A stretch of 64,000 nt of DNA, taken from the IMG/VR virus record IMGVR_UViG_3300037400_002261, positions 32,001 to 96,000 of that record. The stretch is one strand, 5' to 3'. Of this stretch, positions 1 to 64,000 are shown one piece after another. How positions within the stretch are numbered: position 1 is the first letter of the stretch; each line of letters begins with the position of its first letter. Under the pieces are notes generated by a model. The model had not been told where the DNA came from. It did not search any database and saw nothing but the letters and a program-made list of their open reading frames with translations. Made by a program: the position numbers and the translations under genes. The stretch comes from a virus. Lineage: Duplodnaviria > Caudoviricetes.

Positions 1-1122
1 TATCTATGTGGTATTCGCAACCCCCACAATTCAGCAAATAATATTGGTTATTTTAAAAATGTTCACCATCCATTAATGGAAGAATATTTTGAATTTAGTA
101 ATAATATAATGGCTGTCAATTGTATCCATACTGATATACAGTCACGTATGAATGGCGAAGATTTTGATTCAGATTTTAATTTTGTTACAAATCAACCGCA
201 GATGGTTGAAGCTGCCAGAATAGCTTATAGAGATTATCCTACTGTTGTTAATGAAGTTGGCGAAAGCGGTTTATCATATAATAACACAATGTCTGAATAT
301 GCGAGAATGGACTCAAATATGCAGAGTGCGCAGAAAGCTATAGGTGGAGCAAGTGATACTGCTCAGTTGTCTCAAAGTTATTATTGGTCTAAGGTTGATA
401 AAAAAGAATTTGATGATGATTGTAAGCAATATTATGAGAATACTGTAATACTGGCTGTTGCAGCTCAGTTGGCAATAGATGGATGTAAGAGAGTTTATGA
501 GGTTGATGTTAACGATGATATTGCCAGAATAAGATCTCAGCCGTGTATGAAAAAAGCGAATGATTATCCGAATTTTATGAGGTGGACTCATGAGATTCCA
601 GTTACTAAAAATGGTAAAGAAAGACCTCAAGAGGATATTGCTAAAGATAAGGATAGAGTTAAAAGAAGAATAGATGAAAGTATTGTATGTCCTATGAACT
701 GGTTACAAAACTGTTTAGATAAAATACAAGGTTCTGAAAAAAAAGATATCGTAGATACTCAAAAATATTTTATCAATTTTCCAGGATGGGCTAATAATCG
801 GCAAATGTCCAAGATACGTCAGTTGATTGAAGATTATGATGGTTATACAAAAAGAATTATGTTATTAATGAAAGATGATAATGATAATGATGATTATATT
901 AATTTGTTAGGATTAAAAACGGAAGAAGTTCTATCTGAATTAAAAAAATATAAATTATCAAAATATACAATGAATAGATTAATAGGTAGTGTATTAGGAA
1001 TTGATTTAGGTGTTGGTAATCAATATAAATATCACCAATCTTCAAAGTATGTAAGAAAGACTTTAAATTTAATGTATCGAACTAACAGAGAATTATTCTT
1101 ACAAAATTTTATTAAAGCTTAA
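1..1122 (+). CDS. yonO: YonO-like single-subunit (two-barrel, RdRP-like) DNA-dependent RNA polymerase, C-terminal part (5'-truncated by window)
   Basis: Frame is open from base 1 (YLCGIRNPHN...). Contains RNPH and the catalytic-type RMNGEDFDSD (DxDxD) motif. Lies directly upstream of HU, as yonO-yonN in SPbeta. No in-frame TAG; ends TAA. Confidence 0.8.
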   Translation, partial: YLCGIRNPHNSANNIGYFKNVHHPLMEEYFEFSNNIMAVNCIHTDIQSRMNGEDFDSDFNFVTNQPQMVEAARIAYRDYPTVVNEVGESGLSYNNTMSEYARMDSNMQSAQKAIGGASDTAQLSQSYYWSKVDKKEFDDDCKQYYENTVILAVAAQLAIDGCKRVYEVDVNDDIARIRSQPCMKKANDYPNFMRWTHEIPVTKNGKERPQEDIAKDKDRVKRRIDESIVCPMNWLQNCLDKIQGSEKKDIVDTQKYFINFPGWANNRQMSKIRQLIEDYDGYTKRIMLLMKDDNDNDDYINLLGLKTEEVLSELKKYKLSKYTMNRLIGSVLGIDLGVGNQYKYHQSSKYVRKTLNLMYRTNRELFLQNFIKA

Positions 1123-1381
1123 AATACTTAAGGGTATATGATTTGAATTTATTATTTTTCAATAAATGCTTGCATTTTCGTATTTTTATTAAATTCTTTT
1201 ATATGAGGGAAAAGCGATATTTTCTTATCTACCGCTATTGCCGAGTGCGGTATAAATAAATATGGGTTCATGAATAAAAGCTAATAATACCTTTGGATGT
1301 GGGTTTAGGTTAAACATCTATTGCGCAATTTCTATATAAAAAATTATTAAACTATTACTTGATTAAAAGGAGAAAAAGGAT

Positions 1382-1654
1382 ATGAAGAAAATTGATTTTA
1401 TTAAGTTATTTGCAGAAAAGGCTAATATTACCCAGAAGGATGCAAGAGAAATTAGTGCAGCTTATTGGGATGCTATTTTTGAAGCTATGAAGGACGAAGA
1501 TGGAGTGTCTCCTGTTCAGGGTGTTAAGTTTGTAACAGTACACAAGGATTCACGTACTGCAAGAAATCCGCTTACTGGAGAATCAATCGTAGTTCCTGAG
1601 AAGGATGTGCCGAAGGTTAAGTTCGGTGCTAGTGTAAAAGATATGTTTAAGTAA
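1382..1654 (+). CDS. hup: HU family DNA-binding protein (YonN-like)
   Basis: MKKIDFIKLFAEKANIT...RTARNPLTGESIVVPEKDVPKVKFG is the HU/IHF signature; AGGAG RBS. Confidence 0.95.
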   Translation: MKKIDFIKLFAEKANITQKDAREISAAYWDAIFEAMKDEDGVSPVQGVKFVTVHKDSRTARNPLTGESIVVPEKDVPKVKFGASVKDMFK

Positions 1655-1756
1655 TTAGGTTGTTTAAGTAATTTGAATATTACTGACTACTCCAACCTCT
1701 CCCCAAACTGGGGTAGTCAGATAATATATTATTCCCAGTATAACTGCTGGGATTAA

Positions 1757-1829
1757 TGAGTATGTGGTGTAATCAGGTAGCACAGGTCATTTGGGATGAT
1801 CAGGAGGCGTTCAAATCGCACATATTCAA
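1757..1829 (+). tRNA. tRNA-Pro(UGG), atypical or possibly degenerate
   Basis: Acceptor TGAGTATG/CATATTCA, D arm GTGT/GCAC, anticodon stem GGTCA/TGATC with loop TT-TGG-GA, T loop TTCAAAT. T stem has only 3 good pairs; no CCA encoded. Confidence 0.65.
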
Positions 1830-1872
1830 CTATCAGTGATGATGCTGATTACAAAACTAAAATACAATTTTT

Positions 1873-1899
1873 AGGAGAGTCTCCCCACTCTCCTTTTTT
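1873..1899 (+). terminator. intrinsic terminator
   Basis: AGGAGAGT-CTCCCC-ACTCTCCT hairpin followed by a T run. Confidence 0.75.
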
Positions 1900-1921
1900 A
1901 TTGTAAATAAATAATAAGGAT

Positions 1922-2119
1922 GTGAAAAAGTTGATTGATATTACAAAAGACGAAATGGAATATCTTGTAAGTAAAGGAAGACTTAATGATATCCATCTTG
2001 CTTCTGCTACCCACAAGTCAGGATATAAAACAAGGTTTGTAACTGAATCTCCAAAAACATTGAAACTTTTGGAAGAGTATAGAAAAAATCAAATTGTCAT
2101 GACTTATGATGGGCGGTGA
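1922..2119 (+). CDS. hypothetical protein
   Basis: 65-aa ORF, GTG start after AAGGA, overlapping the next gene's start region. Confidence 0.7.
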   Translation: MKKLIDITKDEMEYLVSKGRLNDIHLASATHKSGYKTRFVTESPKTLKLLEEYRKNQIVMTYDGR

Positions 2120-2124
2120 ATTGC

Positions 2125-3339
2125 ATGAAGTATTTTCTTGATACAAATGTTTTATTAGAAGATATAAGTTATTATTCTTCTCTTCAATTTTTATTATCTT
2201 CTGAAACATTGATTGAACTTGAGAGAATCAAAACTAATAGAAATAGAACTGAAGATATTCGGGCTGCGGCTCGTAATGCTATAAAATGGCTTGCCGACAA
2301 TCCTAACGGATACGAGGTTATTCAATATTGTGATGCTATATATCACGAACTATGTAAACTTGAAATTGGTTATTCAGATGATGTAACTGATATTAGGATA
2401 TGCGGTTGTGTATGGTTGGCAACAAAATTATATCCAGATGAAGAAATAATATTTGTAACTCACGATCTTAGCTGTAGAAATATAGCTGAGAAAATTTTTA
2501 AATTAAACGTTGAATGGTTTGATAGTAAGGAACAAATATATAAGGGTTATAAAGAAATATCTGGTAATACTGAGTATATTAATGAATATATGGCTAATAT
2601 AGATTTATCAACTTGGTATACTAATGAATATTGTTTAATTAATAATACTGATGATAATACTCATAAAGAAATGAGATTTGATGGTACAATGTTCGTTCCG
2701 CTAAAATTACCACCTTCTAAATATATAAAAGGTAAGAACTCATTACAACGTTGTGCTCTGGATATGTTAAATAATCCATCTATAACCATATGTGCTATTT
2801 TGGGTGGATATGGTTCTGGAAAGACTATGTTAAGTACAAAGTGTGCTTTAATGTCTGTTCAGGAAAAAGGGTGGCAATCAAAAATAATAACCCTTAGAGA
2901 AATAGTTTCTGAGGGAAAAGAAATTGGTTATCTTCCAGGAGAGAAAGACACAAAGATTCTAGATTTCATGTTACCTTTTGCTGATCAGCTTGATGGCGGG
3001 GAATTCGAATTAGAATCTTTAAAACAGCGTGGAGTTATTGAAGCAAATACTCCTTATTTTATTAAAGGTAGAACTTTTAACGAAAGTATCCTGCTTGTCG
3101 ATGAAGCGGAAGATTTAACTGAAAAACAAATTAGATTAATTGGTACGAGGGTCGGACAGAACTCTCGTGTTTTTTATACTGGTGATTATTCGCAAAGTGT
3201 TATTAACCCAACAAAAAATAATGCTTTAACAAAAATGTGTAATGAATTAAAAGGGAATGAAATGTTTGCTTGTATTTATTTGGAAGATGATGTTCGCAGT
3301 GAAACAAGTAAACTTTTTGCAAATTTATTTAAAAAATAA
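2125..3339 (+). CDS. phoH: PIN-domain + PhoH-family ATPase (PhoH2-like)
   Basis: N-terminal YFLDTNVLL PIN motif; Walker A GGYGSGKT; GYLPG, FIKGRTF, LVDEAEDL and TGDYSQ PhoH motifs. Confidence 0.92.
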   Translation: MKYFLDTNVLLEDISYYSSLQFLLSSETLIELERIKTNRNRTEDIRAAARNAIKWLADNPNGYEVIQYCDAIYHELCKLEIGYSDDVTDIRICGCVWLATKLYPDEEIIFVTHDLSCRNIAEKIFKLNVEWFDSKEQIYKGYKEISGNTEYINEYMANIDLSTWYTNEYCLINNTDDNTHKEMRFDGTMFVPLKLPPSKYIKGKNSLQRCALDMLNNPSITICAILGGYGSGKTMLSTKCALMSVQEKGWQSKIITLREIVSEGKEIGYLPGEKDTKILDFMLPFADQLDGGEFELESLKQRGVIEANTPYFIKGRTFNESILLVDEAEDLTEKQIRLIGTRVGQNSRVFYTGDYSQSVINPTKNNALTKMCNELKGNEMFACIYLEDDVRSETSKLFANLFKK

Positions 3340-3362
3340 AAATATAAGGAGAATAAAAGAAT

Positions 3363-3689
3363 ATGGTTATTAGAAGTATTGAAGATAATGCAATTGAAAA
3401 AAACAATGATATTAATGGTAAGGTAGTAAGAAATCCGAGACTTGCTCGTCAGATACTTGCAAAAGGTGGAAAAGATGTATGGCTTTTTGATATTAAGCCA
3501 GATAGAGATAATCCGCAAAAGTCAGTATATATCTTTGAAAATACCGACAAGTTTCAGGAAGTACTTTCTTCTGTTTTAGATGAAAACAGACAGTCTCGCA
3601 AATCTAACGAAGATGACCTTATTCGTAAGATGGAAGAAATGCAGAAGAAACTTGATGAACTTACAAAACTTAACGAAGCAAAGGAGTGA
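3363..3689 (+). CDS. hypothetical protein
   Basis: 108-aa ORF with AGGAG RBS and a C-terminal coiled coil. Confidence 0.8.
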   Translation: MVIRSIEDNAIEKNNDINGKVVRNPRLARQILAKGGKDVWLFDIKPDRDNPQKSVYIFENTDKFQEVLSSVLDENRQSRKSNEDDLIRKMEEMQKKLDELTKLNEAKE

Positions 3690-3695
3690 TTGCGG

Positions 3696-4307
3696 ATGGA
3701 AGAATTTTTAATCTCTAGCAATGGAGATCAGATGTCTATTTATGAAGAAACATATCGTTCTTTTTTAAGTGATAGATGTATTATTTTTTGCGGAGAAATT
3801 GGTGATGGTGTAATTGATGATGCCATTATGTATATCTTAAAATGGAATAAAGAAGATAAAGATCTTCCTATTGAAAAGAGAAAGAAAATCCGCTTATATA
3901 TTAGTTCTGTTGGTGGTTCAACATTTTCTGCTAATATGTTAATAGATGTTATTGCACAAAGTAAGACTCCAGTAATTGGTGTAGCACTTGATCTTGTAGC
4001 ATCAGCAGCTTATCTTTGCTATCTTGCTTGTCATGAGCGTTATGCATTTGAGAATAGTTCATTCCTTCAACACGAGGGAGATCTTTCAATTGGAAATTCT
4101 AGATCGAAATTTAAACAAACAGCTGAGTTCTTTGATATGATGGAAAACCGTTCTAAAGAATTTATTTTGAGTAGAACTAAAATGACAAGTGAATTTTACG
4201 ATTCTGTTTATGAACAGGAATATTGGCTTTATGCTGATAAAGCGCAAGAACTCGGTATTGTTGATAAGATCGTGGGAAAAGATTGTAGTATTGATGAAGT
4301 ATTATAA
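3696..4307 (+). CDS. clpP: ClpP-family serine protease
   Basis: DRCIIF, IRLYISSVGGS, VASAAY (catalytic Ser), FLQHE (His), EYWLYADKAQELGIVDKI. Confidence 0.92.
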   Translation: MEEFLISSNGDQMSIYEETYRSFLSDRCIIFCGEIGDGVIDDAIMYILKWNKEDKDLPIEKRKKIRLYISSVGGSTFSANMLIDVIAQSKTPVIGVALDLVASAAYLCYLACHERYAFENSSFLQHEGDLSIGNSRSKFKQTAEFFDMMENRSKEFILSRTKMTSEFYDSVYEQEYWLYADKAQELGIVDKIVGKDCSIDEVL

Positions 4308-4309
4308 TG

Positions 4310-4339
4310 ATGGAGAGTAATTACTACTCTCCATTTTTT
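4310..4339 (+). terminator. intrinsic terminator
   Basis: ATGGAGAGTA-ATTAC-TACTCTCCAT hairpin plus T run right after the clpP stop. Confidence 0.8.
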
Positions 4340-4356
4340 ATATTGGAGTATAAATA

Positions 4357-4557
4357 ATGACAGATTTTATTTTAGGTAAGATTGATTGTGTAGAAGTATT
4401 AAATGCTATGAAGCAAAATACTTTTAGACCTAGCTTTCAACATTGTTATAACGTAAAACACAGACCAACATATACATTTGTCAATTGTTGTGATGAAAAT
4501 GGGAATATTATAATAAAAAGATTTGATGTAATAAAAGGCGTGTTTGTTGATAACTAA
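4357..4557 (+). CDS. hypothetical protein
   Basis: 66-aa ORF with GGAG RBS. Confidence 0.65.
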   Translation: MTDFILGKIDCVEVLNAMKQNTFRPSFQHCYNVKHRPTYTFVNCCDENGNIIIKRFDVIKGVFVDN

Positions 4558-4585
4558 ATAAATCTTATGGAGGTAAAAGGATTAA

Positions 4586-4903
4586 ATGGAGATAGATAAA
4601 TTAATTGAATTATTAACTGCTAGTCCAGAGATTGCTAATGCAACTATCACTGGGATTTTTAATCAGTATAAACCAATATTATATTTAGTTCTTAATGAAA
4701 TATTTAAGATGTATAGTGATTTGGCATATAATGATGAATACTTTAAAACATCTGCTCATTATACACGTAATAGATTTAATGCGCTTGTTAATGAGGGATT
4801 TACCGAAGATCAGGCAATGGAAATTATGTTGGCTGAAATGAGACAAGTTCGTGAAAGTGCTCAAAGGGTAACTTCTAGAACTTCAACAAGAAATAATAAA
4901 TGA
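4586..4903 (+). CDS. hypothetical protein
   Basis: 105-aa ORF with RBS; GFTEDQAMEI helical motif. Confidence 0.8.
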   Translation: MEIDKLIELLTASPEIANATITGIFNQYKPILYLVLNEIFKMYSDLAYNDEYFKTSAHYTRNRFNALVNEGFTEDQAMEIMLAEMRQVRESAQRVTSRTSTRNNK

Positions 4904-4923
4904 TGAAAAGGAGATAAAAGGAT

Positions 4924-5142
4924 ATGCAGAATTATAAGTATAATAAAGTAACAACTGAAAAATTTAATATTAAAGGCGAACTTTCTGATGATTGCAAAAC
5001 AATCAGATATATTGATGGTGACAAGGAAGAACAGGAAATTTCAGTGGCAAAATGTTTTGAGAAATTTGCTGGTCAGGAAATTGCACTTTCTCTTATGCTT
5101 AAGACAGATGAGGATCTTTCGGACGAATTTGAGGAGGAATAA
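4924..5142 (+). CDS. YonK-like small protein
   Basis: FNIKGEL...FEKFAGQEIALSL resembles SPbeta YonK; same position, before a YonJ-like gene. Confidence 0.6.
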   Translation: MQNYKYNKVTTEKFNIKGELSDDCKTIRYIDGDKEEQEISVAKCFEKFAGQEIALSLMLKTDEDLSDEFEEE

Positions 5143-5145
5143 TCC

Positions 5146-6348
5146 ATGACTCCTGATGAATTAAATAAAAAGCCAGACGAAAGTGAGTTGGCTTATATAT
5201 TACGGATTGGCAGTGCAAAAGCTGCTGGTCTGTTAGATATGACTTGGGCTGAGTTGGCAAATATATTTAATAAAAATTTGAGAGAACCTGGGCAAGAATA
5301 TAACGAGAGTACTTATAGAAAGAAGTTCGCTTCTATTCGTCAGTTTGGCGATGAATTTGGTAATAGTGATGATTACGAAGAATTAAGAAAGCTTAAAGAT
5401 GAAATCTATAAGGAAAAGCGTAAACTATTTGACCAGCGTAGAGAATATAATAAGCTTCTTACATCTGATGCGAGAGCTGAACATCTTACAGAATATATGA
5501 TTGAAGCTGCTAATAATCTTAATAAACAATATCCGTTATTGGATATTTCTGATAAGATAAATGATGGGAAAAAGGAAGCTTTAATATGTTTATCTGATTG
5601 GCATTATGGTATGGAAACTGATAATATTTGGAATAAGTATAATACATGTGTATGCCGTAATCGCATAACAATATTTATTAAATATGCCAAGAAATATCTT
5701 ACTGAACATAATATTAACACTGCGAGAATTATTCTTCTCGGTGATGCAGCCAATGGTGCTATTCATACAACTTGTCGTATAAAGTCAGAGGAGGACACTT
5801 GTGACCAAATTATGCAAGTATCTGAAATATTGGCACAAGTAATTAATGAAATTTCGTCTGTTGTTAACAATGTGATTGTTTATTCTTGTTATGGGAATCA
5901 TCTTAGAAGTGTTCAAAAAAAGGAAGATTCTATTCATTCTGATAACATGGAAAAAATTATTCCGTGGTGGCTTGAGCAACGTCTCAAAGATAATAAAAAA
6001 GTAAAAGTTGAGTATTCTAATTATAAAGAATTTACTTATATGAATATACTTGGAAAGAACATAGTTTGTATTCATGGTGATGAGTTTAATTTTAAAGATA
6101 TTGGACCAACTGTAAACACATTGTTTACTAAACTATTCGGGTGTTCTATTGATTATACAGTTTCTGGAGATAAACATCATCTTGAAGAATATGGTCAGTA
6201 TGGTATAGAGAGTATCCTTGTAAGATCTCTTTGCGGAACTGATGATTATGCTAACGGGAAACATTTATATGATAAGCCTGGGCAAACTATTATTATATTT
6301 AATGATGATTATGGTAGAGAATGTACCTACCATATTCCGTTGGATTAA
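5146..6348 (+). CDS. calcineurin-like metallophosphoesterase (YonJ-like)
   Basis: SDWHYG, LLGD, GNH, HGD and GDKHH motifs with an N-terminal coiled coil; SPbeta synteny. Confidence 0.85.
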   Translation: MTPDELNKKPDESELAYILRIGSAKAAGLLDMTWAELANIFNKNLREPGQEYNESTYRKKFASIRQFGDEFGNSDDYEELRKLKDEIYKEKRKLFDQRREYNKLLTSDARAEHLTEYMIEAANNLNKQYPLLDISDKINDGKKEALICLSDWHYGMETDNIWNKYNTCVCRNRITIFIKYAKKYLTEHNINTARIILLGDAANGAIHTTCRIKSEEDTCDQIMQVSEILAQVINEISSVVNNVIVYSCYGNHLRSVQKKEDSIHSDNMEKIIPWWLEQRLKDNKKVKVEYSNYKEFTYMNILGKNIVCIHGDEFNFKDIGPTVNTLFTKLFGCSIDYTVSGDKHHLEEYGQYGIESILVRSLCGTDDYANGKHLYDKPGQTIIIFNDDYGRECTYHIPLD

Positions 6349-6360
6349 AAGGTGTGAAAT

Positions 6361-6462
6361 ATGAAAGATATAGATTTATATTGTTGTTATTCAATAAAAC
6401 TTAGAAATTATTTAACAAATAATGATTTTAGTAAATATGAATTACCAAATATTAAATTTTAA
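6361..6462 (+). CDS. small hypothetical protein (33 aa), possibly a remnant
   Basis: AGGTG RBS; MKDIDLYCCYSIKLRNYLTNNDFSKYELPNIKF-TAA. Confidence 0.4.
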   Translation: MKDIDLYCCYSIKLRNYLTNNDFSKYELPNIKF

Positions 6463-6475
6463 GGAGAAGATAAAT

Positions 6476-7021
6476 ATGGAAAAGATTAATGTGTTAAGCA
6501 TTGAACATTTAGAAGATATCATGATTGAAAATTTAGAGGAAAATAAATCAGTGTCTTTGGTTTCAGATTTTGAAACTGTTTGGGAAATTGCTATGGATTT
6601 TCATAGGTATGAGGATGTTGAATTTGAGTATGTTGATATCAATACCGACTATGACAAGGAGTATTATCTTACTCTCATGATGGATGATGATAACAATGCT
6701 ACTATGGCAATTGAAAAAGCATTTTGTGAAGAAATTGATAATTATCTTGCCACAGATGGTATTGTATTTATTGAAGATACTGTTGATTATAAATATCTTA
6801 CTGATGTGAAAAATAATAAGCATTTAAAAGATGGCGATTTTACACCTATTATCTTTACATTTGATACAGATGATGAAAAAGATAATAAATGTGATGATTG
6901 TTTGTTTGGAAAAGAAGTTACTGATAGTCAGGTACGATTTTTTGTTCCAGCTTGTATGGATGAATTAGTTAAGGCTATTGATAACTTAATGGATAAATAT
7001 ATTGTGGATAATTATAGATAA
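6476..7021 (+). CDS. acidic hypothetical protein
   Basis: AAGGAG RBS before ATG 6476; last TAG-free gene before the suppressor tRNA. Confidence 0.8.
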   Translation: MEKINVLSIEHLEDIMIENLEENKSVSLVSDFETVWEIAMDFHRYEDVEFEYVDINTDYDKEYYLTLMMDDDNNATMAIEKAFCEEIDNYLATDGIVFIEDTVDYKYLTDVKNNKHLKDGDFTPIIFTFDTDDEKDNKCDDCLFGKEVTDSQVRFFVPACMDELVKAIDNLMDKYIVDNYR

Positions 7022-7066
7022 CTTCCCGTCTCCACTCTCCCACAGGTTATCTATATTATATTTATT

Positions 7067-7096
7067 GCCGCTGACATTTTGTTGGCGGCTTGTTTT
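7067..7096 (+). terminator. terminator-like hairpin immediately 5' of the suppressor tRNA
   Basis: GCCGCTGACA-TTT-TGTTGGCGGC followed by TTGTTTT, ending 2 nt before the tRNA. Confidence 0.6.
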
Positions 7097-7098
7097 AT

Positions 7099-7171
7099 AG
7101 GGGTGTGGTGTAATGGTTCAGCACAGGTGGCTCTAACCCACTTGATCTGGGTTCGAATCCTAGCACCCCCG
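7099..7171 (+). tRNA. amber suppressor tRNA, anticodon CUA, Gln-type
   Basis: Cloverleaf: acceptor AGGGGTG/CACCCCC (A1:C72 mismatch, G2:C71, G3:C70, G73), D arm GTGT/GCAC, anticodon stem GGTGG/CCACT with loop CT-CTA-AC (CTA at 7133-7135), T arm CTGGG-TTCGAAT-CCTAG. Confidence 0.95.
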
Positions 7172-7179
7172 TTATTTAT

Positions 7180-7252
7180 GCTGATGTAGCGCAATAGGCA
7201 GCGCAACTGATTTGTAATCAGTGGGTTGGAAGTTCAATTCTTCTCATCAGCT
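7180..7252 (+). tRNA. tRNA-Thr(UGU)
   Basis: GCTGATG/CATCAGC acceptor; ACTGA-TT-TGT-AA-TCAGT anticodon arm; TTCAATT T loop. Confidence 0.92.
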
Positions 7253-7256
7253 TTAT

Positions 7257-7331
7257 GGGAATATAGCTCAGTTTGGTGGTAGCGAGTGACTGTTAATCAC
7301 TAGGTCGTTGGTTCAAGTCCATCTATTCCCG
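7257..7331 (+). tRNA. tRNA-Asn(GUU)
   Basis: GGGAATA/TATTCCC acceptor, G73; AGTGA-CT-GTT-AA-TCACT anticodon arm; TTCAAGT T loop. Confidence 0.9.
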
Positions 7332-7336
7332 TCATC

Positions 7337-7446
7337 GGAACGGAAACATTTCGGAGTAGCTACCGAGATGTGAGTGCATTACACCTGCAGCACTCTTCCG
7401 TTCTTTTTTATTATGTAATTTGCAGGTGAGAAAGACAGGTGAGAAA
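7337..7446 (+). ncRNA. candidate structured leader RNA (three-way junction + T run + RBS-pairing loop) of the GIY-YIG gene
   Basis: P1 GGAACGGAA/TTCCGTTCT, P2 ACATTTCGG/CCGAGATGT, P3 GAGTGC/GCACTC. P3 loop CACCTGCA is complementary to TGCAGGTG (7421-7428) and to the duplicated CAGGTG RBS. Confidence 0.55.
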
Positions 7447-8581
7447 ATGATTGGAATATATAAAATAACTAATTTAGAGAATGGAAAAATGTATGTTGGT
7501 CAATCTGTTGATATAAATAGAAGATGGAAAAATCATAAAAGGTTATTAAATAATAATAAACATCAAAATAAACATTTGCAGAGTTCTTGGAATATTTATG
7601 GATCTGAAAAATTTGAATTTTCAATTATTGAGTTATGCAATGAAAATGAATTGGATGAGAAAGAAATATATTGGATAGATAAACTAAGAACTTATCATGG
7701 TTTTCCAGATTGTAATGGATATAATGATGCGCTTGGTGGAAAAGGTGCTTCATGTATTCATCCTGTATTACAATTTAATTTATCTGGTGATTTAATTAAA
7801 AAATGGTAGAATGCTCTATATGCTGCTAGAGAACTTAATATTGATGCTAGTATCATATATTTATGTATACACAGAAAAATTAAACGGGCTGGAAAATATA
7901 TTTTTTGTTATATTGAGGATTATAATAATTCAGATAGTCTAAAATGGTATTTTGATGATAGAAAAGTCGCTCCAGTATTACAATGTGATTTATTTGGAAA
8001 TATTATTAATAAATGGGATACTTGTCAAATAGCTAAATCTGAATTGGGGTATAATCCTATTAGATCTAGAGAAAATAATACTTTGGTTTCTCATGGATAT
8101 ATCTATATTTATGAAGATGATTATAATCAATTGACTGATGAATATTTACAATATATTCGTAGTGCATATAATAAAGTAAAGGTAAAAAAAAGTTATTCAA
8201 TTAGATCAGAATGGAGTTATTGTTCAATCATTTGATTCTATGCATGATGCAGCCAGAAATGGCTTTCATATTAGAATGGTGAGAGAATGCTGTCAACATA
8301 AGCGAAATACATTAAAAGGATTTGTGTTTTGTTATGATGATGAAATAGATAATTATACTCCAGAAAAATGTTATGAATTATGTAATTCTAGAAGAAAAAA
8401 TAATCGTGGGAAAAAAATTATTCAAATTGATAAAGATAATACAATTGTAAAAATTTATGATAAATTATCTGATGTTTTAGTTGATGGTTTTAATATGAGT
8501 AATGTAAGTGATTGCTGTAATGGTTTAGTTGATAACTATAAAGGATATAAATGGATTTATGAAAAGGATGGTGCTATATGA
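7447..8581 (+). pseudogene. free-standing GIY-YIG homing endonuclease with NUMOD1-like repeats; one TAG (Gln) and a frameshift at an A8 run
   Basis: MIGIYKITNLENGKMYVGQS is the GIY-YIG motif. Reads through TAG 7807. At A8 (8184-8191) the repeat VIQLDQNGVIVQSFDSMHDAA continues in the +1 frame to TGA 8581. Confidence 0.8.
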
Positions 8582-9624
8582 TAAGATTAAGACCAGCACT
8601 TACAGAAGAAGAAGTGAGAAAAACTGGCGTTGCATAGATAAGGCAGGAATATAATAAATTAGCCAAAGATTATAATCGTATAATTAATGGGGATGTATAT
8701 TTATGTCAAAAATGTAACGAATTTCACAGTGTTGATGCTTTCTATAGTGATAAAAAATATGCAAGTGGTTTATTCCCTATATGTAAAAAATGTTTAATAG
8801 GTATGGCTTGTGACTATGATAAAAAAACAAATCAATATACTGATAATCGTGAAAAGACAATGAAGGTTTTGGAAATGATGGATTTGCCATATATTGATTC
8901 TATGTATCAATCCGCTCTTACTTCTTGTGCGGAAGATGTTCAAGACAAACATCGGAATACTGCATGGTCACATTATATTACTGTTATTAAATCTCTTCCA
9001 AATTGGCGTGGTAAAGGATGGGCAGATTCAGAATTACCATCAGATCAATTTGAGGAAGAAGTAAAAATAAATAATAAAACTCTTAAAAACGCAGTTAAAA
9101 GATTTGGACCAGGTTACACAAATGAAGATTATATGTTTCTTGAAAATGAATATCAAGATTGGATAACAAGATATGAGTGTAATACAAAGGCTCAAGAAGC
9201 TGCATTCGAAAGATTGAGTTTTAAAAAGTGGGAAATTAATAATGCTACCAAGAAAGGTCTTCCAACCAAGGATTTGGATAAGACTTATCAAGAATGGCTA
9301 GGTACTGCTAACATACAACCAAGGCAGACAAGTATGGATGCTACTGCTGATGCTCAAACGTTTGGAACATTAATTCAAAAATATGAAGAAACTAGACCTC
9401 TTCCAGAAATTGATCCCGACTTGGAAGATGTTGATAAGATAGGCTTGCTGATTGATGTGTTTTTCCGTGGACACGCAAGCAAGATGTTAGGATTAAAAAA
9501 CACGTTTTCGCATTTATATGAAAGATTTATGAAAAAATATACAGTAAACAAACCAGAATATGATGAGGATACTGATAGCGAAACTGTTTTTGAAAAAGTA
9601 TTTGGTAGTATGGAGGATGATTAA
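8578..9624 (+). CDS. terS: probable terminase small subunit (YonG-like, Zn finger); TAG=Gln
   Basis: ATGA overlap start; one TAG at codon 20; CQKC...CKKC zinc finger; directly upstream of terL with TAATG coupling. Confidence 0.7.
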
Positions 9625-11390
9625 TGCCACCAAAAAATAAAAAGACATTAGCAGATGTTCAGAAAGAAAAGTCTGAGCGTTTAATGGACGGGATCGCATA
9701 TTGGGCAGCTTTCTATAGAAAGAATGCTCATAGATTTGTAAATGATTTTTTAAATATTAAGCTGAAAACATTTTAGAAAATTTTAGTGTACATGATGATG
9801 GTTAGCACTAATTTTCTATATATTGCAAGCCGTGGTTCTGGTAAGACTTGGCTTACAGCTTTATATTGTGTAGTCCGTTGTATTTTATATCCAGGCACAA
9901 AGATTTGTGTTGCATCTGGTGTAAAATCATAGGCTGTTGAAGTAATTACGAAAATTGATACAGACTTCTTGAAAAATTATTCATGGGGTTCTTAGAATTT
10001 AAGAAATGAAATAGAATATATATCAACGAGTGTTAATAATGCTCGTGTAGATTTTAAGAATGGTTCTTGGATTACTGTTGTTACTAGTAATGATAATGCT
10101 CGTCATAATCGTGCGAATATTGTTGTTGTAGATGAATTTAGGATGGTTGATTTAAATGTGATCAATACTGTATTGAGAAAATTCTTAACAACATCAAGAA
10201 TGCCTGGATATTTAAGTAAACCAGAGTATGCTCACTTACAAGAGCGTAACTCTGAAATATATATGAGTTCAGCTTTTTATCAAAGTCATTGGAGTTTTGA
10301 TAAGACAAAATCATATTTTGCAAATATGTTGGATGATAAAAGGCGATATTTTTGTTGTAGCCTACCTTATTAGCTTGCTATTAAAGAGGGATTATTATCT
10401 CGTGAACAAGTTGAAGATGAAATGAGTGAGGCAGATTTTGATCCTATTGCATTCTCTATGGAGATGGGTGCTGAATTTTATGGAGATTCTGATGGGGCAT
10501 TTTTCAGATATGATGATATATCTAAATGCAGAAAAATAAAAACTCCATATTATCCTATTGATTTTTATGATAAGCGTGGTATCAATGTACCAGAATTAGC
10601 AATAGGGGAAAGAAGAATATTGTCGGTTGACGTAGCTCTTATGGCATCAAGAAAACATAATAATGACGCTGCTGCTATCACAATTAATGTAGCATTACCG
10701 AATAGTGATACTTCTTATATAAGTAATATTGTATATGTTGAAACATTTGAGGGATTAACAACAGATGAATTAGGACTTACTATAATGAGATATTTTTACC
10801 ATTATAAATGTACTGATTTAGTTCTGGATAGTTCTGGCAATGGTTTAGGTGTTTATGATGTTATTATTAAAGAAACATATGATCCATAGCTTGGTATAAC
10901 GTATGATGCGTTATGCGCATGTAATGATGATAATATGGCAAGTCGTTGTAAAGTTAAAAATGCAAGAAAATGTGTTTGGTGTATTAAAGCATCTGCGGAT
11001 TTTAACTCAAATGCTGCTACTGCTTTGAGGGCTGGTTTTAAAAATGGAAATATTAATCTTCTTGTTTCAGAATTTGATGCCGAGGAAATTATAAAAAAGA
11101 CAAAAGGATATTCTAAGTTATCTGCCAAAGAATAGGCTACATTAAGTTTGCCATATTTATAGACAAGTCTTTTGATTAATGAAATGATAAATTTGGAACA
11201 TGAGATAAATAATAACAAGGTAAAATTAAAAGAGCGGTCAGGAATGAGAAAGGATAGATTCAGTTCTATTGAATATAATTATTGGATTGCACAAGAACTT
11301 GGTTTAAAACTTAGACCTAAACAATCATCTAATGATTTATTAAAATATATATCTATTACTCCACCTTGCCGTTCAAAAACTTATGATTAA
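9624..11390 (+). CDS. terL: terminase large subunit (588 aa); TAG=Gln
   Basis: One frame across 7 TAGs. LKTF[TAG]KIL Q-motif, Walker A ASRGSGKT, Walker B VVVDEF, nuclease motifs SVDVA, LVLDSSG and RKDRFSS. Confidence 0.95.
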
Positions 11391-11409
11391 TTAAGAAAGG
11401 AGGCGCTTC

Positions 11410-13002
11410 ATGCCCAGAAAACCTAAAGCGCAAGAGGCGCTTACTGATAGTCGTGAAGGTGTTATGAGCCAACAACTTGTTCCAAAAAAGAAAAAGGATG
11501 AAGTTGAGGTTATAAATAGACCTACGGCTTTAGATTTTGAAAAAACCAAAAAACTGAAAGAGTTGATTTTGTAGGATGTTTCCAGAGGTAGGACGCAGAC
11601 TGCAATGCAATATACAAAAAGTTTGGTTTCTACTTATTTATAGAATCCATATAACTTCAGAAGTTAGATAATTGGTGTATCCAGATTTTTATGGAGAGTT
11701 AGTGCGATTTATCGTAAGATAATTTTTTATTATGCTACAATGCCTAAATATAATTATTGTATTGTTGAAAGACCAGAATTTACAAAAACTCCTAATGTTA
11801 AAAAAATGTTGAATGATTATGAGACAGTTCTTCGCAGAGTACATCAATTTAATTTTAAAGAAGAATTTGCCACTGCTATTGCTCTTGCAATACGTGATGG
11901 TTCATATGTTGGTTATATGTATGATAATGAAAATGAAGGGTCTTTTCTTCATATGCTACCAGTGGAGTATTATAAAATACGTGGTAAGAATGAAGCTGGA
12001 CAATGGGTGGTATTTTTTGATGCTACATATTTTGCAGTTGGTCAGAATAGAATATTTGTAGAAGGTATTGATGGTGACACTTCTGGGTGTTGGGCAGATG
12101 AGTTTATACAAGGATGGAAAGATTATAATTCTAACAGGGATTTAAGATGGTTTATGTTAGATCCATCTAAGACTATAACTCTTCTTGGTGGACTTCAAGA
12201 TGAATTTGATAATCCATTACCTTTTTTTACTGGGTTGTTTCCGTCTATTCTTAATATGTTATCTGCTGAAGAACTGGTAGCTGATAGAACAGAATTAGAC
12301 AACTTCTATCTTCTTCTGTTAAAGATTGATACTTTTGATGAAAATACTGTTGATGATTTTGAAGTAAGCCTTGAATTGGCTAATGCTTATAAAGATGCTC
12401 TTGAGGGTATTATGCCGAAATTAAGTGGCGTAGGTCTGGCTCCAGGTATGGTGCCTGAACTTATTACGTTTAATAAGGCTAATTCAACTAATGACGAAAG
12501 TATTGTTCAGGAAAATATAAATAATATTTTTGCTCAATCTGGAGCAAGTCAAACAGTTGTTTCTTCTGGAGATTCACAAAGTGCATTGAGTATTAAATAT
12601 TCGCTAATTAATGATTTTAGCTATGTTGCTCTTCTTCTTTCTCGCCTTGAAAAAAATTATCAATATTATATTGATAAAAATATTTCCGAGAATACTATTT
12701 TCACCATTCATCATCAAACACATTATAATGAAGATGAATATCTTGAAAAGTTAAAAACTTCAGCGACTCTTGGTGGTTCTGCCATGAAGTATGGCACAGC
12801 AATGAATATGACACCATATGAATTTTATTGCACTATAAAATTTGAGTCTGCAATTGGTTTAAAATCTATGATGGAGCCTCTTGAGTCTAGTTATCAAAAG
12901 TCAGCGAATGATAATGATGATGCAGGTAGACCAAGGGCTTCTGATGATGAGATATCTGGAAGCGCAGAGAGAACGAGAAATATAGTTGATGATAATGTAT
13001 AA
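11410..13002 (+). CDS. portal protein (YonE-like, 530 aa); TAG=Gln
   Basis: AGGAGG RBS; 3 TAGs in the first 90 codons; follows terL; acidic C-terminus with the GRP motif typical of portals. Confidence 0.85.
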
Positions 13003-13024
13003 AAATATAAAGGAGTTGATGCAT

Positions 13025-13201
13025 ATGAAGAATGCCAACTTTATCAACACTACTGATGAACAGACTGCGGAGACTCTTAGGTCTTTAGGTTTTAAAGAAT
13101 TGCCAAAGTCTGGAAATAGATATGTGTTTATTAATGACAATAAAATGATGTTTTCATCTGATGATATGAAAATTAATTTTACAGATATTTTAACGTTTTA
13201 A
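13025..13201 (+). CDS. small hypothetical protein
   Basis: AGGAG RBS; MKNANFINTTDEQTAETLRSLGFKEL... Confidence 0.7.
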   Translation: MKNANFINTTDEQTAETLRSLGFKELPKSGNRYVFINDNKMMFSSDDMKINFTDILTF

Positions 13202-13237
13202 TTTTTTATCACGAAACGCCATACTTTTACATATTAA

Positions 13238-13266
13238 ATTATATACTATTGACAATCAAATGTCAA
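13238..13266 (-). promoter_or_regulatory. perfect sigma70/sigmaA consensus promoter on the minus strand, overlapping a TTGACA-N6-TGTCAA palindrome
   Basis: Reverse complement of 13238-13266 is TTGACA-tttgattgtcaatagta (17 nt)-TATAAT. Confidence 0.75.
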
Positions 13267-13572
13267 GCATTACTCTCCTATCTTCAGGAGAGAATTTAGT
13301 TGCCATACTCATGTTGGGATTACGTCCCCAACTGGCAACAGAAGAATATGGTGGATAATTGCCACCCCTCTTTTATTTTATTTAAGAGACTGCGAAATGT
13401 GGTTTTTGTTTTGGTTTCTTTGGTCAACCTGTGGGTTGTTAATGAACATTATATTTAATGAGATAGTTCGCCATAATGAGGTCAGATGGAGAATCTGATA
13501 AGGAGCTAAAGTGGGACGGCTACTGCTCTCCCATCTCTGCCTCTTATTAATTTATTAAAGGAGGAATTTGTT

Positions 13573-14748
13573 ATGGCTTATAATAAAGAAACTGGAATGT
13601 ATGAAGGGTTTATATATAAAATAACAAATAATATTAATGGTCATTTTTATATTGGACAAACTCGTACAACTGTTGAAGAAAGATTTTATAATCATACAAA
13701 AGATTATTCAATAAGTAAATATCAAAAATACGGTTTATACAAAGCTTTTAAAAAGTATGGCGTTGATAATTTTAGTGTTGATACAATAGAAACTCATCAA
13801 GCATTTACACTTACAGAATTAAATAATATATTAAATGAAAGGGAAATGTTGTTAATAGCAGAAAATCGTAATATATATGGTAAAGATTTTTTATATAATC
13901 ATTCTCGTGGTGGGGACTATGATGGTTGTGCAACTGAAAATATACCTGTGATACAATATAATTATATAGGTGAAGAAATTAATAGATTTGATTCTATTGT
14001 TGATGCTAAAAGAATCACTGGGGTTTCTGGTATTAGTGGAGTTATTAATAAAAAACCATAGAATTTATCTTCTGGTGGATATATTTGGAGAAAACAAAAT
14101 GATCCTTTGACAAATGAAGAAATTCGTTTTATTATGATTCATTTTAATACAATGCCGATTAGATAGTATGGATATAATAATACATTTATTAAACAATATG
14201 ATTCAGTTAAAGAAGCTTCTGAATCTATTGCCAATGATAGATACAATAATAATGATATTGTATCACATATAAAAATGTGTTGTGAACATAAAAGTAAAAC
14301 GGCATACGGATATATATGGAGATATGAATTTGATAATTCTTTTGATGATGTAGATTATAAAAACTGTCAATTTGCAATTGAACAAAGAGAAAACGGCACT
14401 GGTAAATTACTTAATACGTTTATCTCTACTATAGAAGCAGAAAAAATAACTGGTGTTGATGATAGTATTATTTCACAATGTTGTAATCATAATTTAGATT
14501 CAGCGGGTGGTTATTTGTGGAATAAAGTAGGGGATTATAATCCGAATATTCTTAAAACTATAACAATTAAACCAGTTGTTCAATTATCAAAACAAGGTGA
14601 ATATATAGCCACTTACGATTCTCCGACTTGTGCTCAAAATGCAACTGGTATTTATTCTAAAAGTATTAGCAGAGTATGTAGAGGCTTTTTAAAATCTACT
14701 GGTGGATATAATTGGCAATATTTATATGATTATTTAAAAATATTATAA
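13573..14748 (+). CDS. free-standing GIY-YIG homing endonuclease with NUMOD1-like repeats (391 aa); TAG=Gln
   Basis: GFIYKITNNINGHFYIGQT; repeats PVIQY, PIR[TAG]Y and PVVQL with GGYxW ends; 2 TAGs join the track fragments. Confidence 0.9.
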
Positions 14749-14761
14749 TAGGGGGTGAAAT

Positions 14762-16552
14762 ATGCGTAAGAAAAAACTTTTATTTATGGAAGATCTTTTA
14801 CAACTCTTCCGTGAAAATAATCTTACAAAATTTTCCTCTTCTGATTCAGGTTATAGATTATGTGTGTAGGTTCCAGCAACTTTCGAAGTTGAGGACGAAG
14901 TTGATGATGATCATCGTGGAATGATGCGTTTAAAAATTAGGGTTTTCCATATAGATGCTAATCGTAATGGAAGTTTTGTATCCAAGAAAGCTGCGAAAGA
15001 TGCAATGCCTACTATTAAAAATAGACCAGTTATGGCTTACATTCATTAGCGTGATGATGGTGAATGGGATTTTGAAGCACATAATATGACTATTGAAACA
15101 GATGAAAATGGAAATAATTATTTTGATTATTAGGAAAAATAGGTCGGTTCATTTGACGAAAGTGAACCGTTTTTTGAATATGATAAAGAGTTAGACAAAA
15201 CGTATGTGTGTGCATATGCATACATAAGTGAGGATTATACTCGCGCCTGTGATATTATTCGCAGAAAAGGCGGGACGAAAAATTCAGTGGAATTGTCCAT
15301 TGAGGAATTAGCATACAATGCTAAAGAAAATTATCTTGAACTTCAAAAATTCTACGTATCAGCTTCGACGTTGCTCGGATCTTATAATGATGGTACAGAA
15401 GTAGCGGAGGGGATGATTGGCTCTCGTGCTGATATCGTAGATTTTAGCGAAAAGAATAATTCTGTTTTATCTGATAGACAAGAATTAATTAATGAAGTAG
15501 CTACTGCTGTTATTAAACAGCTTAGTGATAAAAAGGCAAATTTTGCTGACTATAACTACGGAAAGGAGGAAATTCCAGTGGACAAAGAAAACGTAAATGT
15601 TGAATTTGAAGAGGCAAATACTGATGAAGTCGAAGTAAAAGAAGAAATGGCTGAAACAGTTGAAGTCGAAACCACTGAAGAGGAAACTCTGGTACTTGAA
15701 GCAGAAACTTCTGATGAAGATTCTGTAAAGAATACTGACGAAACTCCCGAAGTGGTTAATGAATTTGCAGATGATGATCCTGCTGACGATCTTGTCGATG
15801 AAGGTGGCTCTGAAAGTGATCCAACTGATAATCCAACCGAGGAAACAACTGAGGATGAGCATCAGTCTACTTCTGCTATTGAAGATGAAGATTCTACGGG
15901 CACTAGAGTTGAGAATAGTTTAGAGTATTCCGCTACTTTTAATGGTAAAACACGTTCTTGTTTTGCAACATTAAATGAGCAGCTTGAAGCTCTTTGGGTT
16001 CTTGTTAATGATACGTATGGCGAATCTGATAATGAGTGGTACTCGATTGACGCAGATCCAGAAAAAAAGTTGGTATATATGCATGGATGGAATAATAATT
16101 ATCGCCAGTCATACAAAGTTAAGAATGATGTGTTTAGTCTTACTGGGGACAGAGTTCGTATATATCCTATATGGGTTTCAGAAGACGAGAAGAAAGAGAT
16201 TGAAAACATGAAGTTTAATTACTCTTCTATCGAGTCTGAACTTAATTCTTATAAAGCTAAAGAACTTCATTCTGCTCGTGAAGCAGTACTTGCATCTGAT
16301 GATTATTCTGTAATGGCAGATTTTGAAGAGTTTAAAGATCTTAAATCTCATATGGATGAGTATTCTGTCGAGGAACTTACAAATAAGGCTGACCTCGTTT
16401 ATGCTAAGTTTATGAAATCCAACTACAGTACTTTTGCTGCTAATGAGCAATCAAAGAAACGTAGTATGGTATTTATGGCTTCAAGCGAAAATACAGAAGA
16501 AGAAAGACTTCCTTACGGTGGTCTTTTTAAAAATTTTAAAAGTAAAAAGTAA
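14762..16552 (+). CDS. prohead protease/scaffold (YonD-like, 596 aa); TAG=Gln
   Basis: FHIDANRNGS and NSVEL protease-like motifs, then a long acidic scaffold; 4 TAGs near the N-terminus; lies between portal and capsid. Confidence 0.8.
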
Positions 16553-16578
16553 ATAATAATTACATAGTCTATTTTACT

Positions 16579-16606
16579 TGGCGGGGATAATATCCCTGTT
16601 ATTTTT
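16579..16606 (+). terminator. terminator-like hairpin
   Basis: TGGCGGGGAT-AAT-ATCCCTGTTA followed by TTTTT. Confidence 0.5.
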
Positions 16607-16637
16607 GCAAAAATTTAAGAAAGGAGAAATGATAGCT

Positions 16638-17159
16638 ATGATTAATGCATTTTTACAGGCTGTAAATAAGCACATTGTTGCTGAAAGTACTAATCTTCAG
16701 GCTACATATGATGCTAAACACATTTTCAATGTAAAAGCTGGTGCTGACATTGATAATGGTCGTGTTGTTAATCTGGATGATATGGCTTGGGAAGCTAATG
16801 AGTATTTTACCATGGTTGAGCCTACTGCTACTTCCAGAGTTGGTCTGGTACTGAGTGTACCGATTGGTTATGATGAAAGACCGAAAGCTGCTACTTATGA
16901 GCATAACTTCTATAATGGTCAGGGAGAGATCATGAGAGTTTATGATCTTCTGATTGGTGATAAGTTCACTGTTTCTGCTAATGGTATTGACGGCGGTGAC
17001 GCTGTTCAGAAGGGTGCTTATATTGTTGCAGATGGTTATAATCTGAAAGCATAGGCTGCAAAACCCGCTGCAAGTGCTGGTTTCGTTGGCGAAATCGTTG
17101 AGGAAATCAACCGCACCAATGGTAAGTTCTATAAGATTTTTGTTCGCAAGAATGGTTAA
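16638..17159 (+). CDS. capsid decoration/cement protein (YonC-like); TAG=Gln
   Basis: 173 aa with one TAG at 17052; highly biased codon usage; immediately upstream of the major capsid gene. Confidence 0.7.
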
Positions 17160-17177
17160 TGAAAGGAGGGAAATGTA

Positions 17178-18281
17178 ATGAGTAAATTTATGAATTTTGC
17201 TGCTAATACTAAAGCTGCATTTGATAATAACGAGTCTGCGTACATGAACTTCTCTCAGCTTCTTGCTGATTATAATCGTGGAGTATTCCAGTCTGGAATT
17301 ACCAAGGCTGATGCAGATGAAATGATTAAGGAAAAATTCCGTCTTATTATGGGTATTGACGAGACTGCTTCTAAGAAAGAAATTCGTAGAGCAATCAATC
17401 GTCATAAAAATGAGATTTTCGAAGTCATAGAAGATACTGTTGACAATATGTTGACATCTGGATGGACAGATAATGAATTTTTCAGGGACTTCGTGGAAAC
17501 CAAAAATCTCGCTCTTGGTGATACCAACGAGTTTGAAACAGAAGATGAAACCGTTCTGACAGTTGGTAAACTTAGCGGCGATCACTGGGATATTGATAGA
17601 CAACGCCTCGGAATTGGAGAGGTGTTCCGTGTACCGACTTATTGGGTTGGTCTTGGTGTATACGAGGAATTCGAGCGTGTTATGCTCGGAAGAGCAGACT
17701 GGACTCGTCTTGTAAATGCTATCTATGAAGCTATGGATAAGTATGTTGATGAGGTTGTATATCAGGCCGTTATGGAAGCTGGACAGAAGGTTCTTCCTGG
17801 TTCTGAACAGTTCTATAAGACTGCTGCTCTTGATGCTGCTGCTCATGATGCCTTTATCACTATGGTAGAGGATGTGTAGGCCGCAAATAGGGGGACTGAG
17901 GTAGTTATTATGGGTACGAAGACTGCTCTTTCTAAGCTGAAGAATCTGGCTGATGTTAACTGGATTGCTAAGGAAGATCGTACAGACCATAGAAACCTTG
18001 GTCATGTTGGTATCTTTGAGGGTACTCGTGTTGTTGAGATTCCGCAGGTATTTGCTAAGAATGATACTACTACAAAGATGGTAGATCCTAACGTTCTGCT
18101 GATTATGCCTGTAGCTGATAATAAGTTCATCAAACTCGTTTATGAGGGTGATGCTATGATTAAAGAGGTTACTGATAATACTGTTAACCAAGATATGACT
18201 TATGAAGTTAAGTATATGACCAAGCTTGGTGTGAGCACCATCATTGGCAGATATTTTGGCACCTGGAATATCACGACCTAA
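17178..18281 (+). CDS. major capsid protein (YonB-like, 367 aa); TAG=Gln
   Basis: Track fragments 17178-17879 and 17910-18281 are in frame and joined by one TAG (17877); AGGAGG RBS; size and position fit. Confidence 0.88.
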
Positions 18282-18310
18282 TTTATTAAATTTGAAAGGA
18301 TTAAAAGGAT

Positions 18311-18898
18311 ATGGCTACGACCACAAAAAGGAGAGTTGTCAAGACTGCACCAAAGGAAACTGTTGATGAGAAAGTTACTTTGAATGAAGAGCCTGTTGCC
18401 GAGAAAGTGGTTAAGAAAGAAGCAAAGAAAGAACCACGCCAGTTTAATCAGAACGATCTCATCCTTTGTCGTTCTGTAACTGCTGGTTGGCTTGGTTGCA
18501 GTGGTAAGTCTGGACAATATTATGTATTTGAAAACTTTGGAGATGAATGTGAAATCGAATATCAGGATTTGTTTGCGCTTAAAAGTAGGCATTCTAACTA
18601 CATCTATGCACCCCATTTTGTAATTGAGGATGAAGAGTTGCTTGAAAATCCTCGCTGGGCAGATGTAGCTAAGTTCTATGATGAAAAAGTATATACTATG
18701 GAAGATGTTGAAGAGGTACTTAATCTTCCAATTAATAACTTTGAAGCTGCTCTTAAAAAGCTTCCAAAGGGATTGGCTAAATCTCTTCAAGTGCGTGTTG
18801 CGCAAAAAATTGAAGATGGAACATTTGATTCTCTCAAAAAAATAAAAATCATCGATGATGTTTATGGAACTGATTTCAGAAGTATTATCGCTGATTAA
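18311..18898 (+). CDS. hypothetical head-associated protein (YonA-like)
   Basis: 195 aa, no TAG, directly after the major capsid gene. Confidence 0.75.
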   Translation: MATTTKRRVVKTAPKETVDEKVTLNEEPVAEKVVKKEAKKEPRQFNQNDLILCRSVTAGWLGCSGKSGQYYVFENFGDECEIEYQDLFALKSRHSNYIYAPHFVIEDEELLENPRWADVAKFYDEKVYTMEDVEEVLNLPINNFEAALKKLPKGLAKSLQVRVAQKIEDGTFDSLKKIKIIDDVYGTDFRSIIAD

Positions 18899-18913
18899 GA
18901 GGAGGGTTGAATC

Positions 18914-19381
18914 ATGACCACCTCAGAATATGATGAAATCTACTCACGCTTTTATTTGCGTGTTAAAGATTATGAAATGTCTGGATTAAAGGAAAGTTTA
19001 GTAAAGGAAATATTAAACGGATATTTGCGGTCTGTTATTTCCAAACCTATGGTTAGAAGATTATTCACTTCTATCTCAATGGACGATGATATAGAAGAGA
19101 TTGATTATGAACTCCGTGATTAGTTAGACGAAGAATCGGATAAAGATTTTGTTGAAGAAGTTTTGGCGGTTGGAATGGTTGAGAGATGGGTTAATCCAAG
19201 ATATCAATCAACTTTATTAACTAGTCAACTTCTTACAAATTCTGAGCAAAAATTTTATAGTTAGGCTCCTCACTTAGCTGAGATGCGAGAAATGTATAAA
19301 AAGGCTCAAACCGACCTTCGCAAACTTATCCGTGATAGAGCTTATTCTTTAAGTATTATTAATGGAGTTGAAACAACGTGA
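18914..19381 (+). CDS. putative head-tail adaptor; TAG=Gln
   Basis: 155 aa across 2 TAGs (KFYS[TAG]APHL); GGAGG RBS; position. Confidence 0.7.
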
Positions 19382-19710
19382 AAACAAAATATGGTTGTTA
19401 TTCTTCTAACTAGATTCGTTCTACTAAACTTAATATTCGCAAATCTATCTATTTTTTATTGCTCTATGTTGACCCAAAAACTAGAGATGAATATTCAGGC
19501 GTAAATGTTGCAGACGCTTTTTATAGTTTGCAAAAAAAACTTAATGGGTTAAATAGTATTTTACTTGAGCCGATTGAACTTGTTGAGACAATGAGTTTAT
19601 TAGAATCGGCATATATGGAATATAATAGTGATTGTTTTGATTTTTAGAAATATAGAAAATTAATATTAGATGCTGGGTCTAAGATTATGAAAATAAAGGA
19701 AGGTGATTAA
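19378..19710 (+). CDS. hypothetical virion-module protein; TAG=Gln
   Basis: GTGA-coupled start; 110 aa across 2 TAGs; ends TAA. Confidence 0.7.
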
Positions 19711-19711
19711 T

Positions 19712-20902
19712 ATGATTACCTTTAAAAATTTTCAAAGTCTTCATGAGTCTTCTCTCCCAGGAAGGGCGAGAAAAATGCAGAGTGACTAGATAATGCTTAA
19801 TACTTGGAATCAAGATATCCAAGCATAGACTGCTTATATTTATGATTATTATCATGATTAGCAATCAGATGAAGCATTACAATTAAATAATCTTCATCCG
19901 TATGATGACCCGCAAAAAACCGCATTGTCGATTAAATTTATACGTCATGAAAGTTAGACATATAATAAAGATCAAATTACATTTTGGTTACAAATGTAGC
20001 CAAATCAAGAATGCAATCAGGATTATTATGATGAAGTTCTTGGTAATCGTTATGGGGCAACTTTCCCAATTGGAAATTATGTTGATATAATGCATGAGGA
20101 TGGTTCTTATAATAAATGGCTTATTGTTGATAAGGCAAATTATAATGGTAATCAATTTCCAACGTTTGAGATATTAAGATGTGATTATGTTATGTAGTGG
20201 ATTTTTAATGGATATAAATATTAGTGTCCAGCTGTTTTAAGAAGCCAGAATTCGTATAATTCTGGAATTTGGTTGGATTATAAAATTCAATCAGTAGAAG
20301 ATTAGCAAAAATTCGCTGTTCCGATGACTAGAGATACTGAGACATTATTCTATAATATCAGAATGATTATTGATGCAAAGGTAGAAACAGAACCTCGTGC
20401 ATGGCTTATATCAAAAATAAATCGAATATCTCCTAATGGAATATGTAGGGTAACACTTGCATAGGATACTTTTGATCAACACAATGATTATATTGAGAAA
20501 GATGAAGATGGGAATATTGTTGGAATGTGGGCAAATTATTTCAATCATAATATTGAGCCAATACCAGCAGTTTAGGATGATGATATAATAACATCTTCTA
20601 TTAATGCTAAGATTATATGTTCTGGTCGTTAGCAAATTAAAGTTGGTGGTTCAGCTAAAACATTCACTGTTACTTATTATGATTATAATAATGAAGAGTT
20701 ACCAGATTATACAATTGGTAATTGGTCATTTGAAATTGATGGTACTGTTGTGCCTGATGATTTATTAACATTAACATCATCAGAAAATAAGATTAAAGTT
20801 AAATTTTTAGGTGACGATTCATATATAGGTAAAATACTTACTGTAAAAAACACATCGGAGAATGCAGTCGCAGAACTCCAAATTGAAATCATCGCATTAT
20901 AA
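19712..20902 (+). CDS. putative head-closure protein with beta-rich C-terminus (396 aa); TAG=Gln
   Basis: Absent from the standard-code track. The frame has 11 TAGs and no TAA/TGA, and exactly fills the gap between flanking genes with an RBS. Confidence 0.8.
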
Positions 20903-20914
20903 GGAGGGATTTGT

Positions 20915-21481
20915 ATGGAACTTACGCAAGAACAATTACAAGAACTCCGACAGTACAAAGCTGTAATGGATGATGATAACATTAGGTTTAAAGAGATAAT
21001 AAAGAGGAATTTAATAGAAGACCCTCTTATAATTTATCTTTTAAATAATAAAGAGTTGGAAGAATAGGATGCCGATCCAAGTGATTATCTTGGAGTAAAT
21101 ATTCTTCCATAGTTTTTAATTCATCCTACTCAACACAATGTACAAAATTTTATTTGTTATGAAGTATCATTTAAAGAAACACCAAGATATAATGATGTTT
21201 TAAAATATATTAACGTTATTTTTTATATTCTTTGTGAAGAAAAAAATAATATTGAAAAGCAAACTGGTATTGCACGACATGATTTAATTGCTGCAAGAAT
21301 TAAGCATATATTTAATTGGACAAATCTTTTTGGTACACAATGCCATATTGTTTCTAATATTCCATCTGTAACGGATAATGATTATTCCACTCGTACTCTT
21401 ACATTTGAATTAACAATGCCATTAGATGTTGTTAAAACAAAAGATGGTTCTTCTATGGTTATTAATAAATTAGGTGGTTGA
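20915..21481 (+). CDS. putative tail terminator/completion protein; TAG=Gln
   Basis: AAGGAGG RBS; 188 aa across 2 TAGs; ends TGA. Confidence 0.7.
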
Positions 21482-21490
21482 GTTAGCGAA

Positions 21491-22264
21491 GTGCAGTTTG
21501 ACCGTTTAAAGATGTATTTTGGAGAACCATTTGATGTTGGTAATGGCATGAAAATATTAACTCCAACTGTTGGTGATATTCTAGAACTCCCAAATTCTGA
21601 TATAACTTTTTATCAGACACTTTATATATGGGTTGCAAACCCAACTACATATAGATTAATGCTTTGGGAAAATGGAATAGACTGGAATAAAATATCTAAT
21701 TATGAGTTGTTTTTGATGATATATAAATCCGAGAATCCAGTAGTTAGTAAAATGATTTTTGGAGATGTTGATTTTCAAGGATTTTAGTTATACACAAAAA
21801 CAATTCCAGATAAAGATGAAGATGGAAATGATATAGAAAAAACTGAAGTGACATTATATAATCCAGAAATTGATATTGAGATATCAAAAGATCATTATAA
21901 TTTAATTTCAGAATATTTGAAGGCAGCATTCAATATATATCCAAAAGTAGAATTGGTAAGAGGTAAATCTGCTAAAGAATGGATAATTGACGAAGAAAGA
22001 CAAGCATTAAACAATAAGAAAGATGATGAAAATCATTCTACTCTTCTTCCTCTTGTTTCTAGCTGTATAAATCATCCTGGATTTAAATATAATCTTTAGG
22101 AACTAAAAAATGTCAATTTTGTTTAGTTTATGGATAGTGTTCAAAGATTGCAAATATATGAAAATAGTACTGCTTTATTAAAAGGATCTATGAGTGGATT
22201 CGTTGATACTTCCAAGATAGATAAGGATGAATTTAATTTTATGAGAGAAATATCTCATAAATGA
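21491..22264 (+). CDS. hypothetical tail-module protein; TAG=Gln
   Basis: 257 aa across 3 TAGs (FV[TAG]FMDSVQRLQ); GTG start is uncertain. Confidence 0.75.
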
Positions 22265-22328
22265 AACTGTATTTAAGCCCATAATTGGCTTTTATATTAA
22301 AAAAATATTATGAAAGGAGAAAAATATT

Positions 22329-23105
22329 ATGGCATTTAAGTTAGATGATATTATTATTGATCGTATTTAGATGGCAATTGCTACTGATACTAATGATACT
22401 GAAATGTACTATGTTCTGACACAGCTTTCTGAGGCTAATATTGAGATTACTGCGGAGTCTAAAGAAGCTCGTGACAAAGACGGGACACTGATTAAAAAGT
22501 TCTGGACGGGTAAGAGTGGTACGTTTACGGCTACTAATGCAATGATTAATCTGAATGTTATTGGTGAAGCTTCTGGTTCTAAGAAACAGGCTCTTGCTGC
22601 TTCAGATCTTTTCCCAGCAATTAAGACTGGTAAGCCTGGTGAAGTTGTTGCAACTCCTTATCTGAGCGAAGGTACTCTTAAGGTTCACGTAATTGGTAAT
22701 AATGGTACTATGGGTGATAATGTTACCTCTAAAGCTACTGCTACTGGTTATGGCACAGAAGGTGCAACTGTAACACTTCCGCAGGATATTGAAGGTGCAA
22801 CGAAGTTCGTTATGGAATATCAGAGAACTAATCCTAGCGCAGTTGTTATTAGAAATCAGGCCGACAAATTCCCTGGAACTGTTCGTCTTGTTATGAAGGT
22901 TCTGGCTATTGAGCCTTGCTCTCCTGATAAACTTCGTGCTGGTTATCTTGTTCTTCCGTCCTTCCAGGTTAGTCCTGAAGTAAATGTTTCTCTGACTACT
23001 GATGCTACCCTTGATTATACTGGTGACCTTCAGGTTAATTATTGTGGTACTGAAAAGACTCTGTATGAGTTCTATTGGGCAGAGGATGATATTGAGGAAG
23101 AGTAA
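22329..23105 (+). CDS. major tail (tube) protein; TAG=Gln
   Basis: AAAGGAG RBS; one TAG at codon 14; Thr/Gly-rich, biased codons, followed by a strong terminator. Confidence 0.8.
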
Positions 23106-23132
23106 TTATTAAAATTATTCTAAATAAATATT

Positions 23133-23163
23133 GGTTGCCAGAGTAAAATCTGGCAACCTTTTT
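23133..23163 (+). terminator. intrinsic terminator
   Basis: GGTTGCCAGA-GTAAAA-TCTGGCAACC followed by TTTTT. Confidence 0.85.
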
Positions 23164-23266
23164 ACTGTAACCAAATAACAATAGTTTCGTTTTATGAATT
23201 TGAAAATAATTGGATAATAGTCCGTTTATATAAATTAACTATATTCTAAAAAAGGAGGAAATATTT

Positions 23267-23686
23267 ATGAAGTATATTCCACACGAAAGAAAATGTTTAA
23301 TATGTAGGGCATCTTATAGTTATTGCCCTCATTGTGCAGAATACTCAGACCAACCTTCGTGGAGAGCAGGTTTTGATACTGAATCATGTAGATCTATTTA
23401 TGATGTAATTAATAAATTTAGACTTCATATTTTGGATGCCAAGGATGCAAAAGCAATATTGGATACATGTGATCTTTCTGGTATAAATAATTTTGACCCA
23501 GTATATAAATCTGATATTGAAAATATTTTAAGTCAGGCTATTGTAACAGCAGATGTCATTGATGATGCGAAAGATGCAGAGATAGTCGAACCAGTAGAAG
23601 TAGAGGAAAAAGTTGTTAATGAAAAATCTTCTACTATTGAGCAAGCTGAAAGATTAATAGCTAATAAAAATAGAAAGAAAAAATAA
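23267..23686 (+). CDS. hypothetical Zn-ribbon protein
   Basis: CLIC...YCPHC motif; AAGGAGG RBS; no TAG. Confidence 0.8.
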   Translation: MKYIPHERKCLICRASYSYCPHCAEYSDQPSWRAGFDTESCRSIYDVINKFRLHILDAKDAKAILDTCDLSGINNFDPVYKSDIENILSQAIVTADVIDDAKDAEIVEPVEVEEKVVNEKSSTIEQAERLIANKNRKKK

Positions 23687-23740
23687 TATTATGAATGTGA
23701 TTAAAAAATACTATGCCGTAAATAGTTCGGCATTTTTATA

Positions 23741-23781
23741 AGGGGTTCAGACCACATTCACAGGTTTGAACCCCTTTTTTT
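23741..23781 (+). terminator. intrinsic terminator with loop complementary to upstream sequence
   Basis: AGGGGTTCAGACC-ACATTCACA-GGTTTGAACCCCT plus T run. Confidence 0.8.
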
Positions 23782-23893
23782 ACCATTTTTTAATATTTCT
23801 ATAAGTCTGTAACTATTTATTCAATTTCAACGGGCTTATTAAAAGTAATGATATTTTTATATTATTAAATATATAAAAGAAGGAGAATAACAT

Positions 23894-24118
23894 ATGAGAG
23901 ATTTTTATAAAACAACTAGAAGCTGCATAGATAAATATAATGAAATATGTGATAAGGTAACAAATGGTTCTTAGGAGATATCAAATGATGAAGATGAATA
24001 TCTTACAAATTTTTGCCTATATCTTGCTCATGCATTAATTAAAGATACTGGTGAGGGACAATTAGCTCGTGAAGAACTTGAAAAAGTTGCGGATATTATA
24101 AATGATGTAATAAGATGA
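23894..24118 (+). CDS. hypothetical protein; TAG=Gln
   Basis: AAGGAG RBS; 74 aa across 1 TAG. Confidence 0.65.
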
Positions 24119-24129
24119 GGGAAAGTAAT

Positions 24130-24408
24130 ATGGATAGAGTAGATTTGATACATTCGGATATTACTGGAAAAGATTATTACCCTAAAGATGTAGTAAGGTT
24201 AATTAATATTCGATAGATATGTAGTTATTTGCAGATGAATAAAAAGCCTGTTGATATATATGCTTCTATTGATTTCAAATCAAGTGATCCAGTTCTTGTG
24301 GTTTTATTTGATAGGGAAGATACTAAAGATGTATATAAGAGATGGTGTGAAAGCGAAAATTTATGGAAGGAAATACAAGATGAAAAAATCAATAGAGAAA
24401 ATAAATAA
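24130..24408 (+). CDS. hypothetical protein; TAG=Gln
   Basis: 92 aa; LINIR[TAG]ICSYL...VLFDREDTKDVYKRW. Confidence 0.7.
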
Positions 24409-24634
24409 ATTATATGTGATATGTTCTATAGATTTATCTGGTAAGACAGTATATCTTAATTCACTTCATAACCATAAATGGGAAATAACTCCAGATATTG
24501 AAAGAGCAAGTAAAACACTTTCAAGAAAAGTTGCAAATATGGTTCTTGAAGGATATTATCAAGATATGGGAAATGAAAGTGAATTTGTGATTATACCAAT
24601 GGAAGTAGAATATAGATTAATAGATGAAAGTTAA
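24380..24634 (+). CDS. hypothetical protein
   Basis: 84 aa from ATG 24380 (MKKSIEKINKLYVICS...). Confidence 0.6.
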   Translation: MKKSIEKINKLYVICSIDLSGKTVYLNSLHNHKWEITPDIERASKTLSRKVANMVLEGYYQDMGNESEFVIIPMEVEYRLIDES

Positions 24635-24659
24635 TTAATTATAGAAAGGAAGTGATTAG

Positions 24660-25664
24660 ATGGCTCGTAGCCGAGGAGTTTACAACAGAATTTATAGTGA
24701 CGAAAAATGGTTATAGGTTAATCCTGAAAATAAAGCCATAATGGATGACTTCCTCACAGAGTTGCGACAATAGAAAAAAAGTCCAAATACTATTGAAGCA
24801 TATAGACATGATTTAAAATTAATATTTATAAAAATTCTTGAAGACTTTAATAATAAGTCAGTTTTAGAAATGACAAAGAAAGATTTTCGCCGTTTAAATA
24901 TTTGGTTTGATGATTCTGGAATGTCTCCAGCGAGATGTAATAGGCTTCACTCTTCTATCAATTCAATGTTAACATTTTGCGAAGAAGATGATGATTATGA
25001 TTATGAAGTTAATTATAGTAAGAAAGTGCGTGGAGTTCCTAACGAAAAAGTAAAAACAAATGATGATGATTTCTTCTTTACATTTGATGAATTTATTAAA
25101 ACAAGGAATATTCTTGTAGAACAAGGTAGATTGTAGGATGCTGTGTTATGGTCTTTAATGTATGATTCTGGTGCGAGACGTAATGAAGTATATCAAGTAA
25201 AGAAACAAGGTCTTCTTGATGGTAACAAAACAAATATTGTTAGAGGTAAACGTGGAAAACAATTTCCACTTATTTATTTAAATGATACGAAAGAACTTAT
25301 TCGCCAATATCTTGAATGGCGTGGTGATGATGGAATTGATTCATTATGGATTAAAGGACATGGAGAAACTGCTTCTGAGATTGATTGTTCTACATTATAT
25401 GATCGTATTGTAAGTATTAGTAAAATACTTTCTGAGGTTCGTGGTGAAGAAGTTAATATTTTTCCGCATAGTTGCCGCCATAGTAGATTGCAAGCATTAA
25501 AAAAGGGATGGGATGACCGTCTTAAGGATGATGGAGGGAAAAATAAAGTATTTGAATTAGATCAAATATAGGCATTTGCACATCATTCAGATTTAACAAC
25601 TACTTCTGGGTATCTTAAAGATGAAACTGAAGACAAAATAAATGAAATGTTTGGAATTTCATAA
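24660..25664 (+). CDS. tyrosine recombinase (YomM-like, 334 aa); TAG=Gln
   Basis: SGARRNE (R), VRGKRGK (K), PHSCRHSR (HxxR), I[TAG]AFAHHSDLTTTSGY (H and catalytic Y); 4 TAGs. Confidence 0.92.
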
Positions 25665-25678
25665 AAGGAAGGTGACAT

Positions 25679-26650
25679 ATGAAACGTGGAATAAAATTGA
25701 TGATTGTATTAATGTTATTGATGTTGATATCTCCTGTTTGTGAAGCAAAAATTGTAATTAACAAGCAACCTAAATCTTAGTATTCTCGTATTTCTGGAGA
25801 AGTAACTTTTACTGTTGAAGCAACTGGTAAAAATTTAAAGTATCAATGGTATGTTAGTAAAGATAAAAAGAAGACTTGGAATAAGATTAAATATCAAACA
25901 TCTAGATCTATCATTATTAGATGTAAAAAATCAAATAGAGGATATTATTATCGTTGTCGTATGGTGGACACATCTGGTAGATATAAAACAACTAAACCAG
26001 TGCGAGTATATGTTACAGATATTGGTAAGAAATATTCATACTTAATTGATAAGAAAAGAGCTAAAAACCTTTTCTATCCGAAAGCTGCTGATGGTTATTG
26101 TTATGTGTATTGTCATGATAGAACCTATGAGCAGCAAGTGATTGATGCTATAAATATCATTAATAAAAAAATTGGAACTACTTTTATATATACAAAAACG
26201 GGATGTATAGCAGATATTATCATATTCAACTTTTATGATTATTATGTGGAAGATAATATTTGGTTTAGAGAATTAGAGAGATATTATATTTACATGGAAG
26301 GTTATGATTTAGCTGGAATTACTTTTAATGATGAAGGGATTCATTATCTTGTTGGATTAAACAGCAGTTATTTTGACTATATTATGGATGATGCAATTCG
26401 TGGAGTAATTATACACGAACTAGGACATTGTATTGGAGTTGCACATTCAAATAATAGAAATGATATTATGTATTATATAAGTAAATTTAATGATAAGATG
26501 TCAAAAAATGATATTAAAATGTTTAAAAAACAAAGAACAAAAATTAAGAATATTGGTTCTGTTAATGTTGTTTCTAAAAAATCTGGTATAACAGATAGTA
26601 TTAGAAAAAGATGTTTGGATAATTATTAGAACTAGATTCGAGGTAGATAA
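25679..26650 (+). CDS. secreted Ig-like domain + matrixin (M10/metzincin) Zn metalloprotease; TAG=Gln
   Basis: Signal peptide MKRGIKLMIVLMLLMLISPVCEA; Ig motif KQPKS[TAG]...VTFTVEATG..LKYQWY...YYYRC; HELGHCIGVAH with DIMY Met-turn. Confidence 0.85.
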
Positions 26651-26653
26651 TAT

Positions 26654-27091
26654 ATGGAATATAAATTTATATTGGATTAGGATTTGGTTGATGAATATAA
26701 CAAAATATATTTTAAACAAAATCCTAGAGCCAAAAAACCGTTTTTAACTAAACCTCGTCATCCAACACTTAATGAATGGACAATAATGAAAAGACCATAT
26801 GCTAATGCTCTAAAATAGAAATGGAAAACATTCGGAGTATGGTGGTGTAAAAAATTAGGATATGATGGTTTGATGTTGGAAAAAGTAAAAGTAGATATTA
26901 CTGTATATCAACCACATCACAGGCGTGGAGATATTGATAATTTTTGCACTCAGAAATTTCTTTGGGATGCGTTTACTGAAGCCAGATTTTGGGTAGATGA
27001 TGATTACACTCATGTTACTGAGATTACATCTAGAATGGGTTATGATAAAGATAATCCACGAACTGAAATAATTATTAAAACAGTTGATTAA
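26654..27091 (+). CDS. rusA: RusA-family Holliday junction resolvase; TAG=Gln
   Basis: PTLNEW, RRGDIDNF..KFLWDA....DDD, DKDNPRTEIII; 2 TAGs. Confidence 0.85.
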
Positions 27092-27119
27092 TCTAAATAC
27101 TTCTTTGGAGGTGATTCTA

Positions 27120-27500
27120 TTGGGATATGTATATTATAATCCAAATCCAGCTGGAAAAATGGTTGGAGATTGTGTTATAAGAGCTATTTCAAAAGTAGAA
27201 AACAAATCGTGGGAAGATGTCTTTGTTGAATTAATGACTACTGCATATAGTTTGTCGGACATGCCGTCTTCAAATTATGTAGTAGATTAGTATTTAAAAT
27301 CAAAAGGATTTGTTCATCGTAATCTTCCGAATACTTGTCCTGATTGTTATACGGTTAGAGATTTTGTTAATGAACATTAGGATAAACCGTATATAGTTGC
27401 CACTGGATCTCATATGATTGGTGTAAATAAAAATATATATGATTCGTGGGATTCAAGTGATGAGATTGTAACTTATTATTATGAAAAGGAGGAATCTTAA
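27120..27500 (+). CDS. small papain-fold-like protein (Cys/His/Asp); TAG=Gln
   Basis: GGAGGTG RBS and TTG start; NPNP...GDCVIRAI...GSHMI...YDSWDS; 2 TAGs. Confidence 0.7.
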
Positions 27501-27501
27501 A

Positions 27502-28074
27502 ATGGATAATTTTTATGGATATCCAATTGGCTATCAACCAGTAAATCAAAATATTACATACCCAAATGTGCCTACAACTTATCGTGGTTGGCAAAATAGT
27601 ACTACTGCTCTTCCATCTTATACTCCTAATACTCAGAATGTAAGTGGAAATATTATTTGGATTTAGGGCGGGTTGGCTGGAGCAAAAGCATATTCTAATC
27701 TTCAACCTGGAATTCCAGTTGCTCTTTGGGATTCTGATGAGAAGGTTATTTATATAAAATCTCTTGACCAAACTGGGAAACCAAGTATCACTATTATTGA
27801 TTATACTGAGAGAGATTCTGACGAACAAGATAATAAGCAATCATCGGTTGAATATGCAACTAAAGATTAGATTAATGAATTAACAAAGTAGTTTAAGTCT
27901 TTTGGTGAAAAGTTGAACTCATTAAATAAGTATGTTACAAAAGATTAGTTTGATACTCTTAATGGACATCTTGATGACCTTAGTGGTCAAATTGAAGATA
28001 TTGAAGATAGGATTACAAGTTTTGGCAAACCATAGCAAAACTCAAATTCTAATAATAGACGAGGTGGTAAATAA
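27502..28074 (+). CDS. hypothetical protein (Q/P/Y-rich N-terminus); TAG=Gln
   Basis: AGGAGG RBS; IIWI[TAG]GGLAGAKAY; open to TAA 28074. Confidence 0.75.
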
Positions 28075-28367
28075 TGCCTAATAATTTGTTTAATAGATTT
28101 GGTAATATGAATTCAAATCAAAATTATGCAAATACTGGTAATAACATTATATCTCAATTAGCACAGTTACGGAGAAATCCTAGTGCTATTTTAGATATAT
28201 TATTTTAGAATGGTAAAATAAATCAGTAGCAATACTCTGATTTACAACAATATAGAAATAATCCTGAAATGATTGGTAGATATTTGATTAATAATGGTAA
28301 AGCCAGTGAAATTAGTCAAGCACAACAAGTTGCTAATCAGATTGGAAATAATAGTAACTTTAGATAA
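28074..28367 (+). CDS. N/Q-rich hypothetical protein; TAG=Gln
   Basis: TAATG coupling; LF[TAG]NGKINQ[TAG]QY. Confidence 0.7.
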
Positions 28368-28482
28368 TAATTAAAATGCGAACATAATATATTTAATTCT
28401 CCGTATCTGAGAAAAAGGAATAAATGGATAATAACATTATATAACTTTAAATTATTTTTATTCCAATAAGGAGGATATTATT

Positions 28483-29253
28483 ATGATGAATTCAGAAGGT
28501 TTTAGTGCAGCTGATCTTGCGGCGGTAGTTGGAAATAATAATGATGGTTTTGGTAATGGTGGAAATGGAGCCTGGTGGTTACTTATTCTTCTCCTCTTCG
28601 CAAATAATGGATGAGGAAATGGATGGGGTGGAAATAACGGTTCTGCTATGATGGGATATGCTACATAGCAAGATGTTTAGAACGGTTTTGATCAGGCAGC
28701 AGTTATGAGTGGCATTAATGGTATTAATAATGTCCTGAGCAATGGATTTGCAAATGCAGAAATATCTCGTGCCAATACTCTTGCAAGTATTACCAGTATG
28801 ATGAATACCATTGCTATGAATCAGCAACAGGCTTCTTGTAATAATCAATTACAGGTTGCCAATCTTGGAGCGCAGATTGCTTCGGAAGCATGTGCTGACC
28901 GCCAGTCTGTAAATGATGGTGTTCGTGATATTATGGCTGCTAACACTGCTAATACTCAAGCTCTTCTTAATACTATTAATGGTGGAATTCAGTCTATTCA
29001 AGATAAATTATGCCAGCAAGAAATCAATGCACTTAAAACTCAGAATGAAAATCTTCAGACTCAACTCAATCTTGCAAATCTTCGTGGTTCTCAGGATGCT
29101 CAGACAGCGGCTATCTTAGCTAGTAATGAAGCGCAGACGGCTGCCATTGAAAGGTATCTTGCCCCGAATCCAGTTCCCGCATATATCGTACCTCAGCCAT
29201 TTGGGTGTAATTGCAACAATAATTATGGTTGCGGTTGTGGAATGAATGGTTGA
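28483..29253 (+). pseudogene. Gly/Asn-rich membrane-anchored coiled-coil protein with Cys-rich tail; TAG=Gln plus one in-frame TGA
   Basis: AAGGAGG RBS; GAWWLLILLLFANNG[TGA 28612]GNGWGG, where Trp is expected; frame continues to CGCGMNG-TGA. Confidence 0.65.
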
Positions 29254-29268
29254 TTGGAGGTGGTGTAT

Positions 29269-29742
29269 ATGGCTGAATACTCAGCAAACACTGTACAGAC
29301 AGTAAATCCAGGTGAAACTATAATTTTCACCGAATCTCCTGTTCCATGTACTCGTGGTTTTGTTCGTCATCGTGATGATACTGGAAATTTTCTTTTGAGC
29401 GGTTATGTACCGAATAGTTTTAATAGAGGATGTTGCTGTAATAGAAAAAATAGTGCTACTTATTTAGTTGATTTTGGAGCAAATATAGCTATTCCTACTG
29501 GTGGTACTCCAGAAGCAATATCTGTTGCTATAACTATTGATGGCTCTACTATACCAGCCTCTACAATGATTGTGACTCCAGCTGCTGTTGAATAGTTTTT
29601 CAATGTATCTTGTGCAATTAATGCATAGATTTGGCGTGGATGCTGTGAGACAATCGCTATAAGAAATACGAGTGATTAGCCAATATTAGTCCAGAATGCG
29701 AATGTGATTTTTTCGCGTCCTGACTTAAATGTTACACGGTAA
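29269..29742 (+). CDS. Cys-rich beta-sandwich protein (possibly BclA-CTD-like); TAG=Gln
   Basis: GGAGGTG RBS; 157 aa across 3 TAGs; fold assignment is tentative. Confidence 0.7.
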
Positions 29743-29756
29743 GGAGGGAAATGGTA

Positions 29757-30179
29757 ATGCAAGAGTTTGATAATATTAAAGATATGGTTTATTGTGAACT
29801 TGATGAAATTTCTCGCCAAGGTAAAATGGATATGAACACTGTTAAAGTGCTCGGCGAGTTGACAGATATACTTAAAGATATCGGCAGTATAGAAATGTTC
29901 GAAGAAGGTATTAATATTCAGGAAGATGATTTTATGTAGACTAATGGATATAGTCGTAATGGCGGTTATTCATAGAGAAGAATGCCAGTTTATTATGATG
30001 GTAACAGTTATAACTCTCGTGGTATGAGTAATGGTGGCTATTCTCGCAGAAGTCGTGGTTATAGTTACGATGATAGTAAATCTCATATGATCGAAAAGTT
30101 AAATCATCTTATGATGGAAGCTTCTGATCAATAGGATAAAGATGCTATTCAGCGTCTTATTGATTAGATGTAGAGATAA
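29757..30179 (+). CDS. hypothetical protein with GYSR-rich low-complexity segment; TAG=Gln
   Basis: AAGGAGG RBS; 140 aa across 5 TAGs. Confidence 0.7.
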
Positions 30180-30228
30180 TAGATATTGAGATGAATTAAA
30201 TATATGGTTCGTATTTTGATTAATATAA

Positions 30229-30259
30229 GGGGAACAAGATTTTTTGTTCCCCATTTTTT
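30229..30259 (+). terminator. intrinsic terminator
   Basis: GGGGAACAAGA/TTTTGTTCCCC followed by ATTTTTT. Confidence 0.8.
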
Positions 30260-30292
30260 ACGATTTATGATTTTGAAAAGGAGAAAAAGAAT

Positions 30293-30808
30293 ATGGAAAA
30301 TAATAAAATCTCAGCAATAGAATATATAAATAATAATGAGTTACTCGAAGTAAGTTATATACCATTTGATCAAAAAATGCAAGTGGTTAGTGATGTTTTG
30401 TCTGAAGTTATTAATTCTGTGGGTGGATTAAATACTACTCTTTTGCGTAGAGTTTCTACTGAAGTCTTTATTGAAACTATTACTAATATTGATATGGGAA
30501 TTGTTGATGAAAATGGTTTAAGCGGTTTTGATCAATTGTGTTATTATAATCAACTTAATACACTTAAAACAGTTATTGGTAATGAATATATTGAATTTGA
30601 AACTATTTTAAAAGAAAGAATATCTGACTATATTCGTATTGAAACAAATCCAGCTGTTACTATTAGTTCTATATATAATCAACTTAAAAATAATACGGAT
30701 AAAGTTTTAGATTATGTTAGTAACCAAATTCAAAATTTAGATATTGATGATTTTGTTAATAGGATTTCAGAAACTGCTACTGCTTTGAACGGTGGTGGTG
30801 ATGAATGA
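30293..30808 (+). CDS. hypothetical protein, possible tail assembly chaperone
   Basis: 171 aa, upstream of the tape measure gene; YIPFDQK motif. Confidence 0.75.
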   Translation: MENNKISAIEYINNNELLEVSYIPFDQKMQVVSDVLSEVINSVGGLNTTLLRRVSTEVFIETITNIDMGIVDENGLSGFDQLCYYNQLNTLKTVIGNEYIEFETILKERISDYIRIETNPAVTISSIYNQLKNNTDKVLDYVSNQIQNLDIDDFVNRISETATALNGGGDE

Positions 30809-31179
30809 AACCTAGTTCATTTTTAACTTTATATAATTCAAGAGTAAAGAATGATTCTTTGGATAGAGATAAAATTATTTCGACAATTACAGAGTTGATA
30901 AAACCTGTTGATTATATACCGTATGATGATAAAGTCAAATTAGTAAGCACTACTATTTTGTAGTCAAAAGACTCAGACTATCCAACAGCAACTCTTCATA
31001 GAAATTTTATTATTAATATAATTTCTGCTTATACTATTTTGGAAATGGATAAAGAAGGGTTTGACTTGTTAAGTAAAACTAAAATGATTGATTTGATCTT
31101 ATCATTGTTTTAGTCTGAGTTTACTATATGTGATAGCTTGTTGAATATGTGTCTTAATGACCTTGGAAAGAAGGTGTAA
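30805..31179 (+). CDS. paralogue of the preceding protein; TAG=Gln
   Basis: ATGA coupling; YIPYDDK motif; 124 aa across 2 TAGs. Confidence 0.7.
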
Positions 31180-31180
31180 T

Positions 31181-31753
31181 ATGGCATATACGAGTTTTTA
31201 TTAGTTGATACAAGATATTAAACGTGATATTGGTAAAATTGGAAATAAGATAGCAAGGGGTGTTGCAGAAATTGCTCATGAAGATATGTGTGAGGCACAC
31301 TCTTCTATTATTGAAAGTTATTATGGTGGCTATACTCCAGTTAGTAGTTATACTTACTATTATTATTCTCCAAGTGGAAAATTTTATTCTGGTCGTTCTC
31401 ATGGATATAGACGAACTGGAAATTTGAAAAATAGTATTATTCCACAGGGTGTAACAGGTAGTGGTCATTCTTTTACTGCACGAATACAAGTTGGTCCAAT
31501 GTAGATGGATGGATATATTAATTCTACTGGGAGAGTTTTTCCAGCTGAAGGTGTTTTTGATTTGATTTGGGATCAAGGAATTCGTGGTTTACCAGAAGGT
31601 TATAGAGGGCATATAGGTAATGTAAGTATATCTGCTGCGCCAGTTGGAATTGGAATATCTGGAAAACCAGATGAAGCTATGAATGAATTTATGGATAATT
31701 GGTGGGCATAGCGTGGACAACAAATGGCTGATATGATTGCAGGAAGTGTATGA
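31181..31753 (+). CDS. HK97 gp10-like tail component; TAG=Gln
   Basis: YRRTGNLKNSI motif; 190 aa across 3 TAGs. Confidence 0.7.
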
Positions 31754-31754
31754 T

Positions 31755-31785
31755 GGGAAGTGCAATATTGTACTTCCTATTTTTT
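31755..31785 (+). terminator. terminator-like hairpin before the tape measure gene
   Basis: GGGAAGTGCAA/TTGTACTTCCT followed by ATTTTTT. Confidence 0.65.
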
Positions 31786-31814
31786 ACTTTTTATTATAAA
31801 AAGGGAGGTATAAT

Positions 31815-34800
31815 ATGGCCGATATTAAAGAATATATTATAAAAATAACGGCGAATGTTGATGATGCCAAATAGAAGTTAGATAGTTTGGCAAATTCTAT
31901 GTCAAAAGTAAATCTTAATAATGGACTTGATTTAGATTTAAAAAAGTCTACAAGCGAAATTACTGGTTCTATAGGAAAAGTTGCTGAAGAAGTAGGAAAA
32001 TTATAGAAAGCATTTGATAAACTAAATGCTGATAAAATTACTAGTGAAGTAAAAGATCTTTCAAATGATTTAAAAAGTTCTATTGATTCAATGAAATCTT
32101 CATTCGAGGGTTTTCAAAAAACATTTGAAGGTTTAAGTGGTGCTGGAGATAAAGGTTTTGGTCAGATATTTAAAGATTTTTCTGAACAAATGAAAGAAAT
32201 GATAGATTCGTATAGAGAAGCTATTAGGGTTATTGATGGACTTAATAATGGAACTATTGCACCCAATCTTTAGGAAAAGGTAGAAGATGCTGTATAGAAA
32301 AATAATAATAGAACGAAGCAAAATGTGTAGAAATAGACCAATGCAATAACAGAAGCATTAAGAGAAAGTAGAACAAAAATAAATAATGCTATTAAAGATT
32401 TTAATGATAATATTGATAGTATAACAGTTGCCCAAATTGGTTCATTTACTGATGAAAATGGTAAGCAAAAATTTGTTCCTGAAGAAGAATTAAGAAGAAT
32501 GGAATTATATGTTTCCAATTTAATTGGAATAATTAAAAAAACAAAACATATCAAAGGTGTTGATCTTAATAAATTAATTTTTTCAAAAATTGGGATGTCT
32601 GAAGATAGCTTAAACGATATTAGAGATGACATACAGAGTAAAATCACCGCTTCTATTGAAAGACGGGAAACAAAAGCTGAATCTATAATCAAAGAACAAA
32701 ATGCAAAAGATAAAGGTGTTAAATAGCCAGTATCAGTCAATATTGATGTTGTTTTAGATGAGGCTTCTATATCAAATGATTCAATAGATGCTATGGTTAA
32801 TAGAATTCGTGAAGAAGTAGTATTTAGAGTTAATGAAAGAATCAAGAATCATCCAATAAAAATACCTATTAGCTTATCAACAGAAGAAGAAATAGTTAAT
32901 GACGAAAAATTAACTGATAAACAACTTGAAAAAAAGACTGAAGAAAAATAGAACAAAAAGTTTGTTAAACAATTAACTGTTGAGGTTAGAGCTATTACTG
33001 ATGGAATGCTCGATGATATTAACACAAAAATAAAAGAACTTAATAAAAAAATAACTTAGACAATTGATATTAAACTTCGACCAGTTTTATTTAGTGAATA
33101 GGAATTGGAAGATGTTGTGTTGCAAACAGAAGAAGATATTAGTGGTATTATTGACGGAAAACATGGTAAACGTGGTATACCAACTGATGCATCAAAATTA
33201 ATATTATCTTCAAATACTTTTGATGAACAATCTCATGCTGTATTAGTTGATATTAGAGATATCGTAGGTAGAATTCTTGCTGCAATAAGTGGAAACATTC
33301 CACCATCTGGTGGTCATCCGATGTCACCGACATCAAATATTCCTCCTACTCCACCTACTCCTCCTACTCCACCATCTGGTGGCGGTGGTACACCTCCAGT
33401 ATCTCAACAGAAACCAATTAAAACTGTAACTATTAATAAACCAAATGTTGTGATGTAGAATTCTGGAAATGTTAATACTGGTAGAACAATTGGTGTTACA
33501 CCAAATTAGACACCATAGCAAGAAATTCCAAAAGGTGGTTCATCTTCTACTCCTACTCCAGTAACGGTTGTAGATAATGAGCCAAAGTAGAAAAAACCAT
33601 TTTCGTTTGAAAAATATGCAAGATATTTAACAATTGGTAGATTATTAAATAAAGAAAGGGCTGGAGAATTAACTCAAAATGAAATTGAATATGCAAAAAG
33701 TTATGGAAGGGAATTATTACAAAGAGCCGCAAATGCATTAGTATCTGATATAAAAGGGAAATCTATAGGCAATGAAAAAAATATAGTTGTTGGAGCTGCC
33801 AAAAGAAATTATGATAGATTTACTATTGCAAGAAATAATTTAATCGAAAGAGAAAATAAAAGAGAAGATTTATCAAATAAATTATCATCGATTGGTTATT
33901 CTCCAAAACCTGTGATTAAAAGTTCTTCAGTAAAAGCGTTGGATTTTATTTTATCGAAACTCAATAATATAAAAAAAACGACAGAACCATTATCTGAATC
34001 TTATAGAACTGGATTAAGTGATAGAAATTATTTTACTCAAACTGTTGGTGATAGTAATTTAGCATTTTGGGGAAGAGCAAATCAAAATATTGAGGATTTT
34101 CAAAATGAAGTATTTGATGTCTTTGTAAAAGGAAAAGATTCAATAGCAAAAATGAATACTAGAATTAATAAGCAATTTGAACGTGAAATGAATGCTACTT
34201 ATCTTGTAAATTCTGGCATTGGCGGCGAAAAGGTTACACCATAGATAAAACGTCTTATTGATTATGATATTATAAATGAAGGTAGAGATCTTAAAGGGCA
34301 AAGATTAGCACAAAGACTTGCTGAAGAACATGAAACCCCAACAAGAATATCTGAAATGCGGGCAAATTTTATTAGAAAAAGAATGAGCGAATTATAGATG
34401 ACACCATAGCAATTGGATGCCTTGAAAAAAGAAAAAGAAGAATTGTCAGCTATATATATGCCTGCTATTCTTGGTTCTAATGATGAAAAGTCTCCATTAA
34501 GTATGGAACTTTTAGCAATTGAGCAACGCTTAAAATATCTTAATGATACAATTGATAAAGTTGAAAATGACGCTGAAATAGTACGTTATAGAGGAAGTTC
34601 TGATGAAGATATAGTTAAAGAACAAATTCGTAGAGAACATATGGCTAGGAGAGTTTCATTAGTAAGGCAAACTTCTCCGTTAACAGATGATCAAAAAGGT
34701 GAACTTGATAAATATAGAAAAGAATTAATTGAAAAAGAAGCTGAAAAGATTGCTATGTCTGTTGTAAAAGAAGGTTTTGGAAATAATATTTTCAAAACGT

Positions 34801-37800
34801 TTAATTATGGAACTGCAAAGTCTGATGTTAAAAAAGGCGGTAATAATAGTGATCAAAAGCGTATAAGAAAACTTGAAAGTTATGGTCTTGAAGTTGATGA
34901 AAAAACTGGAAGATTAATTTCATTTAAAACACCAGAAATTGCGAAAAAATGGGGTGTTGATGATTTAGAAGAAAGGCTTCTTGAAGTTGGTTCATATGGT
35001 GAGGAATAGTTAAAAAAACAACGTGATATTACTGAAGTGCTTTCTGAAAATGAAGAAGATTATAGGAAGTATATAGCTGCTTATGATCGTCATAGGGCTG
35101 GAGAAGCAACCAAAGAAGATGAAGAAACTATTAAAATCTTAAAAGGTAAATTAGCCGAACACGCATTATATTTTGATAATCAAGAAAGAATAGATTAGAT
35201 TATTTCAGAAAATATGGAATTAGAAAAAAGATTGAACAAAAAAGGAGCTACTAAAAAAGATAGAGATAAGTACAATCAAAATAATTTAGAACTTAAATAG
35301 ATTGCTCGAATTACTCCAGATAGGTTCTCAGAATTTGATGTATATCAAATGGCTCAACGACAAATTGGTAGAATTGATCATTCAAGAGATTTAGAAAAAG
35401 ATATTATGGAAACTTATAGGAATGCTATGATATCAATGGTTAGTGGTGATACTATAAGAAAGATGAGTAAAAGCACATATAAAAAACATTTATTAGCCAT
35501 TTCTGAATCTGGCAAAGAAATAGGAAAATTAAGTAGTACATTACCAACTGTAATGGGTTCAAGAGATAGAAAAGGTATTTTTGTTTAGAGATTCGATACT
35601 GGATTGCCAGATTGGAGTTATTAGACAGATATTGAAAAAGAATAGCGTTCAAAAGCTTATAACAGATTGCAATATGCAAAGCGACATGCATTGGGATATG
35701 AAATAGGTAATGGTATTCGTGATATTAGTGGTAGATTAGTAAATAAAACAGAAATCCCAGTTGAAAATATGAAAGTCGCAAATCTTGGATTATCTCCTAA
35801 AACTGCTAGAGCATATGCTTCTTTACCAGCAATTCAAGATATCTCTGCTCCATATAAAGATGAACATGGAAGACCTATTTATGGGAAGAATGGCGAGACA
35901 TTGTACAAACCAACGAATACAACCCCTGAATAGCTTAGAATGTTTTCTGATGTCCTTGGCAATGTTATTTCTGAATTAAATACTACTATTGCTTCTCTTC
36001 CAACTGACGAAGCTGAAATTGCTAAATTAGCTGAAGATAGACTTAGTAAAGCTACTGTAGTTCCATGGTTAGAACGTATTGAGTTATTAGATAAAGAAAT
36101 CGATGAAAGGGAAGAATATAATAAAAAACTTGAAAGTGGAGAAATTCAGGGACAAAAACGTGCTACATATAGTCTTAAAAAAGAAAGAGATGCATTACAA
36201 AGATCAGTTGAACAATTAGAAGGAGGTGCTTATAGTTCTAAGTATAAAAAAGATAAAAAAACTGGCGAATGGGTTTTAACTGGTGGTGAAAAATTAATAC
36301 AAGATAGAGAAGAACTTGCTAAATCTATATAGGATGAGTAGAAATTAATAACAGCTGTTTAGAAAGCAACTGGTATAAATGATGAAGCAGTTAGATTAAT
36401 AGAAACCATAAAATGGGCCAGAGAAGAAAAACGAAAACTTGGATTACATACTATAAGTAAAGGTGAAGATAGTTAGTATGCTATTGCAAAATAGGATTAT
36501 GACACAAAGAAAGGAATTTATGATAGAGCATAGACTACTATTAGAAATGGTGGAAGTGTTCCTGATATAAAAAATATTGAAGCGGAATATAAATAGGCAG
36601 AGGCTGCATATCAAAAGATATTAGGTGTTAGATTAATTGAAGCATGGGTGGAAAAAAATCTTGGTGGCAAAATATCAGAATTTACACCAGATAGTAATTA
36701 TGCTGTTAGTACATTAGATGATGCTAATGCGTTATATGAGCAGTACGATGATATTATAAGAGAATCTACAGAAGCGTTAAGAAAAATAATATCTAAAAAA
36801 TCAATCAATGATTTATTATAGGATCTTGATGTTCTAACTGCTGACAAATATGGAGAAAAAATTAAAGCGAATCCTATTAGTGATATGCTTGAAGAATTAA
36901 GGGAAATAAGAGAAAGACAAGAAGTTCTCCGTGGAGAAATAAGAGAACAGGAATATCAAATGTCAAGAACTGGAGAAGAATTACAGCCCATTAAAGAAGC
37001 TCGTCTTAAAAAGATTAGAGAAGATATTAAGAAGAAACGCACAGATGCAATTTCTATAAGAGATACTAATGTAAGATCAAAACAAATTATTGATAGTATG
37101 ATAAATGTATCTGATGTTATTGCTGCTGATGAGTAGATAAGAGCACAAGAAAAGGCTAATATAGAAGAAAAACAAAAAGAAATTGATAGTATAATGGCAA
37201 AATCTACTGATGATAGAATTGCTGATATAACTGAAAGTTTTGCTAATCAAACTTCTGAAATATAGACATAGTTATCTGAAGAAAACAAATTGTTAATTGA
37301 ACAACGGAATGCAATTGTTAATGAATATGTCGAAAGTACAAGAGAATTAAAACAAAGAAGAACTGCATTTAATCAAGCTGATTTGGAATTAGAAGAAGCA
37401 GTTGATGAAAGAGATAAATTATTATCTGTAAAATCTAGAGAGGAAATATTAAGTGAAGATTCTGAATATCAAAGAATTCAGAATGACATTAGTCAACTTG
37501 AAGAAGAAATTGCTAAATCTCCTGCTTCTGAAAGAAAAAAATTAAGATTAGAAAAATTAGGACCTTTAAAAGAACAACTTCAACAAAGAATTGAAGATAT
37601 TAGATATGGTTATATTGACCCAATACAAGAATCCTTTGATGAGTTAAAAGATGCATTCGAAGTAAAGGGTATAAGAGGTGAAGAGCTTAGAAGAAAAGCA
37701 ATTGCTTTTAAACAATTAGAGGGAGAAGGAAGAAATATTGGTGCAAGAGTTGATTGGTATGAAGAAGATACGATAAATGGTGCTTCTCCAATAGATTTTG

Positions 37801-40800
37801 CTGATTCTGTTATTAATGAGGAAGTAAATGCAAAACAAGAAGTTGTTGATCTTGCAAAAGAAGAATTGGAAATTGCTGCTCAAAGATAGGAAATCGCAAG
37901 AAAAGCTTTAACTATTGCTTCAACAAGCACACCAGAACGTACTGAAATTGAAGCTGATTATAATGCTGCTACTAATAGGTATATTTCTTCAAAAACAAGA
38001 TATGAATCAGTTGAAGAAAAATATTTAAAAGCTAAGAATAATTATGATAATGCATTAGAAAAGATTGCAAAAGGTGAAAACGTTGCAAAATTTGATAAAA
38101 TAAAAATGGAATTTGAAAAAATATCTCCTGAGTATGACAGAGTTAAAGCACTTTATGAATCTTCTAAAGAAGCATATTTTAGATTTGGTGGATTATTAGA
38201 TGCTATTAATGGGTCAAATATTGTACCAGAAATTGATGAAGCTGCTTCTCAATTTATGAGAACTCAGAGTTCGATTGAAAATCTTGAAAATGCATAGCAT
38301 AGATTAATTGAAACTAGAAAAAGAGAAATAGAATTAGCAAAAAACGATAATAAATATATGGAATATTTGTATAATCAAGCTGGTATTCCAGTACCTAAAG
38401 GAGCAAGAGTATATGATGAAAAAACAAAAGAAGCAATAAGAAGAAGAGATGCTGAAGAAAGAGAAAGAAAAAAAAGACAAGCTAAAGAACAAGAATAGAT
38501 TGATACAGCAGCAATTAGTAGATGGCGTTTTGGACTTGGTGGTGTTGAAGAAGAAAAAATGAATGCAAGAAGAAAAGCTAGAGCTAATATAAAAGCTTCA
38601 TCAACATAGAATAAGCCGAGAGAAATGTTCGATTGGCGTTTTGCAGATATGAACAAAGATCAAGCCGTTATTGCAAAATTAATTCAACGATTTGCTGTAA
38701 AAAAATATAGGACTGAAAGATAGGATAGATATTTAAAATCTCTTCAAATTCAGGCATAGAACATTGGCTTGAAAATTAATGCAAAAGGATATGTAGAGCC
38801 ACTCGTTTCTAAAGAAGAATATGAAGCTAATACAGAAGCTCATCCTATTCCTAAATTTACTTAGCAAGAACTTATACAACGTGGGTTATTAACGGCAAGT
38901 AACAAATATAATTCGCAAAGCAGTTAGCAATCACAGCAATCTGGAAATCAACCTGATAATGTTTTTGAACCTGAAAAGAAACGTCAACAAGCACCAATGG
39001 AAGGTGTAGTTGATTATGGAACGGAAGAAGAATATTATCGTCAGATGGGAATGCAAGTACAAGATATTGAAAGTGAAGTAGATAATATTGGTGAAAATAT
39101 CAATGCAAACACAAGAAAAGGAAATACTCAACAAGGAAATGATTTTATAAGTTATGCTACTGGTAAATTAAATAAATTGAATCTTGGAGCACATAAGAAT
39201 GAAGCTGTAGCATTATGGAATTCATTAAAGCCTACAATATCAAGTCGTGAAACTGCTGATACAGTTATTGCTACTATTACTTCAAAACTCAAGGAATGGA
39301 GTTCAAAAGATAATCAATCACAAAAAGAAACTTCTGCTTAGAAAAGACAAGAAAATGATTTTGTAAATCAGGCTGCTATAAAATTAAATAAATTATAGCT
39401 TGGTGGGTTTAAAGAACAAGCTGTTGCGCTTTGGAATTCTTTAAAACCGTCTATTATAGATCAGGAATCTGCGGATAATGTTGTTGCTGTTATTTCAAAT
39501 CAATTAAAAGAATTTAATGAAAAAAATGGCCCACAAGGGTTTGTTGAATATGCTAAAGGTAAATTAAATAAATTAGATTTAGGTAATTATAAGGAACAAG
39601 CTGTTGGTATATGGAATTCTTTAAAACCATCTATTATAGACTAGCAGTCAGCAGATAATGTGATATCAGCTATTACTTCTAAATTGTAGGAATGGAAATC
39701 GAATGATGAAAAAGCACCTCAAGCCACTCCTGGATCTGGTCAAGCAAGCGATTCTTTGGAAAATGTTGCAACAGAAGGTCAAGCCGCTGCTTCTGCTGAA
39801 TCTCAAGTAGCAGAAAATGGATAGGCTGCTGCATAGGCATTGGAAAATATTGCATCTATGGGTGATCGTTTTAAATCTTTAAAAGATCAATAGGTTGAAA
39901 ATGAAGTTCTTACAATGGAAGAAACGCCAAATAACAATAGTGTAGATCAATAGTCAGACACTATTGAAAATCAAATTAAATTATATGATAACCTTGGTAG
40001 AAAAATTGATGATAATAAAGCCAAAGTGTTATAGGGAACGAAAGCTATAGATGCATAGAATCAAGGCATTCTTACATTATTCCATTCGTCAGATGATGTT
40101 TTTGATAAATTTGATCCATAGAAAATGGGTGTATCTGGTGCTAAGTTTGGTAAAGGTGCATATTTTAGTACAACTCCCCAAAAAATATATGGCAATAAAA
40201 TGACAGAATGGTATGCATATGTAAATAAAATATTTGACATAATGTATACTTAGCTGAATAATGAAGAAATCGAAAATATAATTTCAACTTGGTATAAAAA
40301 TTTTTCAGAAGAAATAATTGCAAATGCAAGAAAAGCTTTATCAACAAGGGATTATAAATCATTATATAGCGATGAATTACCCAAAAGAGATAATGAAGTG
40401 TTATTACGAGATAAGAAAATTAAATATATAGCTGGTTCGCCATTTTATGATGATTAGGATTTTATTGACAAAGCAATTAAAGGTCTTGGATATGATGCTC
40501 TTCAAGTACCAGGTGGAGGTATTGTTGTTTTTAATTTAGACAATATTATTCGTGCAAACAATTTAGTACATGATACAATTGATGAATTATAGTAGTTAGT
40601 AGAAAATCGTCCTATTAATAGTAAAAGTGGCATGTATATGATTCCTGCAACGATTGATGTAAATGATTTATCAAATGAAAGTCCGATTTCATCGGGTACT
40701 GTGCCACAAAATGTTGGTTCTATTACAGATAGTTTACACGATATGTAGATGGCTGGAAGTAGTGCTACAGAATCTATTGTTTCAGGTATGTCTGATATTA

Positions 40801-43800
40801 GTGATAATTCTGAACAAGCTATTACATCAGTTAAACGTGTAGTAGAAGCATTTAGAGGAGTAAATGAAGCTAGTGATTCTAATGGGTATTGGTCATCTGA
40901 TTACGATGAGGCAAAATGGTATGCAGAATATGGCGAAAATGTTAAAGAATTATATAAAGGTAAAATCAAATTTGATAAAGCTTACTATACAGATAATTTA
41001 GGTAGAGATAATAATAATGTGAGATATTTAGGTGCTGGTTTTGATGATATATCCAAATAGTTAATAGAATAGGATAGAATATAGAAAGAAGCACATGATA
41101 TAATACAATCTGCATTTTAGAAACATGGTATTGATATTGATTTTGGTACATTTACTAGTGGTTTATCTGGAGATCTTGAAGATAGTTTAAGAAGTGTTGA
41201 AGATTTATTCTAGGGTTAGTTAGACACTATATTAAATGAATGTAAAGAATAGATTAAAATATTTAATGAAGCTGGTTTAAAAATATAGCAATTATTCACT
41301 GAAAGTAATGGGCGATATTTTCAAGGATAGACAGATGATGTTAGTAAGGCAATTTTAGAATCTGGGTTATTTGACGGGGAAATATTTGATAGAATATAGG
41401 ATACTACAAATGGACTTACAACTCATTATAGACCAATTGATGAAAGTCAAATTTTTGATAAGATTTTGTTAGAATCAAATCAAAATCCTGTTTTATCGGA
41501 TGATATTGTAACATTGTATCGTGGAGTAGGTGCAAAAGGTACAAATGGTGCGAAGTCATTGTATCATGATGAAGCGGGGACATTCTTTACTGATAATTTT
41601 GAAGCCGCATTATAGTATGCAGAAGAACTTGAAAATGATATTTATAAGCTGTAGATATCAAGGTCAAAATTAAATGAGATGCTGAATGTTGATGCTTTAG
41701 GATCTTAGTATACAGATATATCATTAGATGGTGTAATATAGACAACCGATGAAATTGCAGAAAAAACAAAAGCGGATGGATAGAAATTAGGCGTTGTATT
41801 CTCTAATGTTAGAGATGGAATAGAGTCAGCTATAACAAGCGTTTCTATCTTTTCAGAGGAGTTGTTGGACTCCGCTCAAAAAATGTCTGATACAGAAATA
41901 TTATATTAGCTTGAAAAAATAGATCCAGAGTTAGCTAAATAGTATCGAGATGAAGGTGGTATCTCCGATAAAACTCCAGTTTCAACTACTACTCTTCCAC
42001 TCCAAGAACAAGACGAAAAACAACAAGAAATTGGTTCTTCTGCTGAATAGTCAGCTTCTTAGGTTCAAGCTGCCGAATCAAAAAAACAATCTGCAATTGA
42101 ACAAACAACAGAAAAGTTAAAAGAACAATCTTAGGTTGAAAGCCAAGTAGTAAAAAATGCTAATCGTCCAGAAAAATATCGTGAATATGATTTAAGTACT
42201 CTTCCAGAGAAAGACTTATATAAGCATTTAGGGTATTCTCGTACTGCATTACGTTCAAACAGATCTAAAGAAAAAGATGCACAATGGAGATATTATAAGA
42301 GTGAGTTAGAGCAAGAATTAACACGTAGAGAATTACCATTAGAAAGAGGTAAATCAAAACCAGAATATTCAGATAGAGATATATCATTAGAAGCAGATAG
42401 TGTTGTTCGATTAGCTGCATCTGAAAGTAATTTAAGTGATCAAACACAAATTGCTAATCAAGAATTATCAAGGTAGGGAGAATTACTTGCAGAAAATTCA
42501 TCAATACAACAACAATAGCCAGAGCAAGATCAAAGTCATATTGTTGAAGGTTTATAGTAGAAAACAAAAGCATAGAGAGAATATAATGATGCGATAGCCG
42601 CATAGCCATCTGCTCCAGATAACGAATATGGTCCAGAAGCAGCTGCTATTGCAAAAGAAGTTGAAAAAAGCAAGTATAAAAGTTAGTCTTAGAGGGCAAT
42701 TCCTGTTATAAATCCAGAAGAAATAGCAATGCCTATGTCTTCTCCTGTTGTTAGTGGAATAGCTGCCCAAGAATCTTCAACAGAATAGATTGCTCAAAAT
42801 ATGTCTGAAGCTACTGCTAGTGCTAGTAGTCTTGCTGGTGCATTAGGCGATGTTGCGCAAAAATCAAGTGAAGTAGCCAATAATACTGCATAGGCAAAAG
42901 ATAATATTGCATTGACAGATGCTCAGAAATCTTCCGCAGAAAATGCAACTTAGTTTACAGGTGAAGAACAAGGTTCATTTAGTAGTTTAGCGAGTGAAAT
43001 TAGAACAGATGTTATTGCAGCTATTGAAGAAAAGAATAGAGCATTATAGGAAGAAGCAAATCTTGTTGCAAAATTAACATCGGGCGAAGGAAATGATTTT
43101 ACTACTCTTGCTAGTAAAATAAAGGAAATAGCTGAATAGGCTGAGAGAATAAAGATTGAATTTGATTTTAGCAATATTGATAAACTTGATAAAAACTTTA
43201 TTTAGCAATTTAAAGAACTTGCTAAAATTATTAGTGAAGTCGATCCTAGTAAATTTATTGCTGTTGGTGAAGCGTTTAAAGGACTTAATATTGATAAAAG
43301 TCTTGGTGATAGTTTTGCTTCTCTTGCTGATGGTATTACCGCTTTTAATGAAAAAGTTTCTGATGAGGGAATTGGTGGTAATAATTTTAATGATTTAATG
43401 AATTTAATTAATCGTATTTCTGATGCTGGCAAACATATTTCTGACATGGCAGAAGTTTTAAAGGCAAGCGGAAAAGCTGGTCGTGGCGTATTTGGAATGA
43501 AATATTCCAAAGATTTCGATACAGAAGAATAGATGCGTGAATATATGGATTTAATGAAATATCTTTCTAATCCAAGCAATATGGTTAAATCATAGAAATT
43601 AACACTTCAAGGATTAGAAGGTGGTAGCATTTAGGCTAAAGATATGATATGGGCGCAGGATTATTTGCAAAAATTAGATCAAGCAAGAGAACTTCATAGA
43701 ATATTAGAAGAAAATAATCAATTAGAAGAATCTGGAAGAAAAGCACTTGATAGAACGTGGGAAAATTTTGGTATCAATCAAGCGTCTTCTTTGGATGCTG

Positions 43801-46800
43801 CCAGAAGAGAGATTAATGATGCAATAGATGAAACGTTAAATAATTACAATAAGCTTGCGAAAAATAATCCAGTATTAGTAGAAGAATTTTCAAAAGGTTA
43901 TGACCAATTAGGTGAAGCTATAAAATCAGCAAATGCCGAACTTAGAAATGATGCAGATATAAAAAAATATAAATAGAATATTAGAAGCGCATATGATGAA
44001 TTTAATAAATTTAGCAAAATGAATCGTGTAGCTTTTGGAAAAGATTAGAGCATGAAGATTTTAGATACTGAGGGGCAGAGTTTCAACTCTGATAGTGCGA
44101 AAGAATTTATATCTAACTATGTAAAAGATAATTATAAAAAAGTATTAAAAGATGTAACACAATCCACCAAGGTTGTAGATGGTGATGAGATGTCTGTATT
44201 TACTGCGCAAGTACAAGATGCTAATGGGGTTGTTCAGACATTAAAATTCTCATGGTCTGAAGTAACAGAATAGATTCGTATGTCTGCTAATGAAGTAGAT
44301 TAGAGCAAAACTGGTATTGGTGGTATTATTGATTCTATTACTGGAAAAGTAAAACAACTTTCAACATATTGGACTGCTCAGTTATTTAATCCATATAGAC
44401 TTATTGGATATGTAAAACAAATAATGAACGTGGTAAAAGAATATGATACAGCAATGATGGAAATTAGAAAAGTATCAACAGAATCTGCTAAGTCTTTAGA
44501 TAACCTTAGATTAGATAGTTTTTCGATGGGAGAACAAGTCGGTTCTACTGGGAAAGATATACTTAGCAGTGTTGCTGCTTGGAAACGTCTCGGTAAAACA
44601 TTTGAAGAAGCACAAGAAGCTGCGGTAGCATCCAACTGGTTATTAAATGTTTCTGAATTTACTAATATAGATGATGCTACAAAATCTCTTGTATCAATGA
44701 CATAGGCTTTTGATGATTTAAGTTATGAAAGTGCTATTGATAAATTAAATGGTGTTGGTGATGCATTTAGTTCATCAACAGACCAAATTGCTTCTGGTAT
44801 GTAGAATGTTGCTTCTGTATTACAAGTTGCTGGAAATGATGTAGATCAAAGTATTGCATTATTAGCGGCGGCTAATGACGTTACATAGGATATGAGTAAA
44901 GCATCTATGGGTGTTCGTACAGTTGCTCTTCGAATGGCTGGTACACAAGAAGCAAAATAGCAATTGGAAGAATTGGGTGAAGATACTAGTGATTTTATTG
45001 TTCAAACTCAATCAAAAGTTGATGCTCAAGTAAGAAAATATACTGCTACTGCTGCTAATCCAAATGGTATTAGTGTACTTGAAGATAATGGAAGATTAAG
45101 AGATACTTATTCAGTATTGCTTGATATAGCAAAAGTTTGGGATTAGATTGTAGAAAAAGATAATAAGTCTGGAACAAATACATCAAATGCTTTACTTGAA
45201 TTGCTTGCAGGTAAAACTCGTTCTAATGTCCTTGCTTCTATTCTTCAAGCTCCAGATATTTTAGAGAGTGCATATGAAACTTCAAAAAATTCAGCTGGTA
45301 TTGGATAGAAAGAGCTTGACATTTATCTTGATTCTGTCGAAGCAAAGTCAAAACAATTAACTAATAATTTTCATGAATTGGCAAATATTACAATTAATTC
45401 AGATGGTCTTAAAACAATGCTCGATATAATTAACTCTATTCTTTCGGCTGTTAATTCTCTTGCAAAATCATTTGGAGCGTTAAAAACTGTAATTGGTGGA
45501 ATTGCTAGTTTTGCTTTATAGAAAAACGGTTTAGGTATTTTAAATTATGATATAAAAAAGGGTGCAGCAATAAATGGTTAGAGTTTCGTTAGTACTTTTA
45601 TAAAATCAATTAAAACTGGTTTTGTTAAAGATGAAACAAGTTATTTATTTAAAGACATTTTAAAACCAGATTAGGGATTTGAGGATCAAATTAGGACAAT
45701 ATGGGGAGGAAGTATAGATTCATTTACTAAATCATTTAGTGATGCTAATTTTGCCAATTTTATTAATAATTATGATAAAGCGAAATTAGCTACAATGTCA
45801 GCGCAACAAGTATAGACTGAATATAATGCTGCACTTACGGCAACAGGCAATACATTAGGCAAAGTTGGGACAAATCTTGTATCATTTGTAGGAAACATGT
45901 TAACTGTAATGGCTGTTGTAAAAGGTATTGAATTATTATTTAAAGGTATTTATACAATAGCTACATGGGATGAGAATTTAATCAAAAAAGGACAAGAAGC
46001 AAAGAAAAATATTGACGATATAAATAAATCATATACAGAAGCTAACAAATTAGTGGAAGATTTTGATGAAAAAGAGTATCGTAAGCTACAATCAAAAAAA
46101 GATAATGAAACTATTTCAACAGAAGAATATGAAAGATTGGCATCTATCAATAATCGACTTGCTGAAACGTTTCCGTCTCTAGTATCTGGTTTTGATGAAC
46201 AAGGTAATGCAATTATTAACATGGGGGATAAAGCTGGTGACGCTTCAAACAAATTAAACGAACTATTAGAACAAGAAAGAGAACTTGCTAATTTCCAAGT
46301 ATCTTAGAATTTAAAAGATGTTGCTGCTGGAGTGAAAACTAGATCAAAATAGATAGCTAATGATATTATAAAATAGAATAATGTAATAGATTCATTAGGT
46401 CCAATATCTGAATAGATTGGGAATATAAAAGATGAATTATCTGGCAGTCTTAGTGCATTCAATGTTCAACTTGGAAGTAATGCTGATGATTTATTAAAAT
46501 ATGATATGAGTACAGCAGCCATGTTATATCAAACAGCTTTAAACGATGCTGGAATTTTTACAAAGACACCAATAATTGAACCAGAAGTTGGGAAATATTA
46601 TATAGAACCAGTTCTTGATGATGTAACAAATGAGTAGATCGAAGATGCACAAGGAAGATTTCTTAATATGCTAGAAAAAGCTAATTTGGATAGTACAATA
46701 TCTGAAAAATATTTGGATGCATTAAAAATTAAGGCGATAGATGAAAAAGAATTAAAAGCAGAATGGAATTCAATTGTTCCATCAATTATATCATCTATGG

Positions 46801-49800
46801 AACTTTATGATGAATTCGATAATATTGGCGAAGATTTTCAGAAGGTTATTAGAGATGGTATAGCTAAATTAGATATTACTAGTCTTTCAACTGATAGACA
46901 AAATGAATTTGCGAGTGATCCAAGAGCGTTTATAAGAAAAATGTTTTTAGATCCTATTTCTGATGGTATGTTGAATTCTAAAGGTACTATAAAATAGGAA
47001 AAACTAAAACTTTTTAATTAGCTTTTATCTTTTGATGGTAATGATTTAAAAAATAGTGATTATACTAATCAAATAAATCAAATTATATCTCAAATTACAG
47101 ATATTCCAAATAAATAGGCTGAAATTCGTATTGCATTAGGATTTACATATGAAGATAAATAGGGGAACGAGATTTGGAATGTAGACGATGCTAGAGAAAA
47201 ATTATTTGAAAATATTGGTGGTTCGATTGATTATGTAGATGGCATCAAAAGAATTAATAATACTATTGGAGGTATTTCATTTGAAGATTTTTCAACATTA
47301 GGTCAATCTGATTTTGAAGCCATTGATTATGCTTTAAAAAATATGAAAATACCTGATGATATTGAACTTTCGTGGGAAAAGCTCCTTAATATTATATAGA
47401 AAGCAAAAGAGGAAATGAAAAATTCTCCGAAGGTTGAAAAAGATGGAAGCCTTGCATCACTTTTTAATGATGATAAATACCAATCAGATAGTGAAAAGTA
47501 TGAAAAATCTCTTTCTTCACTTACTTCTGCCCTTGAAACATTACGTACAGAGGGTGAATTAAGTAAAGATGCTACCAAAGAATTAATAGAGCAATTTCCA
47601 GAGTTGGCTTCAAAAATAGATGATACTGGAAGAATTACAGAAGATTTATTGAGTAATGCTATGGCAGATGAACTTGCTAATTGGGTTAAATTAATAAAAG
47701 ATGCAATGAAAGAAGCATCACCAGAAGAGTAGAAAGGTATGCAAAAATATATAGATACATTAATAGCAAGTTATGGAGAATTGGGAATATCTGCTGAAAA
47801 AGCAAAAGAACAAGTATACAAATCGCTTGTAGATACTGATGCTTTAGGTGGCACAACTAATTAGATGGCATAGGTACAAGATATAATATCTGCGCTTGAA
47901 GGAAAATATAGAAAAGATTTAAATTGGGAAATTGTATGGACACTTGCAGTAAATGATATGTTATCTCCAGATCTTGAATCTACATTTAATGCATATGATG
48001 GTTTAGAACTTGAATGGAATATAAATATTAATGAAAGAAAGTTATAGGATATTCAAAGAAAATTAGGTTTAGGTCAAGCAACCAAAGGTCGAATATAGGC
48101 TGATTAGTCAAAAAAAGATGCATCTGGTCATATTCTTACTGAATAGGATTATGCTACTCTTGGAAGGAATCTAGCATAGGAAGTTAAATATAATAAGGAT
48201 GCAGAAAAAATTGCATTTGATGAATTTACTGAAGCTGAAAGAAAAGCTAATGAAAATCCTTTACTCAATGAAAACCTAGTTAATTATCAAAATAAGATGA
48301 AAGCATATGAAGAATCAAGAACAGCTACTGCTAATGCTGAAACAGAAGAACTTCAAAACACTGTAAAACAATATCAGTCTGAATCTGAAATATTACAAAA
48401 CGCATATCAGAATTTACAAAATGAATCTAAAGAACTTGATAATGAAATAACTGAACGTACTAATCTTGGTCTTGAAGCGACTGCTAATCAAATTCAAAAC
48501 AGAATCCAAGGTTCGCAAGCGCAAATTGAATCTCTTGATGCTCAAATTCTCGCAAAGCAAGAAGAAGCTAATAAATTTGCAAGTGATACCAGATTTGGAA
48601 CTGATAGTCAGTTTTATAAAGATGCTGTTTCTGCCCAAGATGATCTTCGTAGTCAACAAATAGAACTTGAAAATAAAATTCTTGATGACAATCTTCTTCT
48701 TAATGGTGGAATGAGAATTAATGAACTTTCAGCCGAACTTACTGATTTACAATCGGTTGCAACAGATGTTCAAGATGCAATGTCGTTTAGAGAGGCTCGT
48801 GGAATAAAACCAACTGTAAAAGATTATCAGAAACTTACTAAGAATAGTAAAGATTAGATTAAGAATATTAAAGAACAAAATGATAAATTAAAAGACCAAC
48901 AAAGATATCTTGTTGATAATTATGGAGAAGTTGCTAGAACATCTTAGAGATATCGTGATATTCAATCACAAATTGATAGTAACAATGCTTCTCTCCGTTC
49001 TCTCGCATAGAGTCAATTCGAATGGGGAAATCAAATGGCACTTGGTTCTATTTAGAATATTATGGATTCTTTCAGTGCTGCACAGTCTGCTATGGGTAAA
49101 GGTCATTTAGATGATACTTCTACATTATTGAGTCTTATTGATGCAAATCGTAATTATGCAGAAGCATTAATGACAACTACAACTGGCACATATGTTGATG
49201 CATAGGCTATGGCTGAATTAGCGCAAGAACAAGGTGAGCTTACTATCTCGATGATTGATGCCGAAAAAGCCGCTGAAGCTATGAACTATCAAAAGAATGA
49301 AAGTGAAATTTTATCACTTGCTAAATCTATTGATCCAACTATCAATTCTATTGAAGACCTTAATAGAGAAATTGCACAAAATCCAGATTCACCACAATGG
49401 TCTGAGATACTCAACCTTCAAGATGCTAATAAAGATATTCAAAGTACAATTGATAATCTCCAAGCAATGAAAGAGCAAATGCTTGCTACTACTTCTGCTC
49501 TTGGAAGATATCAAATGGCACAATCTACAGCAAATATGTCAGACCCAATGCAGACTATTCGTAATGGAATGGAAAATGCTTAGAAACTTTATGATTAGGG
49601 TTGGTGGGGAATGGATGATTTCACTACCTATGCTGATTTATTGGCAACTAATGAATAGCTTGCTAATGGTACTGCTGTTGATTTCTTTGAAGAGAATAAG
49701 AAAGCGAGAAGTAAATATCTTACAGAAGATCGAAAAGGTGTTGATAAATGGGTCGATGATATGATCGCTAAATCAGAAGAACTTGGAACTAGCTGGGCAA

Positions 49801-52800
49801 AATTGACTGATAAAGGATACAAATTTGACATAGATAGTATGGAAGAGTTTGCTGATGCTATGGGTACTTCGACTGAGTTTGCTGAATATATGCTTATGGC
49901 GATGAAGGATGCTGCTTATGATGTTGATATATCTCGTATTGGTGATCGTTATGCAGAAACATTTGATAAAATTGTTGGAACAGAAGCTAATGCTGGATAG
50001 CAAATTTCGAATTTATTAAATGATATGGAAGCTACTGCTTCTGCTGGTGGAGATATTACTCAAGCTGCTGAATCTGCTGGATAGGCTATTTAGAGGATGC
50101 ATGATGCAGGAGCAAGTGATGCTACAATTAATAAACTTGTTGAAACATATAATGAACTTGGTGAATTGAATGGTTTCCGTATTGACCCGAAAACATTAGA
50201 GATTACCACTAATGTGGATAAATCTGAATTAGAAGTAACTGAAAAAGAAGCTGAGAAACCTATTGATAAATGGATTAAGATTAAAACTAAATATGATATT
50301 TCCGAAGAAGATATCACAAACACAAATAATGCAATTCAAAGGGCATTTTAGGGAAATAAAGCAAATGCTGAATAGTATTTAAAAGATTCTGGTATAAGTG
50401 ATAATACTGCTGCTGAGTTATTTGAGATTGATTTTGAAGATGGGGAATATAAAATTGAAACAGCTGATGCAGAAGCAGCTATTGAAAATCTTGCAGTTAA
50501 AATTGGATTAATAAATGATAAATCTGAAATTACAAATGAGACTGCCCAAGCACTTATTGCTACTCTTGCTGAACTTGGTCTTATTGATATTGAAACAGAT
50601 GTTGATATAAATGATATTAAAGAAGCTGAAGAAAATATTGATAATCTTCACAAGAAGTCTGAGAAACCAGTTAAAATTAAAACTGAAATAGAAAGTGAAT
50701 AGAATCGTGATACAAGTGCTTATTATTCTTCTATTGAACCATTATCTCGCAGAGTTCAATCTGAGCATCAATAGAATTTAGATACGAGTGCTCACTATAC
50801 TATGCCAGAAGCTGGTGAATTAGAACAACATCGTAGAATTGTTTATCAAATTCAAACAGAACTTGCAGACGGTGGAACTACGATTAATAAACTTGAGAAT
50901 TTAACTGACCAAGAAATTGTGGAACGTTTTAATGTCGAAGGTGCTGAAGAAATTCAAATGGTTCGTGATACTATATCTGAAATATCATCATCTGAGGGTT
51001 ATGATCTTGTTGTGAAAATAGATCAAGAATAGCTTGATTCTATAACAGAAGCATTAAACCCAACTGAACAAGAACCAATTATTCCAGAAGTTGATAATAC
51101 TCAAGCACTTGATGCTATAGAAGAAGTGTCTGAAAAAGTAGAAGAACTTGCTTAGAGAATGTCTGAGTTGAAACTTACAGTAGATAATGGTAATGGTATA
51201 GAAGAAGGTGGGTCTGCATCAATAGAATTAGAAACACCAGATAAAACAACATCATCTGGTTCATCGACTTAGGAATAGGTTGTAACTCCTACTGCTATTA
51301 ACTATGCTGATAATATGGTTATTAGTGCTCAAGCCGTAGTAGATAATGTTGATACTTCACAATATGATGGTATACAACTTGATGATAAAGAAGCACAAGT
51401 AAATGTAAAAGCTGATACATCTGAAGCTGAAGGTGAAATTAATACGTTTACAAGTAATCCATTTACTGCAATTGTTAATTTTATCACTGGTAAAAAAGCC
51501 GATACTCCCGAAGAATCATCACAAAGTTCAGAAACAATTACTATGAATTATGAACCTGGTTCAACTGGTGAAGTTGAAGGTGCAATAGATAACGTTAAGG
51601 GTTATGCAGAAAGTAATCCAGCAGAAATACCAATAAATGGAAATAATGATGATGCAAAAGCAAGTGCTGATGAAGCTGAATCATATGCTAGTGGCAAAAC
51701 TCCGCAAATGAGAATTACTGGTAATGCTTCGGCTGCATTAGGTTCAGCTGATGCTGCTGTAAGTGTAATTAATGCTAAAACAGCACAAATTAAAGTATCT
51801 GCTGATACATCTACGCTTGTGAATAGTGTTAGTAATGCTCTTTCTAATAGGACATTTACTGCTAATGTAGTAGCAAATATAACTGGTACGCTGATGAATG
51901 TTGCTGTTTAGAAACCAAGTGCTTCTGCTCCAGTTAAAGGTGATTCTGGAGCAAAAGATGCGCCATTTTATACTGGTACTCTCCTCTCTCATGCTCGTGC
52001 AACTGGTACATTAAAAGATTTTGATGATTATATTATTGGTGGTAAAGCACACGCAAATGGTGATGTTACTATTCCTCAAGATGAAGATTCATTAGTAAAT
52101 GAACTCGGTACAGAATCAATTATAAGGGATGGTATTTGGAGATTAATTCCAGGTGGAATGCATGTAGAACATTTGAAAAAGGGAGATATTGTTCTGAACC
52201 ATTTGTAGACTCGTGATCTTATTGAAGACGGGAAAGCATTTGGTAATGGTAAACTTATAGGTAATGCATTTGCTAAAGGTACTGCATTTAATGGAATGCC
52301 AGCACATGCTACTAAACGAGACTCAGAAGCTCATAGCAATGGCGATAGTTCAAGAGTAAATCCTGCTCGTCAACATGTTGGAACTTTACCTCAATCTACT
52401 GGTACTGGAAATCTTGGTAAAACAATAGGAGATGCTGGCAATCAAGCACAGGGTGCTGGTCAAGATATTAAAGACGCAGCTGAAAACACTGAAACCGCTC
52501 TTGATAGATTCAAGAAATGGGCAGACTCACTCTTCGACTGGATTGAAGTCCGTATGGAACGTCTGCAACATTCTATTGATAAGTCAACAGCATAGGCTGA
52601 ACTTGCAAGAACATTCTAGAAGAAGAATTCACATATTGAAGACGCAATGACAGTTCTTCAAGGTCGCAATACTAAAGCTGAACAGAAACAAGTCACGAAA
52701 GAAATAAAAGAAGAAAAAGCTGCTGCAAAGAAAGCGGGAGCAAATCTTAAAAAGACCACTTATGGTAATATAGATATGAATAATCGCCAGACGATTACTT

Positions 52801-55800
52801 GGGATAATAAGAGTCTTAAGAAGAATAAGAAAGCACTTCAATCTCTCGATCCAGATGCAAAGAAGAATTGGAAACAATATTCTAAAGACCTTAAGGGTAC
52901 TACTTCTACTGTATTTGGTGCGTCAAGTACATATAAGTTTGACGGCAAATCTATAGATATTGCTTTTAGTCCGATGCTTCAAACAGATAAGGGTGCTGAG
53001 ATGTTAACTCAAGATACCATAGATAAATACATTAGCACTCTTATTAAAAATGCAAATGGAGATACTTCTAAACTGATAGAACTCGATGTTGAGGGTGCTG
53101 ATGTCGGCGGTAAGAGAATTAAAGGTATTCTTGCCGATGTTGGTAAGTCTGCACGAAAAACAGCTGAACAAATGCATTATGTTGGATCTTTTGGCTCTAT
53201 AGAAATGGCTAAACAAGAACGTCAATCTCTCAAGGATCAAATGACTGGTAAGGTTAAACAAGATGAGCAAGGTGCTACTCGTTATTATAAACAAGCTAAT
53301 AATGTACAGAATAAAGCAATAAATGAGGGTGTTCTTTCTGCTGACAAGATTGCTGAACTTGTTAAGTTAATAAAGAATGGTAAAATTGATATTGAAGAAT
53401 ATAAAGCTATAAAACATACTGAAAATGGAAAAGAAGTTGAAGAAACTCCAGAATCTGAATTTATTGCAGCTTATAAAAACTGGTATGATAAAGCTCAAGA
53501 AATGGAACTTCAATATTATGAAGACCGTCAGTCTCTTATTGAGATGGAGCAAACTCAGCTTGATAATATTACTGAAGAGTTTGATAGTCGTAGTGATTTA
53601 TTTGAATCAAGGTAGTCAAGGATTGATTCTGAAAAACAATTAAGTCTTGCTAATGGAGAAGATCCGAGATCTAAATCAATTAAACAAAATGTAAGCAAAT
53701 AGTTAGCACAACAAGACTTTTTGAGAAATAATCTTGATGAGGAAGCTTATGCTTATAAACAAGAAATGGAAGATGCGATAAAAGCATTTGGAAAAGATAG
53801 TAATCAATATCGTTAGGCATAGGCTCAGTATAATGAAATTATTTAGCGTAAAAATGAAGCTGATTTAAAATATATTGAAATGCAAAAAGATTATGAAAAA
53901 GAACGCCTTGACTTTATTCAAAAAAGATATGAAACTGATGTGAATTATGCTGAATCTGTAAAAGCAACATCAGAATCTCTTACTTCTTTATATAGAGCAC
54001 AGGGTAAGGCAGAAGACAGTAAAGATATAAAAAAGACTTATAATAAATAGATAGATTAGCAGGAAAAAGTCACTAGTCTTCTTTCAGAAGAAATGGAAAA
54101 TTATAGAACTGAATTAAAACGTGCTAAAAAGATTTATGGCGAAGGTAGTGACGAATATAAAGAAGCACTTACAACATATAAGGGAATGAGTAAGGCTTTA
54201 AATGAAAGCAAAGAAGCTACCATTCAATTAAAGCGTGACCTTATGGAACTTGATATTACTGTTATTGGATATGGTATTGATAGACTTCAGCATAAAGTTG
54301 GATAGATGGGTTCTATAACAGATCTTATTGCAAAACGTGGAAAACGAGCCAACGATTCTACTTCTGGTGTAAAAGAATCGGATTATACAAATCAAATTAG
54401 TATTAATAATGACATCAAAAAGAAATTACAAGAAAGAATTGATGCATTACGAGAAGAACAAAAAGGTTTAGATGAAAATAGTCAAGCATATATGGATCTT
54501 GAAAATAGAATTTGGGCTGATAGTGACGCAATGATTGACCTTATGTCTCGTAATGAAGATTTGGCTCAACAAGTCCGAGAACTTCGTTGGAAACCGTTTA
54601 ATGAACTTTCTGATAAAATCGATGACGCTATTGGTGACTATGACCACCTTATATCTCTTATGAACGAACAATCATTCTTTGATGATTTTGGTGATGGATA
54701 TAAATTAACAATTGATGGTCTTAGCGCACTTGCTCTGTATGGCGAATAGATTGATGCTAATGAAAGAAAGATTGCTCTGTATCGGGAAGGTTTAAAAGCA
54801 CTTTCTGAAGAATATAAGAATCGTAATATTGGCGAAGAACAATATATTCAGTAGTCAAGAGAATTTAAGGGAGTTATTCAAAGTTCTGCTTCTGCTATTA
54901 AACAGGAACGTGAGCAAATAATAGCACTTTATAAGACTCAAATGACCAATGAAGCTAATGCTCTTAAGAAAAATATTGATGCTTATAAGGAATTGCTAAA
55001 TCGTAAAAAGGGGTACTACGATTATGATAGACAATTAAGTGATAAGAATAAGAATATCCAAATGCTTGAACGTGAACTTCGTGCATTAGAAGGTGTTGCT
55101 GGTGCTGAAGCTGCCGCTGAAAGAGCTAAAATTGAAGCAGATCTTTATGAAGCAAAACGTGATAGAGATGATACTGTACAAGAGCATACATATAATCTTC
55201 GCACACAAGGTCTTGATGATTTAGAGAAAGATATTGATGAAACGCTTGATAGAAATCTGAGAGCAGTTGAAGCAAGCACATCTGTTTAGGATTAGGTTGT
55301 ATCTGATATGTTAGGCAAAGTATTACTTAATTACAATACCGCTTACGAAGGTGCTGGTGGCATAAATGAAGTGATTGGTTCTGCTGGGACAAAGACAACT
55401 GAAACTACTACAAAACAAACGGAAGACAATAATAAGATGCTTAATGAAACTCGTAAAAAATATGCAACAGATGTTCAATTAATGAAAAACGAACTTGACT
55501 CATTGATGGCTAAAAATGCCGCCAATAATACTGAGCAATATAAAGCTACCGATAAAATGCTAACAGATACAAAAACTGATTATAATACTGTCTATGGCAA
55601 TATTCAACAATTAATAACAGAGACTGGAACTAAAGTGGGTACGGAAGCGGAAACTTCTATGGGAAAAATGAAAGAAACTATTTCCACTGCCATGAAAACA
55701 ACAGAAGAAGGTATTGATAAGTGGATTGAAAAGAATAAAGATAAAGGATTTACAATTGAAACTAAACTTATAGAAACTGGAAACGAAGGTAAAACAGACG

Positions 55801-56747
55801 GAGAAACAGACAGATGGCGTAATGCCGCTAATCCAGATAATGGCGGTGGAACTAAAAGTGCTAGCGGTGGAGGTACTAAAGGCGGTTCTACTGGAGGTGG
55901 TACTAAAGCTAGTGCTAATGCTGGTGGTGGTGCTAAAAAGGATACTAAAGATACTAAGAATGCTGGAGGTGCTAAACCTGCTGCAACTGGTGGTGGTGAT
56001 AAAAAAGATACGGAAGTTAAAACTGTTGCGAGTAATACAAAATCCGTTGATGCTGTTATTAAATCTTTATCTAGTAGAAGCAAAACATTAACAGAAGCAG
56101 AAAAGAAAGCACATTCTGGTTTATGGGAATATGTCGCAAAGAATTATGGAAAATCAATCACTGGTAAAGGAATTATTGAATTAGCTGATGCGCTTGGTGT
56201 ATATGTTTCTGCTACTTCTAGAAAAGCAAATAAACCTACTAGTGTAGAAAAGATTACAGTATTAGATGCTTTAAAACGTTATGATAAGACTACATTAAAG
56301 ACTGGTATTTCATCTGCGATTGGCATTGGTTTAAAGACTGGTGTTTCATCTGCTATTAATAAGAAAGGTTATGCAAAAGGAACTCTTGGTACTAAGCAAG
56401 ATGAACTTAACTGGACTCATGATGGTGAAATCATCCGCATGGCAGATGGGGCAATTCTCAGACAGTTACCGCAAGGTACGCAAGTAATACCAAGACTTGA
56501 AAGTCAGAACCTTATGAAGTGGGCATAGATGGACCCGAATAAGTGGACACATGAAGGAATTAATTTGGAAGTAGTTAAGTCAACTCCGAATCAGGAAATT
56601 AATCCTGTGCTTAACTATTCTCCGACTATAAACGGAACTGGATTAAACGAACAACAAGTATTAGATCTTCTTAAGAAAGATCGTGAAGATGCATTCAGAG
56701 ACTTTACTAATCGTATTAGAAAAGACCTTAGAATGTCAGGTAGGTAA
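31815..56747 (+). CDS. giant tape measure protein (8,310 aa) with N-terminal extension and three ART-like domains; TAG=Gln
   Basis: GGGAGG RBS. All major + strand track fragments share one frame. Manual translation of the gaps found only TAG (about 164), never TAA/TGA. TP901-type TMP core at ~44400-45400 (EYDTAMMEIRKV, IDKLNGVG, GVRTVALR, AGKTRSN). C-terminal motifs AHANG...LVNELGTE and GYAKGT. Followed by Dit. Confidence 0.92.
39138..39694 (+). repeat. three imperfect ~55-aa tandem repeats inside the TMP
   Basis: KLNKL.LG..K..AV..WNSLKP.I.....AD.V...I...L.E occurs three times. Confidence 0.9.
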
Positions 56748-56755
56748 CTATTGTT

Positions 56756-56788
56756 TAGGGTGGGAGATATACTCTCCCATCCTATTTT
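56756..56788 (+). terminator. terminator-like hairpin
   Basis: TAGGGTGGGAGA/TCTCCCATCCTA followed by TTTT. Confidence 0.7.
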
Positions 56789-56808
56789 ATTAAACGAGGT
56801 GCCATGAT

Positions 56809-57651
56809 ATGAGTGGATTTATATATAGAAATCAATCTACTGAAAATATTATTGGACGTAGATTAATATTATGCAGTTTTGACGGTGCGGTCAGCTCTAT
56901 CACTGGTGTACAGCGTCAAAACCAAATTGGGGAAGTGACTATCACTCGGCATATCCCCAATGAATATGGTGTGATTAATTCAAATCTTCAATTTCAATAC
57001 TCTCTCACTCTCGACCCTTGCTATAAGGACGCAGCACCGTTTATTACAAACGAAGAACAAATTGTAATTGAAAGGTGGTTAACTTCACCAAAATTTTCGA
57101 GTGATTTATATATTATTAATGACAACGATGAAATAACATGTACATATTGCGGGAAATTTACTGAAACAACTTGGATACCTAGTCGTGAAGGATTTTCGGG
57201 TGTAACTTTTACATTTGAAAATAATTCCGCTTACGCAAAGGAACATAGAGAATTTACATTTAGTAGTGATACAAACAATTGGAGTTTTGTATTAGATTGT
57301 GATTCGGATGAACTGGAAGAATATGTTTATCCTGTTATTACATTTATAAATCCTAATAGTACAACAGAAATAAAAATTACAAATCATACAGACATTGGTG
57401 AAATAAATAATAACACTCTTAACGTTGAAAAAGATATTCCTCTTATTATGGATTGCCGACATTGTATTTTAACAAATGGTGTGACAAATGGTACGTTTTC
57501 ATTTGATGATGTTGGTTGGGCTGATGTTGGAAATATCTATTGGCCCAGATTGATACCTGGGGAAAATGAAATCTGGATTGATAAACCATGCACAATAAAA
57601 GTCTCGTATGATGTAGTAAGAAAGAAAGTGGGTGGATGGTTAAATGATTGA
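56809..57651 (+). CDS. distal tail protein (Dit, YomH-like)
   Basis: Directly after the TMP; IERWLTSP, YVYPVI and WPRLIPGENEI motifs; no TAG. Confidence 0.85.
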   Translation: MSGFIYRNQSTENIIGRRLILCSFDGAVSSITGVQRQNQIGEVTITRHIPNEYGVINSNLQFQYSLTLDPCYKDAAPFITNEEQIVIERWLTSPKFSSDLYIINDNDEITCTYCGKFTETTWIPSREGFSGVTFTFENNSAYAKEHREFTFSSDTNNWSFVLDCDSDELEEYVYPVITFINPNSTTEIKITNHTDIGEINNNTLNVEKDIPLIMDCRHCILTNGVTNGTFSFDDVGWADVGNIYWPRLIPGENEIWIDKPCTIKVSYDVVRKKVGGWLND

Positions 57652-60600
57652 AGCCCAAAAGAAAATATATTTATGTAGACCAAATGGTAAAATACTTACA
57701 TAGCTTAATGGTGTTGATACTGAATCGGTTGAATACGGTGTTCATGTAAAAGATTTTAATGATATATCATTTACTGTGTAGAGATATATTCTTGTTGATG
57801 GTGAACAAGTTGAAACTAATGGCTATAATGATCTTCATGTTGGAATGAATATTCTTCTTGAAGGAAAAGATATGTTTTAGATACAAGAGCCTACTATTTC
57901 TAATGATGGTGTTAAAGAATATAAAACTGTAAAAGGTTATTCTCTTGAACATGAATTTATGGAGAAAAGTTGGATTGGATTAAAAGTTAATACTGGCGAA
58001 GACGGTTCACTTGAATATCAATCAAAATCTAATCTTGATGATTTTGGATTTTCAAAACAGTACGTCACATTTTATAAGCCTAATAATTCTGGACAAACGG
58101 AATATTCGCTTATTCACCGTATTCTTGAGAAAGTACCAGGCTGGTCTGTAGACGATAAGGATATAGATGGTGTTCTTTATGATAAGAAGATTAAGATTGA
58201 TGAAGAGAATATAAATCTTTATGCTTTATTAACATCAGTGATTGCACCAAAGGCAGAATGTATATTCTTGTTTGATACTATTAATAAAAAGATAAAAGCT
58301 GTTGCTAAAGAAAGTCTTGATGCTACGTATTATGATACTAATATATTTGTTTCAATGAGAAACTTAGTCAGAACTTTAGATGTTTAGACAAATGAAGATT
58401 CGGTATATACTGTATTTAATGTTTCTGGTGAAGATGATTTAAATATCAGATATGTAAATTATAATGATAGATATATTTATGACTTATCTTATTTTATGGC
58501 TGAACCGTGGATGAACCAAACACTCATTGATAAAATAGCGGCTTGGTAGCAATGGCGAGAAGATAATCATGATTTATATATTTAGAAATCAAAGCAAGTC
58601 GAAGAACTGAATGATCGAATTTATATGATTACCTATCAAACTCCCAATGATGGTGATGATTGGTAGCAATGGGATACAATGAGTTTGGAAGGATTGAATG
58701 GAGCATATAGAATGTTCTATGCATATTTAGTTGCTATTCTTGCAAGTGCTGATGGTGACCCATCTTATGATGAAAATGGTGATTATATTATTCGCCGTAA
58801 CGGTGCTGGCGAAATAGATGATGATTATTATAAACCGAGATTATTATCTGACTCTCTTGGATACTACACATATTATGAAATAAAAACTTATATTCTTCCA
58901 AATATTCAAATAGCAGTTGATAATAAGGCTAAGGTAGAAGATAAAAAAACTGATTATGTTAAAGAATATGAAACTAATTGGGAATTATATGGGTTGAATC
59001 TTCTTGACGAAAAGAAGAAACAAATTTCAGATTAGATATTAAATTTAGCTGATTATGAAAAAAATTGGGATGATATGACTAATCAAGAAAAAGCACAATA
59101 TAATGAGATGTCATACAAAACACATCATCAATAGCTTATGGAACGTATTGAATGGTATGATGGTTTGGTTGAGAGGGAAGATGAACTTAATGAAGAAAAG
59201 GCATCTATTTAGAATTAGATTGATGCCCTTAAACCCGAACTTGAAGAGTTTAGAAACAAGGCTTTAATCACACACAGTGATTGGGGTCTTACCGAGGATG
59301 AACTTGAATTATTTAATATCCTTTGTAAATATACTGATTACACAAATAGTAATATAGTGACTACTTCTCTCACAACAACTACGAGTAAGTTTGAGAACCA
59401 AGAGGAATTATATAAAGACTCTGTATCAAAACTTTCTGAAGTTTCTTAGCCACAATATAGTTTTAATGTAGATATTGATAATTTCTTTGATATACCTGAG
59501 TTCGCAGCTTGGAAAGAAAAATTCCATCTATTGAGATTTATGAGAGTTGGAATTCGTGATGATTATTCTGTTAAGTTGAGACTTATTGGATATACTACAA
59601 ATCCTTGTGAAATTGACCCGATGTTAACTGTAGAATTCTCTAACTTTATTACATCAAAATCTGGAAGAAGTGATCTTACAGAATTGTTATAGTTGGAAAG
59701 TGGTTCTTCAAGTCCAAACTCTATATCAATTGGTAAAGGTAATGCTAGTGATGCCGAAGAATATGCCACAAATTTATTTTATATGTTATCTAAAAGCGGA
59801 ATGTTTAAATCTGGTGCTAGTAATACTGCAAGTGGAACTACTAATTCTACATTCTCTGGTGTTAGTACTGCTAATCTTATTAATCTTTATACAACAACTG
59901 GATATATTACTGATGCTGTTATGAGTGAAGCTAAAGTAACTGACTATCTTGATGCTGTTAAAGTTAATGCCGCCACGGTTTAGGCGGGAACTGTTATTGC
60001 CGACAGAATTCTTCTTAAAGGTAATGGGAGTGGAATCCTTTATTAGTTAAATAATCTTGGTGGTCTTGAGAGCGAAAATATGAGTACGCTTGATGGATTT
60101 ATATTAACTGATCGTACTATTCTTGCTGATAAGATTGTTGCGGATACTATTACGGCACGAGAAATTACAACTGACAAGTTACGTGGTACTGGTGGATGGA
60201 TTAATCTTAGAGATGGTTCATTTTGGTATGGGCGAGGTGCTTATACTAATAATGATAATTTTGTAAGTTATAAAGAAGATCCAGTTGAAAAAGCTGCCGA
60301 GGAAGCATTAGCCGCACAGATAAATAATAGTGATAATTCTATTTCTTGGATAAACGGTGTTTTAAATATTGATGGTATTATTACTGCTAGGGATGGTGGA
60401 GATATTGGTGGTTTCAAGGTTTCAACTACTGCCAATATTGGCACTACTGCATAGGGTGGGCATCGATTCCCGAAATCTCTCTATCACCAAACAAGTGATA
60501 ATACTTATGAATATGAGACTGGTATTACTGATGGATTAATTAGCGGAAACCTTCTCCCAACTCAAAAGGCATTTTATATTAAGAGAATTGCTAAAGGTGC

Positions 60601-61936
60601 TGCTTGGTCAACTGCTACCGATTCAGCTGATGCTGCTACAAATTCTGATATGTTTTATGTAAGACATGACGGTAAATTATATGCTAAAGATGCAGATATA
60701 GAGGGTAAAATAACAGCCACATCTGGTAGTTTTTCTGGTACTATTACAGCTAAGTCTGGATATATTGGGTATCTAAATGAATCGAATAAAGGTTGGTATA
60801 TTAGTACTGGTGCAATATATTCTGGCCCAACATCTGTTACTGATGCTAAAGCTGGAACATATATTGGTACAGGTGGTATATAGAATTATTAGAGTAGTAC
60901 ATCTTATGTAAGAATAACTGGTGGTAAAATTACTGCTAATAATGCAGATATAAAAGGAACTATTGATTCAATTAATGGAAATATAGGTGGTTTTAAAATA
61001 GAAGAAAAATCTTTAAGTAATGGCAACATTAGAATATAGACTGTTAATACTACCGATCATAAAATTGGTATTTGGTAGTATTAGGATGGATATGCGACTG
61101 AAAATCCACCTGAACATTACTCTAATTTATATTACGGTGGATTAATAGTTGAAAATGGAACTAATAATTGGATGGAAATAAATGGCATGACAGGAACTAT
61201 AAATTGTAGTAGTTAGATTTTATGTGGCTCAATTTTATGTACTGGTGAAGCAAGTATTGGTGGTAGTATAAAAGAAGGAGGAACTGCTCTTTCAGATAAG
61301 TATGCTCCAAAATCCCATACACATCCTTACGTTTCAACCAGTGGTAATGGTACTATTAATGGCAATTTAACTATTAATAATACACTATAGTCTAATGGTA
61401 CATTAAAACTTACTGCGGACGCTGATAATACAAAATGTACAATTAATTATAGTGGTAATGGTAATTTTTATACTGTTATTCCTGGTACTCAAAATAATCT
61501 TGGAGTGCCAGATTATAGATGGAATATTGTATATACAAATAATGGTGTTAATAGTGATTCAGATAAAAAACTTAAAGATAATATAAATGAACTATCATTT
61601 GCTACGGATTTGATTATGTCACTTAATCCAATAACATTTATGTGGAAAAAAGGCGATCACCGAAGAAAGCGAATGGGATTTATAGCTCAAGATGTAGCAA
61701 TTGTTTGTAATAATATAGGAGAAAATTTATCTTTAGTAACTGCCTCATATAAAGATAAACCAGAGGGCGAAGACGGGTATTTTGGTGAAAGTGTCGATGA
61801 TGAATTACTTAATTGGAGTCTTTCATATGAGTAGTTAATAGCCCCTACAATAAAGGTCGTACAAGACCTTTATAACCAAGTCCAACAACTTAACCAAGAA
61901 ATTAAACAACTCAAACAACAATTACAAGAGAGATAA
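57644..61936 (+). CDS. tail spike/central fibre (Tal, YomG-like; 1,430 aa) with C-terminal peptidase S74 intramolecular chaperone; TAG=Gln
   Basis: Single frame interrupted only by TAG. IYLCRPNGK N-terminus, G.IGGF repeats, HTH metal motif, SDKKLKDNI...GFIAQDV...LSYE[TAG]LIAPTIKVVQDL. Confidence 0.88.
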
Positions 61937-61979
61937 CTCTCTTATTATAAATATTATGATTAAAAGGAGATATTAAATT

Positions 61980-62483
61980 ATGAAGAAAGAATTATTTTTA
62001 ATTGAAGCGATCAATATTACAAGTTTTTATAACAATATGGCAGAAGAGAAAAAGAATGCTCTTCCACTTAAAGTATATTATGGATTAAAGAAAGTCGTAA
62101 ACAAACTTCAAGGTGATGTTAAACAATTTGAAGAAGTTCGTGACGAAGAAATCAAGAAAATCCGTGATATCTATTTCTCAGAAGAAAAGAGCGAAGAAAC
62201 TGCTATTCCGAGAGTGGACGAAAATGGCGAACCTGTTCTGGATGAAAACGGCAATCAGTTAACAGATACTGGTCGCAAGGTTAAAGATGAATACATTGAT
62301 GAATACAAAATCGCAATGGACACATTAAATGAGAAGCTTCAAGAAATCGCAATGGAGAAAAATACATATGAATATAATTGGGTAGATATTGGTGAGATGG
62401 TCGAGAATCTCCCAGATGATACCCCGCTTGAAAGGAGCGATATTGATATATTAGATGCTATATTCGAAGAAACTGCTGACTAA
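61980..62483 (+). CDS. hypothetical acidic protein following the tail spike
   Basis: AAGGAG RBS; 167 aa; no TAG. Confidence 0.8.
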   Translation: MKKELFLIEAINITSFYNNMAEEKKNALPLKVYYGLKKVVNKLQGDVKQFEEVRDEEIKKIRDIYFSEEKSEETAIPRVDENGEPVLDENGNQLTDTGRKVKDEYIDEYKIAMDTLNEKLQEIAMEKNTYEYNWVDIGEMVENLPDDTPLERSDIDILDAIFEETAD

Positions 62484-62510
62484 GACTGAGAACTTCTCGG
62501 TCTTCTTTTT
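62482..62510 (+). terminator. terminator-like hairpin
   Basis: AAGACTGAGA/TCTCGGTCTT followed by CTTTTT. Confidence 0.6.
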
Positions 62511-62529
62511 ATGAGAAAGGAAAAAACGA

Positions 62530-64000
62530 ATGGATATTAATGTTAACTTATCTCATCAAACAATGAGGGTTGCAACAGATCTTAAAAAGTTAGTCGCTGG
62601 TACTTAGAAGTTTGTCCGTTTCGTTTTCAAACTGCCTAGTGAGTGGGATGATTTTGATGTTATAACTGCATAGTTTGCCCAGAATGGAAAAGCAAAATAT
62701 GATTAGCTTGATGAAAACCATGCAGTTTATCTCCCATCTGAACTTAAACCTGGCGATTTTACTTTGTTAATATATGGCACAAAAAACAATGGTGAAATTC
62801 GTGCAACGGTAAATGCTCTCTAGCTTACTCTTACTCCAGATGCTTATATCTCTAACGCTAGTGAAGTCACATTCACCGAGAATATGTATGATTAGCTGGT
62901 TCAGATTATTTCTGGTATTGTTGATCATGAGAATCCGATTACAAAGGGTGAAATCTAGGGATGGGTATATGATGATGCTGTTGCGATTCTGCACGATTTT
63001 CTTGAAAGCGGAGATTTGACTGGATTGACTATTTTGCCGAAGACAATTGAGAAACAGCATCTTAATGATGAACTTCAAGCATCTATTGATCGTGCCGACT
63101 CTGCACTTTAGTATATTCCAGATGGTAGTATTACAAGGTCTAAAGTAGATTCCGAGATTGAGGGTATTTTCACTAAAGTTGAAAACCTTGAAATGGTTAT
63201 TCCAGACGCTTCTGTGCCGAGGTCTAAAGTAGACGCAGATTTTGAAGCTACTCTAGTAAAAGCTGATTCTGCGATGCAACCAAGTATATATGATCCAAAC
63301 AATCATGCTACGGATGTTTTTGCTTATACCGATTCAAAGATAGATACTGTTATTACTCCAATTCAGACTACGGTTTCTGGAATGCGTTCTGAGATTTCTA
63401 GTGCATATGTTGTTGATGGAACTACGTATGATAATCTTAGCGGTTCTGTTAATGGTGCGCTCACTAAAGCAAAATCATATACGGATATTAAACTGGCTGA
63501 TTATACTCCATATGATGTTTCTATCATTTCTACTCTTCCACCAGTTAATCTTGGAAAAGATAGAACTTTCTATTTAATTCCTAAAGATTCTGGAAATGGA
63601 TATGATAAATGGTGGTTGGTAGAAAGACAAGACCATACGAAAGTCTGGGATAATTGGGGCGGTTCTGCAACTTTGATTGTAGATGAACTTCCGCAAGAGG
63701 GAGATGTAGATGCCGACTACATTCTTGTAGCAAATGGTGAATATAAATATTATAAATATATTGACGGCGAATGGGCAATGATTGCTGGTGGTAGTGCTGA
63801 GATATTAACTATACCACTTGAAGGCGATCATATTATTATGTTAAGACATGGCGAACCAACTGACGAAGTTAGTGAAGATGATGTTACTAATGGATTAGTA
63901 TATCTTGATATTGATACTATGGATTACTATATTGCTGATGAAACTACTGATTAGGAAACGGAATAGGTTGTTCGTTCTTGGAATAAAGAAGGAAATCTTG
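62530..64000 (+). CDS. baseplate/tail fibre protein (BppU-like N-terminus), 3'-truncated; TAG=Gln
   Basis: LVAGT[TAG]KFVRFVFKLPSEWD...TA[TAG]F; frame is open to the window end with only TAG interruptions. Confidence 0.75.

Follow-up and report, generated by a model that had tools for sequence, protein, structure and literature searches.

Phages that read TAG as glutamine in only part of their genome have been described from the gut, and a cascade model for them has been published (Fig. 6 and Fig. S6 of Borges et al., bioRxiv 10.1101/2021.08.26.457843; Yutin et al., 2021, PMC7886860) in which standard-code genes are followed by the suppressor and then by the recoded late genes. In the Jade phages a standard-code "code change operon" lies directly 5' of the recoded lysis cassette (10.1101/2021.08.26.457843). 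The code-15 gut phages (Borges et al.; Yutin et al., PMC7886860; Peters et al., 2022, PMC9523058) resemble the phage studied here in restricting TAG as Gln to structural and late genes, in keeping the upstream genes compatible with the standard code, in carrying their own tRNA(CUA) in a low-GC genome, and in the patchy presence of the suppressor among close relatives. Dual-coded crAss-like phages (Yutin et al., 2021; Mgcod preprint, 10.1101/2022.06.29.495998) likewise combine a standard-code block with a recoded block and possess a two-barrel RNA polymerase (RNAP) of the YonO/QDE-1 type, which in their case is a giant virion protein, encoded within the recoded part, that transcribes early genes. 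The third point of reference is SPbeta, a standard-code phage without a tRNA slot; its polymerase YonO starts a single late operon, reported as one transcript, upstream of yonK and just past the HU gene yonN (PMC5467207).

We analyzed a window of 64,000 nucleotides (positions 32,001 to 96,000 of IMG/VR record IMGVR_UViG_3300037400_002261), which forms part of a 107,285-bp fragment that CheckV estimates to be 54% complete. The phage is a large SPbeta-like gut or rumen phage, its late TAG-to-Gln trick is one already known from other gut phages, and the cascade that the original prediction put forward is the model published by Borges et al. and Yutin et al. The difference from the code-15 gut phages lies in the lineage, since late-gene TAG-to-Gln recoding is here extended to SPbeta-like, YonO-encoding phages of Clostridia, and YonO is not mentioned in the papers on phage recoding that the analysis covered. 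Two further differences are that the suppressor occupies a conserved tRNA slot where the replication/accessory genes meet the packaging genes, and that searches of G000 and the relative G001 turned up neither a release factor gene nor a GlnRS/GluRS-type synthetase gene. Unlike the crAss-like polymerase, the RNAP here is a 905-aa protein whose gene is TAG-free and lies 5' of the recoded block, and the phages infect Firmicutes rather than Bacteroidetes. The features around the boundary are the following (window coordinates).

1..1122, plus strand: 3' part of the gene for the YonO-type single-chain two-barrel RNA polymerase (record 30405-33122); no TAG
1382..1654, plus strand: HU-like DNA-binding protein in the yonN position of SPbeta (PF00216, E 4e-18; SPbeta gene order)
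1757..1830, plus strand: tRNA-Pro(UGG); terminator-like hairpin downstream at 1873-1894
2116..3339, plus strand: PIN-PhoH ATPase; TAG-free here, with 1-7 TAG in five relatives
3690..4307, plus strand: ClpP-like protease, TAG-free (PF00574, E 3e-21)
5146..6348, plus strand: YonJ-like exonuclease, TAG-free (phrog_284; YonJ_N Pfam on orthologues)
6422..7021, plus strand: 199-aa product with no assigned function, the last TAG-free gene 5' of the tRNA slot
7067..7089, plus strand: intrinsic-terminator-like hairpin, 10 bp with 6 GC (-15.2 kcal/mol, z -4.4)
7099..7171, plus strand: amber-suppressor tRNA, anticodon CUA, class I, no encoded CCA (ARAGORN 7098-7172; Infernal RF00005 7099-7171, 57.5 bits)
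7180..7252, plus strand: tRNA-Thr(UGU) (ARAGORN, Infernal)
7256..7333, plus strand: tRNA-Asn(GUU), the commonest occupant of the slot in relatives
7337..7404, plus strand: branched hairpin with a U6 run after it, at the end of the tRNA cluster (-30.4 kcal/mol, z -5.8)
7420..8235, plus strand: GIY-YIG homing endonuclease, the first gene with TAG (7807-7809)
8578..9624, plus strand: YonG-like protein, 1 TAG (phrog_3314; YonG_N/C Pfam on orthologues)
9624..11390, plus strand: large terminase (TerL) in the yonF position, 7 TAGs, 4 of them at Gln columns of non-recoded relatives
11410..13002, plus strand: portal protein in the yonE position, 3 TAGs (phrog_2739, E 4e-62)

Counts of codons confirmed the partition that had been predicted. 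The 11 plus-strand genes in window 1-7021 contain 66 CAA and CAG codons in a per-gene table (about 65 had been estimated) and no in-frame TAG, and all of them stop at TAA or TGA; at the late-gene rate the chance of finding no TAG among 66 Gln codons is P ~4e-11. Extended to the whole plus-strand block 5' of the tRNAs (record 25914-39021), a count that takes in the 5' part of the RNAP gene outside the window, the result was 15 genes with 120 Gln codons and 0 TAG, so that both the remainder of the polymerase gene and the other upstream plus-strand genes are free of the codon. TAG is nevertheless as common in the other two frames of this block (16 and 19 per 1000 in frames 2 and 3) as in the late genes, and the depletion, being frame-specific, therefore points to selection on translation and not to base composition. 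Downstream of the tRNAs, TAG is used from the very next gene onward and occurs 298 times in 33 of the 43 genes (164 times in a single 8310-aa ORF), which amounts to 14 TAGs in every 1000 codons and to 30% of Gln-type codons. None of the called genes, 15 upstream on the plus strand and 43 late, ends at TAG, and every gene from record position 25914 onward is co-oriented, as had been claimed. The minus-strand early block (record 1-25338) is nearly TAG-free, apart from a few small ORFs in which TAG occurs close to the end, apparently as a normal stop or through the merging of ORFs.

Judged from alignments, TAG means glutamine, and in the late genes only, which upholds the recoding proposed in the original prediction. 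In the 65 TAG columns compared with G001, that relative has Q in 28 and TAG in 17, and among homologues Q faces TAG columns far more often than anything else does. The share of CAG plus TAG among all Gln-type codons of the late genes is 0.44, equal to the CAG share of 0.44 in the upstream block; about two thirds of the CAG codons for Gln are replaced by TAG in the packaging, virion and tail genes. Coding density of the record rises from 70% to 92% once TAG is treated as sense, and under the standard code the late proteins would stop after a median of 10% of their length.

The polymerase upstream of the boundary is a genuine YonO homologue and orthologue by motif, fold, profile and synteny, as the original prediction had proposed. 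Residues R538, P540, N583, G584, D586, D588 and D590 (the last three being the Asp residues of the DFDSD motif) are invariant in 35 sequences, and the R-x-P-H segment and the metal-binding DxDxD motif align to the corresponding segments of YonO. An AF2 model (pLDDT 87.7) retrieved RDR2/QDE-1 with Foldseek at E 1e-13 and the phage proteins P74 gp62, P32 gp64 and phi14:2 gp66 at E 5e-6 to 2e-5, while hhalign against SPbeta YonO gave 98.1% at E 1e-13 over 398 columns. The gene is flanked by HNH/ParB/YonV-like genes on one side and the HU gene on the other, matching the position of yonO before yonN. It ends about 6 kb and some ten genes 5' of the tRNA, and the two are therefore not adjacent; of the predicted arrangement, the upstream position of a TAG-free polymerase stands and close neighborhood does not.

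The suppressor tRNA does sit where it was predicted to, at the boundary between TAG-free and recoded genes. The U-run of the 7067-7089 hairpin abuts its 5' end, and strong terminator-like hairpins bracket the cluster, an arrangement in which the cluster could be gated or form a unit of its own. Four tRNAs were found in all, Pro(UGG), CUA, Thr and Asn, and a close match to tRNA(CUA) was found neither among the tRNA-Gln genes of the phage tRNAs compared nor in five bacterial genomes carrying related prophages. The record is incomplete, and extra suppressors or code-change genes may therefore exist outside it. The gene that follows the cluster and contains the first TAG is a mobile insert; most relatives have no such call at this position, and a paralogue lies at 13573-14748.

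Comparison with 11 recoded relatives, of which G001 (205 kb) is the closest complete one, showed that the boundary does not track the suppressor tRNA, contrary to what had been expected. The slot between the yonH-like and yonG-like genes holds non-suppressor tRNAs in relatives, including non-recoded ones: Asn in G001, L030, L106 and L107, Met in L028, Pro and Asn in L105, Thr in L032, and Met and Asn in the non-recoded L024. Only one of the 11, L104, has the suppressor there, at the same position and about 70% alike over the tRNA as judged by eye. G001 has the same TAG boundary as the phage here, but its tRNA(CUA), interrupted by a group I intron, follows the portal gene and lies downstream of TAG-rich genes, among them a TerL with 10 TAGs; in L019 too the suppressor comes after the portal gene. 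Seven recoded relatives have TAG upstream of the slot, five in PhoH (at conserved Gln columns) and two in the RNAP gene (at about codon 50). Within one lineage, then, the suppressor can precede the recoded block, lie within it or be remote from it, and TAG can creep into PhoH and even the polymerase gene, so that gene order alone does not encode a switch, and this comparison limits the timing proposal. The upstream block is TAG-free in both phages with the suppressor in the slot (the one here and L104), while 7 of 9 others lack such a block, which weakly favors a positional effect (one-sided Fisher p ~0.11, by hand, for lineages that are not independent). The slot is older and generic, and the coincidence of the suppressor with the first TAG-containing gene is a feature of the sub-lineage comprising this phage and L104, not a conserved architecture.

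Non-recoded relatives, with ~50% identity, lie in Lachnospiraceae genomes and have no tRNA(CUA) nearby. In these genomes, which may not represent the host of this phage, TAG serves as a stop and ends 3 of the 23 long ORFs sampled. Among the Lachnospiraceae, Eisenbergiella and others carry standard-code prophage relatives in culture, and SPbeta adds a well-studied model to the lineage; the proposal that recoding times late genes could thereby become experimentally tractable.

Synteny with SPbeta comprises the YonV, YonJ, YonG and YonD Pfam families, the yonN-like HU gene and a YomM-like recombinase. The two phages share the order yonV, (ParB, HNH), yonO, yonN (HU), yonJ, yonG, yonF (TerL), yonE (portal) and yonD, followed by the yomM recombinase and the tape measure gene, as well as a polymerase alike in profile, motif and fold; they differ in that SPbeta has structured ncRNAs in the yonN-yonK gap, whereas the phage here has PhoH and ClpP inserted past HU, tRNAs and recoded late genes. 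Several stem-loops are annotated on the strand of the SPbeta YonO operon. The SPbeta counterpart of the YonJ-like exonuclease lies within the YonO-dependent late operon (Forrest, 2017, PMC5467207), and transcription of late genes, known for SPbeta YonO, would by analogy extend to the polymerase here. On this synteny the tRNA cluster would lie ~5 kb inside an operon that starts after the HU gene, so that the TAG boundary would not be a transcription boundary and the tRNA and late mRNAs would be made together, a co-transcription that rests on the SPbeta analogy. A cascade with the tRNA at a transcription step does not agree with this arrangement. Of the overall interpretation we retain late-only TAG as Gln and the TAG-free YonO homologue, and we set aside the boundary as a transcription step and a conserved tRNA position; the cascade itself is the published model.

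We think it probable that this is an SPbeta-like phage with a code-15 late switch in which the suppressor and the late mRNAs are made together, TAG acts as a translational license and the slot is generic. The class I tRNA(CUA) present in the phage would decode TAG after being charged with Gln, presumably by a host enzyme. As in SPbeta, the YonO orthologue probably initiates a single long late transcript just past the HU gene, one that would cover PhoH, ClpP and YonJ (all TAG-free), then the tRNA cluster and finally the recoded genes. In that case the suppressor would appear along with the mRNAs that need it, and TAG would be a license or threshold for translation with no separate timed step.

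A designed cascade, in which the position of the suppressor is functional and late proteins require the new code as well as the phage polymerase, appears unlikely. Host RNAP would make the TAG-free polymerase and accessory genes and stop at the 7067-7089 terminator before the tRNA, and only the YonO-type polymerase, without the flap domain used in hairpin termination, would enter the tRNA cluster and the late genes. The sharp TAG boundary exactly at the cluster is what this predicts, yet G001 has the same boundary with its suppressor past the portal gene and downstream of a TAG-rich TerL. The hairpin that abuts the tRNA has similar counterparts before the slot tRNA in G001 and (in an alignment, by eye) L104, and the SPbeta operon is reported as one transcript despite its annotated stem-loops; by SPbeta synteny, however, the YonJ-like genes just 5' of the tRNA would already be YonO-dependent late genes. 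L104, with its TAG-free upstream block, and the code-change operon of the Jade phages are also in keeping with a designed order, whereas the ordinary tRNAs in the slot of most recoded relatives, and TAG in PhoH and even the RNAP gene, are not. A coupled transcription-translation AND gate, in which the tRNA-abutting terminator blocks host RNAP and only a flap-less YonO-type polymerase passes, is likewise unlikely; if true, the phage polymerase would control the genetic-code change itself, and any late genes that host RNAP transcribed by leakage in a lysogen would give rise to truncated peptides only.

It is improbable that the suppressor serves chiefly in conflict with the host or other elements, as Yutin et al. 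proposed for crAss-like phages, with read-through of host TAG stops damaging host and defense proteins and the late TAG codons as a secondary consequence. The phage's own genes, never ended by TAG, would be unaffected, and since neither G000 nor G001 yielded a release factor or GlnRS/GluRS-type synthetase gene, the tRNA would have to work on the host machinery by itself; but a TAG share of 30% of late Gln-type codons and truncation at a median of 10% of length imply that the phage depends on suppression, beyond tolerating it, and the confinement of TAG to late modules would be left unexplained. It is very improbable that TAG is already a sense codon in the host or that the host provides a suppressor, which would make the phage tRNA redundant and the pattern one of gene origin rather than timing, as several recoded relatives without a tRNA(CUA) in readable DNA might suggest, because in-frame TAG is absent at the 120 upstream Gln positions though common out of frame, TAG ends long ORFs in the Lachnospiraceae genomes, and a tRNA that seems to be missing may be split or atypical, as in G001.

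Reading TAG as a sense codon raised greedy ORF coverage of the record (107,285 bp, without end repeats, 54% complete by CheckV, and containing the window as its bases 32001-96000) from 70% to 92%, compared with 75% and 83% under control codes in which TGA or TAA was sense. A per-gene TAG table over the whole record distinguished three blocks, the second and third being separated by a tRNA cluster.

In-frame TAG by gene block (record coordinates)
1-25338, minus strand, small genes: 49 genes, 9 in-frame TAG
25914-39021, plus strand, block before the tRNAs: 15 genes, 0 in-frame TAG among 120 Gln codons
39420 to end, plus strand, block after the tRNAs (late genes): 43 genes, 298 in-frame TAG

tRNA genes (window coordinates)
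1757-1830, tRNA-Pro(UGG), ARAGORN and Infernal
7098-7172 (ARAGORN) or 7099-7171 (Infernal, 57.5 bits), tRNA(CUA)
7180-7252, tRNA-Thr(UGU), ARAGORN and Infernal
7256-7333, tRNA-Asn(GUU), ARAGORN and Infernal

The original prediction of TAG-free genes in window 1-7021 with about 65 Gln codons was confirmed by 11 genes with 66 CAA and CAG codons, no TAG, and stops at TAA or TGA only; at the late-gene rate, the probability of no TAG among 66 is ~4e-11. The per-gene plot likewise bore out a sharp boundary with TAG use after the tRNA cluster (0 TAG in 15 genes before vs. 298 in 43 after), and this boundary is real and statistically strong. After the tRNAs, TAG occurs in 33 of 43 genes, at 14 per 1000 codons and as 30% of Gln-type codons. 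Since the other two frames of the TAG-free block carry TAG as often as the late genes do, the TAG depletion there acts on translation. Read in the standard code, late proteins would be cut off at a median of 10% of their length, with first stops at codon 50 of 588 in the large terminase (TerL), 54 of 530 in the portal protein, and 19 in an 8310-aa ORF.

Several of the nine TAGs in the early minus-strand block adjoin an alternative start or come within a few codons of the end of the ORF, and resemble ordinary stops or merged ORFs. In a 274-aa early ORF (record 21707-22531, minus strand; L002:1707-2531), a TAG stands 10 codons ahead of TAA; it is probably a true stop, and the protein would be slightly extended in the presence of the suppressor. 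Some other small early ORFs resemble this one. Across the record, late genes use Gln-type codons about twice as often (46 per 1000) as the early minus-strand block does (23 per 1000), and their GC3 is lower (0.18, against 0.33 in the early block).

When TerL, portal and YonG-like proteins were aligned with recoded and non-recoded relatives, the residue facing TAG was by far most often Q (35 of ~110 residues; R came next with 8), and in 26 orthologous pairs with G001, a complete recoded relative, TAG of the present phage faced Q at 28 of 65 positions and TAG at 17. CAG/(CAA+CAG) falls from 0.44 in the TAG-free block to 0.20 in late genes, where the share of CAG plus TAG among all Gln-type codons is again 0.44; because this combined share is constant while CAG drops, about two thirds of CAG codons have been replaced by TAG, consistent with single C-to-T changes. 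Taken together, these comparisons indicate that TAG in the late genes is read as glutamine.

The RNA polymerase (RNAP) upstream of the tRNAs had been predicted to be YonO-like, and this proved correct by fold, motif, profile and gene order. The gene (905 aa, record 30405-33122) had no Pfam match and no PDB sequence match, and was identified by fold and profile comparison instead; its homologues number more than 1,700. Its NGxDxDxD and RxPH segments are invariant among 35 homologues, its AlphaFold model (pLDDT 87.7) matches the two-barrel RNA-dependent polymerases RDR2 and QDE-1 (E ~1e-13) as well as the phage polymerases P74 gp62, P32 gp64 and phi14:2 gp66, and the family profile matches SPbeta YonO with 98.1% probability (E 1e-13, 398 columns, catalytic segment within). 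Gene neighbourhoods of the relatives hold the Pfam families YonV_C, YonJ_N, YonG_N/C, YonD_N and YonB, and the SPbeta order from yonV to yomI is matched (YonV, ParB, HNH, RNAP, HU, ..., YonJ, ..., YonG, TerL, portal, YonD, ..., Tyr recombinase, ..., tape measure). The phage is SPbeta-like, and an initial hypothesis of crAss-like affiliation was dropped after the SPbeta synteny emerged. The G001 polymerase gene (L004:9992-13002) comprises two ORFs of 596 and 308 aa about 290 bp apart, and many database homologues (P0079, P0084, P0088 and others) are ~590 aa with 65% query coverage, which suggests a recurrent split or intervening element.

About 60 homologous loci (30-53% identity) were found in bacterial genome contigs, nearly all from Lachnospiraceae and other Clostridia; among these contigs are large scaffolds and one complete genome from cultured strains (Eisenbergiella tayi, E. 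porci and Lachnospiraceae bacterium CE91-St56). These loci are non-recoded (0-3 TAG per 1000 codons) and had no tRNA(CUA) nearby; in sampled regions of the genomes carrying them, 3 of 23 long ORFs end in TAG.

SPbeta YonO transcribes 37 late genes as a single operon, whose start falls in the gap between the HU gene yonN and yonK (Forrest et al., PMC5467207). By synteny, the equivalent start in the present phage would lie near 1.9 kb of the window, and a single YonO-type transcript would carry the PhoH, ClpP and YonJ-like genes, the tRNA cluster and the virion genes. Because the SPbeta start maps there, the TAG boundary would lie ~5 kb inside the late transcript and not at the early-late transcription boundary. 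In the present phage, the HU gene is followed first by the tRNA-Pro, in the stretch corresponding to the SPbeta yonN-yonK gap (L097:10410-10475).

The comparative test proposed with the original prediction was run on eleven recoded relatives covering the region, for the tRNA site between the yonH-like and yonG-like genes (the slot) and for TAG in the genes upstream.

Slot tRNA and upstream in-frame TAG in recoded relatives
L104 (79% RNAP identity): tRNA(CUA); none
G001 (complete, 205 kb): Asn; none
L105: Pro and Asn; none
L106: Asn; PhoH 1
L107: Asn; PhoH 3
L030: Asn; PhoH 6
L028: Met; PhoH 7
L029: no tRNA; PhoH 3
L031: no tRNA; RNAP 1
L032: Thr; RNAP 1, also YonV and YonJ
L019: Pro; upstream genes outside its contig

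L019 was left out of the slot judgement, as its contig begins 148 nt before its slot tRNA. Several PhoH TAGs of the relatives fall at columns with Gln in the present phage, and L031 and L032 carry their RNAP TAG near codon 50, within the conserved N-terminus. A non-recoded relative (L024) has Met and Asn in the slot, so the slot is older than the recoding.

G001 has its TAG boundary at the same junction as the present phage, and its suppressor directly follows the portal gene (L013:2436-2722, minus strand), ~4.6 kb beyond the first recoded gene. The suppressor is a tRNA(CUA) of class II-like form; its variable arm is long, and its anticodon loop is interrupted by a group I intron of ~190-200 nt (RF00028, 43.3 bits, E 2e-9). 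Its discovery overturned an ARAGORN result by which G001 had no suppressor. An intact counterpart follows the portal gene in L019 (L019:5509-5595), the post-portal position of the present window holds nothing, and in two more relatives tRNA(CUA) is absent as far as 6 kb past TerL. As ARAGORN missed the intron-split gene, the lack of a tRNA(CUA) call in partial relatives is weak evidence. The predicted tracking of the boundary with the suppressor thus failed: the slot suppressor recurs only in L104, that of G001 follows the portal gene, and TAG occurs upstream in PhoH or RNAP. From these comparisons the TAG boundary follows a module junction in some phages, leaks in most and does not follow the suppressor, and the suppressor-at-boundary architecture is not conserved. 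Both phages with a slot suppressor are TAG-free upstream vs. 2 of 9 others, which is not evidence of association, since p is ~0.11 (one-sided Fisher, hand-calculated) and the lineages are related. Elsewhere in G001, two adjacent tRNA genes (L033:806-921 and 925-1050, ~50 bits each) have 54-59-nt inserts in place of the distal anticodon arm, with a common GTATC...GATAC hairpin; the inserts are too small to be group I introns. In a recoded relative, a group I intron (L108:13069-13414, 71.9 bits) lies in the capsid region beside a GIY-YIG/NUMOD gene.

Searches for the source of tRNA(CUA) gave no match in an exact-pattern scan of viral contigs with its anticodon and T arm, only short chance-level BLAST matches in five bacterial genomes with related prophages, and no clear parent among 16 globally aligned phage tRNAs (best 68%). 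An 80% match to the phage tRNA-Pro is restricted to the 5' part of tRNA(CUA). A sigma-70-type promoter scan (76 sites vs. 72 expected) has no bearing on the tRNA promoter, and a direct-repeat search of intergenic regions found no shared promoter motif.

The tRNA cluster is bracketed by two terminator-like structures, a hairpin at 7067-7089 (-15.2 kcal/mol, z -4.4), whose U-run ends within two bases of the first base of tRNA(CUA), and a branched hairpin at 7337-7404 (-30.4 kcal/mol, z -5.8) followed by U6. With no promoter space between the first and tRNA(CUA), the latter must arise by read-through or from a start site no further downstream than the hairpin. A gate by which the phage polymerase alone reaches the suppressor is conceivable given this arrangement; the similar hairpins ahead of the slot tRNA in G001 and L104 (the latter by eye from the alignment); the several annotated stem-loops that the SPbeta late operon likewise spans; and the beta flap, which aids hairpin termination and is discussed among the conserved multisubunit-RNAP domains that YonO mostly lacks (Forrest et al., PMC5467207). 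We nevertheless regard such a gate as improbable.

In other phages, recoding limited to late genes was reported together with phage suppressor tRNAs, in imperfect agreement with detectable suppressors, and an explicit model has standard-code genes expressed at the outset, the code-change machinery next and recoded structural and lysis genes last (Yutin et al., PMC7886860; Borges et al., 10.1101/2021.08.26.457843). In Jade phages a standard-code 'code change operon' immediately precedes a recoded lysis cassette (Borges et al., 10.1101/2021.08.26.457843), and the Mgcod tool was built on block-wise dual coding (10.1101/2022.06.29.495998). Recoding tied to YonO or SPbeta was not found in the literature searched; the present phage is a well-documented case of a known mechanism in a lineage for which that literature does not describe it.

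Among the recoded genes, the continuous 8310-aa ORF (window 31815-56747) has 164 in-frame TAGs and occupies the tape-measure position, in which SPbeta has the 2285-aa yomI. A tyrosine recombinase (24660-25664, 4 in-frame TAGs) lies amid virion genes like SPbeta yomM and is the most conserved protein between the present phage and G001 (91% identity vs. typically 55-80%). A role as lysogeny integrase was rejected, as it is the YomM counterpart inside the late operon, and its TAGs therefore have no bearing on the published idea of standard-code integrases. Finally, paralogous GIY-YIG homing endonuclease genes at 7420-8235 and 13573-14748 both carry in-frame TAG; the former is flanked by the tRNA slot and the YonG-like gene, a position at which no such gene was called in most relatives, and under the standard code it would yield the catalytic domain only.

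Follow-up and report, generated by a model that had tools for sequence, protein, structure and literature searches.

The code boundary of the phage and its 164-TAG open reading frame

The genome of an uncultured SPbeta-like phage raises the question of how a single late open reading frame (ORF) interrupted by well over a hundred in-frame TAG codons is translated to its end, and whether the genes just upstream of the phage suppressor tRNA remove or block the host release factor RF1, as the original prediction suggested. We analyzed a window of 64,000 nucleotides (the whole stretch of DNA examined) from the 107-kb record, which is ~54% complete; complete relatives of the phage measure 185–202 kb.

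Recounting the tape-measure-type ORF (31815–56747, + strand, 8310 aa), predicted to hold about 164 TAG codons, gave exactly 164 of them, read through in frame, together with 283 CAA and 42 CAG. The TAG-TAG pairs expected near 40590 and 42556 begin at 40590 and 42555, and the chance of 8310 codons free of TAA or TGA, calculated from base composition, is ~1e-246. The label 'tape measure' is reasonable for this ORF, given a PhageMin_Tail match (PF10145, 52.2 bits with a cut-off of 33.2, approximately residues 4237–4448) and its place directly 5' of tail genes. Alignment of the terminase large subunit (TerL) shows that TAG encodes glutamine in the late genes of the phage: 10 of the 12 TAG columns are Gln in four standard-code relatives (37 of 45 aligned residues), which are 79–83% identical and have no in-frame TAG. 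Late genes overall use 262 TAG, 467 CAA and 109 CAG. The read-through arithmetic of the original prediction (under 1% full-length protein at 97% per codon, about 19% at 99%) was reproduced, with yields over 164 TAGs of 0.0068 (0.97^164) and 0.19 (0.99^164). A full-length product requires ~98–99% read-through at each TAG, and the claim that read-through must be near-complete stands. In E. coli, amber suppression in the presence of RF1 usually falls far short of 98–99%, which counts against reading by a tRNA alone.

The amber-suppressor tRNA (anticodon CTA; 7098–7172, +; ARAGORN; Rfam tRNA, 57.5 bits), of which no identical copy was found in viral contigs, sits at the border between TAG-free and TAG-containing genes and is followed by tRNA-Thr (TGT) and tRNA-Asn (GTT) (7180–7333, +; ARAGORN, Rfam). 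Downstream, TAG occurs in 33 of 43 plus-strand ORFs. In-frame TAG first appears, as a single codon, in a GIY-YIG homing endonuclease gene (7420–8235, +; PF01541, 1.7e-12), and a YonG-like gene (1 TAG) and TerL (7 TAG) lie at 8578–11390 (+). Upstream, the nine ORFs of 1922–7021 are host-code as predicted, with no TAG in 1627 codons (~24.7 expected at the late-gene rate, P ~2e-11), and the 15 plus-strand genes before the tRNA have none in 4063 codons, off-frame TAG being common there. Of the 75 greedy ORFs (minimum 50 aa) that the whole record has upstream of the tRNA, 66 are TAG-free, and the other nine look antisense or carry TAG close to an end. The code boundary at the tRNA is therefore sharp, and freedom from TAG is not peculiar to the genes of 1922–7021 but common to every credible upstream gene. 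The block probably lacks TAG because anything translated before the suppressor accumulates must be TAG-free.

The same boundary bears on the idea that the host itself terminates poorly or never at UAG, which would make neutralization needless. This is extremely improbable: TAG is kept out of ~4000 early codons, with a sharp switch at the phage's own suppressor tRNA that makes sense only if TAG is unreadable at the start of infection, and the close relatives with 79–83% identical TerL use no in-frame TAG.

Gene content and order of the block

The block follows a series of genes placed as in SPbeta. The 3' part of a TAG-free 905-aa ORF (1–1122, +) takes the place of SPbeta yonO, a label that is positional only because the ORF has no BLAST match to the SPbeta stretch; it also has no Pfam match, and its homologues are 36–84% identical in recoded relatives and 38–52% in G009 and G013–G015. 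The yonN equivalent, an HU-type DNA-binding protein (1382–1654, +; PF00216, 4.3e-18; 34% identical to SPbeta yonN), comes next, followed by tRNA-Pro (TGG; 1757–1830, +; ARAGORN), a tRNA also present at this position in L002, L109 and L110.

The first block gene (1922–2119, +) encodes a 65-aa protein with no Pfam match and no named family; 348 representative clusters match it at E<=1e-3. Its stop overlaps by 4 nt, in a translational coupling, the start of a PIN-PhoH (PhoH2-type) gene (2116–3339, +), a predicted RNase and RNA helicase/ATPase (PIN_4 PF13638, 5.5e-11; PhoH PF02562, 4.8e-36; phrog_2765, 3.6e-79). The 65-aa gene adjoins PIN-PhoH in nine of nine loci, at a spacing of about −14 to +30 nt, and the overlap points to a role alongside that enzyme. 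In the available text of Andrews, Rzoska-Smith and Arcus (10.1101/2020.01.15.907535), mycobacterial PhoH2, which likewise joins a PIN domain to a PhoH ATPase, has a small upstream interacting partner, PhoAT, whose short co-oriented 5' gene abuts or overlaps it. By analogy with this phoAT-like arrangement, the 65-aa protein is probably a PIN-PhoH partner; it differs from PhoAT in having no sequence similarity to any named family and in its phage context, as opposed to a chromosomal toxin-antitoxin locus.

A 108-aa DUF5659-like protein follows (3363–3689, +); five of seven family members match PF18903 (best E 3.9e-5), the copy in the window only at 0.014, and its structure model (pLDDT 77; strand-helix-strand-strand and a long C-terminal helix) has no PDB match. 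The next gene encodes a ClpP-family serine protease (3690–4307, +; PF00574, 2.6e-21; phrog_94, 2.2e-21). Aligned with solved ClpP, Ser and His fall on the catalytic positions and Glu takes the place of the expected Asp. The ClpP and PIN-PhoH labels of the original prediction were both upheld by Pfam and phrog matches. A 66-aa orphan ORF (4357–4557, +; weak phrog_10885 match, 7e-4) and a 105-aa protein modeled as four helices (4586–4903, +; pLDDT 74; no PDB match; only 2 clusters in a word-indexed search) precede a 72-aa protein (4924–5142, +) directly 5' of the YonJ nuclease. Its yonK label is positional because it has no BLAST similarity to yonK of SPbeta or Sundance. The YonJ-type (Mre11/SbcD-like) exonuclease itself (5146–6348, +; phrog_284, 1.1e-56; 25% identical to SPbeta yonJ, E 5.5e-22) has 66 related loci. 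These last two genes were missing from the original gene list, and what it listed as an ORF at 6476 begins at an internal ATG of the last TAG-free gene, which encodes a 199-aa acidic protein (6422–7021, +). In L002, a similar-looking 182-aa ORF, judged by eye, stands at the place of this gene. No function could be assigned to five of the nine block proteins.

The order yonN, yonK-yonJ, yonG-yonF is the same in the record and in SPbeta; TerL shares 49% identity with SPbeta yonF and 27% with its Sundance counterpart, the YonG-like product is 32% identical to yonG, and YonJ identities are 25–27%. Brevibacillus phage Sundance (standard code) has HU, PIN-PhoH (34% identity, 98% coverage, same syntenic place), YonK, YonJ-like, YonG, TerL and portal genes in the order of the record, and Clostridium phage D-1873 (standard code) has HU and then PIN-PhoH (39%) at the same syntenic place. 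Unlike the record, SPbeta and Sundance have no in-frame TAG, no suppressor tRNA and no detectable homologues of the 65-, 108-, 66- or 105-aa proteins, and SPbeta lacks PIN-PhoH and ClpP within the 25-kb stretch examined.

Distribution of the block genes in recoded and standard-code relatives

Phylogenetic profiling had been proposed as a check on whether the block genes are special to recoded phages. Most are not: standard-code genomes contain homologues of seven of the nine, and only divergent ones of the 65-aa protein, while the 66-aa protein is an orphan. The PIN-PhoH copies of recoded phages fall into two types, 35–37% alike, which are as far apart as standard-code copies. Proteins of 60–110 aa are easily missed in distant genomes, which makes both their presence and their absence soft.

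PIN-PhoH and ClpP, both present in seven of seven recoded records, could help indirectly by cutting host mRNAs, including that of prfA, and lowering host proteins, such that RF1 runs down as the suppressor tRNA accumulates. Neither gene is broken or carries a TAG, PhoH2 enzymes have RNA-unwinding and RNA-cutting activity according to the available text on the mycobacterial system (10.1101/2020.01.15.907535), and ClpP is common to the record and the unrelated recoded phAss-1 (31%). In addition, G009, alone among the standard-code genomes in having a close PIN-PhoH (52%), has the gene broken by a TAG aligned with Glu. However, 92 phage records contain a PIN-PhoH match spanning at least 80% of the protein. 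ClpP homologues occur in G001, G009, G014, G015 and G005, and ClpP-like genes adjoin YonJ, itself present in SPbeta and many other genomes, in many standard-code loci; no ClpP unfoldase or adaptor was found among the record ORFs. Since both families are common in standard-code phages, they would have at most a general effect, and we regard this route as quite improbable.

A dedicated RF1 antagonist (a binder, modifier or degradation adaptor) might instead be one of the small clade proteins, the 65-, 108- or 105-aa protein. These candidates are TAG-free, sit immediately 5' of the suppressor tRNA and the late operon, and match no known fold or function. Of the block proteins, the 65-aa protein is the only one whose distribution by BLAST follows recoding: it occurs in seven of seven recoded records (six by tblastn, G006 by blastp at 4e-7) and in none of ten comparators at tblastn E<=1e-5 (nine standard-code records and recoded phAss-1). 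On a TerL tree of 34 rows from a quick search only, the recoded label changes at least five times and is scattered, and the same block occurs in four of five recoded groups (G000; G006/G007; G008/G010/G011; L002), with L068, grouped with G000, too short to score. The standard-code sister rows G001, G013, G014/G015 and L064/L032/L048 have no 65-aa gene, no close PIN-PhoH and, by tblastn, no clear 108-aa homologue. The block thus travels with recoding.

This co-variation does not single out the block genes, since 41 ORFs of complete G006, most with no Pfam match, also occur in G007 and G008 but in none of six standard-code comparators. Moreover, divergent homologues of the 65-aa protein hold the same position in standard-code G009 (23%) and in L005 (39%; gene ending in a TAG stop), and its overlap with PIN-PhoH suggests a role with that enzyme. 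The DUF5659-like 108-aa family has a homologue in G005, which, like L005, is only probably standard-code. The 105-aa protein, found in five of seven recoded records, is missing from recoded G006 and L002, yet present in standard-code G015 (31%). Taken together, a dedicated antagonist among these proteins is very unlikely; the 66-aa orphan, for which none of the fetched loci and genomes, recoded or standard-code, gave a homologue, is a less likely candidate still. As for the remaining genes, the 72-aa protein occurs in seven of seven recoded records as well as in the standard-code genomes G001 and G015, and the sole BLAST homologue of the 199-aa protein is in standard-code G001 (32% over 87 aa). 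The suggestion that genes of 1922–7021 block RF1 is thus unsupported, though not refuted.

Release factors and candidate factors outside the block

The original prediction saw no release factor or synthetase in the window. This extends to the whole 107-kb record, where a Pfam scan of 15 + 49 + 38 ORFs gave no such domain, nor any other linked to translation, and PCRF had no match. PF00472 was absent from all ten records searched, including G006, G007 and G008 (98–100% complete), and no translation-related domain appeared among the 34 of 41 clade-specific G006 proteins scanned.

A dedicated RF1-neutralizing factor may lie elsewhere, as another TAG-free early gene, in the missing half of the record, or as an RNA. 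The upstream 39 kb is TAG-free throughout and nearly all unannotated, the record is about half complete, and most of the 41 clade-specific ORFs offer no Pfam match. Furthermore, complete recoded G007 and G008 have neither a release factor gene nor a recognizable CUA tRNA and carry odd tRNA-like genes of 87–93 nt, so the known parts list is incomplete; unknown enzymes or RNAs are also suggested in the available text of Borges et al. (10.1101/2021.08.26.457843). Against this, no candidate has a feature tied to termination, and no report of a phage RF1 inhibitor was found in the portion of the literature searched in full text. Weak signs of a cost of TAG also fit competition better than full removal of RF1. 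We therefore hold an outside factor to be unlikely.

Those signs come from codon context and codon choice. The base after TAG in G000 is T in 17% of cases and A in 42%, as against 23% and 34% after CAA/CAG (p=0.0046); the next base at true stops is T in 74 of 166. The direction of the bias differs between genomes, with A raised in G000 and G006 and G in G007 and G008. In three positional equivalents of SPbeta virion proteins, TAG makes up 3 of 23 Gln-type codons versus 257 of 810 elsewhere (p=0.067), and 5 of 46 versus 255 of 787 (p=0.0016) with a fourth CAG-rich gene that was added after the data had been seen. Some residual cost of TAG may therefore remain.

Relation to known recoded phages and proposed mode of read-through

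In code 15 phages, TAG encodes Gln, early genes fit both codes and late genes are recoded (10.1101/2021.08.26.457843). According to the available text of that study, they resemble the present phage in having a suppressor tRNA in the TAG-free part just 5' of recoded structural genes, close standard-code relatives and, in most genomes, no release factor or synthetase. The present phage differs in being SPbeta-like, in concentrating 164 TAGs in a single ORF, in a record without RF2 or aminoacyl-tRNA synthetases and complete relatives without a release-factor domain, and in a recombinase-like gene (24660–25664) that is itself recoded. phAss-1 (proposed Phassvirus), a large gut phage of Bacillota type in which 41 ORFs contain TAG, TerL, tape measure and portal among them, also has suppressor tRNA-CTA genes and no synthetase in the available account (PMC10607447), which lists 36 tRNAs and three suppressors, unlike here. 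Its similarity to the record (31% for ClpP, 22% for TerL) is limited to these two, YonG, portal, a homing endonuclease and two further ORFs; PIN-PhoH and the small block proteins are missing from it.

Alongside the gene identities, the synteny and the absence of release factor and synthetase genes established here, we consider it likely that the block represents an inherited SPbeta-type gene order (HU, PhoH, YonK, YonJ, YonG, TerL) with no dedicated code-change module, and that read-through is achieved mainly by the phage suppressor tRNA. The block would then comprise the last TAG-free early and middle genes, ending at the suppressor tRNA, which would open the late operon. Transcribed from numerous copies of the genome as infection nears its end, and perhaps assisted by a general host shut-off, this tRNA could read all 164 TAG codons, with RF1 being out-competed or running down and not specifically removed by the block.

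Identity of the phage and reassignment of TAG

The source record of 107,285 bp (completeness ~54% according to CheckV) encodes a TerL with 49% identity to yonF of Bacillus phage SPbeta (SPBc2), and the window shows the gene order large ORF, HU, small protein, YonJ nuclease, YonG-like gene, TerL and portal, which is the order of the SPbeta stretch yonO, yonN, yonK, yonJ, yonG, yonF and yonE. The description of this phage as SPbeta-like is therefore borne out by both TerL and gene order. Identities to SPBc2 along the same stretch were 25% for YonJ and 32% for YonG, and the portal had no BLAST match to SPbeta yonE and matched phrog_2739.

The giant ORF at 31815-56747 (+) forms one 8310-aa frame when TAG is read through. 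It contains exactly 164 in-frame TAG codons, confirming the earlier count of about 164, and includes TAG-TAG pairs starting at 40590 and 42555. From the base composition, the chance of 8310 codons without TAA or TGA is ~1e-246. A PhageMin_Tail domain (PF10145, above the cut-off) and a location ahead of the tail genes support its label as a tape measure protein (TMP). Its first 4000 residues had no Pfam match, and its length far exceeds that of the largest ORFs (4354, 2775, and 2313 aa) of G006, a complete related genome.

In-frame TAG was also present in conserved, otherwise intact genes, with 7 in TerL and 3 in the portal, and occurred in 33 of the 43 plus-strand ORFs downstream of the tRNAs. 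Four relatives with 79–83% identical TerL had zero in-frame TAG. When the 12 TerL columns with TAG in the window or in L068, a related locus with 92% identity, were compared with these four standard-code relatives, ten were Gln in all four, and 37 of the 45 aligned residues were Gln. These alignments indicate that TAG is read as glutamine. Codon counts in the late genes were 262 for TAG, 467 for CAA, and 109 for CAG; CAG has been largely replaced by TAG alongside CAA. Ten late plus-strand ORFs were free of TAG, including the 280-aa tail protein (DUF6558); among the ten are 56809-57651, 18311-18898, 30293-30808, and 61980-62483. At the late TAG rate, a TAG-free gene of 280 codons is expected ~1.4% of the time.

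The code boundary and the suppressor tRNA

A tRNA with anticodon CTA was detected at 7098-7172 by ARAGORN and Rfam, followed by tRNA-Thr and then tRNA-Asn. The TAG-free ORF at 6422-7021 precedes it, and genes containing TAG begin at 7420. The 15 plus-strand genes upstream contained no TAG in 4063 codons (CAA 67, CAG 53) and ended only in TAA or TGA, and off-frame TAG was common there. The nine ORFs of the block at 1922-7021 (1627 codons) likewise contained no TAG, compared with ~25 expected at the late rate. Across the whole 39 kb upstream, 66 of 75 greedily picked ORFs were free of TAG, and the remaining nine were antisense-looking or had TAG close to an end. The TAG boundary at the tRNAs is thus sharp and wide, and because the entire upstream 39 kb is TAG-free, the lack of TAG is no distinguishing mark of the nine genes in the block. 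A host that itself reads TAG as a sense codon was considered and rejected, since the early genes avoid TAG.

Several features of the late region were noted in passing. A tyrosine-recombinase-like gene at 24660-25664 (Phage_integrase and SAM-like N domain) contains four in-frame TAG codons, so that its product must await the code switch. Three GIY-YIG/NUMOD homing-endonuclease genes with in-frame TAG are dispersed in the region (7420-8235, 13573-14748, and record positions 100168-100986), and TAG is absent from a fourth, NUMOD-like ORF (8240-8581). A 557-aa antisense ORF at 16653-18326(-) is an artefact, which misled the greedy ORF picker by outsizing the real plus-strand genes at 16578-17159 and 17178-18281, both with strong PHROG matches.

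Suppressor tRNAs were compared among three recoded phages that are related to one another. That of the window is 75 nt long, that of L068 87 nt (L068:5509-5595), and that of G006 96 nt (G006:C1:159771-159866); they differ in length, genome position, and sequence, with no blastn similarity among them. Searching the three against all fetched genomes by blastn returned self matches only, and exact copies of the window's tRNA gave 0 matches in viral contigs. The differences among the three tRNAs suggest that they were acquired independently. In the complete recoded relatives G007 and G008, neither ARAGORN nor Rfam detected a tRNA with a CTA anticodon. These two genomes, with ~220–250 in-frame TAG codons, carry conserved odd tRNA-like genes of 87–93 nt together with tRNA-Gln(TTG); such odd genes are located at G007:C1:14050-14141 and 12891-12981, G008:C1:165018-165110, and G011:C1:62787-62879 and 63944-64030.

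Demand for read-through and signs of RF1 activity

The original prediction had calculated, over 164 TAGs, that read-through of 97% per codon would give under 1% full-length protein and 99% about 19%, which is correct. In a cost model with ~300 full-length TMP copies per burst, a number that we assume, ~44,000 initiations would be required at 97% read-through and ~1,600 at 99%. Read-through must therefore be high, in agreement with the earlier argument, and the demand for very efficient decoding of TAG is genuine.

The base following in-frame TAG in this phage's record, compared with that following CAA or CAG, was T in 17% versus 23% and A in 42% versus 34% (p=0.0046), and true stops are most often followed by T (74 of 166). 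The +1 context test was significant in this record, in G007 and G008, and in the pooled set, with the A/G direction differing among genomes. Where SPbeta encodes its virion proteins, the corresponding genes have kept CAG and use little TAG (3/23 compared with 257/810 elsewhere, p=0.067); when one CAG-rich gene was added to the set post hoc, the ratios became 5/46 and 255/787 (p=0.0016). The +1 context and the scarcity of TAG in virion genes are weak hints that RF1 may not be fully out of play.

Absence of a recognizable release factor or synthetase

Release factor and synthetase Pfam domains were absent from the 102 scanned ORFs of the record, which extends the earlier statement that none is visible in the window, and PCRF had no match in the record. 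None of the 10 related records searched, among them the recoded G006 (100% complete, with terminal repeats), G007 (100%), and G008 (98%), had the RF-1 domain. According to Borges et al. (bioRxiv 10.1101/2021.08.26.457843), a code-change module consists of a suppressor tRNA with an aminoacyl-tRNA synthetase (aaRS) and/or a release factor, in standard code and upstream of the recoded genes, the release factor of TAG-recoded phages being RF2. Neither a phage release factor nor an aaRS was found here, the aaRS search extending to 34 clade-specific proteins of G006, and the tRNA was the only TAG-free component of such a module located upstream of the recoded genes. The means of overcoming RF1 described in the same text are suppressor tRNAs, together with synthetases and release factors in some phages; most recoded genomes have neither of the latter (10.1101/2021.08.26.457843). 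No report of a phage RF1 inhibitor was found among the texts reached by full-text literature searches.

Nine genes upstream of the suppressor tRNA

The block opens with a 65-aa protein of no known family (1922-2119), whose gene overlaps by 4 nt the start of PIN-PhoH, a predicted PhoH2-type RNase/helicase (2116-3339; PF13638 at N-terminal residues 7-125, PF02562 at C-terminal residues 204-403, and phrog_2765 over the full length). In 9 of 9 loci, a 59–65-aa homolog of the small protein abuts or overlaps PIN-PhoH. The arrangement is the same as that of mycobacterial phoAT-phoH2, likened by gene order alone, where the small protein is reported to interact with PhoH2 (bioRxiv 10.1101/2020.01.15.907535). 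Complex prediction for the 65-aa protein and PIN-PhoH returned a score of 0.01, a non-answer that counts neither way. The 65-aa family comprised 348 representative clusters at E≤1e-3; a Pfam profile search with the family found nothing, cluster look-up of ten relatives gave no names, and the relative P0160 had no match among GenBank phages.

The following genes encode a 108-aa protein (3363-3689), with DUF5659 matched by 5 of 7 family members, and a ClpP-family protein (3690-4307; PF00574, 2.6e-21). Aligned with a solved ClpP, the latter has the Ser and His, and has Glu in place of Asp; we take these positions to be those of the catalytic Ser-His-Asp triad. Next are a 66-aa orphan (4357-4557), a 105-aa protein with four predicted helices (4586-4903), a 72-aa protein at the yonK position (4924-5142), a YonJ-type exonuclease (5146-6348; phrog_284, 25% identical to yonJ), and an acidic 199-aa protein (6422-7021). 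Neither the structure model of the 108-aa protein (pLDDT 77) nor that of the 105-aa protein (pLDDT 74) had a Foldseek match in the PDB at E≤0.001. A word-indexed homolog search with the 105-aa protein gave two clusters, and further relatives were found through the loci. The best Protein Atlas scores of 0.80 for the 65-aa protein and 0.85 for the 199-aa protein serve as leads only. Our best reading is that the block functions in RNA processing (PIN-PhoH and its probable small partner), proteolysis, and DNA processing prior to packaging.

Prevalence of the block in recoded and standard-code phages

A YonJ search retrieved 66 loci, none with a CTA tRNA or heavy use of TAG. A TerL search retrieved L068, a recoded locus with an 87-nt suppressor of its own at a different place, together with the standard-code loci L069-L072, and a PIN-PhoH alignment search retrieved a clade with the same block. 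The number of TAGs inside long frames separated recoded genomes (243 in this phage's record, G006 135, G007 249, G008 220, G010 28, and G011 26) from standard-code genomes (G001 4, G009 6, G013 11, G014 17, and G015 14); in G009, G013, and G015, which were checked in detail, most such TAGs lie at frame ends. Metrics based on ORF coverage and internal stops were too noisy and overlooked L002, which is lightly recoded, with a single in-frame TAG in TerL, at a position that is Gln in 7 of the 8 closest homologs, and another in the portal (L002:7635-9557 and 9573-10196). With only these two codons, L002 resembles a genome in which TAG has just begun to accumulate. This 10-kb contig has the same middle block and a different TerL type.

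The block genes were profiled by tblastn at 1e-5 in seven recoded records and ten comparators, namely nine genomes of standard code (a probable assignment for G005) plus phAss-1, which is recoded and unrelated. In the profile, the row of the antisense ORF 16653-18326(-) is spurious, and the two true genes at that place were left out. PIN-PhoH was present in all seven recoded records and in standard-code G009 (52%). It also occupies the same post-HU place in the standard-code Brevibacillus phage Sundance (34%) and Clostridium phage D-1873 (39%), and 92 records of GenBank phages cover at least 80% of it. Two types of PIN-PhoH, only 35–37% alike, occur in the recoded clade. In G009 the gene (L107:9992-11191) is split at codon 260 by a TAG that stands opposite Glu, Ala, or Arg of its relatives and is a nonsense mutation, not recoding.

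ClpP was present in all seven recoded records, in G001, G009, G014, G015, and G005, and in phAss-1; the 72-aa protein was present in all seven, G001, and G015; and YonJ was widespread. The 105-aa protein was found in five of seven recoded records and in G015, and the 108-aa protein in five of seven by tblastn, with weak or by-eye matches in L002 and G007 and G005 as the sole comparator match. The only homolog of the 199-aa protein was in standard-code G001, and the 66-aa protein had none in any other profiled genome. The 65-aa protein was detected in six of seven recoded records by tblastn, in G006 by blastp, and in 0 of 10 comparators; aligned same-position homologs occur in G009 (23%) and in L005 (39%, ending in a TAG stop). 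Proteins this short are hard to detect in distant genomes, so that both their presence and their absence are soft evidence.

In the profiling of recoded against standard-code phages, suggested with the original prediction, most block genes also occurred in standard-code phages, and only the 65-aa protein tracked recoding in tblastn, with divergent homologs in standard-code G009 and probably standard-code L005. The proposal that genes of the block neutralise host RF1 was not supported. The block is inherited and mostly widespread, and its nine genes are best regarded as a conserved set of the ordinary kind.

A proposed recoding-capable backbone

A quick maximum-likelihood TerL tree was built with 34 rows, including the window (9624-11390), L068-L072, G001, and G006-G015. 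The recoded label required at least five changes, forced by well-supported branches, the recoded groups being this phage with L068; G006 with G007; G008 with G010 and G011; L002; and phAss-1, each beside standard-code rows. The same middle block was present in four of the five groups, and the standard-code sisters were without its 65-aa/PIN-PhoH part. Genetic code differs here among phages with 79–83% identical TerL. The simplest reading is that one recoding-capable backbone exchanged late modules with standard-code relatives; under this reading, the lightly recoded L002 would be a recent late-module capture.

Forty-one ORFs of G006 recurred in G007 and G008, and six standard-code genomes had none of them. 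The 34 that were scanned comprised replication proteins, NrdD/NrdG, a transporter, an HNH nuclease, a ProQ-like protein, and unknowns, with no translation factor among them. As the backbone carries far more than the block, co-variation with recoding points to the backbone and not to the nine genes.

A further step would be that the TAG-free genes of a backbone shared by recoded SPbeta-like phages include an unrecognised antagonist of host RF1, and that captured late modules then filled with TAG; we regard this as improbable. Candidates within the window would be the 65-aa/PIN-PhoH pair and the DUF5659-like, ClpP-family, and 105-aa proteins, joined by ~30 further TAG-free clade-specific candidate genes outside it. 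If true, this reading would account both for the scatter of recoding over the TerL tree and for its association with the middle block, and a phage protein that switches off RF1, if real, would be useful for genetic-code expansion. With 164 TAGs in one ORF, this phage is an extreme case, and its close standard-code relatives and three complete recoded relatives make the RF1 question a tractable comparison, built on ~41 shortlisted clade-specific genes and on late modules naturally swapped between codes.

Follow-up and report, generated by a model that had tools for sequence, protein, structure and literature searches.

A phage amber suppressor tRNA with an open 1:72 position, probably charged by host GlnRS for a TAG=Gln late-gene programme

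Introduction

Late-gene recoding of TAG to Gln with suppressor tRNAs is established in crAss-like phages, Lak phages and several Bacillota-infecting clades (bioRxiv 10.1101/2021.08.26.457843; PMC9523058; PMC10607447), and metaproteomics of crAss-like phages has verified the assignment (PMC9523058). Charging by host GlnRS is assumed in these three reports, in the consulted sections of which the acceptor-stem identity of the suppressors is left unanalysed, and the Borges et al. discussion raises the charging of suppressors in the host as a question (bioRxiv 10.1101/2021.08.26.457843).

A CCA-to-CUA anticodon change in tRNA-Trp gave the E. coli suppressor su+7(UAG), a GlnRS substrate (Yaniv et al. 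1974, cited in PMC2965240). With this anticodon, E. coli tRNATrp is no longer recognised by TrpRS and is aminoacylated by GlnRS instead (PMC2965240). Gln identity is defined by 1-72, 2-71, 3-70, G73 and U35, and tRNAfMet, tRNATrp and tRNASer accept Gln once they are converted to amber suppressors (PMC9976931). In the indirect pathway, bacterial GatCAB uses U1-A72 (PMC2811023), as does GluRS2 (PMC9976931); GatCAB was tested against G1-C72, and mismatches were not among the variants (PMC2811023). The main determinant for B. subtilis GluRS acting on tRNA-Gln is the modified U34 (Kim and Soll 1998, cited in PMC9976931).

Here we analyse a window of 64,000 nucleotides, which corresponds to bases 32001-96000 of an IMG/VR contig of 107,285 bp. 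The contig is linear, without end repeats, has 32.8% G+C and is estimated by CheckV to be ~54% complete. At least ten studies of bovine and goat gut metagenomes contain this phage DNA. A first-pass annotation had placed an amber suppressor tRNA with Gln identity and an A1:C72 mismatch in this window. Together, our results indicate that the locus encodes a phage amber suppressor that very probably decodes a TAG=Gln late-gene programme and is probably charged by host GlnRS.

Results

The suppressor tRNA and its surroundings

The suppressor gene heads a small tRNA array at the border of two gene blocks. The features around it and the main late genes are as follows.

1-7021, + strand: TAG-free gene block, whose last genes include PhoH/PIN, ClpP-like and others; no in-frame TAG and no TAG stop
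7067-7098, + strand: terminator-like hairpin of 10 pairs (7067-7089) followed by a T-run; consensus scan
7099-7171, + strand: amber suppressor tRNA(CUA); Rfam RF00005, ARAGORN, and the same sequence in independent assemblies
7180-7252, + strand: tRNA-Thr(UGU), second of the array; Rfam 69.6 bits, ARAGORN
7257-7331, + strand: tRNA-Asn(GUU), third of the array; Rfam 61.1 bits, ARAGORN
7420-8235, + strand: GIY-YIG homing endonuclease, first gene past the array; needs TAG read-through at 7807
9624-11390, + strand: large terminase (TerL) with 7 in-frame TAG, six of which are CAA/CAG in ~80%-identical non-recoded relatives
11410-13002, + strand: portal protein with 3 in-frame TAG
31815-56747, + strand: single open frame of 8310 codons with 164 in-frame TAG, the largest suppressor client
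57644-61936, + strand: late gene of 1430 codons with 24 in-frame TAG

When the whole window was searched, Rfam RF00005 (gathering score 29) matched 7099-7171 over the full length of the model with 57.5 bits (E 9e-10). The acceptor stem is AGGGGUG/CACCCCC, in which A1 (7099) stands unpaired opposite C72 (7170). In the Rfam model alignment this is the sole non-canonical pair of the tRNA; the remaining stems are perfect, with G2:C71 (7100/7169), G3:C70 (7101/7168), G4:C69, G5:C68, U6:A67 and G7:C66 in the acceptor stem. The discriminator is G73 (7171), and G10 is present. The anticodon CTA (7133-7135) lies within the loop CUCUAAC on a 5-bp anticodon stem, the 9-nt D loop is canonical with GG, and the T loop is UUCGAAU. 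TTATTT follows G73, so that CCA is not encoded. The complete cloverleaf, the CTA anticodon, G2:C71, G3:C70, G73, the open 1:72 position and the missing CCA had all been reported in the first-pass annotation, and each is confirmed by the sequence and the Rfam alignment. Minimum-free-energy folding did not return a cloverleaf for the suppressor; such folding is uninformative for tRNAs, and the covariance model was therefore used for the fold.

Three further studies of the bovine gut (X3, X4 and X6) gave contigs with an unchanged suppressor and differing flanking positions. Since these contigs show no difference inside 7099-7171, A1/C72 is not an assembly error.

ARAGORN finds the same tRNA gene at 7098-7172 with anticodon cta, labels it 'Pyl' and draws an extra T/G pair. 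The 8-bp acceptor stem that this pair would create was rejected: in the family of related suppressors, base -1 varies among A, C and T, and there is thus no consistent pairing with G73. The label reflects the anticodon only, as the fold is canonical. The fold of tRNA-Pyl is atypical, with a short D loop, a 3-nt variable loop and a 6-bp anticodon stem. A tRNA-Pyl identity was also discarded in view of the canonical D loop and the 5-bp anticodon stem, and the TAG sites show no Lys enrichment.

ARAGORN identified four tRNAs on the 107-kb contig, of which a single one has the anticodon CUA. Three of them form the array Sup(CUA)-Thr(UGU)-Asn(GUU) at 7099-7331. The terminator-like hairpin ends ~10 nt 5' of the suppressor and would close the TAG-free gene block, acting as a terminator. 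A theta (HDV-like) ribozyme directly behind the suppressor (the idea comes from bioRxiv 10.1101/2023.06.13.544163) was considered and dropped: the gap to tRNA-Thr is 8 nt, and no ribozyme family was detected in 1600-8400 at E<=1.

Several further elements were observed near the array. In two other studies (X3 and X6), the 5 nt just 3' of the tRNA-Thr anticodon, within 7218-7224, are replaced by 779 letters, which could be an intron-like or mobile insertion present in some strains. Directly behind the array lies a conserved, structured element of ~70 nt (7337-7404; 228-295 in relative L001), made up of an outer stem GAACGG/CCGUUC, the two hairpins within it and a U run on its 3' side. Between the two copies, two pairs are changed on both sides with pairing kept. 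The element has no Rfam match and may function either as a small RNA or as a complex terminator. The fourth tRNA, tRNA-Pro(UGG) at 1758-1828 (42 bits), was found by ARAGORN and a laxer scan, was missed by the default-filter Rfam scan, and has a D arm similar to that of the suppressor.

TerL shares 49% identity with YonF from Bacillus phage SPbeta, and the portal protein matches phrog_2739; by these comparisons, the phage is classified as an SPbeta-like siphovirus of Bacillota. GIY-YIG/HNH homing endonuclease genes (7420-8235 and 13573-14748) flank the packaging genes and have 1 and 2 in-frame TAG of their own. The TerL matches of L008 and L009 are fragmented, suggesting that elements intervene. 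The late region also holds a tyrosine recombinase/integrase-like gene (phrog_1; 24660-25664); it has 4 in-frame TAG and would therefore be made only after the code switch.

TAG recoding and the inserted amino acid

Across the 107-kb contig, 34 early genes contain no in-frame TAG and 40 late genes contain 296, while all gene ends are TAA or TGA and none is TAG. The transition is abrupt: the TAG-free genes run up to 7021, and the first in-frame TAG past the array is at 7807. Fragmented + strand frames past the array merge into long genes once TAG is taken as a sense codon. Early genes use 87 CAA, 102 CAG and 0 TAG codons, and late genes use 545 CAA, 135 CAG and 296 TAG codons. CAG is thus numerically replaced by TAG in the late genes.

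To find out what TAG replaces, we compared the late proteins with relatives that keep the standard code. Four non-recoded IMG/VR relatives (L002-L005), whose TerL is 79-83% identical, have CAA or CAG at 6/7 TerL TAG sites, and the closer relative L001 (TerL 92% identical) is itself recoded at five of the seven. TerL Q51, Q103 and Q250 are invariant Gln columns in alignments that reach down to 48% identity. When all late proteins were compared with non-recoded relatives from IMG/VR and bacterial genomes, 28 TAG sites gave 239 aligned cells, of which 52% were Gln against a background of 2.9%; Trp occurred in 0 cells and Lys was not enriched. Such alignments show the descent of the TAG sites from Gln codons and do not give a direct reading of the inserted residue. 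Since several TAG sites sit at invariant Gln positions, Gln insertion at UAG is strongly implied. The earlier proposal of an amber suppressor for Gln is thus borne out by the CUA anticodon, the 296 late TAG codons and the alignment of TAG sites with Gln. The tRNA is, by comparison, a code-15 (TAG=Gln) phage suppressor of a known kind, and it very probably functions as a Gln-inserting amber suppressor. The standard-code relatives stand at ~80% TerL identity, which suggests that the recoding is recent.

tRNA kinship and identity elements

Matches of the suppressor in phage collections are nearly all annotated as tRNA-Gln. CUA suppressors of crAss-like phages are 86-90% identical to it over positions 8-65, with a completely different acceptor stem. 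In a BLAST search of four candidate host genomes only 20 nt of tRNA-Pro matched, so the suppressor was not recently copied from a host tRNA. The tRNA-Gln(UUG) of three Lachnospiraceae has the acceptor UGGGCUA/UAGCCCA, with U1:A72, G2:C71, G3:C70 and G73, a differing D arm and no encoded CCA. The tRNA-Trp(CCA) of Eubacterium plexicaudatum ASF492 has the acceptor AGGGGUG/CACCCCU and G73. The suppressor is identical to the latter at 13/14 stem positions, and the only difference is C72 for U72. An exact search with the D-arm word GGUGUAAUGG returned nothing but an unrelated phage tRNA-Trp(CCA), and this D arm is thus not Gln-specific.

We compared the suppressor with the bacterial GlnRS and TrpRS identity sets of PMC9976931 (Table 1). 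From the GlnRS set, G73, G2-C71, G3-C70, G10, C34, U35 and A37 are present, while U1-A72 (A1/C72 instead), G36 (A36) and U38 (C38) are missing. The tRNA shares G73, G2-C71, G3-C70, G4-C69, G5-C68, C34 and A36 with the TrpRS set, but C72 breaks A1-U72, and G and U replace A9 and C35. The acceptor holds 5/6 bacterial Trp acceptor determinants. A36 is obligatory in any amber suppressor. U1-A72 of the GlnRS set is a weak pair, opened when the enzyme binds, and A1/C72 may be functionally equivalent to it in the opened state. Since both determinant sets are partly present, the suppressor is a Trp/Gln hybrid. The Gln identity assigned at first pass therefore holds for G73, G2:C71, G3:C70, G10, U35 and A37, but the acceptor stem resembles that of tRNA-Trp more than that of tRNA-Gln.

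Candidate hosts and their synthetases

A TerL scan of bacterial genomes needed an alignment-based query, as a single-protein query found nothing. The nearest prophage TerL relatives are in Lachnospiraceae: ASF492 (62% identity, on a 238-kb contig), Konateibacter, Robinsoniella and Anaerocolumna (53-56%) and a Lachnospiraceae MAG (68%). The host is probably a member of the Lachnospiraceae, a bovine-gut Bacillota, as judged solely from TerL similarity of 54-68%. Another TerL, also 68% identical, lies on contig JAZQNA010000062.1 (L015; 157,930 bp) of a 'Candidatus Absconditabacterales' MAG. A phage contig binned with the wrong genome is the most likely explanation, and we do not take it as a sign of an Absconditabacterales host.

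GlnRS was searched with TIGR00440 at its curated cut-off. Matches above the cut-off were found in 3/3 isolates, in 114/121 Lachnospiraceae genomes (94%) and in 23/26 genomes of the genus of the best-hit MAG. The expectation that the host should encode GlnRS thus agrees with what the isolates and the family show. The genome with the best TerL hit (G004) has no GlnRS match; we read it as an incomplete MAG and not as GlnRS-less, because 23/26 genomes of its genus have GlnRS. All four candidate host genomes tested have gatB.

A glnS gene on the phage itself had also been suggested as a check, and here the search came back empty: no Glu/Gln class-I synthetase domain was found in 107 kb of the ~54% complete phage contig. 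The predicted constraint on host range survives in part. It disfavours Bacilli, but it is weak within Lachnospiraceae, where GlnRS is near-universal; the candidate hosts tested also carry gatB.

Recurrence of the 1:72 mismatch

Pattern searches of IMG/VR that required GGGG at positions 2-5 yielded 23 unique phage tRNA(CUA), a set that includes related phages and is thus non-independent. A 1:72 mismatch occurs in 12/23 of them and in 1/125 other elongator tRNAs (Fisher p 1e-10). The family has G2-G5 and mostly G73, and its 1:72 position is U:A, A/C, U/C or U/U, never G:C. Pairs 6:67 and 7:66 covary (AG/CU, UA/UA, AU/AU, UG/CA and CG/CG). Most members are 86-94 nt long, and their variable region holds a further stem-loop, GCYYYCUGARGGC, that is conserved; the short form is represented by the window tRNA and one tRNA common to L075 and phAss-1. 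Long-arm tRNA(CUA) genes found by the pattern scan include the following, with ~15 further loci in the family.

L001, 5509-5594, no strand marked: long-arm tRNA(CUA)
L046, 4655-4744, no strand marked: long-arm tRNA(CUA)
L047, 1619-1707, - strand: long-arm tRNA(CUA)
L048, 7931-8021, - strand: long-arm tRNA(CUA)
L050, 2031-2120, - strand: long-arm tRNA(CUA)
L078, 1486-1576, - strand: long-arm tRNA(CUA) in phAss-1

The close relative L001 carries its long-arm A1/C72 suppressor at another site, past the portal gene. One of the phAss-1 suppressors has U1/C72 with G73, and crAss-like cr53_1 has U1/U72. No tRNA was found in the first 50 kb of phAss-1, whose suppressors were located by pattern search. 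In the phages of this set, ordinary tRNA-Gln(UUG) has a paired 1:72 position (A1:U72 or U1:A72).

As side observations, the long-arm suppressors are class-II-like with a Gln/Trp-type acceptor and occur mostly in tRNA-rich contigs of 130-180 kb. Large phage contigs with long-arm suppressors also carry a tmRNA with the tag peptide ARYQYQMAA (L047:3100-3399 and L049:7664-7963, both on the - strand).

It is tempting to speculate, although we regard this as doubtful, that an open 1:72 position (A/C, U/C or U/U, never G:C) is a selected hallmark of phage Gln amber suppressors across unrelated lineages and host phyla. If so, the open position would pre-open the acceptor end for GlnRS and act against TrpRS and GatCAB/GluRS2. 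TAG=Gln recoding would then be confined to hosts with GlnRS, which would account for the occurrence of code-15 phages in Bacteroidota and Clostridia and not in Bacilli, and the window tRNA would be a natural Trp-to-Gln identity switch of the su+7 type, completed by the single U72>C change.

Discussion

We propose a working model for the suppressor in the phage cycle. A naive host would read the TAG-free genes upstream of the tRNA array. The Sup-Thr-Asn array, just behind the terminator-like hairpin, would head the late operon, and host enzymes would trim the precursor and add CCA. Host GlnRS would then charge the suppressor directly with Gln, and the charged tRNA would read UAG in late mRNAs in competition with RF1. 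In this model, G73, G2:C71, G3:C70 and G10 would serve as determinants common to Gln and Trp, and, as su+7 illustrates in E. coli, U35 would turn the tRNA from TrpRS to GlnRS. With C72 opposite A1, the tRNA would lose the A1-U72 determinant of TrpRS and offer the open end that GlnRS otherwise has to melt. Judging from initiator tRNA, a tRNA with an open 1:72 should bind EF-Tu less well, a point against the model. On the sequence evidence, the suppressor is probably charged directly by host GlnRS.

Other routes to a charged suppressor have to be weighed against direct charging by GlnRS. The acceptor is that of ASF492 tRNA-Trp except at position 72, and C34 and A36 are TrpRS determinants, so host TrpRS might accept the suppressor as well and UAG would be read as a mixture of Gln and Trp. 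We consider this unlikely, since the major TrpRS determinant C35 is U, A9 is G and A1-U72 is broken, Trp stands opposite TAG in 0/239 cells, and TrpRS no longer recognises E. coli tRNATrp(CUA) (PMC2965240). Charging with Glu by a non-discriminating GluRS followed by GatCAB amidation, the usual route in Bacilli, is quite improbable. This is the route of most Bacillota outside Clostridia (PMC2811023), and gatB is present in 4/4 candidate hosts, but 94% of the likely host family has GlnRS, and the substrate features of the indirect pathway are not found in this tRNA. The suppressor has C34, in contrast to the modified U34 determinant of B. subtilis GluRS, and it has A1/C72 in place of the U1-A72 on which bacterial GatCAB and GluRS2 rely; the ND-GluRS/GatCAB route is thus disfavoured twice. 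The earlier statement that GatCAB needs U1:A72 is supported insofar as the bacterial enzyme uses this pair (PMC2811023), but that the suppressor cannot use GatCAB is an extrapolation from G1-C72, the variant covered by the tests, to a mismatch.

The enzyme might also be the phage's own. The contig is linear without end repeats and ~54% complete, and some recoded phages do carry aminoacyl-tRNA synthetases, such as the TrpRS of Jade phages (bioRxiv 10.1101/2021.08.26.457843), so a dedicated synthetase from the unsampled part of the genome could charge the suppressor. We give this very little weight: the 107 kb at hand contain no class-I Glu/Gln synthetase domain, phage synthetases are rare among recoded phages according to that report, and the complete Bacillota code-15 phage phAss-1 has none (PMC10607447). 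The mismatch atop the acceptor stem and the lack of an encoded CCA might instead mark a decaying or non-functional copy, with TAG read by other means. This is extremely improbable, as the other stems are perfect and the sequence is constant across independent samples while the flanks vary. Other phage lineages also keep the mismatch while further pairs of the stem covary, 296 in-frame TAG need a decoder and only one CUA tRNA was found, and host tRNA-Gln genes likewise have no encoded CCA. Charging by host GlnRS accordingly stays our preferred reading.

Phage recoding of TAG to Gln is already known, and it is extended here to an SPbeta-like bovine-gut lineage. What this case adds, and what seems to have gone unremarked so far, is a Trp-type acceptor with a single U72>C change together with a recurrent open 1:72 position. 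This leads to a testable hypothesis, namely that the phage hijacks GlnRS by means of an acceptor that mixes Trp and Gln features and is open at 1:72. It also offers a simple guide for predicting hosts, which should be GlnRS-positive. As a compact amber suppressor of natural origin, the tRNA might serve genetic-code work in Clostridia. For annotation, this lineage needs table 15 downstream of the tRNA array.

Among phage systems, the crAss-like code-15 suppressors (cr53_1, cr60_1 and cr7_1) have the same role and are closely related over positions 8-65, and cr53_1 likewise has an unpaired 1:72 (U/U). Unlike the window tRNA, they have an acceptor of the UGCCCUA.../A73 type, encode CCA and belong to phages with Bacteroidota hosts. 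As in phAss-1 and other Bacillota code-15 phages, TAG stands for Gln in structural genes and no phage synthetase was found, although the present contig is incomplete. phAss-1 differs in belonging to an unrelated lineage and in carrying 36 tRNAs, three of them suppressors, with encoded CCA, and the consulted sections of its description contain no discussion of the 1:72 mismatch (PMC10607447).

Among bacterial suppressors, E. coli supE (glnV) tRNA-Gln(CUA), which inserts Gln via GlnRS, shares CUA, G73, G2:C71, G3:C70 and G10 with the window tRNA. By contrast, supE has U1:A72, U38 and a different D arm, and the window tRNA is no copy of a host tRNA-Gln. The likeness to su+7 extends to the Trp-type acceptor (A1, G2-G5, G73), the CUCUAA core of the anticodon loop and the Gln outcome, which is deduced here from sequence comparison. 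Whereas su+7 keeps A1:U72 and rescues a mutation, the window tRNA has C72 and an open 1:72, a D arm of the GGUGUAAUGG type, and is encoded by a phage in which it would serve a whole late-gene programme. With these differences, the window tRNA is best seen as a putative natural analogue of su+7.

Follow-up and report, generated by a model that had tools for sequence, protein, structure and literature searches.

Gene content and tRNA cluster of the window

The window, a stretch of 64,000 nucleotides spanning bases 32001-96000 of a 107,285-bp IMG/VR contig, derives from a cattle and sheep gut phage with a genome GC content of 32%. It opens within the gene for a YonO-family single-subunit RNA polymerase, which matches phrog_8308 (E=1.7e-91), a profile to which SPbeta YonO scores 1220 bits, and is collinear with YonO in BLASTP (E=1e-6). 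Early and middle genes follow, then a tRNA cluster and, just after it, the first TAG-bearing gene, from which the late module continues on the same strand (Table 1).

The 33 early ORFs contain no TAG among their 186 Gln codons (P ~5e-30 at the late-gene rate), and the restriction of recoding to the late module holds. The stop codons of 78 early-region ORFs are TAA in 40 cases, TGA in 35 and TAG in three. The early genes, including that of the YonO-family RNA polymerase, could thus be translated by a host using the standard code.

Table 1. Features of the window, with positions counted from its first base
Feature	Position	Strand	Remarks
YonO-family single-subunit RNA polymerase, C-terminal part	1-1122	+	whole protein 905 aa, contig 30405-33122; TAG-free
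Early/middle genes: PIN-PhoH ATPase, ClpP-like protease, YonJ-like exonuclease, small ORFs	2116-7021	+	standard code; no in-frame TAG
Terminator-like hairpin	7067-7098	+	10 bp, 6 GC, T-run; ends one base before suppressor tRNA
Suppressor tRNA, anticodon CUA	7099-7171	+	ARAGORN; Rfam tRNA 57.5 bits
tRNA-Thr(UGU) and tRNA-Asn(GUU)	7180-7331	+	ARAGORN/Rfam; clustered with suppressor tRNA
Branched hairpin followed by UUUUUU	7337-7410	+	-30.4 kcal/mol, z = -4.1
GIY-YIG/NUMOD homing endonuclease, first recoded gene	7447-8235	+	1 TAG; profile matches
YonG-like protein	8578-9624	+	1 TAG; phrog_3314; 32% identity to SPbeta locus
Large terminase	9624-11390	+	7 TAG; residues 51, 103 and 250 in Q columns
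Portal protein	11410-13002	+	3 TAG; phrog_2739, E=4e-62
Second GIY-YIG/NUMOD homing endonuclease	13573-14748	+	2 TAG; profile matches
Head/virion genes (YonD-like protein, phrog_4088 capsid-region protein, others)	14762-23105	+	0-11 TAG each
YomM-like tyrosine recombinase, metallopeptidase, RusA-like resolvase	24660-27091	+	4, 3 and 2 TAG; within late module
8,310-aa ORF in tape-measure position	31815-56747	+	164 TAG, no in-frame TAA/TGA; PhageMin_Tail at ~aa 4237-4448
1,430-aa minor tail/fibre protein	57644-61936	+	24 TAG
1,847-aa tail-region ORF, start	62530-64000	+	20 TAG; continues to contig base 100073

The tRNA cluster is bracketed by the two hairpins and could form a separate transcription unit; no promoter for the cluster was identified. 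In sheep-gut contig sequence, position 7332 is joined directly to 8696, across the first homing endonuclease gene, and 13656 to 14750 at the second.

Reading frames of the late module

Under table 11 the + strand beyond 7.4 kb is broken up into 141 short late ORFs with a mean length of 114 aa, 75 of which end in TAG, and the coding density of the late region is 71.5%. When TAG is read as Gln, the pieces merge into long ORFs with a mean length of 494 aa and the density rises to 96.3%, so that the comparison of tables 15 and 11 suggested earlier comes out clearly for the former; the 44 ORFs called greedily in this way terminate at TAA (32) or TGA (12). Between position 7447 and the end of the contig, 40 curated ORFs on the + strand hold 295 in-frame TAGs and no TAA or TGA in 21,415 codons, and recoding extends to at least contig base 105926. 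RBS-like motifs precede 24 of the 40 naive late start codons, compared with a background frequency of 9.6%. One or more TAGs occur in 31 of the 40 curated ORFs, all of which terminate at TAA or TGA. The earlier statement that no gene ends in TAG thus fits these 31 ORFs, but is unprovable for two late ORFs because a TAG lies one and four codons, respectively, ahead of their TAA or TGA.

TAG makes up 30% of the Gln codons in the 40 curated ORFs, a share that is almost even across late genes (heterogeneity p=0.016), mobile homing endonucleases included. This evenness is explained equally well by regulation and by neutral spread once the tRNA had been captured. The fraction of CAG in CAA plus CAG is 20% in late genes versus 54% in early genes; candidate abundant structural genes, whose abundance is predicted, retain CAG and have few TAGs.

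Of approximately 165 relatives of the terminase, recoding was found only in one close relative (L004) and in the distant phage phAss-1; TAG is absent from the nearest terminase relatives (78-82% identity), and some 160 related phages and prophages of Clostridia and Bacilli genomes are not recoded; the related prophages reside in Clostridia and Bacilli that use the standard code. L004, the closest recoded relative, has 10 TAGs in common with the window and extra TAGs at sites that are CAA or CAG in the window. Its suppressor tRNA differs from that of the window in having an extra arm and another position, so this tRNA is not a constant element of such phages.

In independent studies of cattle and sheep, contigs spanning the terminase and portal genes retain the TAGs. 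In run X4 every difference over positions 10115-11143 is accounted for, without any at the three TAGs of this interval, and in run X2 at least nine of 10 TAGs are intact. The TAGs are not an assembly error.

The 141 short ORFs and the 75 TAG ends among them would favour real stops, either in a decaying or mis-assembled element or in chains of short genes mistaken for long ORFs. This explanation has a negligible probability, as in-frame TAA and TGA are missing from all late codons, 8,310 of them consecutive, whereas they are frequent out of frame; homology is unbroken across TAGs, with profile matches spanning terminase residues 12-579, portal residues 57-525 and, for phrog_4088, residues 31-365; a cognate tRNA is present; and the TAGs are kept in L004 and in the independent cattle and sheep assemblies. 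The reassignment of TAG in the late module is confirmed as genuine and is not decay. Equally far-fetched is a host that itself reads TAG as sense and is simply matched by the phage, since such a phage would use TAG throughout, yet its early genes have none, it brings its own tRNA(CUA), some 160 of its relatives in Clostridia and Bacilli show no recoding, and no bacterium is known to read TAG as Gln.

Amino acid inserted at TAG

Alignments with homologues strongly support Gln as the amino acid inserted at TAG, in agreement with the preliminary description. In the terminase, TAG residue 51, located 20 residues ahead of the Walker A GKT and described earlier as the Gln of the Q-motif, aligns with Q in 96/96 homologues, and residue 103 does so in 94/96 (both counted over representatives of 50%-identity clusters); residue 250 corresponds to Q in 73/89. 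Averaged over 26 TAG sites, the BLOSUM62 score is highest for Q (1.38), followed by E (0.88) and K (0.39), in a test whose controls gave back the true residue for 11/11 codons. Columns with at least 80% Q contain three of 21 TAG sites, compared with 0/245 Glu codon sites and 1/2,323 other sites, a Gln enrichment of the kind that had been proposed as a check. In relatives of at least 55% identity, TAG stands opposite CAA 25 times, CAG 15 times, TAG 10 times and GAA once.

The internal examples put forward for Gln, namely the repeats at 39462 and 39642, the site at 63109, the NUMOD repeat PIR[TAG]Y and the codon run near 42510, are all present as described. The assignment of a TAG to the conserved Gln of the recombinase xQ...H...Y motif, however, was not borne out: the four TAGs of the YomM-like protein lie in variable columns, and Q is in the majority at only one of them (21/39).

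The suppressor tRNA carries an A1/C72 mismatch, leaving 1-72 unpaired, together with G2-C71, G3-C70, G10, U35 and G73. All of these features, with the unpaired 1-72, agree with the identity set of E. coli GlnRS, and by its sequence the acceptor stem resembles that of tRNA-Gln. Its best BLAST matches in five host genomes are three tRNA-Gln genes, all from Lysinibacillus, although these are short and weak (E=0.025). The nearest tRNA among those compared is a phAss-1 Sup-CTA, and phAss-1 Sup-CTA has been assigned to Gln (PMC10607447).

The A1/C72 mismatch in place of U1-A72 also bears on a very improbable alternative, in which TAG is read as Glu or as a mixture of Glu and Gln: in hosts that lack GlnRS a non-discriminating GluRS would charge the tRNA, and GatCAB might not amidate the product without U1-A72. 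Glu is the plurality homologue residue at five of the 26 TAG sites, but likewise at 10/79 true CAA/CAG sites. The nearly invariant Q columns of the terminase, the lack of true Glu codon sites in Q-rich columns, and the 40 pairings of TAG with CAA or CAG against a single one with GAA all speak against Glu, as does the presence of GlnRS in Clostridia bearing related prophages, where bona fide glnS (730 bits) was found in Lachnospiraceae and Peptostreptococcus genomes.

Late-gene expression and comparison with known phages

The late module very probably reflects the 'code 15' type of partial switch in the genetic code that has been published for phages. In this switch, host GlnRS would charge tRNA(CUA) with Gln, and late genes would yield full-length protein only once the tRNA has accumulated, so that late translation would be gated on top of transcription; the TAG codons would have arisen mostly from CAG via C-to-T change. 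For the ORF with 164 TAGs, a 10% full-length yield needs at least ~98.6% decoding per TAG. Such almost complete decoding suggests that RF1 has to be outcompeted or neutralised in a way that the available 107 kb do not reveal: no RF2, GlnRS or RF1 inhibitor was found in this contig, which is ~54% complete according to CheckV.

It is possible, though doubtful, that the recoding is real and yet has no role in timing, CAG having drifted to TAG in about 30% of Gln codons, in genes that are expressed when the tRNA is around, by codon capture and AT-biased mutation after an efficient suppressor tRNA was gained. The near-uniform TAG share of late genes, extending to the homing endonucleases, is consistent with such drift, as are the specific depletion of CAG in a GC-poor genome and the further TAGs of L004 opposite window CAA or CAG. 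On the other hand, the absence of TAG from early genes indicates strong selection against it where tRNA(CUA) is not yet available, and this selection produces the gate; moreover, the candidate genes for abundant structural proteins steer clear of TAG and retain CAG, which argues that TAG use is not neutral. The data thus point to CAG-to-TAG change, to TAG avoidance in candidate abundant virion genes and to suppressor-tRNA turnover among close relatives.

Extending the code switch to a joint reading is tentative, and the whole is unlikely to hold in every part. The late genes would be under two locks, a YonO-type RNA polymerase and a terminator-bracketed suppressor tRNA unit, RF1 action would be abolished by a factor that no study of TAG-recoded phages has identified, and the recoded twig would have branched off recently from a large family of SPbeta-like phages with the standard code. 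If the recent-offshoot part is true, these phages offer a tractable system in which to watch a code change arise; the ~160 standard-code relatives around the recoded phage help to date and dissect the capture of the stop codon. In practical terms, table 11 mis-annotates the 107-kb contig and its relatives, giving 141 fragments for ~44 genes and hiding a 25-kb tape-measure gene, and for this lineage genes in catalogues of rumen viromes have to be called under code 15.

The preliminary description held that such recoding in an SPbeta-like lineage with its own RNA polymerase may be undescribed, which is not supported. The late-gene code-15 switch is known from the work of Borges et al. and from phAss-1, and the general idea that phages recode stop codons is unchanged. 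Borges et al. reported late-gene TAG-to-Gln recoding with phage Sup-tRNAs, including in large 'Agate' phages of the cattle gut, and code-15 gut phages comprise crAss-like, Lak and 'gemstone' clades whose early genes use the standard code (bioRxiv 10.1101/2021.08.26.457843). The window phage resembles them in reading TAG as Gln in structural genes while early and replication genes keep the standard code, in encoding a Sup-tRNA(CUA) and presumably relying on a host synthetase, and in its close standard-code relatives, recoded homing endonucleases and ruminant gut habitat. The cattle habitat, genome size and TAG recoding of the Agate clade are compatible with the contig, in a comparison of described traits. 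Two TAG-recoded Agate phages carry RF2, which is missing from the available part of the window phage, and the paper mentions neither SPbeta nor a phage RNA polymerase (bioRxiv 10.1101/2021.08.26.457843).

phAss-1, of the proposed Phassvirus, is a siphovirus-type phage of ~136 kb from the human gut with a predicted Clostridia host (PMC10607447; GenBank OQ749652); it is listed by NCBI as 'Caudoviricetes code 15 clade' (OQ749652) and was compared with Spbetavirus genomes by its authors (PMC10607447). Both phages have TAG as Gln in terminase, portal, tape-measure and tail-fibre genes, encode Sup-CTA tRNA and have no aaRS, for the window phage within the 107 kb available, and in the terminase of phAss-1, too, TAG occupies the invariant-Q column of residue 103. 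In contrast, phAss-1 has 36 tRNAs versus four in the window contig, and a capsid-region protein is only 26% identical. Membership of Phassvirus was rejected at 21% identity in the terminase and 20% in the portal.

The genes follow the SPbeta order of yonO, yonJ, yonG, yonF (terminase), yonE (portal) and yonD, then yomM (recombinase) and yomI (tape measure), and the terminase shares 49% identity with SPbeta YonF. Together with the YonO-family polymerase and the homologous terminase and portal, this places the phage in the broad YonO group of SPbeta-like phages and substantiates the earlier view of an SPbeta-like lineage with its own RNA polymerase. It lies outside the genus Spbetavirus because blastn gave ~64% identity to SPbeta over only 24% of a 3.4-kb terminase-portal query (window 9624-13002), the genus-level threshold used being ~70% nucleotide identity across the genome. 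Its tape-measure ORF of 8,310 aa compares with 2,285 aa in SPbeta. In the regions examined, the standard code is used by SPbeta and by its counterparts in Staphylococcus, Mammaliicoccus, Clostridioides and other hosts. With this contig, the recoded phages gain an SPbeta-type lineage from ruminants that has an RNA polymerase of its own.

Reading of TAG across the late module

The source contig, a linear viral sequence of 107,285 bp with a GC content of 32% that is ~54% complete (CheckV), was analysed whole alongside the window, which spans its bases 32001–96000. Under translation table 11 the + strand past 7.4 kb is broken into short ORFs, which become long and tightly packed when TAG is read as Q. 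For the late region (contig 39400 onwards; greedy non-overlapping ORFs), table 11 gives 141 ORFs with a mean of 114 aa and a coverage of 71.5%, 75 of which stop at TAG, whilst TAG as a sense codon gives 44 ORFs with a mean of 494 aa and a coverage of 96.3%, ending in TAA (32) or TGA (12) and in no other stop. Forty curated late ORFs (21,415 codons) contain 295 in-frame TAG codons, distributed over 31 of them, and no in-frame TAA or TGA; the giant ORF at the tape-measure position (31815–56747) stays open for 8,310 codons, including 164 TAG. Profile matches cross TAGs uninterrupted in the terminase, the portal (phrog_2739, E=4e-62), phrog_4088 (E=4e-79) and tail proteins, and an RBS-like motif lies upstream of 24 of the 40 naive starts (background 9.6%).

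The recoding described from the sequence beforehand, with fragmented late ORFs joining through TAG, is thereby confirmed, and the four internal examples used in that preliminary description were all found exactly where it had placed them. Its claim that no gene ends in TAG cannot be strictly proven, because in two late ORFs a TAG lies close to the stop, 1 codon ahead of it in one and 4 codons in the other. The nucleotide context at +4 and −1 differs only slightly between TAG and CAA/CAG and carries no claim. Antisense to the capsid-region genes lies a 512-aa ORF (16653–18191, −) that is open under table 11, which is probably no gene but a by-product of codon bias in + strand genes with strong expression.

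The TAGs are real DNA, as independent cattle and sheep contigs keep them. The terminase-portal stretch is found in at least 15 bovine and sheep gut studies, and contigs from independent runs over recoded genes show few differences, none of the listed ones on a TAG. In one contig (run X4, contig 24; 10115–11143) all three differences are placed elsewhere, leaving its three TAGs intact, and in another (run X2, contig 14; 8896–11740) six of seven differences are listed off TAG, so that at least 9 of its 10 TAGs are unchanged. Contigs from a metatranscriptome run (X17) also have TAG intact (e.g. 10169–10468, zero differences), but possible DNA carry-over makes them uninformative on expression or absence of RNA editing.

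Glutamine as the residue at TAG

The terminase (9624–11390) was searched against 1.84 billion cluster representatives and 96 full-length matches were aligned. Residue 51, a TAG in the Q motif 20 residues ahead of Walker A, is Q in 96/96 and residue 103 in 94/96, and Q is the commonest homologue residue at the TAG residues 250, 504 and 513. Homologue loci from GTDB genomes (80) and IMG/VR (~90) provided 26 TAG sites with at least 10 aligned homologues, at which Q has the highest mean BLOSUM62 score (1.38, against 0.88 for E and 0.39 for K); on control codons the same procedure recovered the true residue in 11/11 cases. Columns with at least 80% Q occur at 3 of 21 well-covered TAG sites, 0 of 245 Glu codon sites and 1 of 2,323 other sites. 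Across relatives that are at least 55% identical, the codons paired with TAG are CAA (25), CAG (15), TAG (10), GAA (1) and others (14). Together these comparisons make glutamine the well-supported reading of TAG in the late module, in agreement with the original assignment; glutamate was tested explicitly and fails for this contig.

Of the late Gln codons 30% are TAG, and the CAG share of CAA+CAG is 54% in early and 20% in late genes, a drop that would be expected if TAG came mainly from CAG by C-to-T change. Late genes have broadly similar TAG shares (heterogeneity p=0.016). Three candidate abundant virion genes (see table) keep CAG and have few TAG, which suggests that TAG is decoded less well than CAG. 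Internal repeats are nearly absent from the giant ORF (3 pairs), which leaves too few TAG pairings for identifying the residue; the ORF has no cysteine, and PhageMin_Tail is matched only at ~aa 4237–4448.

Code boundary, suppressor tRNA and a model of late expression

In-frame TAG is absent from all 33 larger ORFs of contig 1–39021 (0/186 Gln codons; P ~5e-30 at the late-gene rate), and 3 of 78 early ORFs stop at TAG. Recoding is confined to the late module, as had been proposed. One of the early ORFs (264 aa; contig 21737–22531, −, outside the window) stops at TAG with a TAA 10 codons further on, and activity of the suppressor tRNA would give it a short C-terminal extension. The tRNA cluster has no conspicuous promoter of the sigma-70 type.

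Features of the early module, the code boundary and candidate abundant virion genes (window positions)
Feature	Position	Remarks
YonO-family RNA polymerase, 905 aa	early ORF	phrog_8308 E=1.7e-91; weak collinear BLASTP match to YonO
PIN-PhoH ATPase, ClpP-like protease, ParB, YonJ-like exonuclease	early ORFs	TAG-free
Terminator-like hairpin	7067–7098	directly 5' of tRNA(CUA)
tRNA(CUA)	7099–7171	followed by tRNA-Thr, tRNA-Asn
Second hairpin and U-run	7337–7410	3' of tRNA cluster
First TAG-containing gene	start 7447	
Candidate abundant virion gene	17178–18281	1 TAG, 6 CAG
Candidate abundant virion gene	22329–23105	1 TAG, 7 CAG
Candidate abundant virion gene	28648–29253	2 TAG, 14 CAG

Of the four tRNAs encoded on the contig, tRNA(CUA) alone is a suppressor. 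Its A1/C72 mismatch, G2-C71, G3-C70, G10, U35 and G73 agree with the E. coli GlnRS identity set. The nearest of 127 compared tRNAs is a Sup-CTA of the recoded phage phAss-1, which its authors assign to Gln by tRNAscan-SE (PMC10607447). Searches with blastn against all complete E. coli genomes gave no match, and BLAST against five host genomes gave short T-arm/acceptor matches only, with weak E-values; the best were three short Lysinibacillus sites, all of them tRNA-Gln genes, and in two Lachnospiraceae tRNA-Pro was matched, again briefly and weakly. Lachnospiraceae and Peptostreptococcus genomes with related prophages contain a bona fide glnS (730 bits; cut-off 426), which is absent from the tested Bacilli and Erysipelotrichales genomes. 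The Gln identity features, the likeness to phAss-1 Sup-CTA, the tRNA-Gln matches and the presence of glnS make direct charging by host GlnRS plausible.

The contig has an early module free of TAG, late genes in which TAG is equivalent to Gln, and a suppressor tRNA where the two meet. In SPbeta, YonO transcribes the late genes. Here, early genes would be expressed by host RNA polymerase and ribosomes, the suppressor tRNA would build up and be charged with Gln by host GlnRS, and full-length late proteins would be made only after this build-up, a model put forward by Borges et al. (10.1101/2021.08.26.457843). With 164 TAGs, a full-length yield of 10% for the giant ORF requires at least 98.6% read-through per TAG, a level that can only be reached if RF1 is outcompeted or neutralised. 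No candidate RF1-countering factor was found within the 107 kb, and a Pfam search of 20 of the larger early ORFs (≥158 aa) of this incomplete contig detected neither RF2 nor GlnRS nor any other translation factor.

Relatives and known recoded phages

Among ~165 terminase-related loci compared (34–91% identity), only one, L004, is heavily recoded; its terminase is 91% identical, with 10 TAG positions in common with the window and further TAGs of its own. Four other relatives (L005–L008; terminase 78–82% identical) have CAA/CAG at the window TAG sites and lack TAG throughout the genes aligned, L008 having a few TAG-containing ORFs upstream of the terminase. Single TAGs in six terminases (L019, L020, L153, L154, L163 and L067) were not counted as recoding, since they lie in an insertion at the N-terminal end of the alignment, which probably precedes the true start. 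Searching genome contigs for relatives with a single protein gave no match; a profile search succeeded. Three contigs of 84–158 kb with SPbeta-like terminases (L016, L036 and L079), all binned in one 'Candidatus Absconditabacterales' MAG, show no TAG/TGA recoding within the ~21 kb around the terminase that was examined in each; they are probably phage contigs binned in error.

L004 carries a different Sup-tRNA(CUA) (5509–5594; 86 nt) with an extra stem-loop in the variable region and the acceptor stem AGGGG...CCCCC-G of the window tRNA; it sits after the portal gene, whereas that of the window precedes the terminase module. A similar long-armed Sup-CTA is present in phAss-1 (L014:12442–12532). 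Both GIY-YIG/NUMOD homing-endonuclease genes of the window appear to be optional mobile insertions, despite having in-frame TAG like their neighbours, because a sheep-gut contig of high coverage bridges each of them (joining 7332 to 8696 and 13656 to 14750).

Recoding of TAG to Gln in late genes, with suppressors encoded by the phage, has been published for many clades, including the large cattle-gut Agate phages (10.1101/2021.08.26.457843), and for phAss-1, whose authors set their phage against Spbetavirus genomes (PMC10607447). The suggestion that the recoding may be undescribed is therefore not supported, although no literature tying SPbeta-like, YonO-bearing phages to recoding was found. 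phAss-1 is itself distant (terminase 21% identical), yet its terminase (L013:23534) has TAG in the same invariant-Q column as window residue 103, through either convergence or chance.

The placement in an SPbeta-like lineage with its own RNA polymerase was borne out by gene order and content, which are alike in SPbeta, and by the match to the YonO family, against which SPbeta YonO itself scores 1220 bits; the contig lies outside the genus Spbetavirus. The tape measure differs in size, the giant ORF (8,310 aa) being 3.6x SPbeta YomI (2,285 aa). Inside the virion module, the YomM-like tyrosine recombinase (24660–25664, +) contains 4 TAG, in contrast to the TAG-avoiding integrases of the small recoded prophages of Borges et al.

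What the first reader, a model, noticed from the sequence alone, without database searches (positions are those of the whole stretch)
31815..56747. One 24.9-kb gene: an 8,310-aa tape measure protein hidden by recoding
Seen in sequence: a continuous frame from ATG 31815 to TAA 56747. The recognisable TMP core begins only at about 44,400, leaving an N-terminal extension of about 4,200 aa (coiled coils, a Pro-rich linker at ~33300, repeats, enzyme-like domains). Established knowledge: tail length scales at about 0.15 nm per TMP residue. Inference: either the tail is about 1.2 micrometres long, or the N-terminal half is non-ruler cargo, possibly cleaved and ejected with the DNA. This is far longer than typical TMPs.
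Basis: partly seen in the sequence, partly recalled or inferred. Interest (0 to 1): 0.85.

Follow-up and report, generated by a model that had tools for sequence, protein, structure and literature searches.

The report
Giant 8,310-residue recoded tape measure gene
This uncultured phage reads the stop codon TAG as glutamine and encodes its tail-length "ruler" as one 8,310-residue protein, the largest tape measure gene in this window's family apart from a 9,353-residue version in a sister strain; if all of it acts as ruler, the tail would be about 1.2 micrometres, longer than any measured so far.

Summary
Window 31815-56747 (+) is one frame of 8,310 codons with no TAA or TGA and 164 evenly spread TAG codons. 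The phage carries a tRNA with anticodon CUA, and TAG positions align mostly with Gln. The gene has a strong ribosome-binding site, terminator-like hairpins on both sides, and no internal start or terminator signals. It sits where a siphovirus tape measure gene belongs. The Pfam tape measure domain PF10145 lies at residues 4237-4448.

Misassembly is excluded. Independent assemblies of near-identical phages carry 8,323- and 9,353-residue products at the same place. Fifty-seven more distant metagenomic relatives of 4,570-7,587 residues share the layout, so this gene is extreme but neither unique nor the longest.

The closest cultured relatives are SPbeta-like and Lactococcus 949-group phages. In phiL47 a 3,275-residue protein goes with a 480 nm tail. 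The closest characterised giant is Thermus phage P23-45 gp96 (5,002 residues, about 800 nm tail, N-terminal enzyme kept in the full-length virion protein).

Whether the 4,200-residue N-terminal extension is ruler or cargo stays open. I lean towards ruler, giving a tail of about 1.2 micrometres.

This scan has already reported giant TAG-recoded tape measure genes of 4,245-7,473 residues on other DNA. Verdict: an extreme new member of a known kind.

The parts
7098..7172 (+). Suppressor tRNA with anticodon CUA, which reads TAG. It lies at the border between the TAG-free early genes and the TAG-rich late genes.
   Evidence: ARAGORN. ORFs at 1-7021 have no in-frame TAG, while late ORFs have 1-164.
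22329..23105 (+). Tail tube protein (SPbeta YomU-like), 258 aa.
   Evidence: The 258-aa gene at the same place in L010, which is 97.7% nt identical over window 20293-39892, carries PF27173 YomU_Tube. It also matches phrog_2729, virion structural protein.
30293..31753 (+). Three small genes (171, 124 and 198 aa) in the position of tail assembly chaperones. The last two overlap by 23 nt in different frames.
   Evidence: ORF list; same gene order in L010. No family hits, and a programmed frameshift was not shown.
31752..31781 (+). Terminator-like hairpin with T-run just upstream of the gene, followed by the RBS GGGAGG 7 nt before the ATG at 31815.
31815..56747 (+). Tape measure gene: 8,310 codons plus TAA, with 164 in-frame TAG read as Gln.
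31815..33059 (+). Conserved N-terminal domain (aa 1-415), predicted helical. It is shared with the N-termini of P0002, P0003, P0008, P0011, P0012, P0021, P0028 and P0053.
   Evidence: Only 22 hits among 1.84 billion representatives, mostly fragments cut at TAG.
33063..33608 (+). Pro/Gly/Ser/Thr-rich linker (aa 417-598) predicted to lack regular structure.
33609..39080 (+). Long, mostly helix-prone, non-repetitive stretch of the N-terminal extension (aa 599-2422).
   Evidence: Low-confidence AF2 model of aa 1-1200 is almost all helix; helix-propensity profile; no family hits.
39081..39770 (+). Three tandem ~70-aa repeats (aa 2423-2652).
   Evidence: Self-BLAST, 42-54% identity.
40062..41894 (+). 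Non-helical island (aa ~2750-3360) that another first-stage note reads as three ADP-ribosyltransferase-like domains. The sister strain L010 diverges just upstream, at nt 39892.
   Evidence: Propensity profile; PARP hit at E 0.1, below threshold; weak similarity inside the N-extensions of P0013 and P0015; divergence point.
42813..44414 (+). Pre-core region (aa 3667-4200), conserved and collinear with P0002 and other relatives.
44415..48458 (+). Recognisable tape measure core: phrog_4211 at aa 4201-5548, with PF10145 at aa 4237-4448 (nt 44523-45158).
   Evidence: 78-79% identical to P0003, P0008 and P0009 in the core.
45864..45941 (+). The only strongly hydrophobic, membrane-span-like segment (aa 4684-4709).
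   Evidence: Kyte-Doolittle scan.
52074..52256 (+). Conserved small beta domain ('motif 1', aa 6754-6814). It is flanked by Gly-rich linkers and followed by a long helix.
   Evidence: AF2 with a 19-sequence alignment, local pLDDT 74-83. Present in most family members.
56355..56594 (+). C-terminal motif (aa 8181-8260) related in sequence to motif 1. It is conserved at the C-termini of relatives.
56756..56784 (+). Terminator-like hairpin 9 nt after the TAA stop.
56809..57651 (+). Distal tail protein-like gene (PF20195 DUF6558, phage tail protein N-terminal domain), TAG-free.
57644..61936 (+). Tail-tip / fibre protein of 1,430 aa with a C-terminal Peptidase_S74 chaperone domain; 24 TAG.

Best explanation
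Window 31815-56747 is one gene of a TAG-to-glutamine recoded, SPbeta-like siphovirus. It is translated late, once the phage's own tRNA-CUA is available, into a single 8,310-residue tail tape measure protein.

Inferred mechanism: as in other siphoviruses, the C-terminal end anchors in the tail-tip complex (Dit and Tal are encoded next). The chaperones encoded upstream coat the chain, and the tube protein polymerises around it until the N-terminus is reached. The whole chain, including the mostly helical 4,200-residue N-terminal extension, would then set the tail length. That gives about 1.2 micrometres at the 0.147-0.16 nm per residue seen in phiL47 and P23-45.

The extension is modular. It has a conserved N-terminal domain, a variable spacer, and a globular island that may be an enzyme delivered into the host when the protein is ejected ahead of the DNA.

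Sub-probabilities: one gene and one primary product, about 0.9. It is the tape measure, about 0.95. The whole length acts as ruler (tail over 1 micrometre), about 0.55.
For: Shown:
- A single open frame exists only under TAG=Q. It has 0 TAA/TGA in 8,310 codons against 295-1,149 in the other frames, and shuffles reach at most 233 codons.
- Codon-position GC is uniform along the gene.
- A tRNA-CUA is present. Early genes are TAG-free and late genes TAG-rich.
- TAG aligns with conserved Gln in the recombinases of the standard-code phages phiL47 and FADO, and Gln is the commonest aligned residue among TMP relatives.
- The RBS is strong, both flanks carry hairpins, only one weak in-frame SD-plus-start occurs, and internal terminator-like sites are no more frequent than in shuffles.
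- PF10145 scores 52.3 bits against a cut-off of 33.2, and phrog_4211 gives E 8e-62.
- Gene order is terminase, portal, capsid-region genes, tube, chaperone-position genes, this gene, Dit-like, Tal-like.
- Independent assemblies give an 8,323-aa product (its first 2,998 aa are open and 96.8% identical over aa 1-2738) and a 9,353-aa product (its last 3,313 aa are open and 81-84% identical).
- 57 relatives of 4,570-7,587 aa share the order N-extension, core, motif 1, C-motif. Several share the same N-terminus.
- An IMG/VR relative has a 5,359-aa ORF that is also open only with TAG=Q.

For the ruler reading (inference):
- phiL47 has a 3,275-aa TMP and a 480 nm tail (PMC3888941), which is 0.147 nm per aa counting the whole protein.
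- The extension has the same helix-prone composition as the rest.
- Its extreme N-terminus is conserved while the spacer length varies, as expected of a terminal docking domain on a spacer.
Against: - No virion, tail measurement or proteome exists for this phage.
- The structure evidence is weak. The single-sequence AF2 model has mean pLDDT 41, and the propensity profile is crude.
- The extension contains a ~600-aa non-helical island and long disordered linkers. These would not contribute 0.15 nm per residue and might not fit a 4 nm lumen if folded.
- N-extension length varies from about 850 to 4,160 aa among relatives. It differs by about 1,000 aa between strains with an identical Dit protein. 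That fits swappable cargo as well as a tail-length polymorphism.
- Reading 164 TAG codons needs near-complete suppression: at 99% per codon only about 19% of chains would finish, so truncated products are likely in some amount.
- Two related 'end' motifs about 1,400 aa apart mean the part beyond motif 1 might lie outside the tube.
Confidence: 0.55

Rival explanations
1. One gene and one primary product, but only the part from the PF10145 core to the C-terminus (about 4,100 aa) measures the tail, giving about 0.6 micrometre. The N-terminal 4,200 aa would be a delivered cargo array, like a polyvalent protein. It would be cleaved off, or lodged at the head-tail junction or in the capsid, and ejected with the DNA to act on the host.
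For: - The extension is the most variable part of the family, at 850-4,160 aa.
- It is mosaic between near-identical strains, with a break right before the globular island.
- It carries a non-helical island with a faint PARP-like signal.
- Other giant recoded tape measure proteins noted by this scan carry nuclease or RNA polymerase modules in the same position (unchecked notes).
- P23-45 shows that TMP N-termini can be enzymes (PMC10770324).
- Multidomain proteins delivered by phages are a known theme (PMC5512222).
Against: - In P23-45 the enzyme stays part of the full-size protein, and the tail length still matches the whole 5,002 aa (PMC10770324, PMC9022992).
- Most of the extension has no detectable domain and looks like helical spacer.
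- No cleavage site or dedicated protease link was shown.
- Siphovirus tails assemble apart from heads, so a large folded N-terminal mass should block the terminator. This last point is inference from the lambda model.
Confidence: 0.3
2. The frame is real, but it is expressed as several proteins. Some TAG codons would still terminate (leaky suppression), or internal starts would be used, so the '8,310-aa protein' would be a minor or absent species.
For: The 164 TAG codons make full-length yield very sensitive to suppression efficiency (arithmetic). Gene callers using the standard code split it into fragments.
Against: - Only one weak SD-plus-start occurs in frame in 8,310 codons, and there are no internal terminators above chance.
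- TAG codons are spread evenly rather than sitting at domain borders.
- All other late genes, including terminase and portal, also need TAG read through.
- Relatives keep the same uninterrupted layout.
Confidence: 0.08
3. Assembly chimera or decaying pseudogene.
For: The contig is a metagenomic assembly of 107 kb without terminal repeats.
Against: - Three other assemblies from different samples carry the same giant frame.
- There are no TAA or TGA codons in 24.9 kb of 31% GC DNA.
- Coding signature is uniform along the gene.
Confidence: 0.02

Closest known systems
Thermus phage P23-45 gp96 (and P74-26) tape measure protein: 5,002 aa, tail about 800 nm or more (PMC10770324, PMC9022992, PMC10034513)
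   Same: It is a giant siphovirus TMP. A long N-terminal part lies ahead of the recognisable TMP features, and that N-terminal module stays in the full-length virion protein. The tail length matches the whole chain.
   Different: - There is no sequence relationship and the host phylum differs.
- The P23-45 N-terminus is a two-barrel RNA polymerase with DFDGD, while this protein has no DxDxD at all.
- This protein is 66% longer and its extension is four times longer.
- This gene needs TAG read as Gln.
TMPs of cultured SPbeta-like and Lactococcus 949-group phages (phiL47 orf166, 3,275 aa; Bacillus phage FADO gp163, 3,080 aa)
   Same: These are the best hits among 50,697 phage records. They share the PF10145 core, the tail-module gene order and a tyrosine recombinase gene in the tail module. 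The YomU-type tube and YomW genes are seen in the sister strain.
   Different: - Identity is only 23-30%, and only over the core.
- Their core starts at about aa 640-660, not 4,200.
- They use the standard code.
- They are 2.5 times shorter.
Uncultured giant PF10145 proteins P0002-P0058 (4,570-7,587 aa) and the strain variants of 8,323 and 9,353 aa
   Same: They share the domain order, and several share the same N-terminal domain. The core is up to 79% identical. The two checked are also TAG-recoded.
   Different: The N-extension differs in length and content. These are sequences only; the papers I could search do not describe them.
phAss-1 / proposed genus Phassvirus, TAG-recoded human gut phages of about 136 kb (PMC10607447)
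   Same: They have TAG read as Gln with suppressor tRNA-CUA genes. The TMP, terminase and portal genes are broken by TAG under the standard code.
   Different: I did not test relatedness to this window. The paper does not discuss TMP size.

Membership tests
Phage tail tape measure protein (PF10145 / TP901-type core) | Match to the family model above the curated threshold | tested here: met
   PF10145 scores 52.3 bits against a cut-off of 33.2, at aa 4237-4448. phrog_4211 gives E 7.6e-62 over aa 4201-5548.
Phage tail tape measure protein (PF10145 / TP901-type core) | Gene lies between the tail chaperone genes and the distal tail / tail-tip genes of a long-tail module | tested here: met
   Three small genes lie upstream. 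DUF6558 (phage tail protein N-terminal domain) and a 1,430-aa fibre/tip protein lie downstream. A tube gene lies further upstream.
Phage tail tape measure protein (PF10145 / TP901-type core) | Mostly alpha-helical chain with hydrophobic segment(s) | tested here: inconclusive
   The AF2 model of aa 1-1200 is nearly all helix but has pLDDT 41. The propensity profile is helix-prone except at aa ~2750-3360. There is one hydrophobic segment at aa 4684-4709.
Phage tail tape measure protein (PF10145 / TP901-type core) | Upstream chaperone pair joined by a programmed frameshift | tested here: inconclusive
   The 124-aa and 198-aa ORFs overlap by 23 nt with the second in the +1 frame, but no slippery site was identified. 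In the sister strain the second gene is called from an ATG after the stop.
Phage tail tape measure protein (PF10145 / TP901-type core) | Tail length proportional to protein length | not testable with these tools
   No virion is available. The scaling comes from phiL47 (and PMC3888941) and P23-45 (PMC10770324).
TAG-to-Gln recoded phages (genetic code 15) | Suppressor tRNA with anticodon CUA encoded by the phage | tested here: met
   tRNA at 7098-7172.
TAG-to-Gln recoded phages (genetic code 15) | In-frame TAG in late/structural genes but not in early genes, and TAG never used as the stop of these genes | tested here: met
   All listed ORFs end in TAA or TGA.
TAG-to-Gln recoded phages (genetic code 15) | TAG positions correspond to Gln in standard-code homologues | tested here: met
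   2 of 4 recombinase TAGs (the two in well-aligned blocks) align with Gln in both phiL47 and FADO. Gln is the top residue (441 of about 1,380 aligned cells) opposite TMP TAGs, although some of those relatives are themselves recoded.
TMP-fused virion RNA polymerase (P23-45 gp96 type) | Metal-binding DxDxD (DFDGD) motif in the N-terminal part | tested here: not met
   No D.D.D anywhere in the 8,310 aa.
ADP-ribosyltransferase domains (ART / PARP clan) inside the extension | Significant match to an ART family model or fold | tested here: inconclusive
   Only PF00644 PARP at E 0.1 and 12.5 bits over 21 residues. There was no PDB sequence hit.

The most novel reading that the evidence does not exclude
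The whole chain is a ruler. This phage lineage would then build tails of about 1.2 micrometres (8,310 aa) to 1.4 micrometres (the 9,353-aa strain), the longest tails of any phage measured so far. [quoted passage not shown] Some of those modules would double as enzymes injected into the host.
Probability: 0.4. Interest if true: 0.7.

Novelty: new member of a known kind. Interest (0 to 1): 0.5.

Why it matters
- The largest tape measure protein studied at the bench has 5,002 residues, in the phages described as having the longest known tails. This gene and its 9,353-residue strain variant exceed it by 66-87%.
- If the ruler rule holds, these virions would be longer than many host cells. That raises questions about how such a tail assembles, stays intact and passes DNA.
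- The gene is also a stress test for stop-codon recoding, since one protein needs 164 consecutive successful TAG readings.
- In practice, standard-code annotation shreds this gene into dozens of fragments. The family is therefore invisible in most databases.
- The variable N-terminal extension is a place to look for new proteins that phages inject.

Tried and rejected
- Domain scans of the whole protein in pieces (Pfam, PHROGs, NCBIfam) found nothing beyond PF10145 and phrog_4211.
- Sequence searches of both halves against the PDB found nothing.
- A two-barrel RNA polymerase like that of P23-45 is rejected, because there is no DxDxD motif.
- A simple tandem-repeat expansion as the source of the length is rejected, because only two small repeat sets exist.
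- Single-sequence scans of viral contigs with the core or the N-terminus found no relative. An alignment-based scan found one.
- Scans of 185,579 prokaryote species genomes found only one 13-kb contig, in a MAG labelled Candidatus Saccharibacteria, at 42% identity. No host can be assigned from that.
- The genome search could not open the Logan records or draw relatives for a virus record. The middle of the 8,323- and 9,353-aa genes was therefore not seen.
I did not send that stretch to any other remote tool.
- The AF2 model of aa 1-1200 is low confidence and was used for secondary structure only.
- A Foldseek PDB search with the model of aa 6641-7000 gave no match better than E 1.8.
- The N-terminal 520 aa searched against 1.84 billion representatives gave only 22 hits, mostly TAG-bounded fragments. 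No free-standing family was found.
- Papers on very long-tailed gut siphoviruses (Hoyles et al. 2014) are not held, so that lead was dropped.
Full report
**Observation.** Under the standard bacterial code the longest ORF between 31000 and 57500 is 406 aa. With TAG read as a sense codon there is a single ORF, 31815-56747 on the + strand. It has 8,310 codons and 164 in-frame TAG.
- The frame contains no TAA or TGA at all. The other five frames of the same stretch contain 295 to 1,149.
- In 200 shuffles the longest TAA/TGA-free run averaged 118 codons and never exceeded 233.
- GC content at the three codon positions stays near 0.45/0.34/0.15 in every tenth of the gene.
- The TAG codons are spread over the whole length.

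This is real coding sequence in one frame from end to end.

**Recoding.**
- The window encodes a tRNA with anticodon CUA at 7098-7172.
- ORFs upstream of it have no in-frame TAG. The terminase, portal, tail and other late ORFs have 1 to 164, and every ORF ends in TAA or TGA.
- In the tyrosine recombinase gene, the two TAG codons that fall in well-aligned blocks sit opposite Gln in both standard-code relatives, phiL47 and FADO.
- Opposite the TMP's TAG codons, Gln is by far the commonest residue in relatives.

TAG=Gln (table 15) is the right reading, as described for phAss-1-like gut phages (PMC10607447).

**One gene or several?**
- The ATG at 31815 has a GGGAGG ribosome-binding site 7 nt upstream. 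It follows a terminator-like hairpin at 31752-31781, and another hairpin lies 9 nt after the stop.
- Inside the 8,310 codons only one weak Shine-Dalgarno-plus-start combination occurs in frame.
- Terminator-like sites are no more frequent than in shuffles, and promoter-like sites are fewer.
- Independent assemblies from other samples carry the same thing. A Logan contig from SRR33718310 is 97.7% identical over window 20293-39892 and has an 8,323-aa product at this position; I checked that its first 2,998 codons are open.
- A contig from ERR12543455 encodes an identical Dit protein and has a 9,353-aa product; its last 3,313 codons are open and 81-84% identical to ours.
- A third contig has a 6,673-aa product.

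Misassembly is therefore excluded. This gene is not the longest of its kind.

**Identity.**
- PF10145 (phage minor tail / TP901-type tape measure core) matches aa 4237-4448 above its curated cut-off. PHROG 4211 (tail length tape measure protein) matches aa 4201-5548 at E 8e-62.
- The gene order is terminase, portal, capsid-region genes, tube protein, three small genes in the chaperone position, this gene, a DUF6558 distal-tail-like protein, and a 1,430-aa fibre/tip protein with a Peptidase_S74 chaperone domain.
- The tube protein is called YomU_Tube in the sister strain, which also has a YomW gene.
- The best hits among 50,697 phage records are TMPs of SPbeta-like Bacillus phages and the Lactococcus 949 group, at 23-30% identity over the core only. 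Those proteins have 3,080-3,275 aa, and their core starts near aa 650.

**Architecture.**
- aa 1-415: a conserved helical N-terminal domain.
- aa 417-598: a Pro/Gly/Ser/Thr-rich linker.
- aa 599-2422: about 1,800 aa of non-repetitive, helix-prone sequence with no family match.
- aa 2423-2652: three ~70-aa repeats.
- aa ~2750-3360: a non-helical island.
- aa 3667-4200: a conserved pre-core region.
- From aa 4201: the core, with the only strongly hydrophobic segment at aa 4684-4709.
- Next: about 2,000 aa of helix-prone sequence.
- aa 6754-6814: a small conserved beta domain (local pLDDT 74-83).
- Next: about 1,400 aa of helix-prone sequence with one 120-aa duplication.
- aa 8181-8260: a C-terminal motif related to the beta domain.

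These rest. The length does not come from tandem repeats.

**Family.**
- A search restricted to proteins of 4,570-14,543 aa returned 57 PF10145 proteins of up to 7,587 aa.
- All have the order variable N-extension (about 850-4,160 aa), core, motif 1, C-motif. Eight share our N-terminal domain.
- The two relatives whose DNA I could read (P0015 and an IMG/VR contig with a 5,359-aa ORF) are also open only with TAG=Gln.
- The N-terminal domain is rare. It gave 22 hits among 1.84 billion representative proteins, most of them short pieces bounded by TAG. I found no free-standing version of it.
- This scan has already reported giant TAG-recoded tape measure genes of 4,245-7,473 aa on other genomes. 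Some carry nuclease or RNA polymerase modules in the extension (those notes are unchecked by me).

**What the N-terminal half does.** Two readings remain.

*(a) Ruler.*
- In phiL47 the whole 3,275-aa protein goes with a 480 nm tail (PMC3888941), which is 0.147 nm per residue.
- In P23-45 the 5,002-aa gp96 goes with a tail of about 800 nm. [quoted passage not shown]
- In both calibrated cases the whole chain counts.
- Our extension has the same helix-prone make-up as the rest. It also has a conserved tip on a spacer of variable length.
- At 0.147-0.16 nm per residue, 8,310 aa gives 1.2-1.3 micrometres and the 9,353-aa variant about 1.4 micrometres.

*(b) Cargo.*
- The extension is the most variable and mosaic part. 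The sister strain diverges at nt 39892, just before the globular island, and the 9,353-aa strain differs by about 1,000 aa upstream of aa 5075.
- It contains an island that another first-stage note reads as three ADP-ribosyltransferase-like domains.
- I could only find a sub-threshold PARP hit and weak similarity inside the extensions of two relatives.
- There is no DxDxD motif, so it is not a P23-45-type RNA polymerase.

I put the ruler reading at about 0.55 and the cargo reading at about 0.3. The two are not exclusive: a module can be both spacer and payload, as in P23-45.

**Caveats.**
- Both AF2 models are of low overall confidence.
- The Foldseek search with the motif-1 model found nothing.
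- The host is unknown. The only hit in prokaryote genomes is a short contig in a MAG.
- One matching scaffold name (STEW19-1) hints at a rumen data set, but I could not verify that.
- Full-length synthesis needs near-perfect suppression at 164 sites.

**Verdict.** The thing is an extreme member, by size, of a populous and apparently undescribed family of giant recoded tape measure proteins. The nearest characterised precedent is P23-45 gp96. It is not a new kind of system.

Noticed in passing
window 24660-25664 and 25679-31753: A TAG-recoded tyrosine recombinase gene sits in the tail module. In phiL47 and FADO the homologous gene lies immediately upstream of the TMP gene. Here about 6 kb of extra genes is inserted between them, including a matrixin-like metalloprotease (PF00413) at 25679-26650.
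   Followed up: partly
window 39892 (aa ~2692 of the TMP); L010 19600-20516: A strain 97.7% identical over 19.6 kb loses similarity abruptly just before the non-helical island. Its replacement sequence ends in a YRGVG-type motif, so alternative modules seem to be swapped at this point.
   Followed up: partly
window 13573-14748: A GIY-YIG plus HNH homing-endonuclease-like gene (phrog_314, phrog_20162) lies between the portal gene and the next structural gene.
   Followed up: no
window 2116-3339 and 3690-4307: Among the TAG-free early genes are a PIN-PhoH fusion protein and a ClpP-like protease.
   Followed up: no
window 1-1122 (whole gene at G000:C1:30399-33122, locus L011): A 907-aa ORF with a single TAG has no Pfam hit, in a phage group where SPbeta carries a single-chain RNA polymerase (YonO). 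Whether this ORF is a YonO relative was not tested beyond Pfam.
   Followed up: partly
L012 (CAZCZD010000021.1, 13,349 bp): The only relative of the TMP core among 185,579 prokaryote species genomes is a short contig in a MAG labelled Candidatus Saccharibacteria, at 42% identity. It is probably a phage contig binned with the MAG.
   Followed up: no
L008 (logan ERR12764894_286), gene ending at locus 9939: A contig with a Dit protein identical to ours has a TMP product of only 6,673 aa, whose C-terminal 2,600 aa are just 52% identical to ours. The tail genes around the TMP gene are exchanged independently of it.
   Followed up: partly
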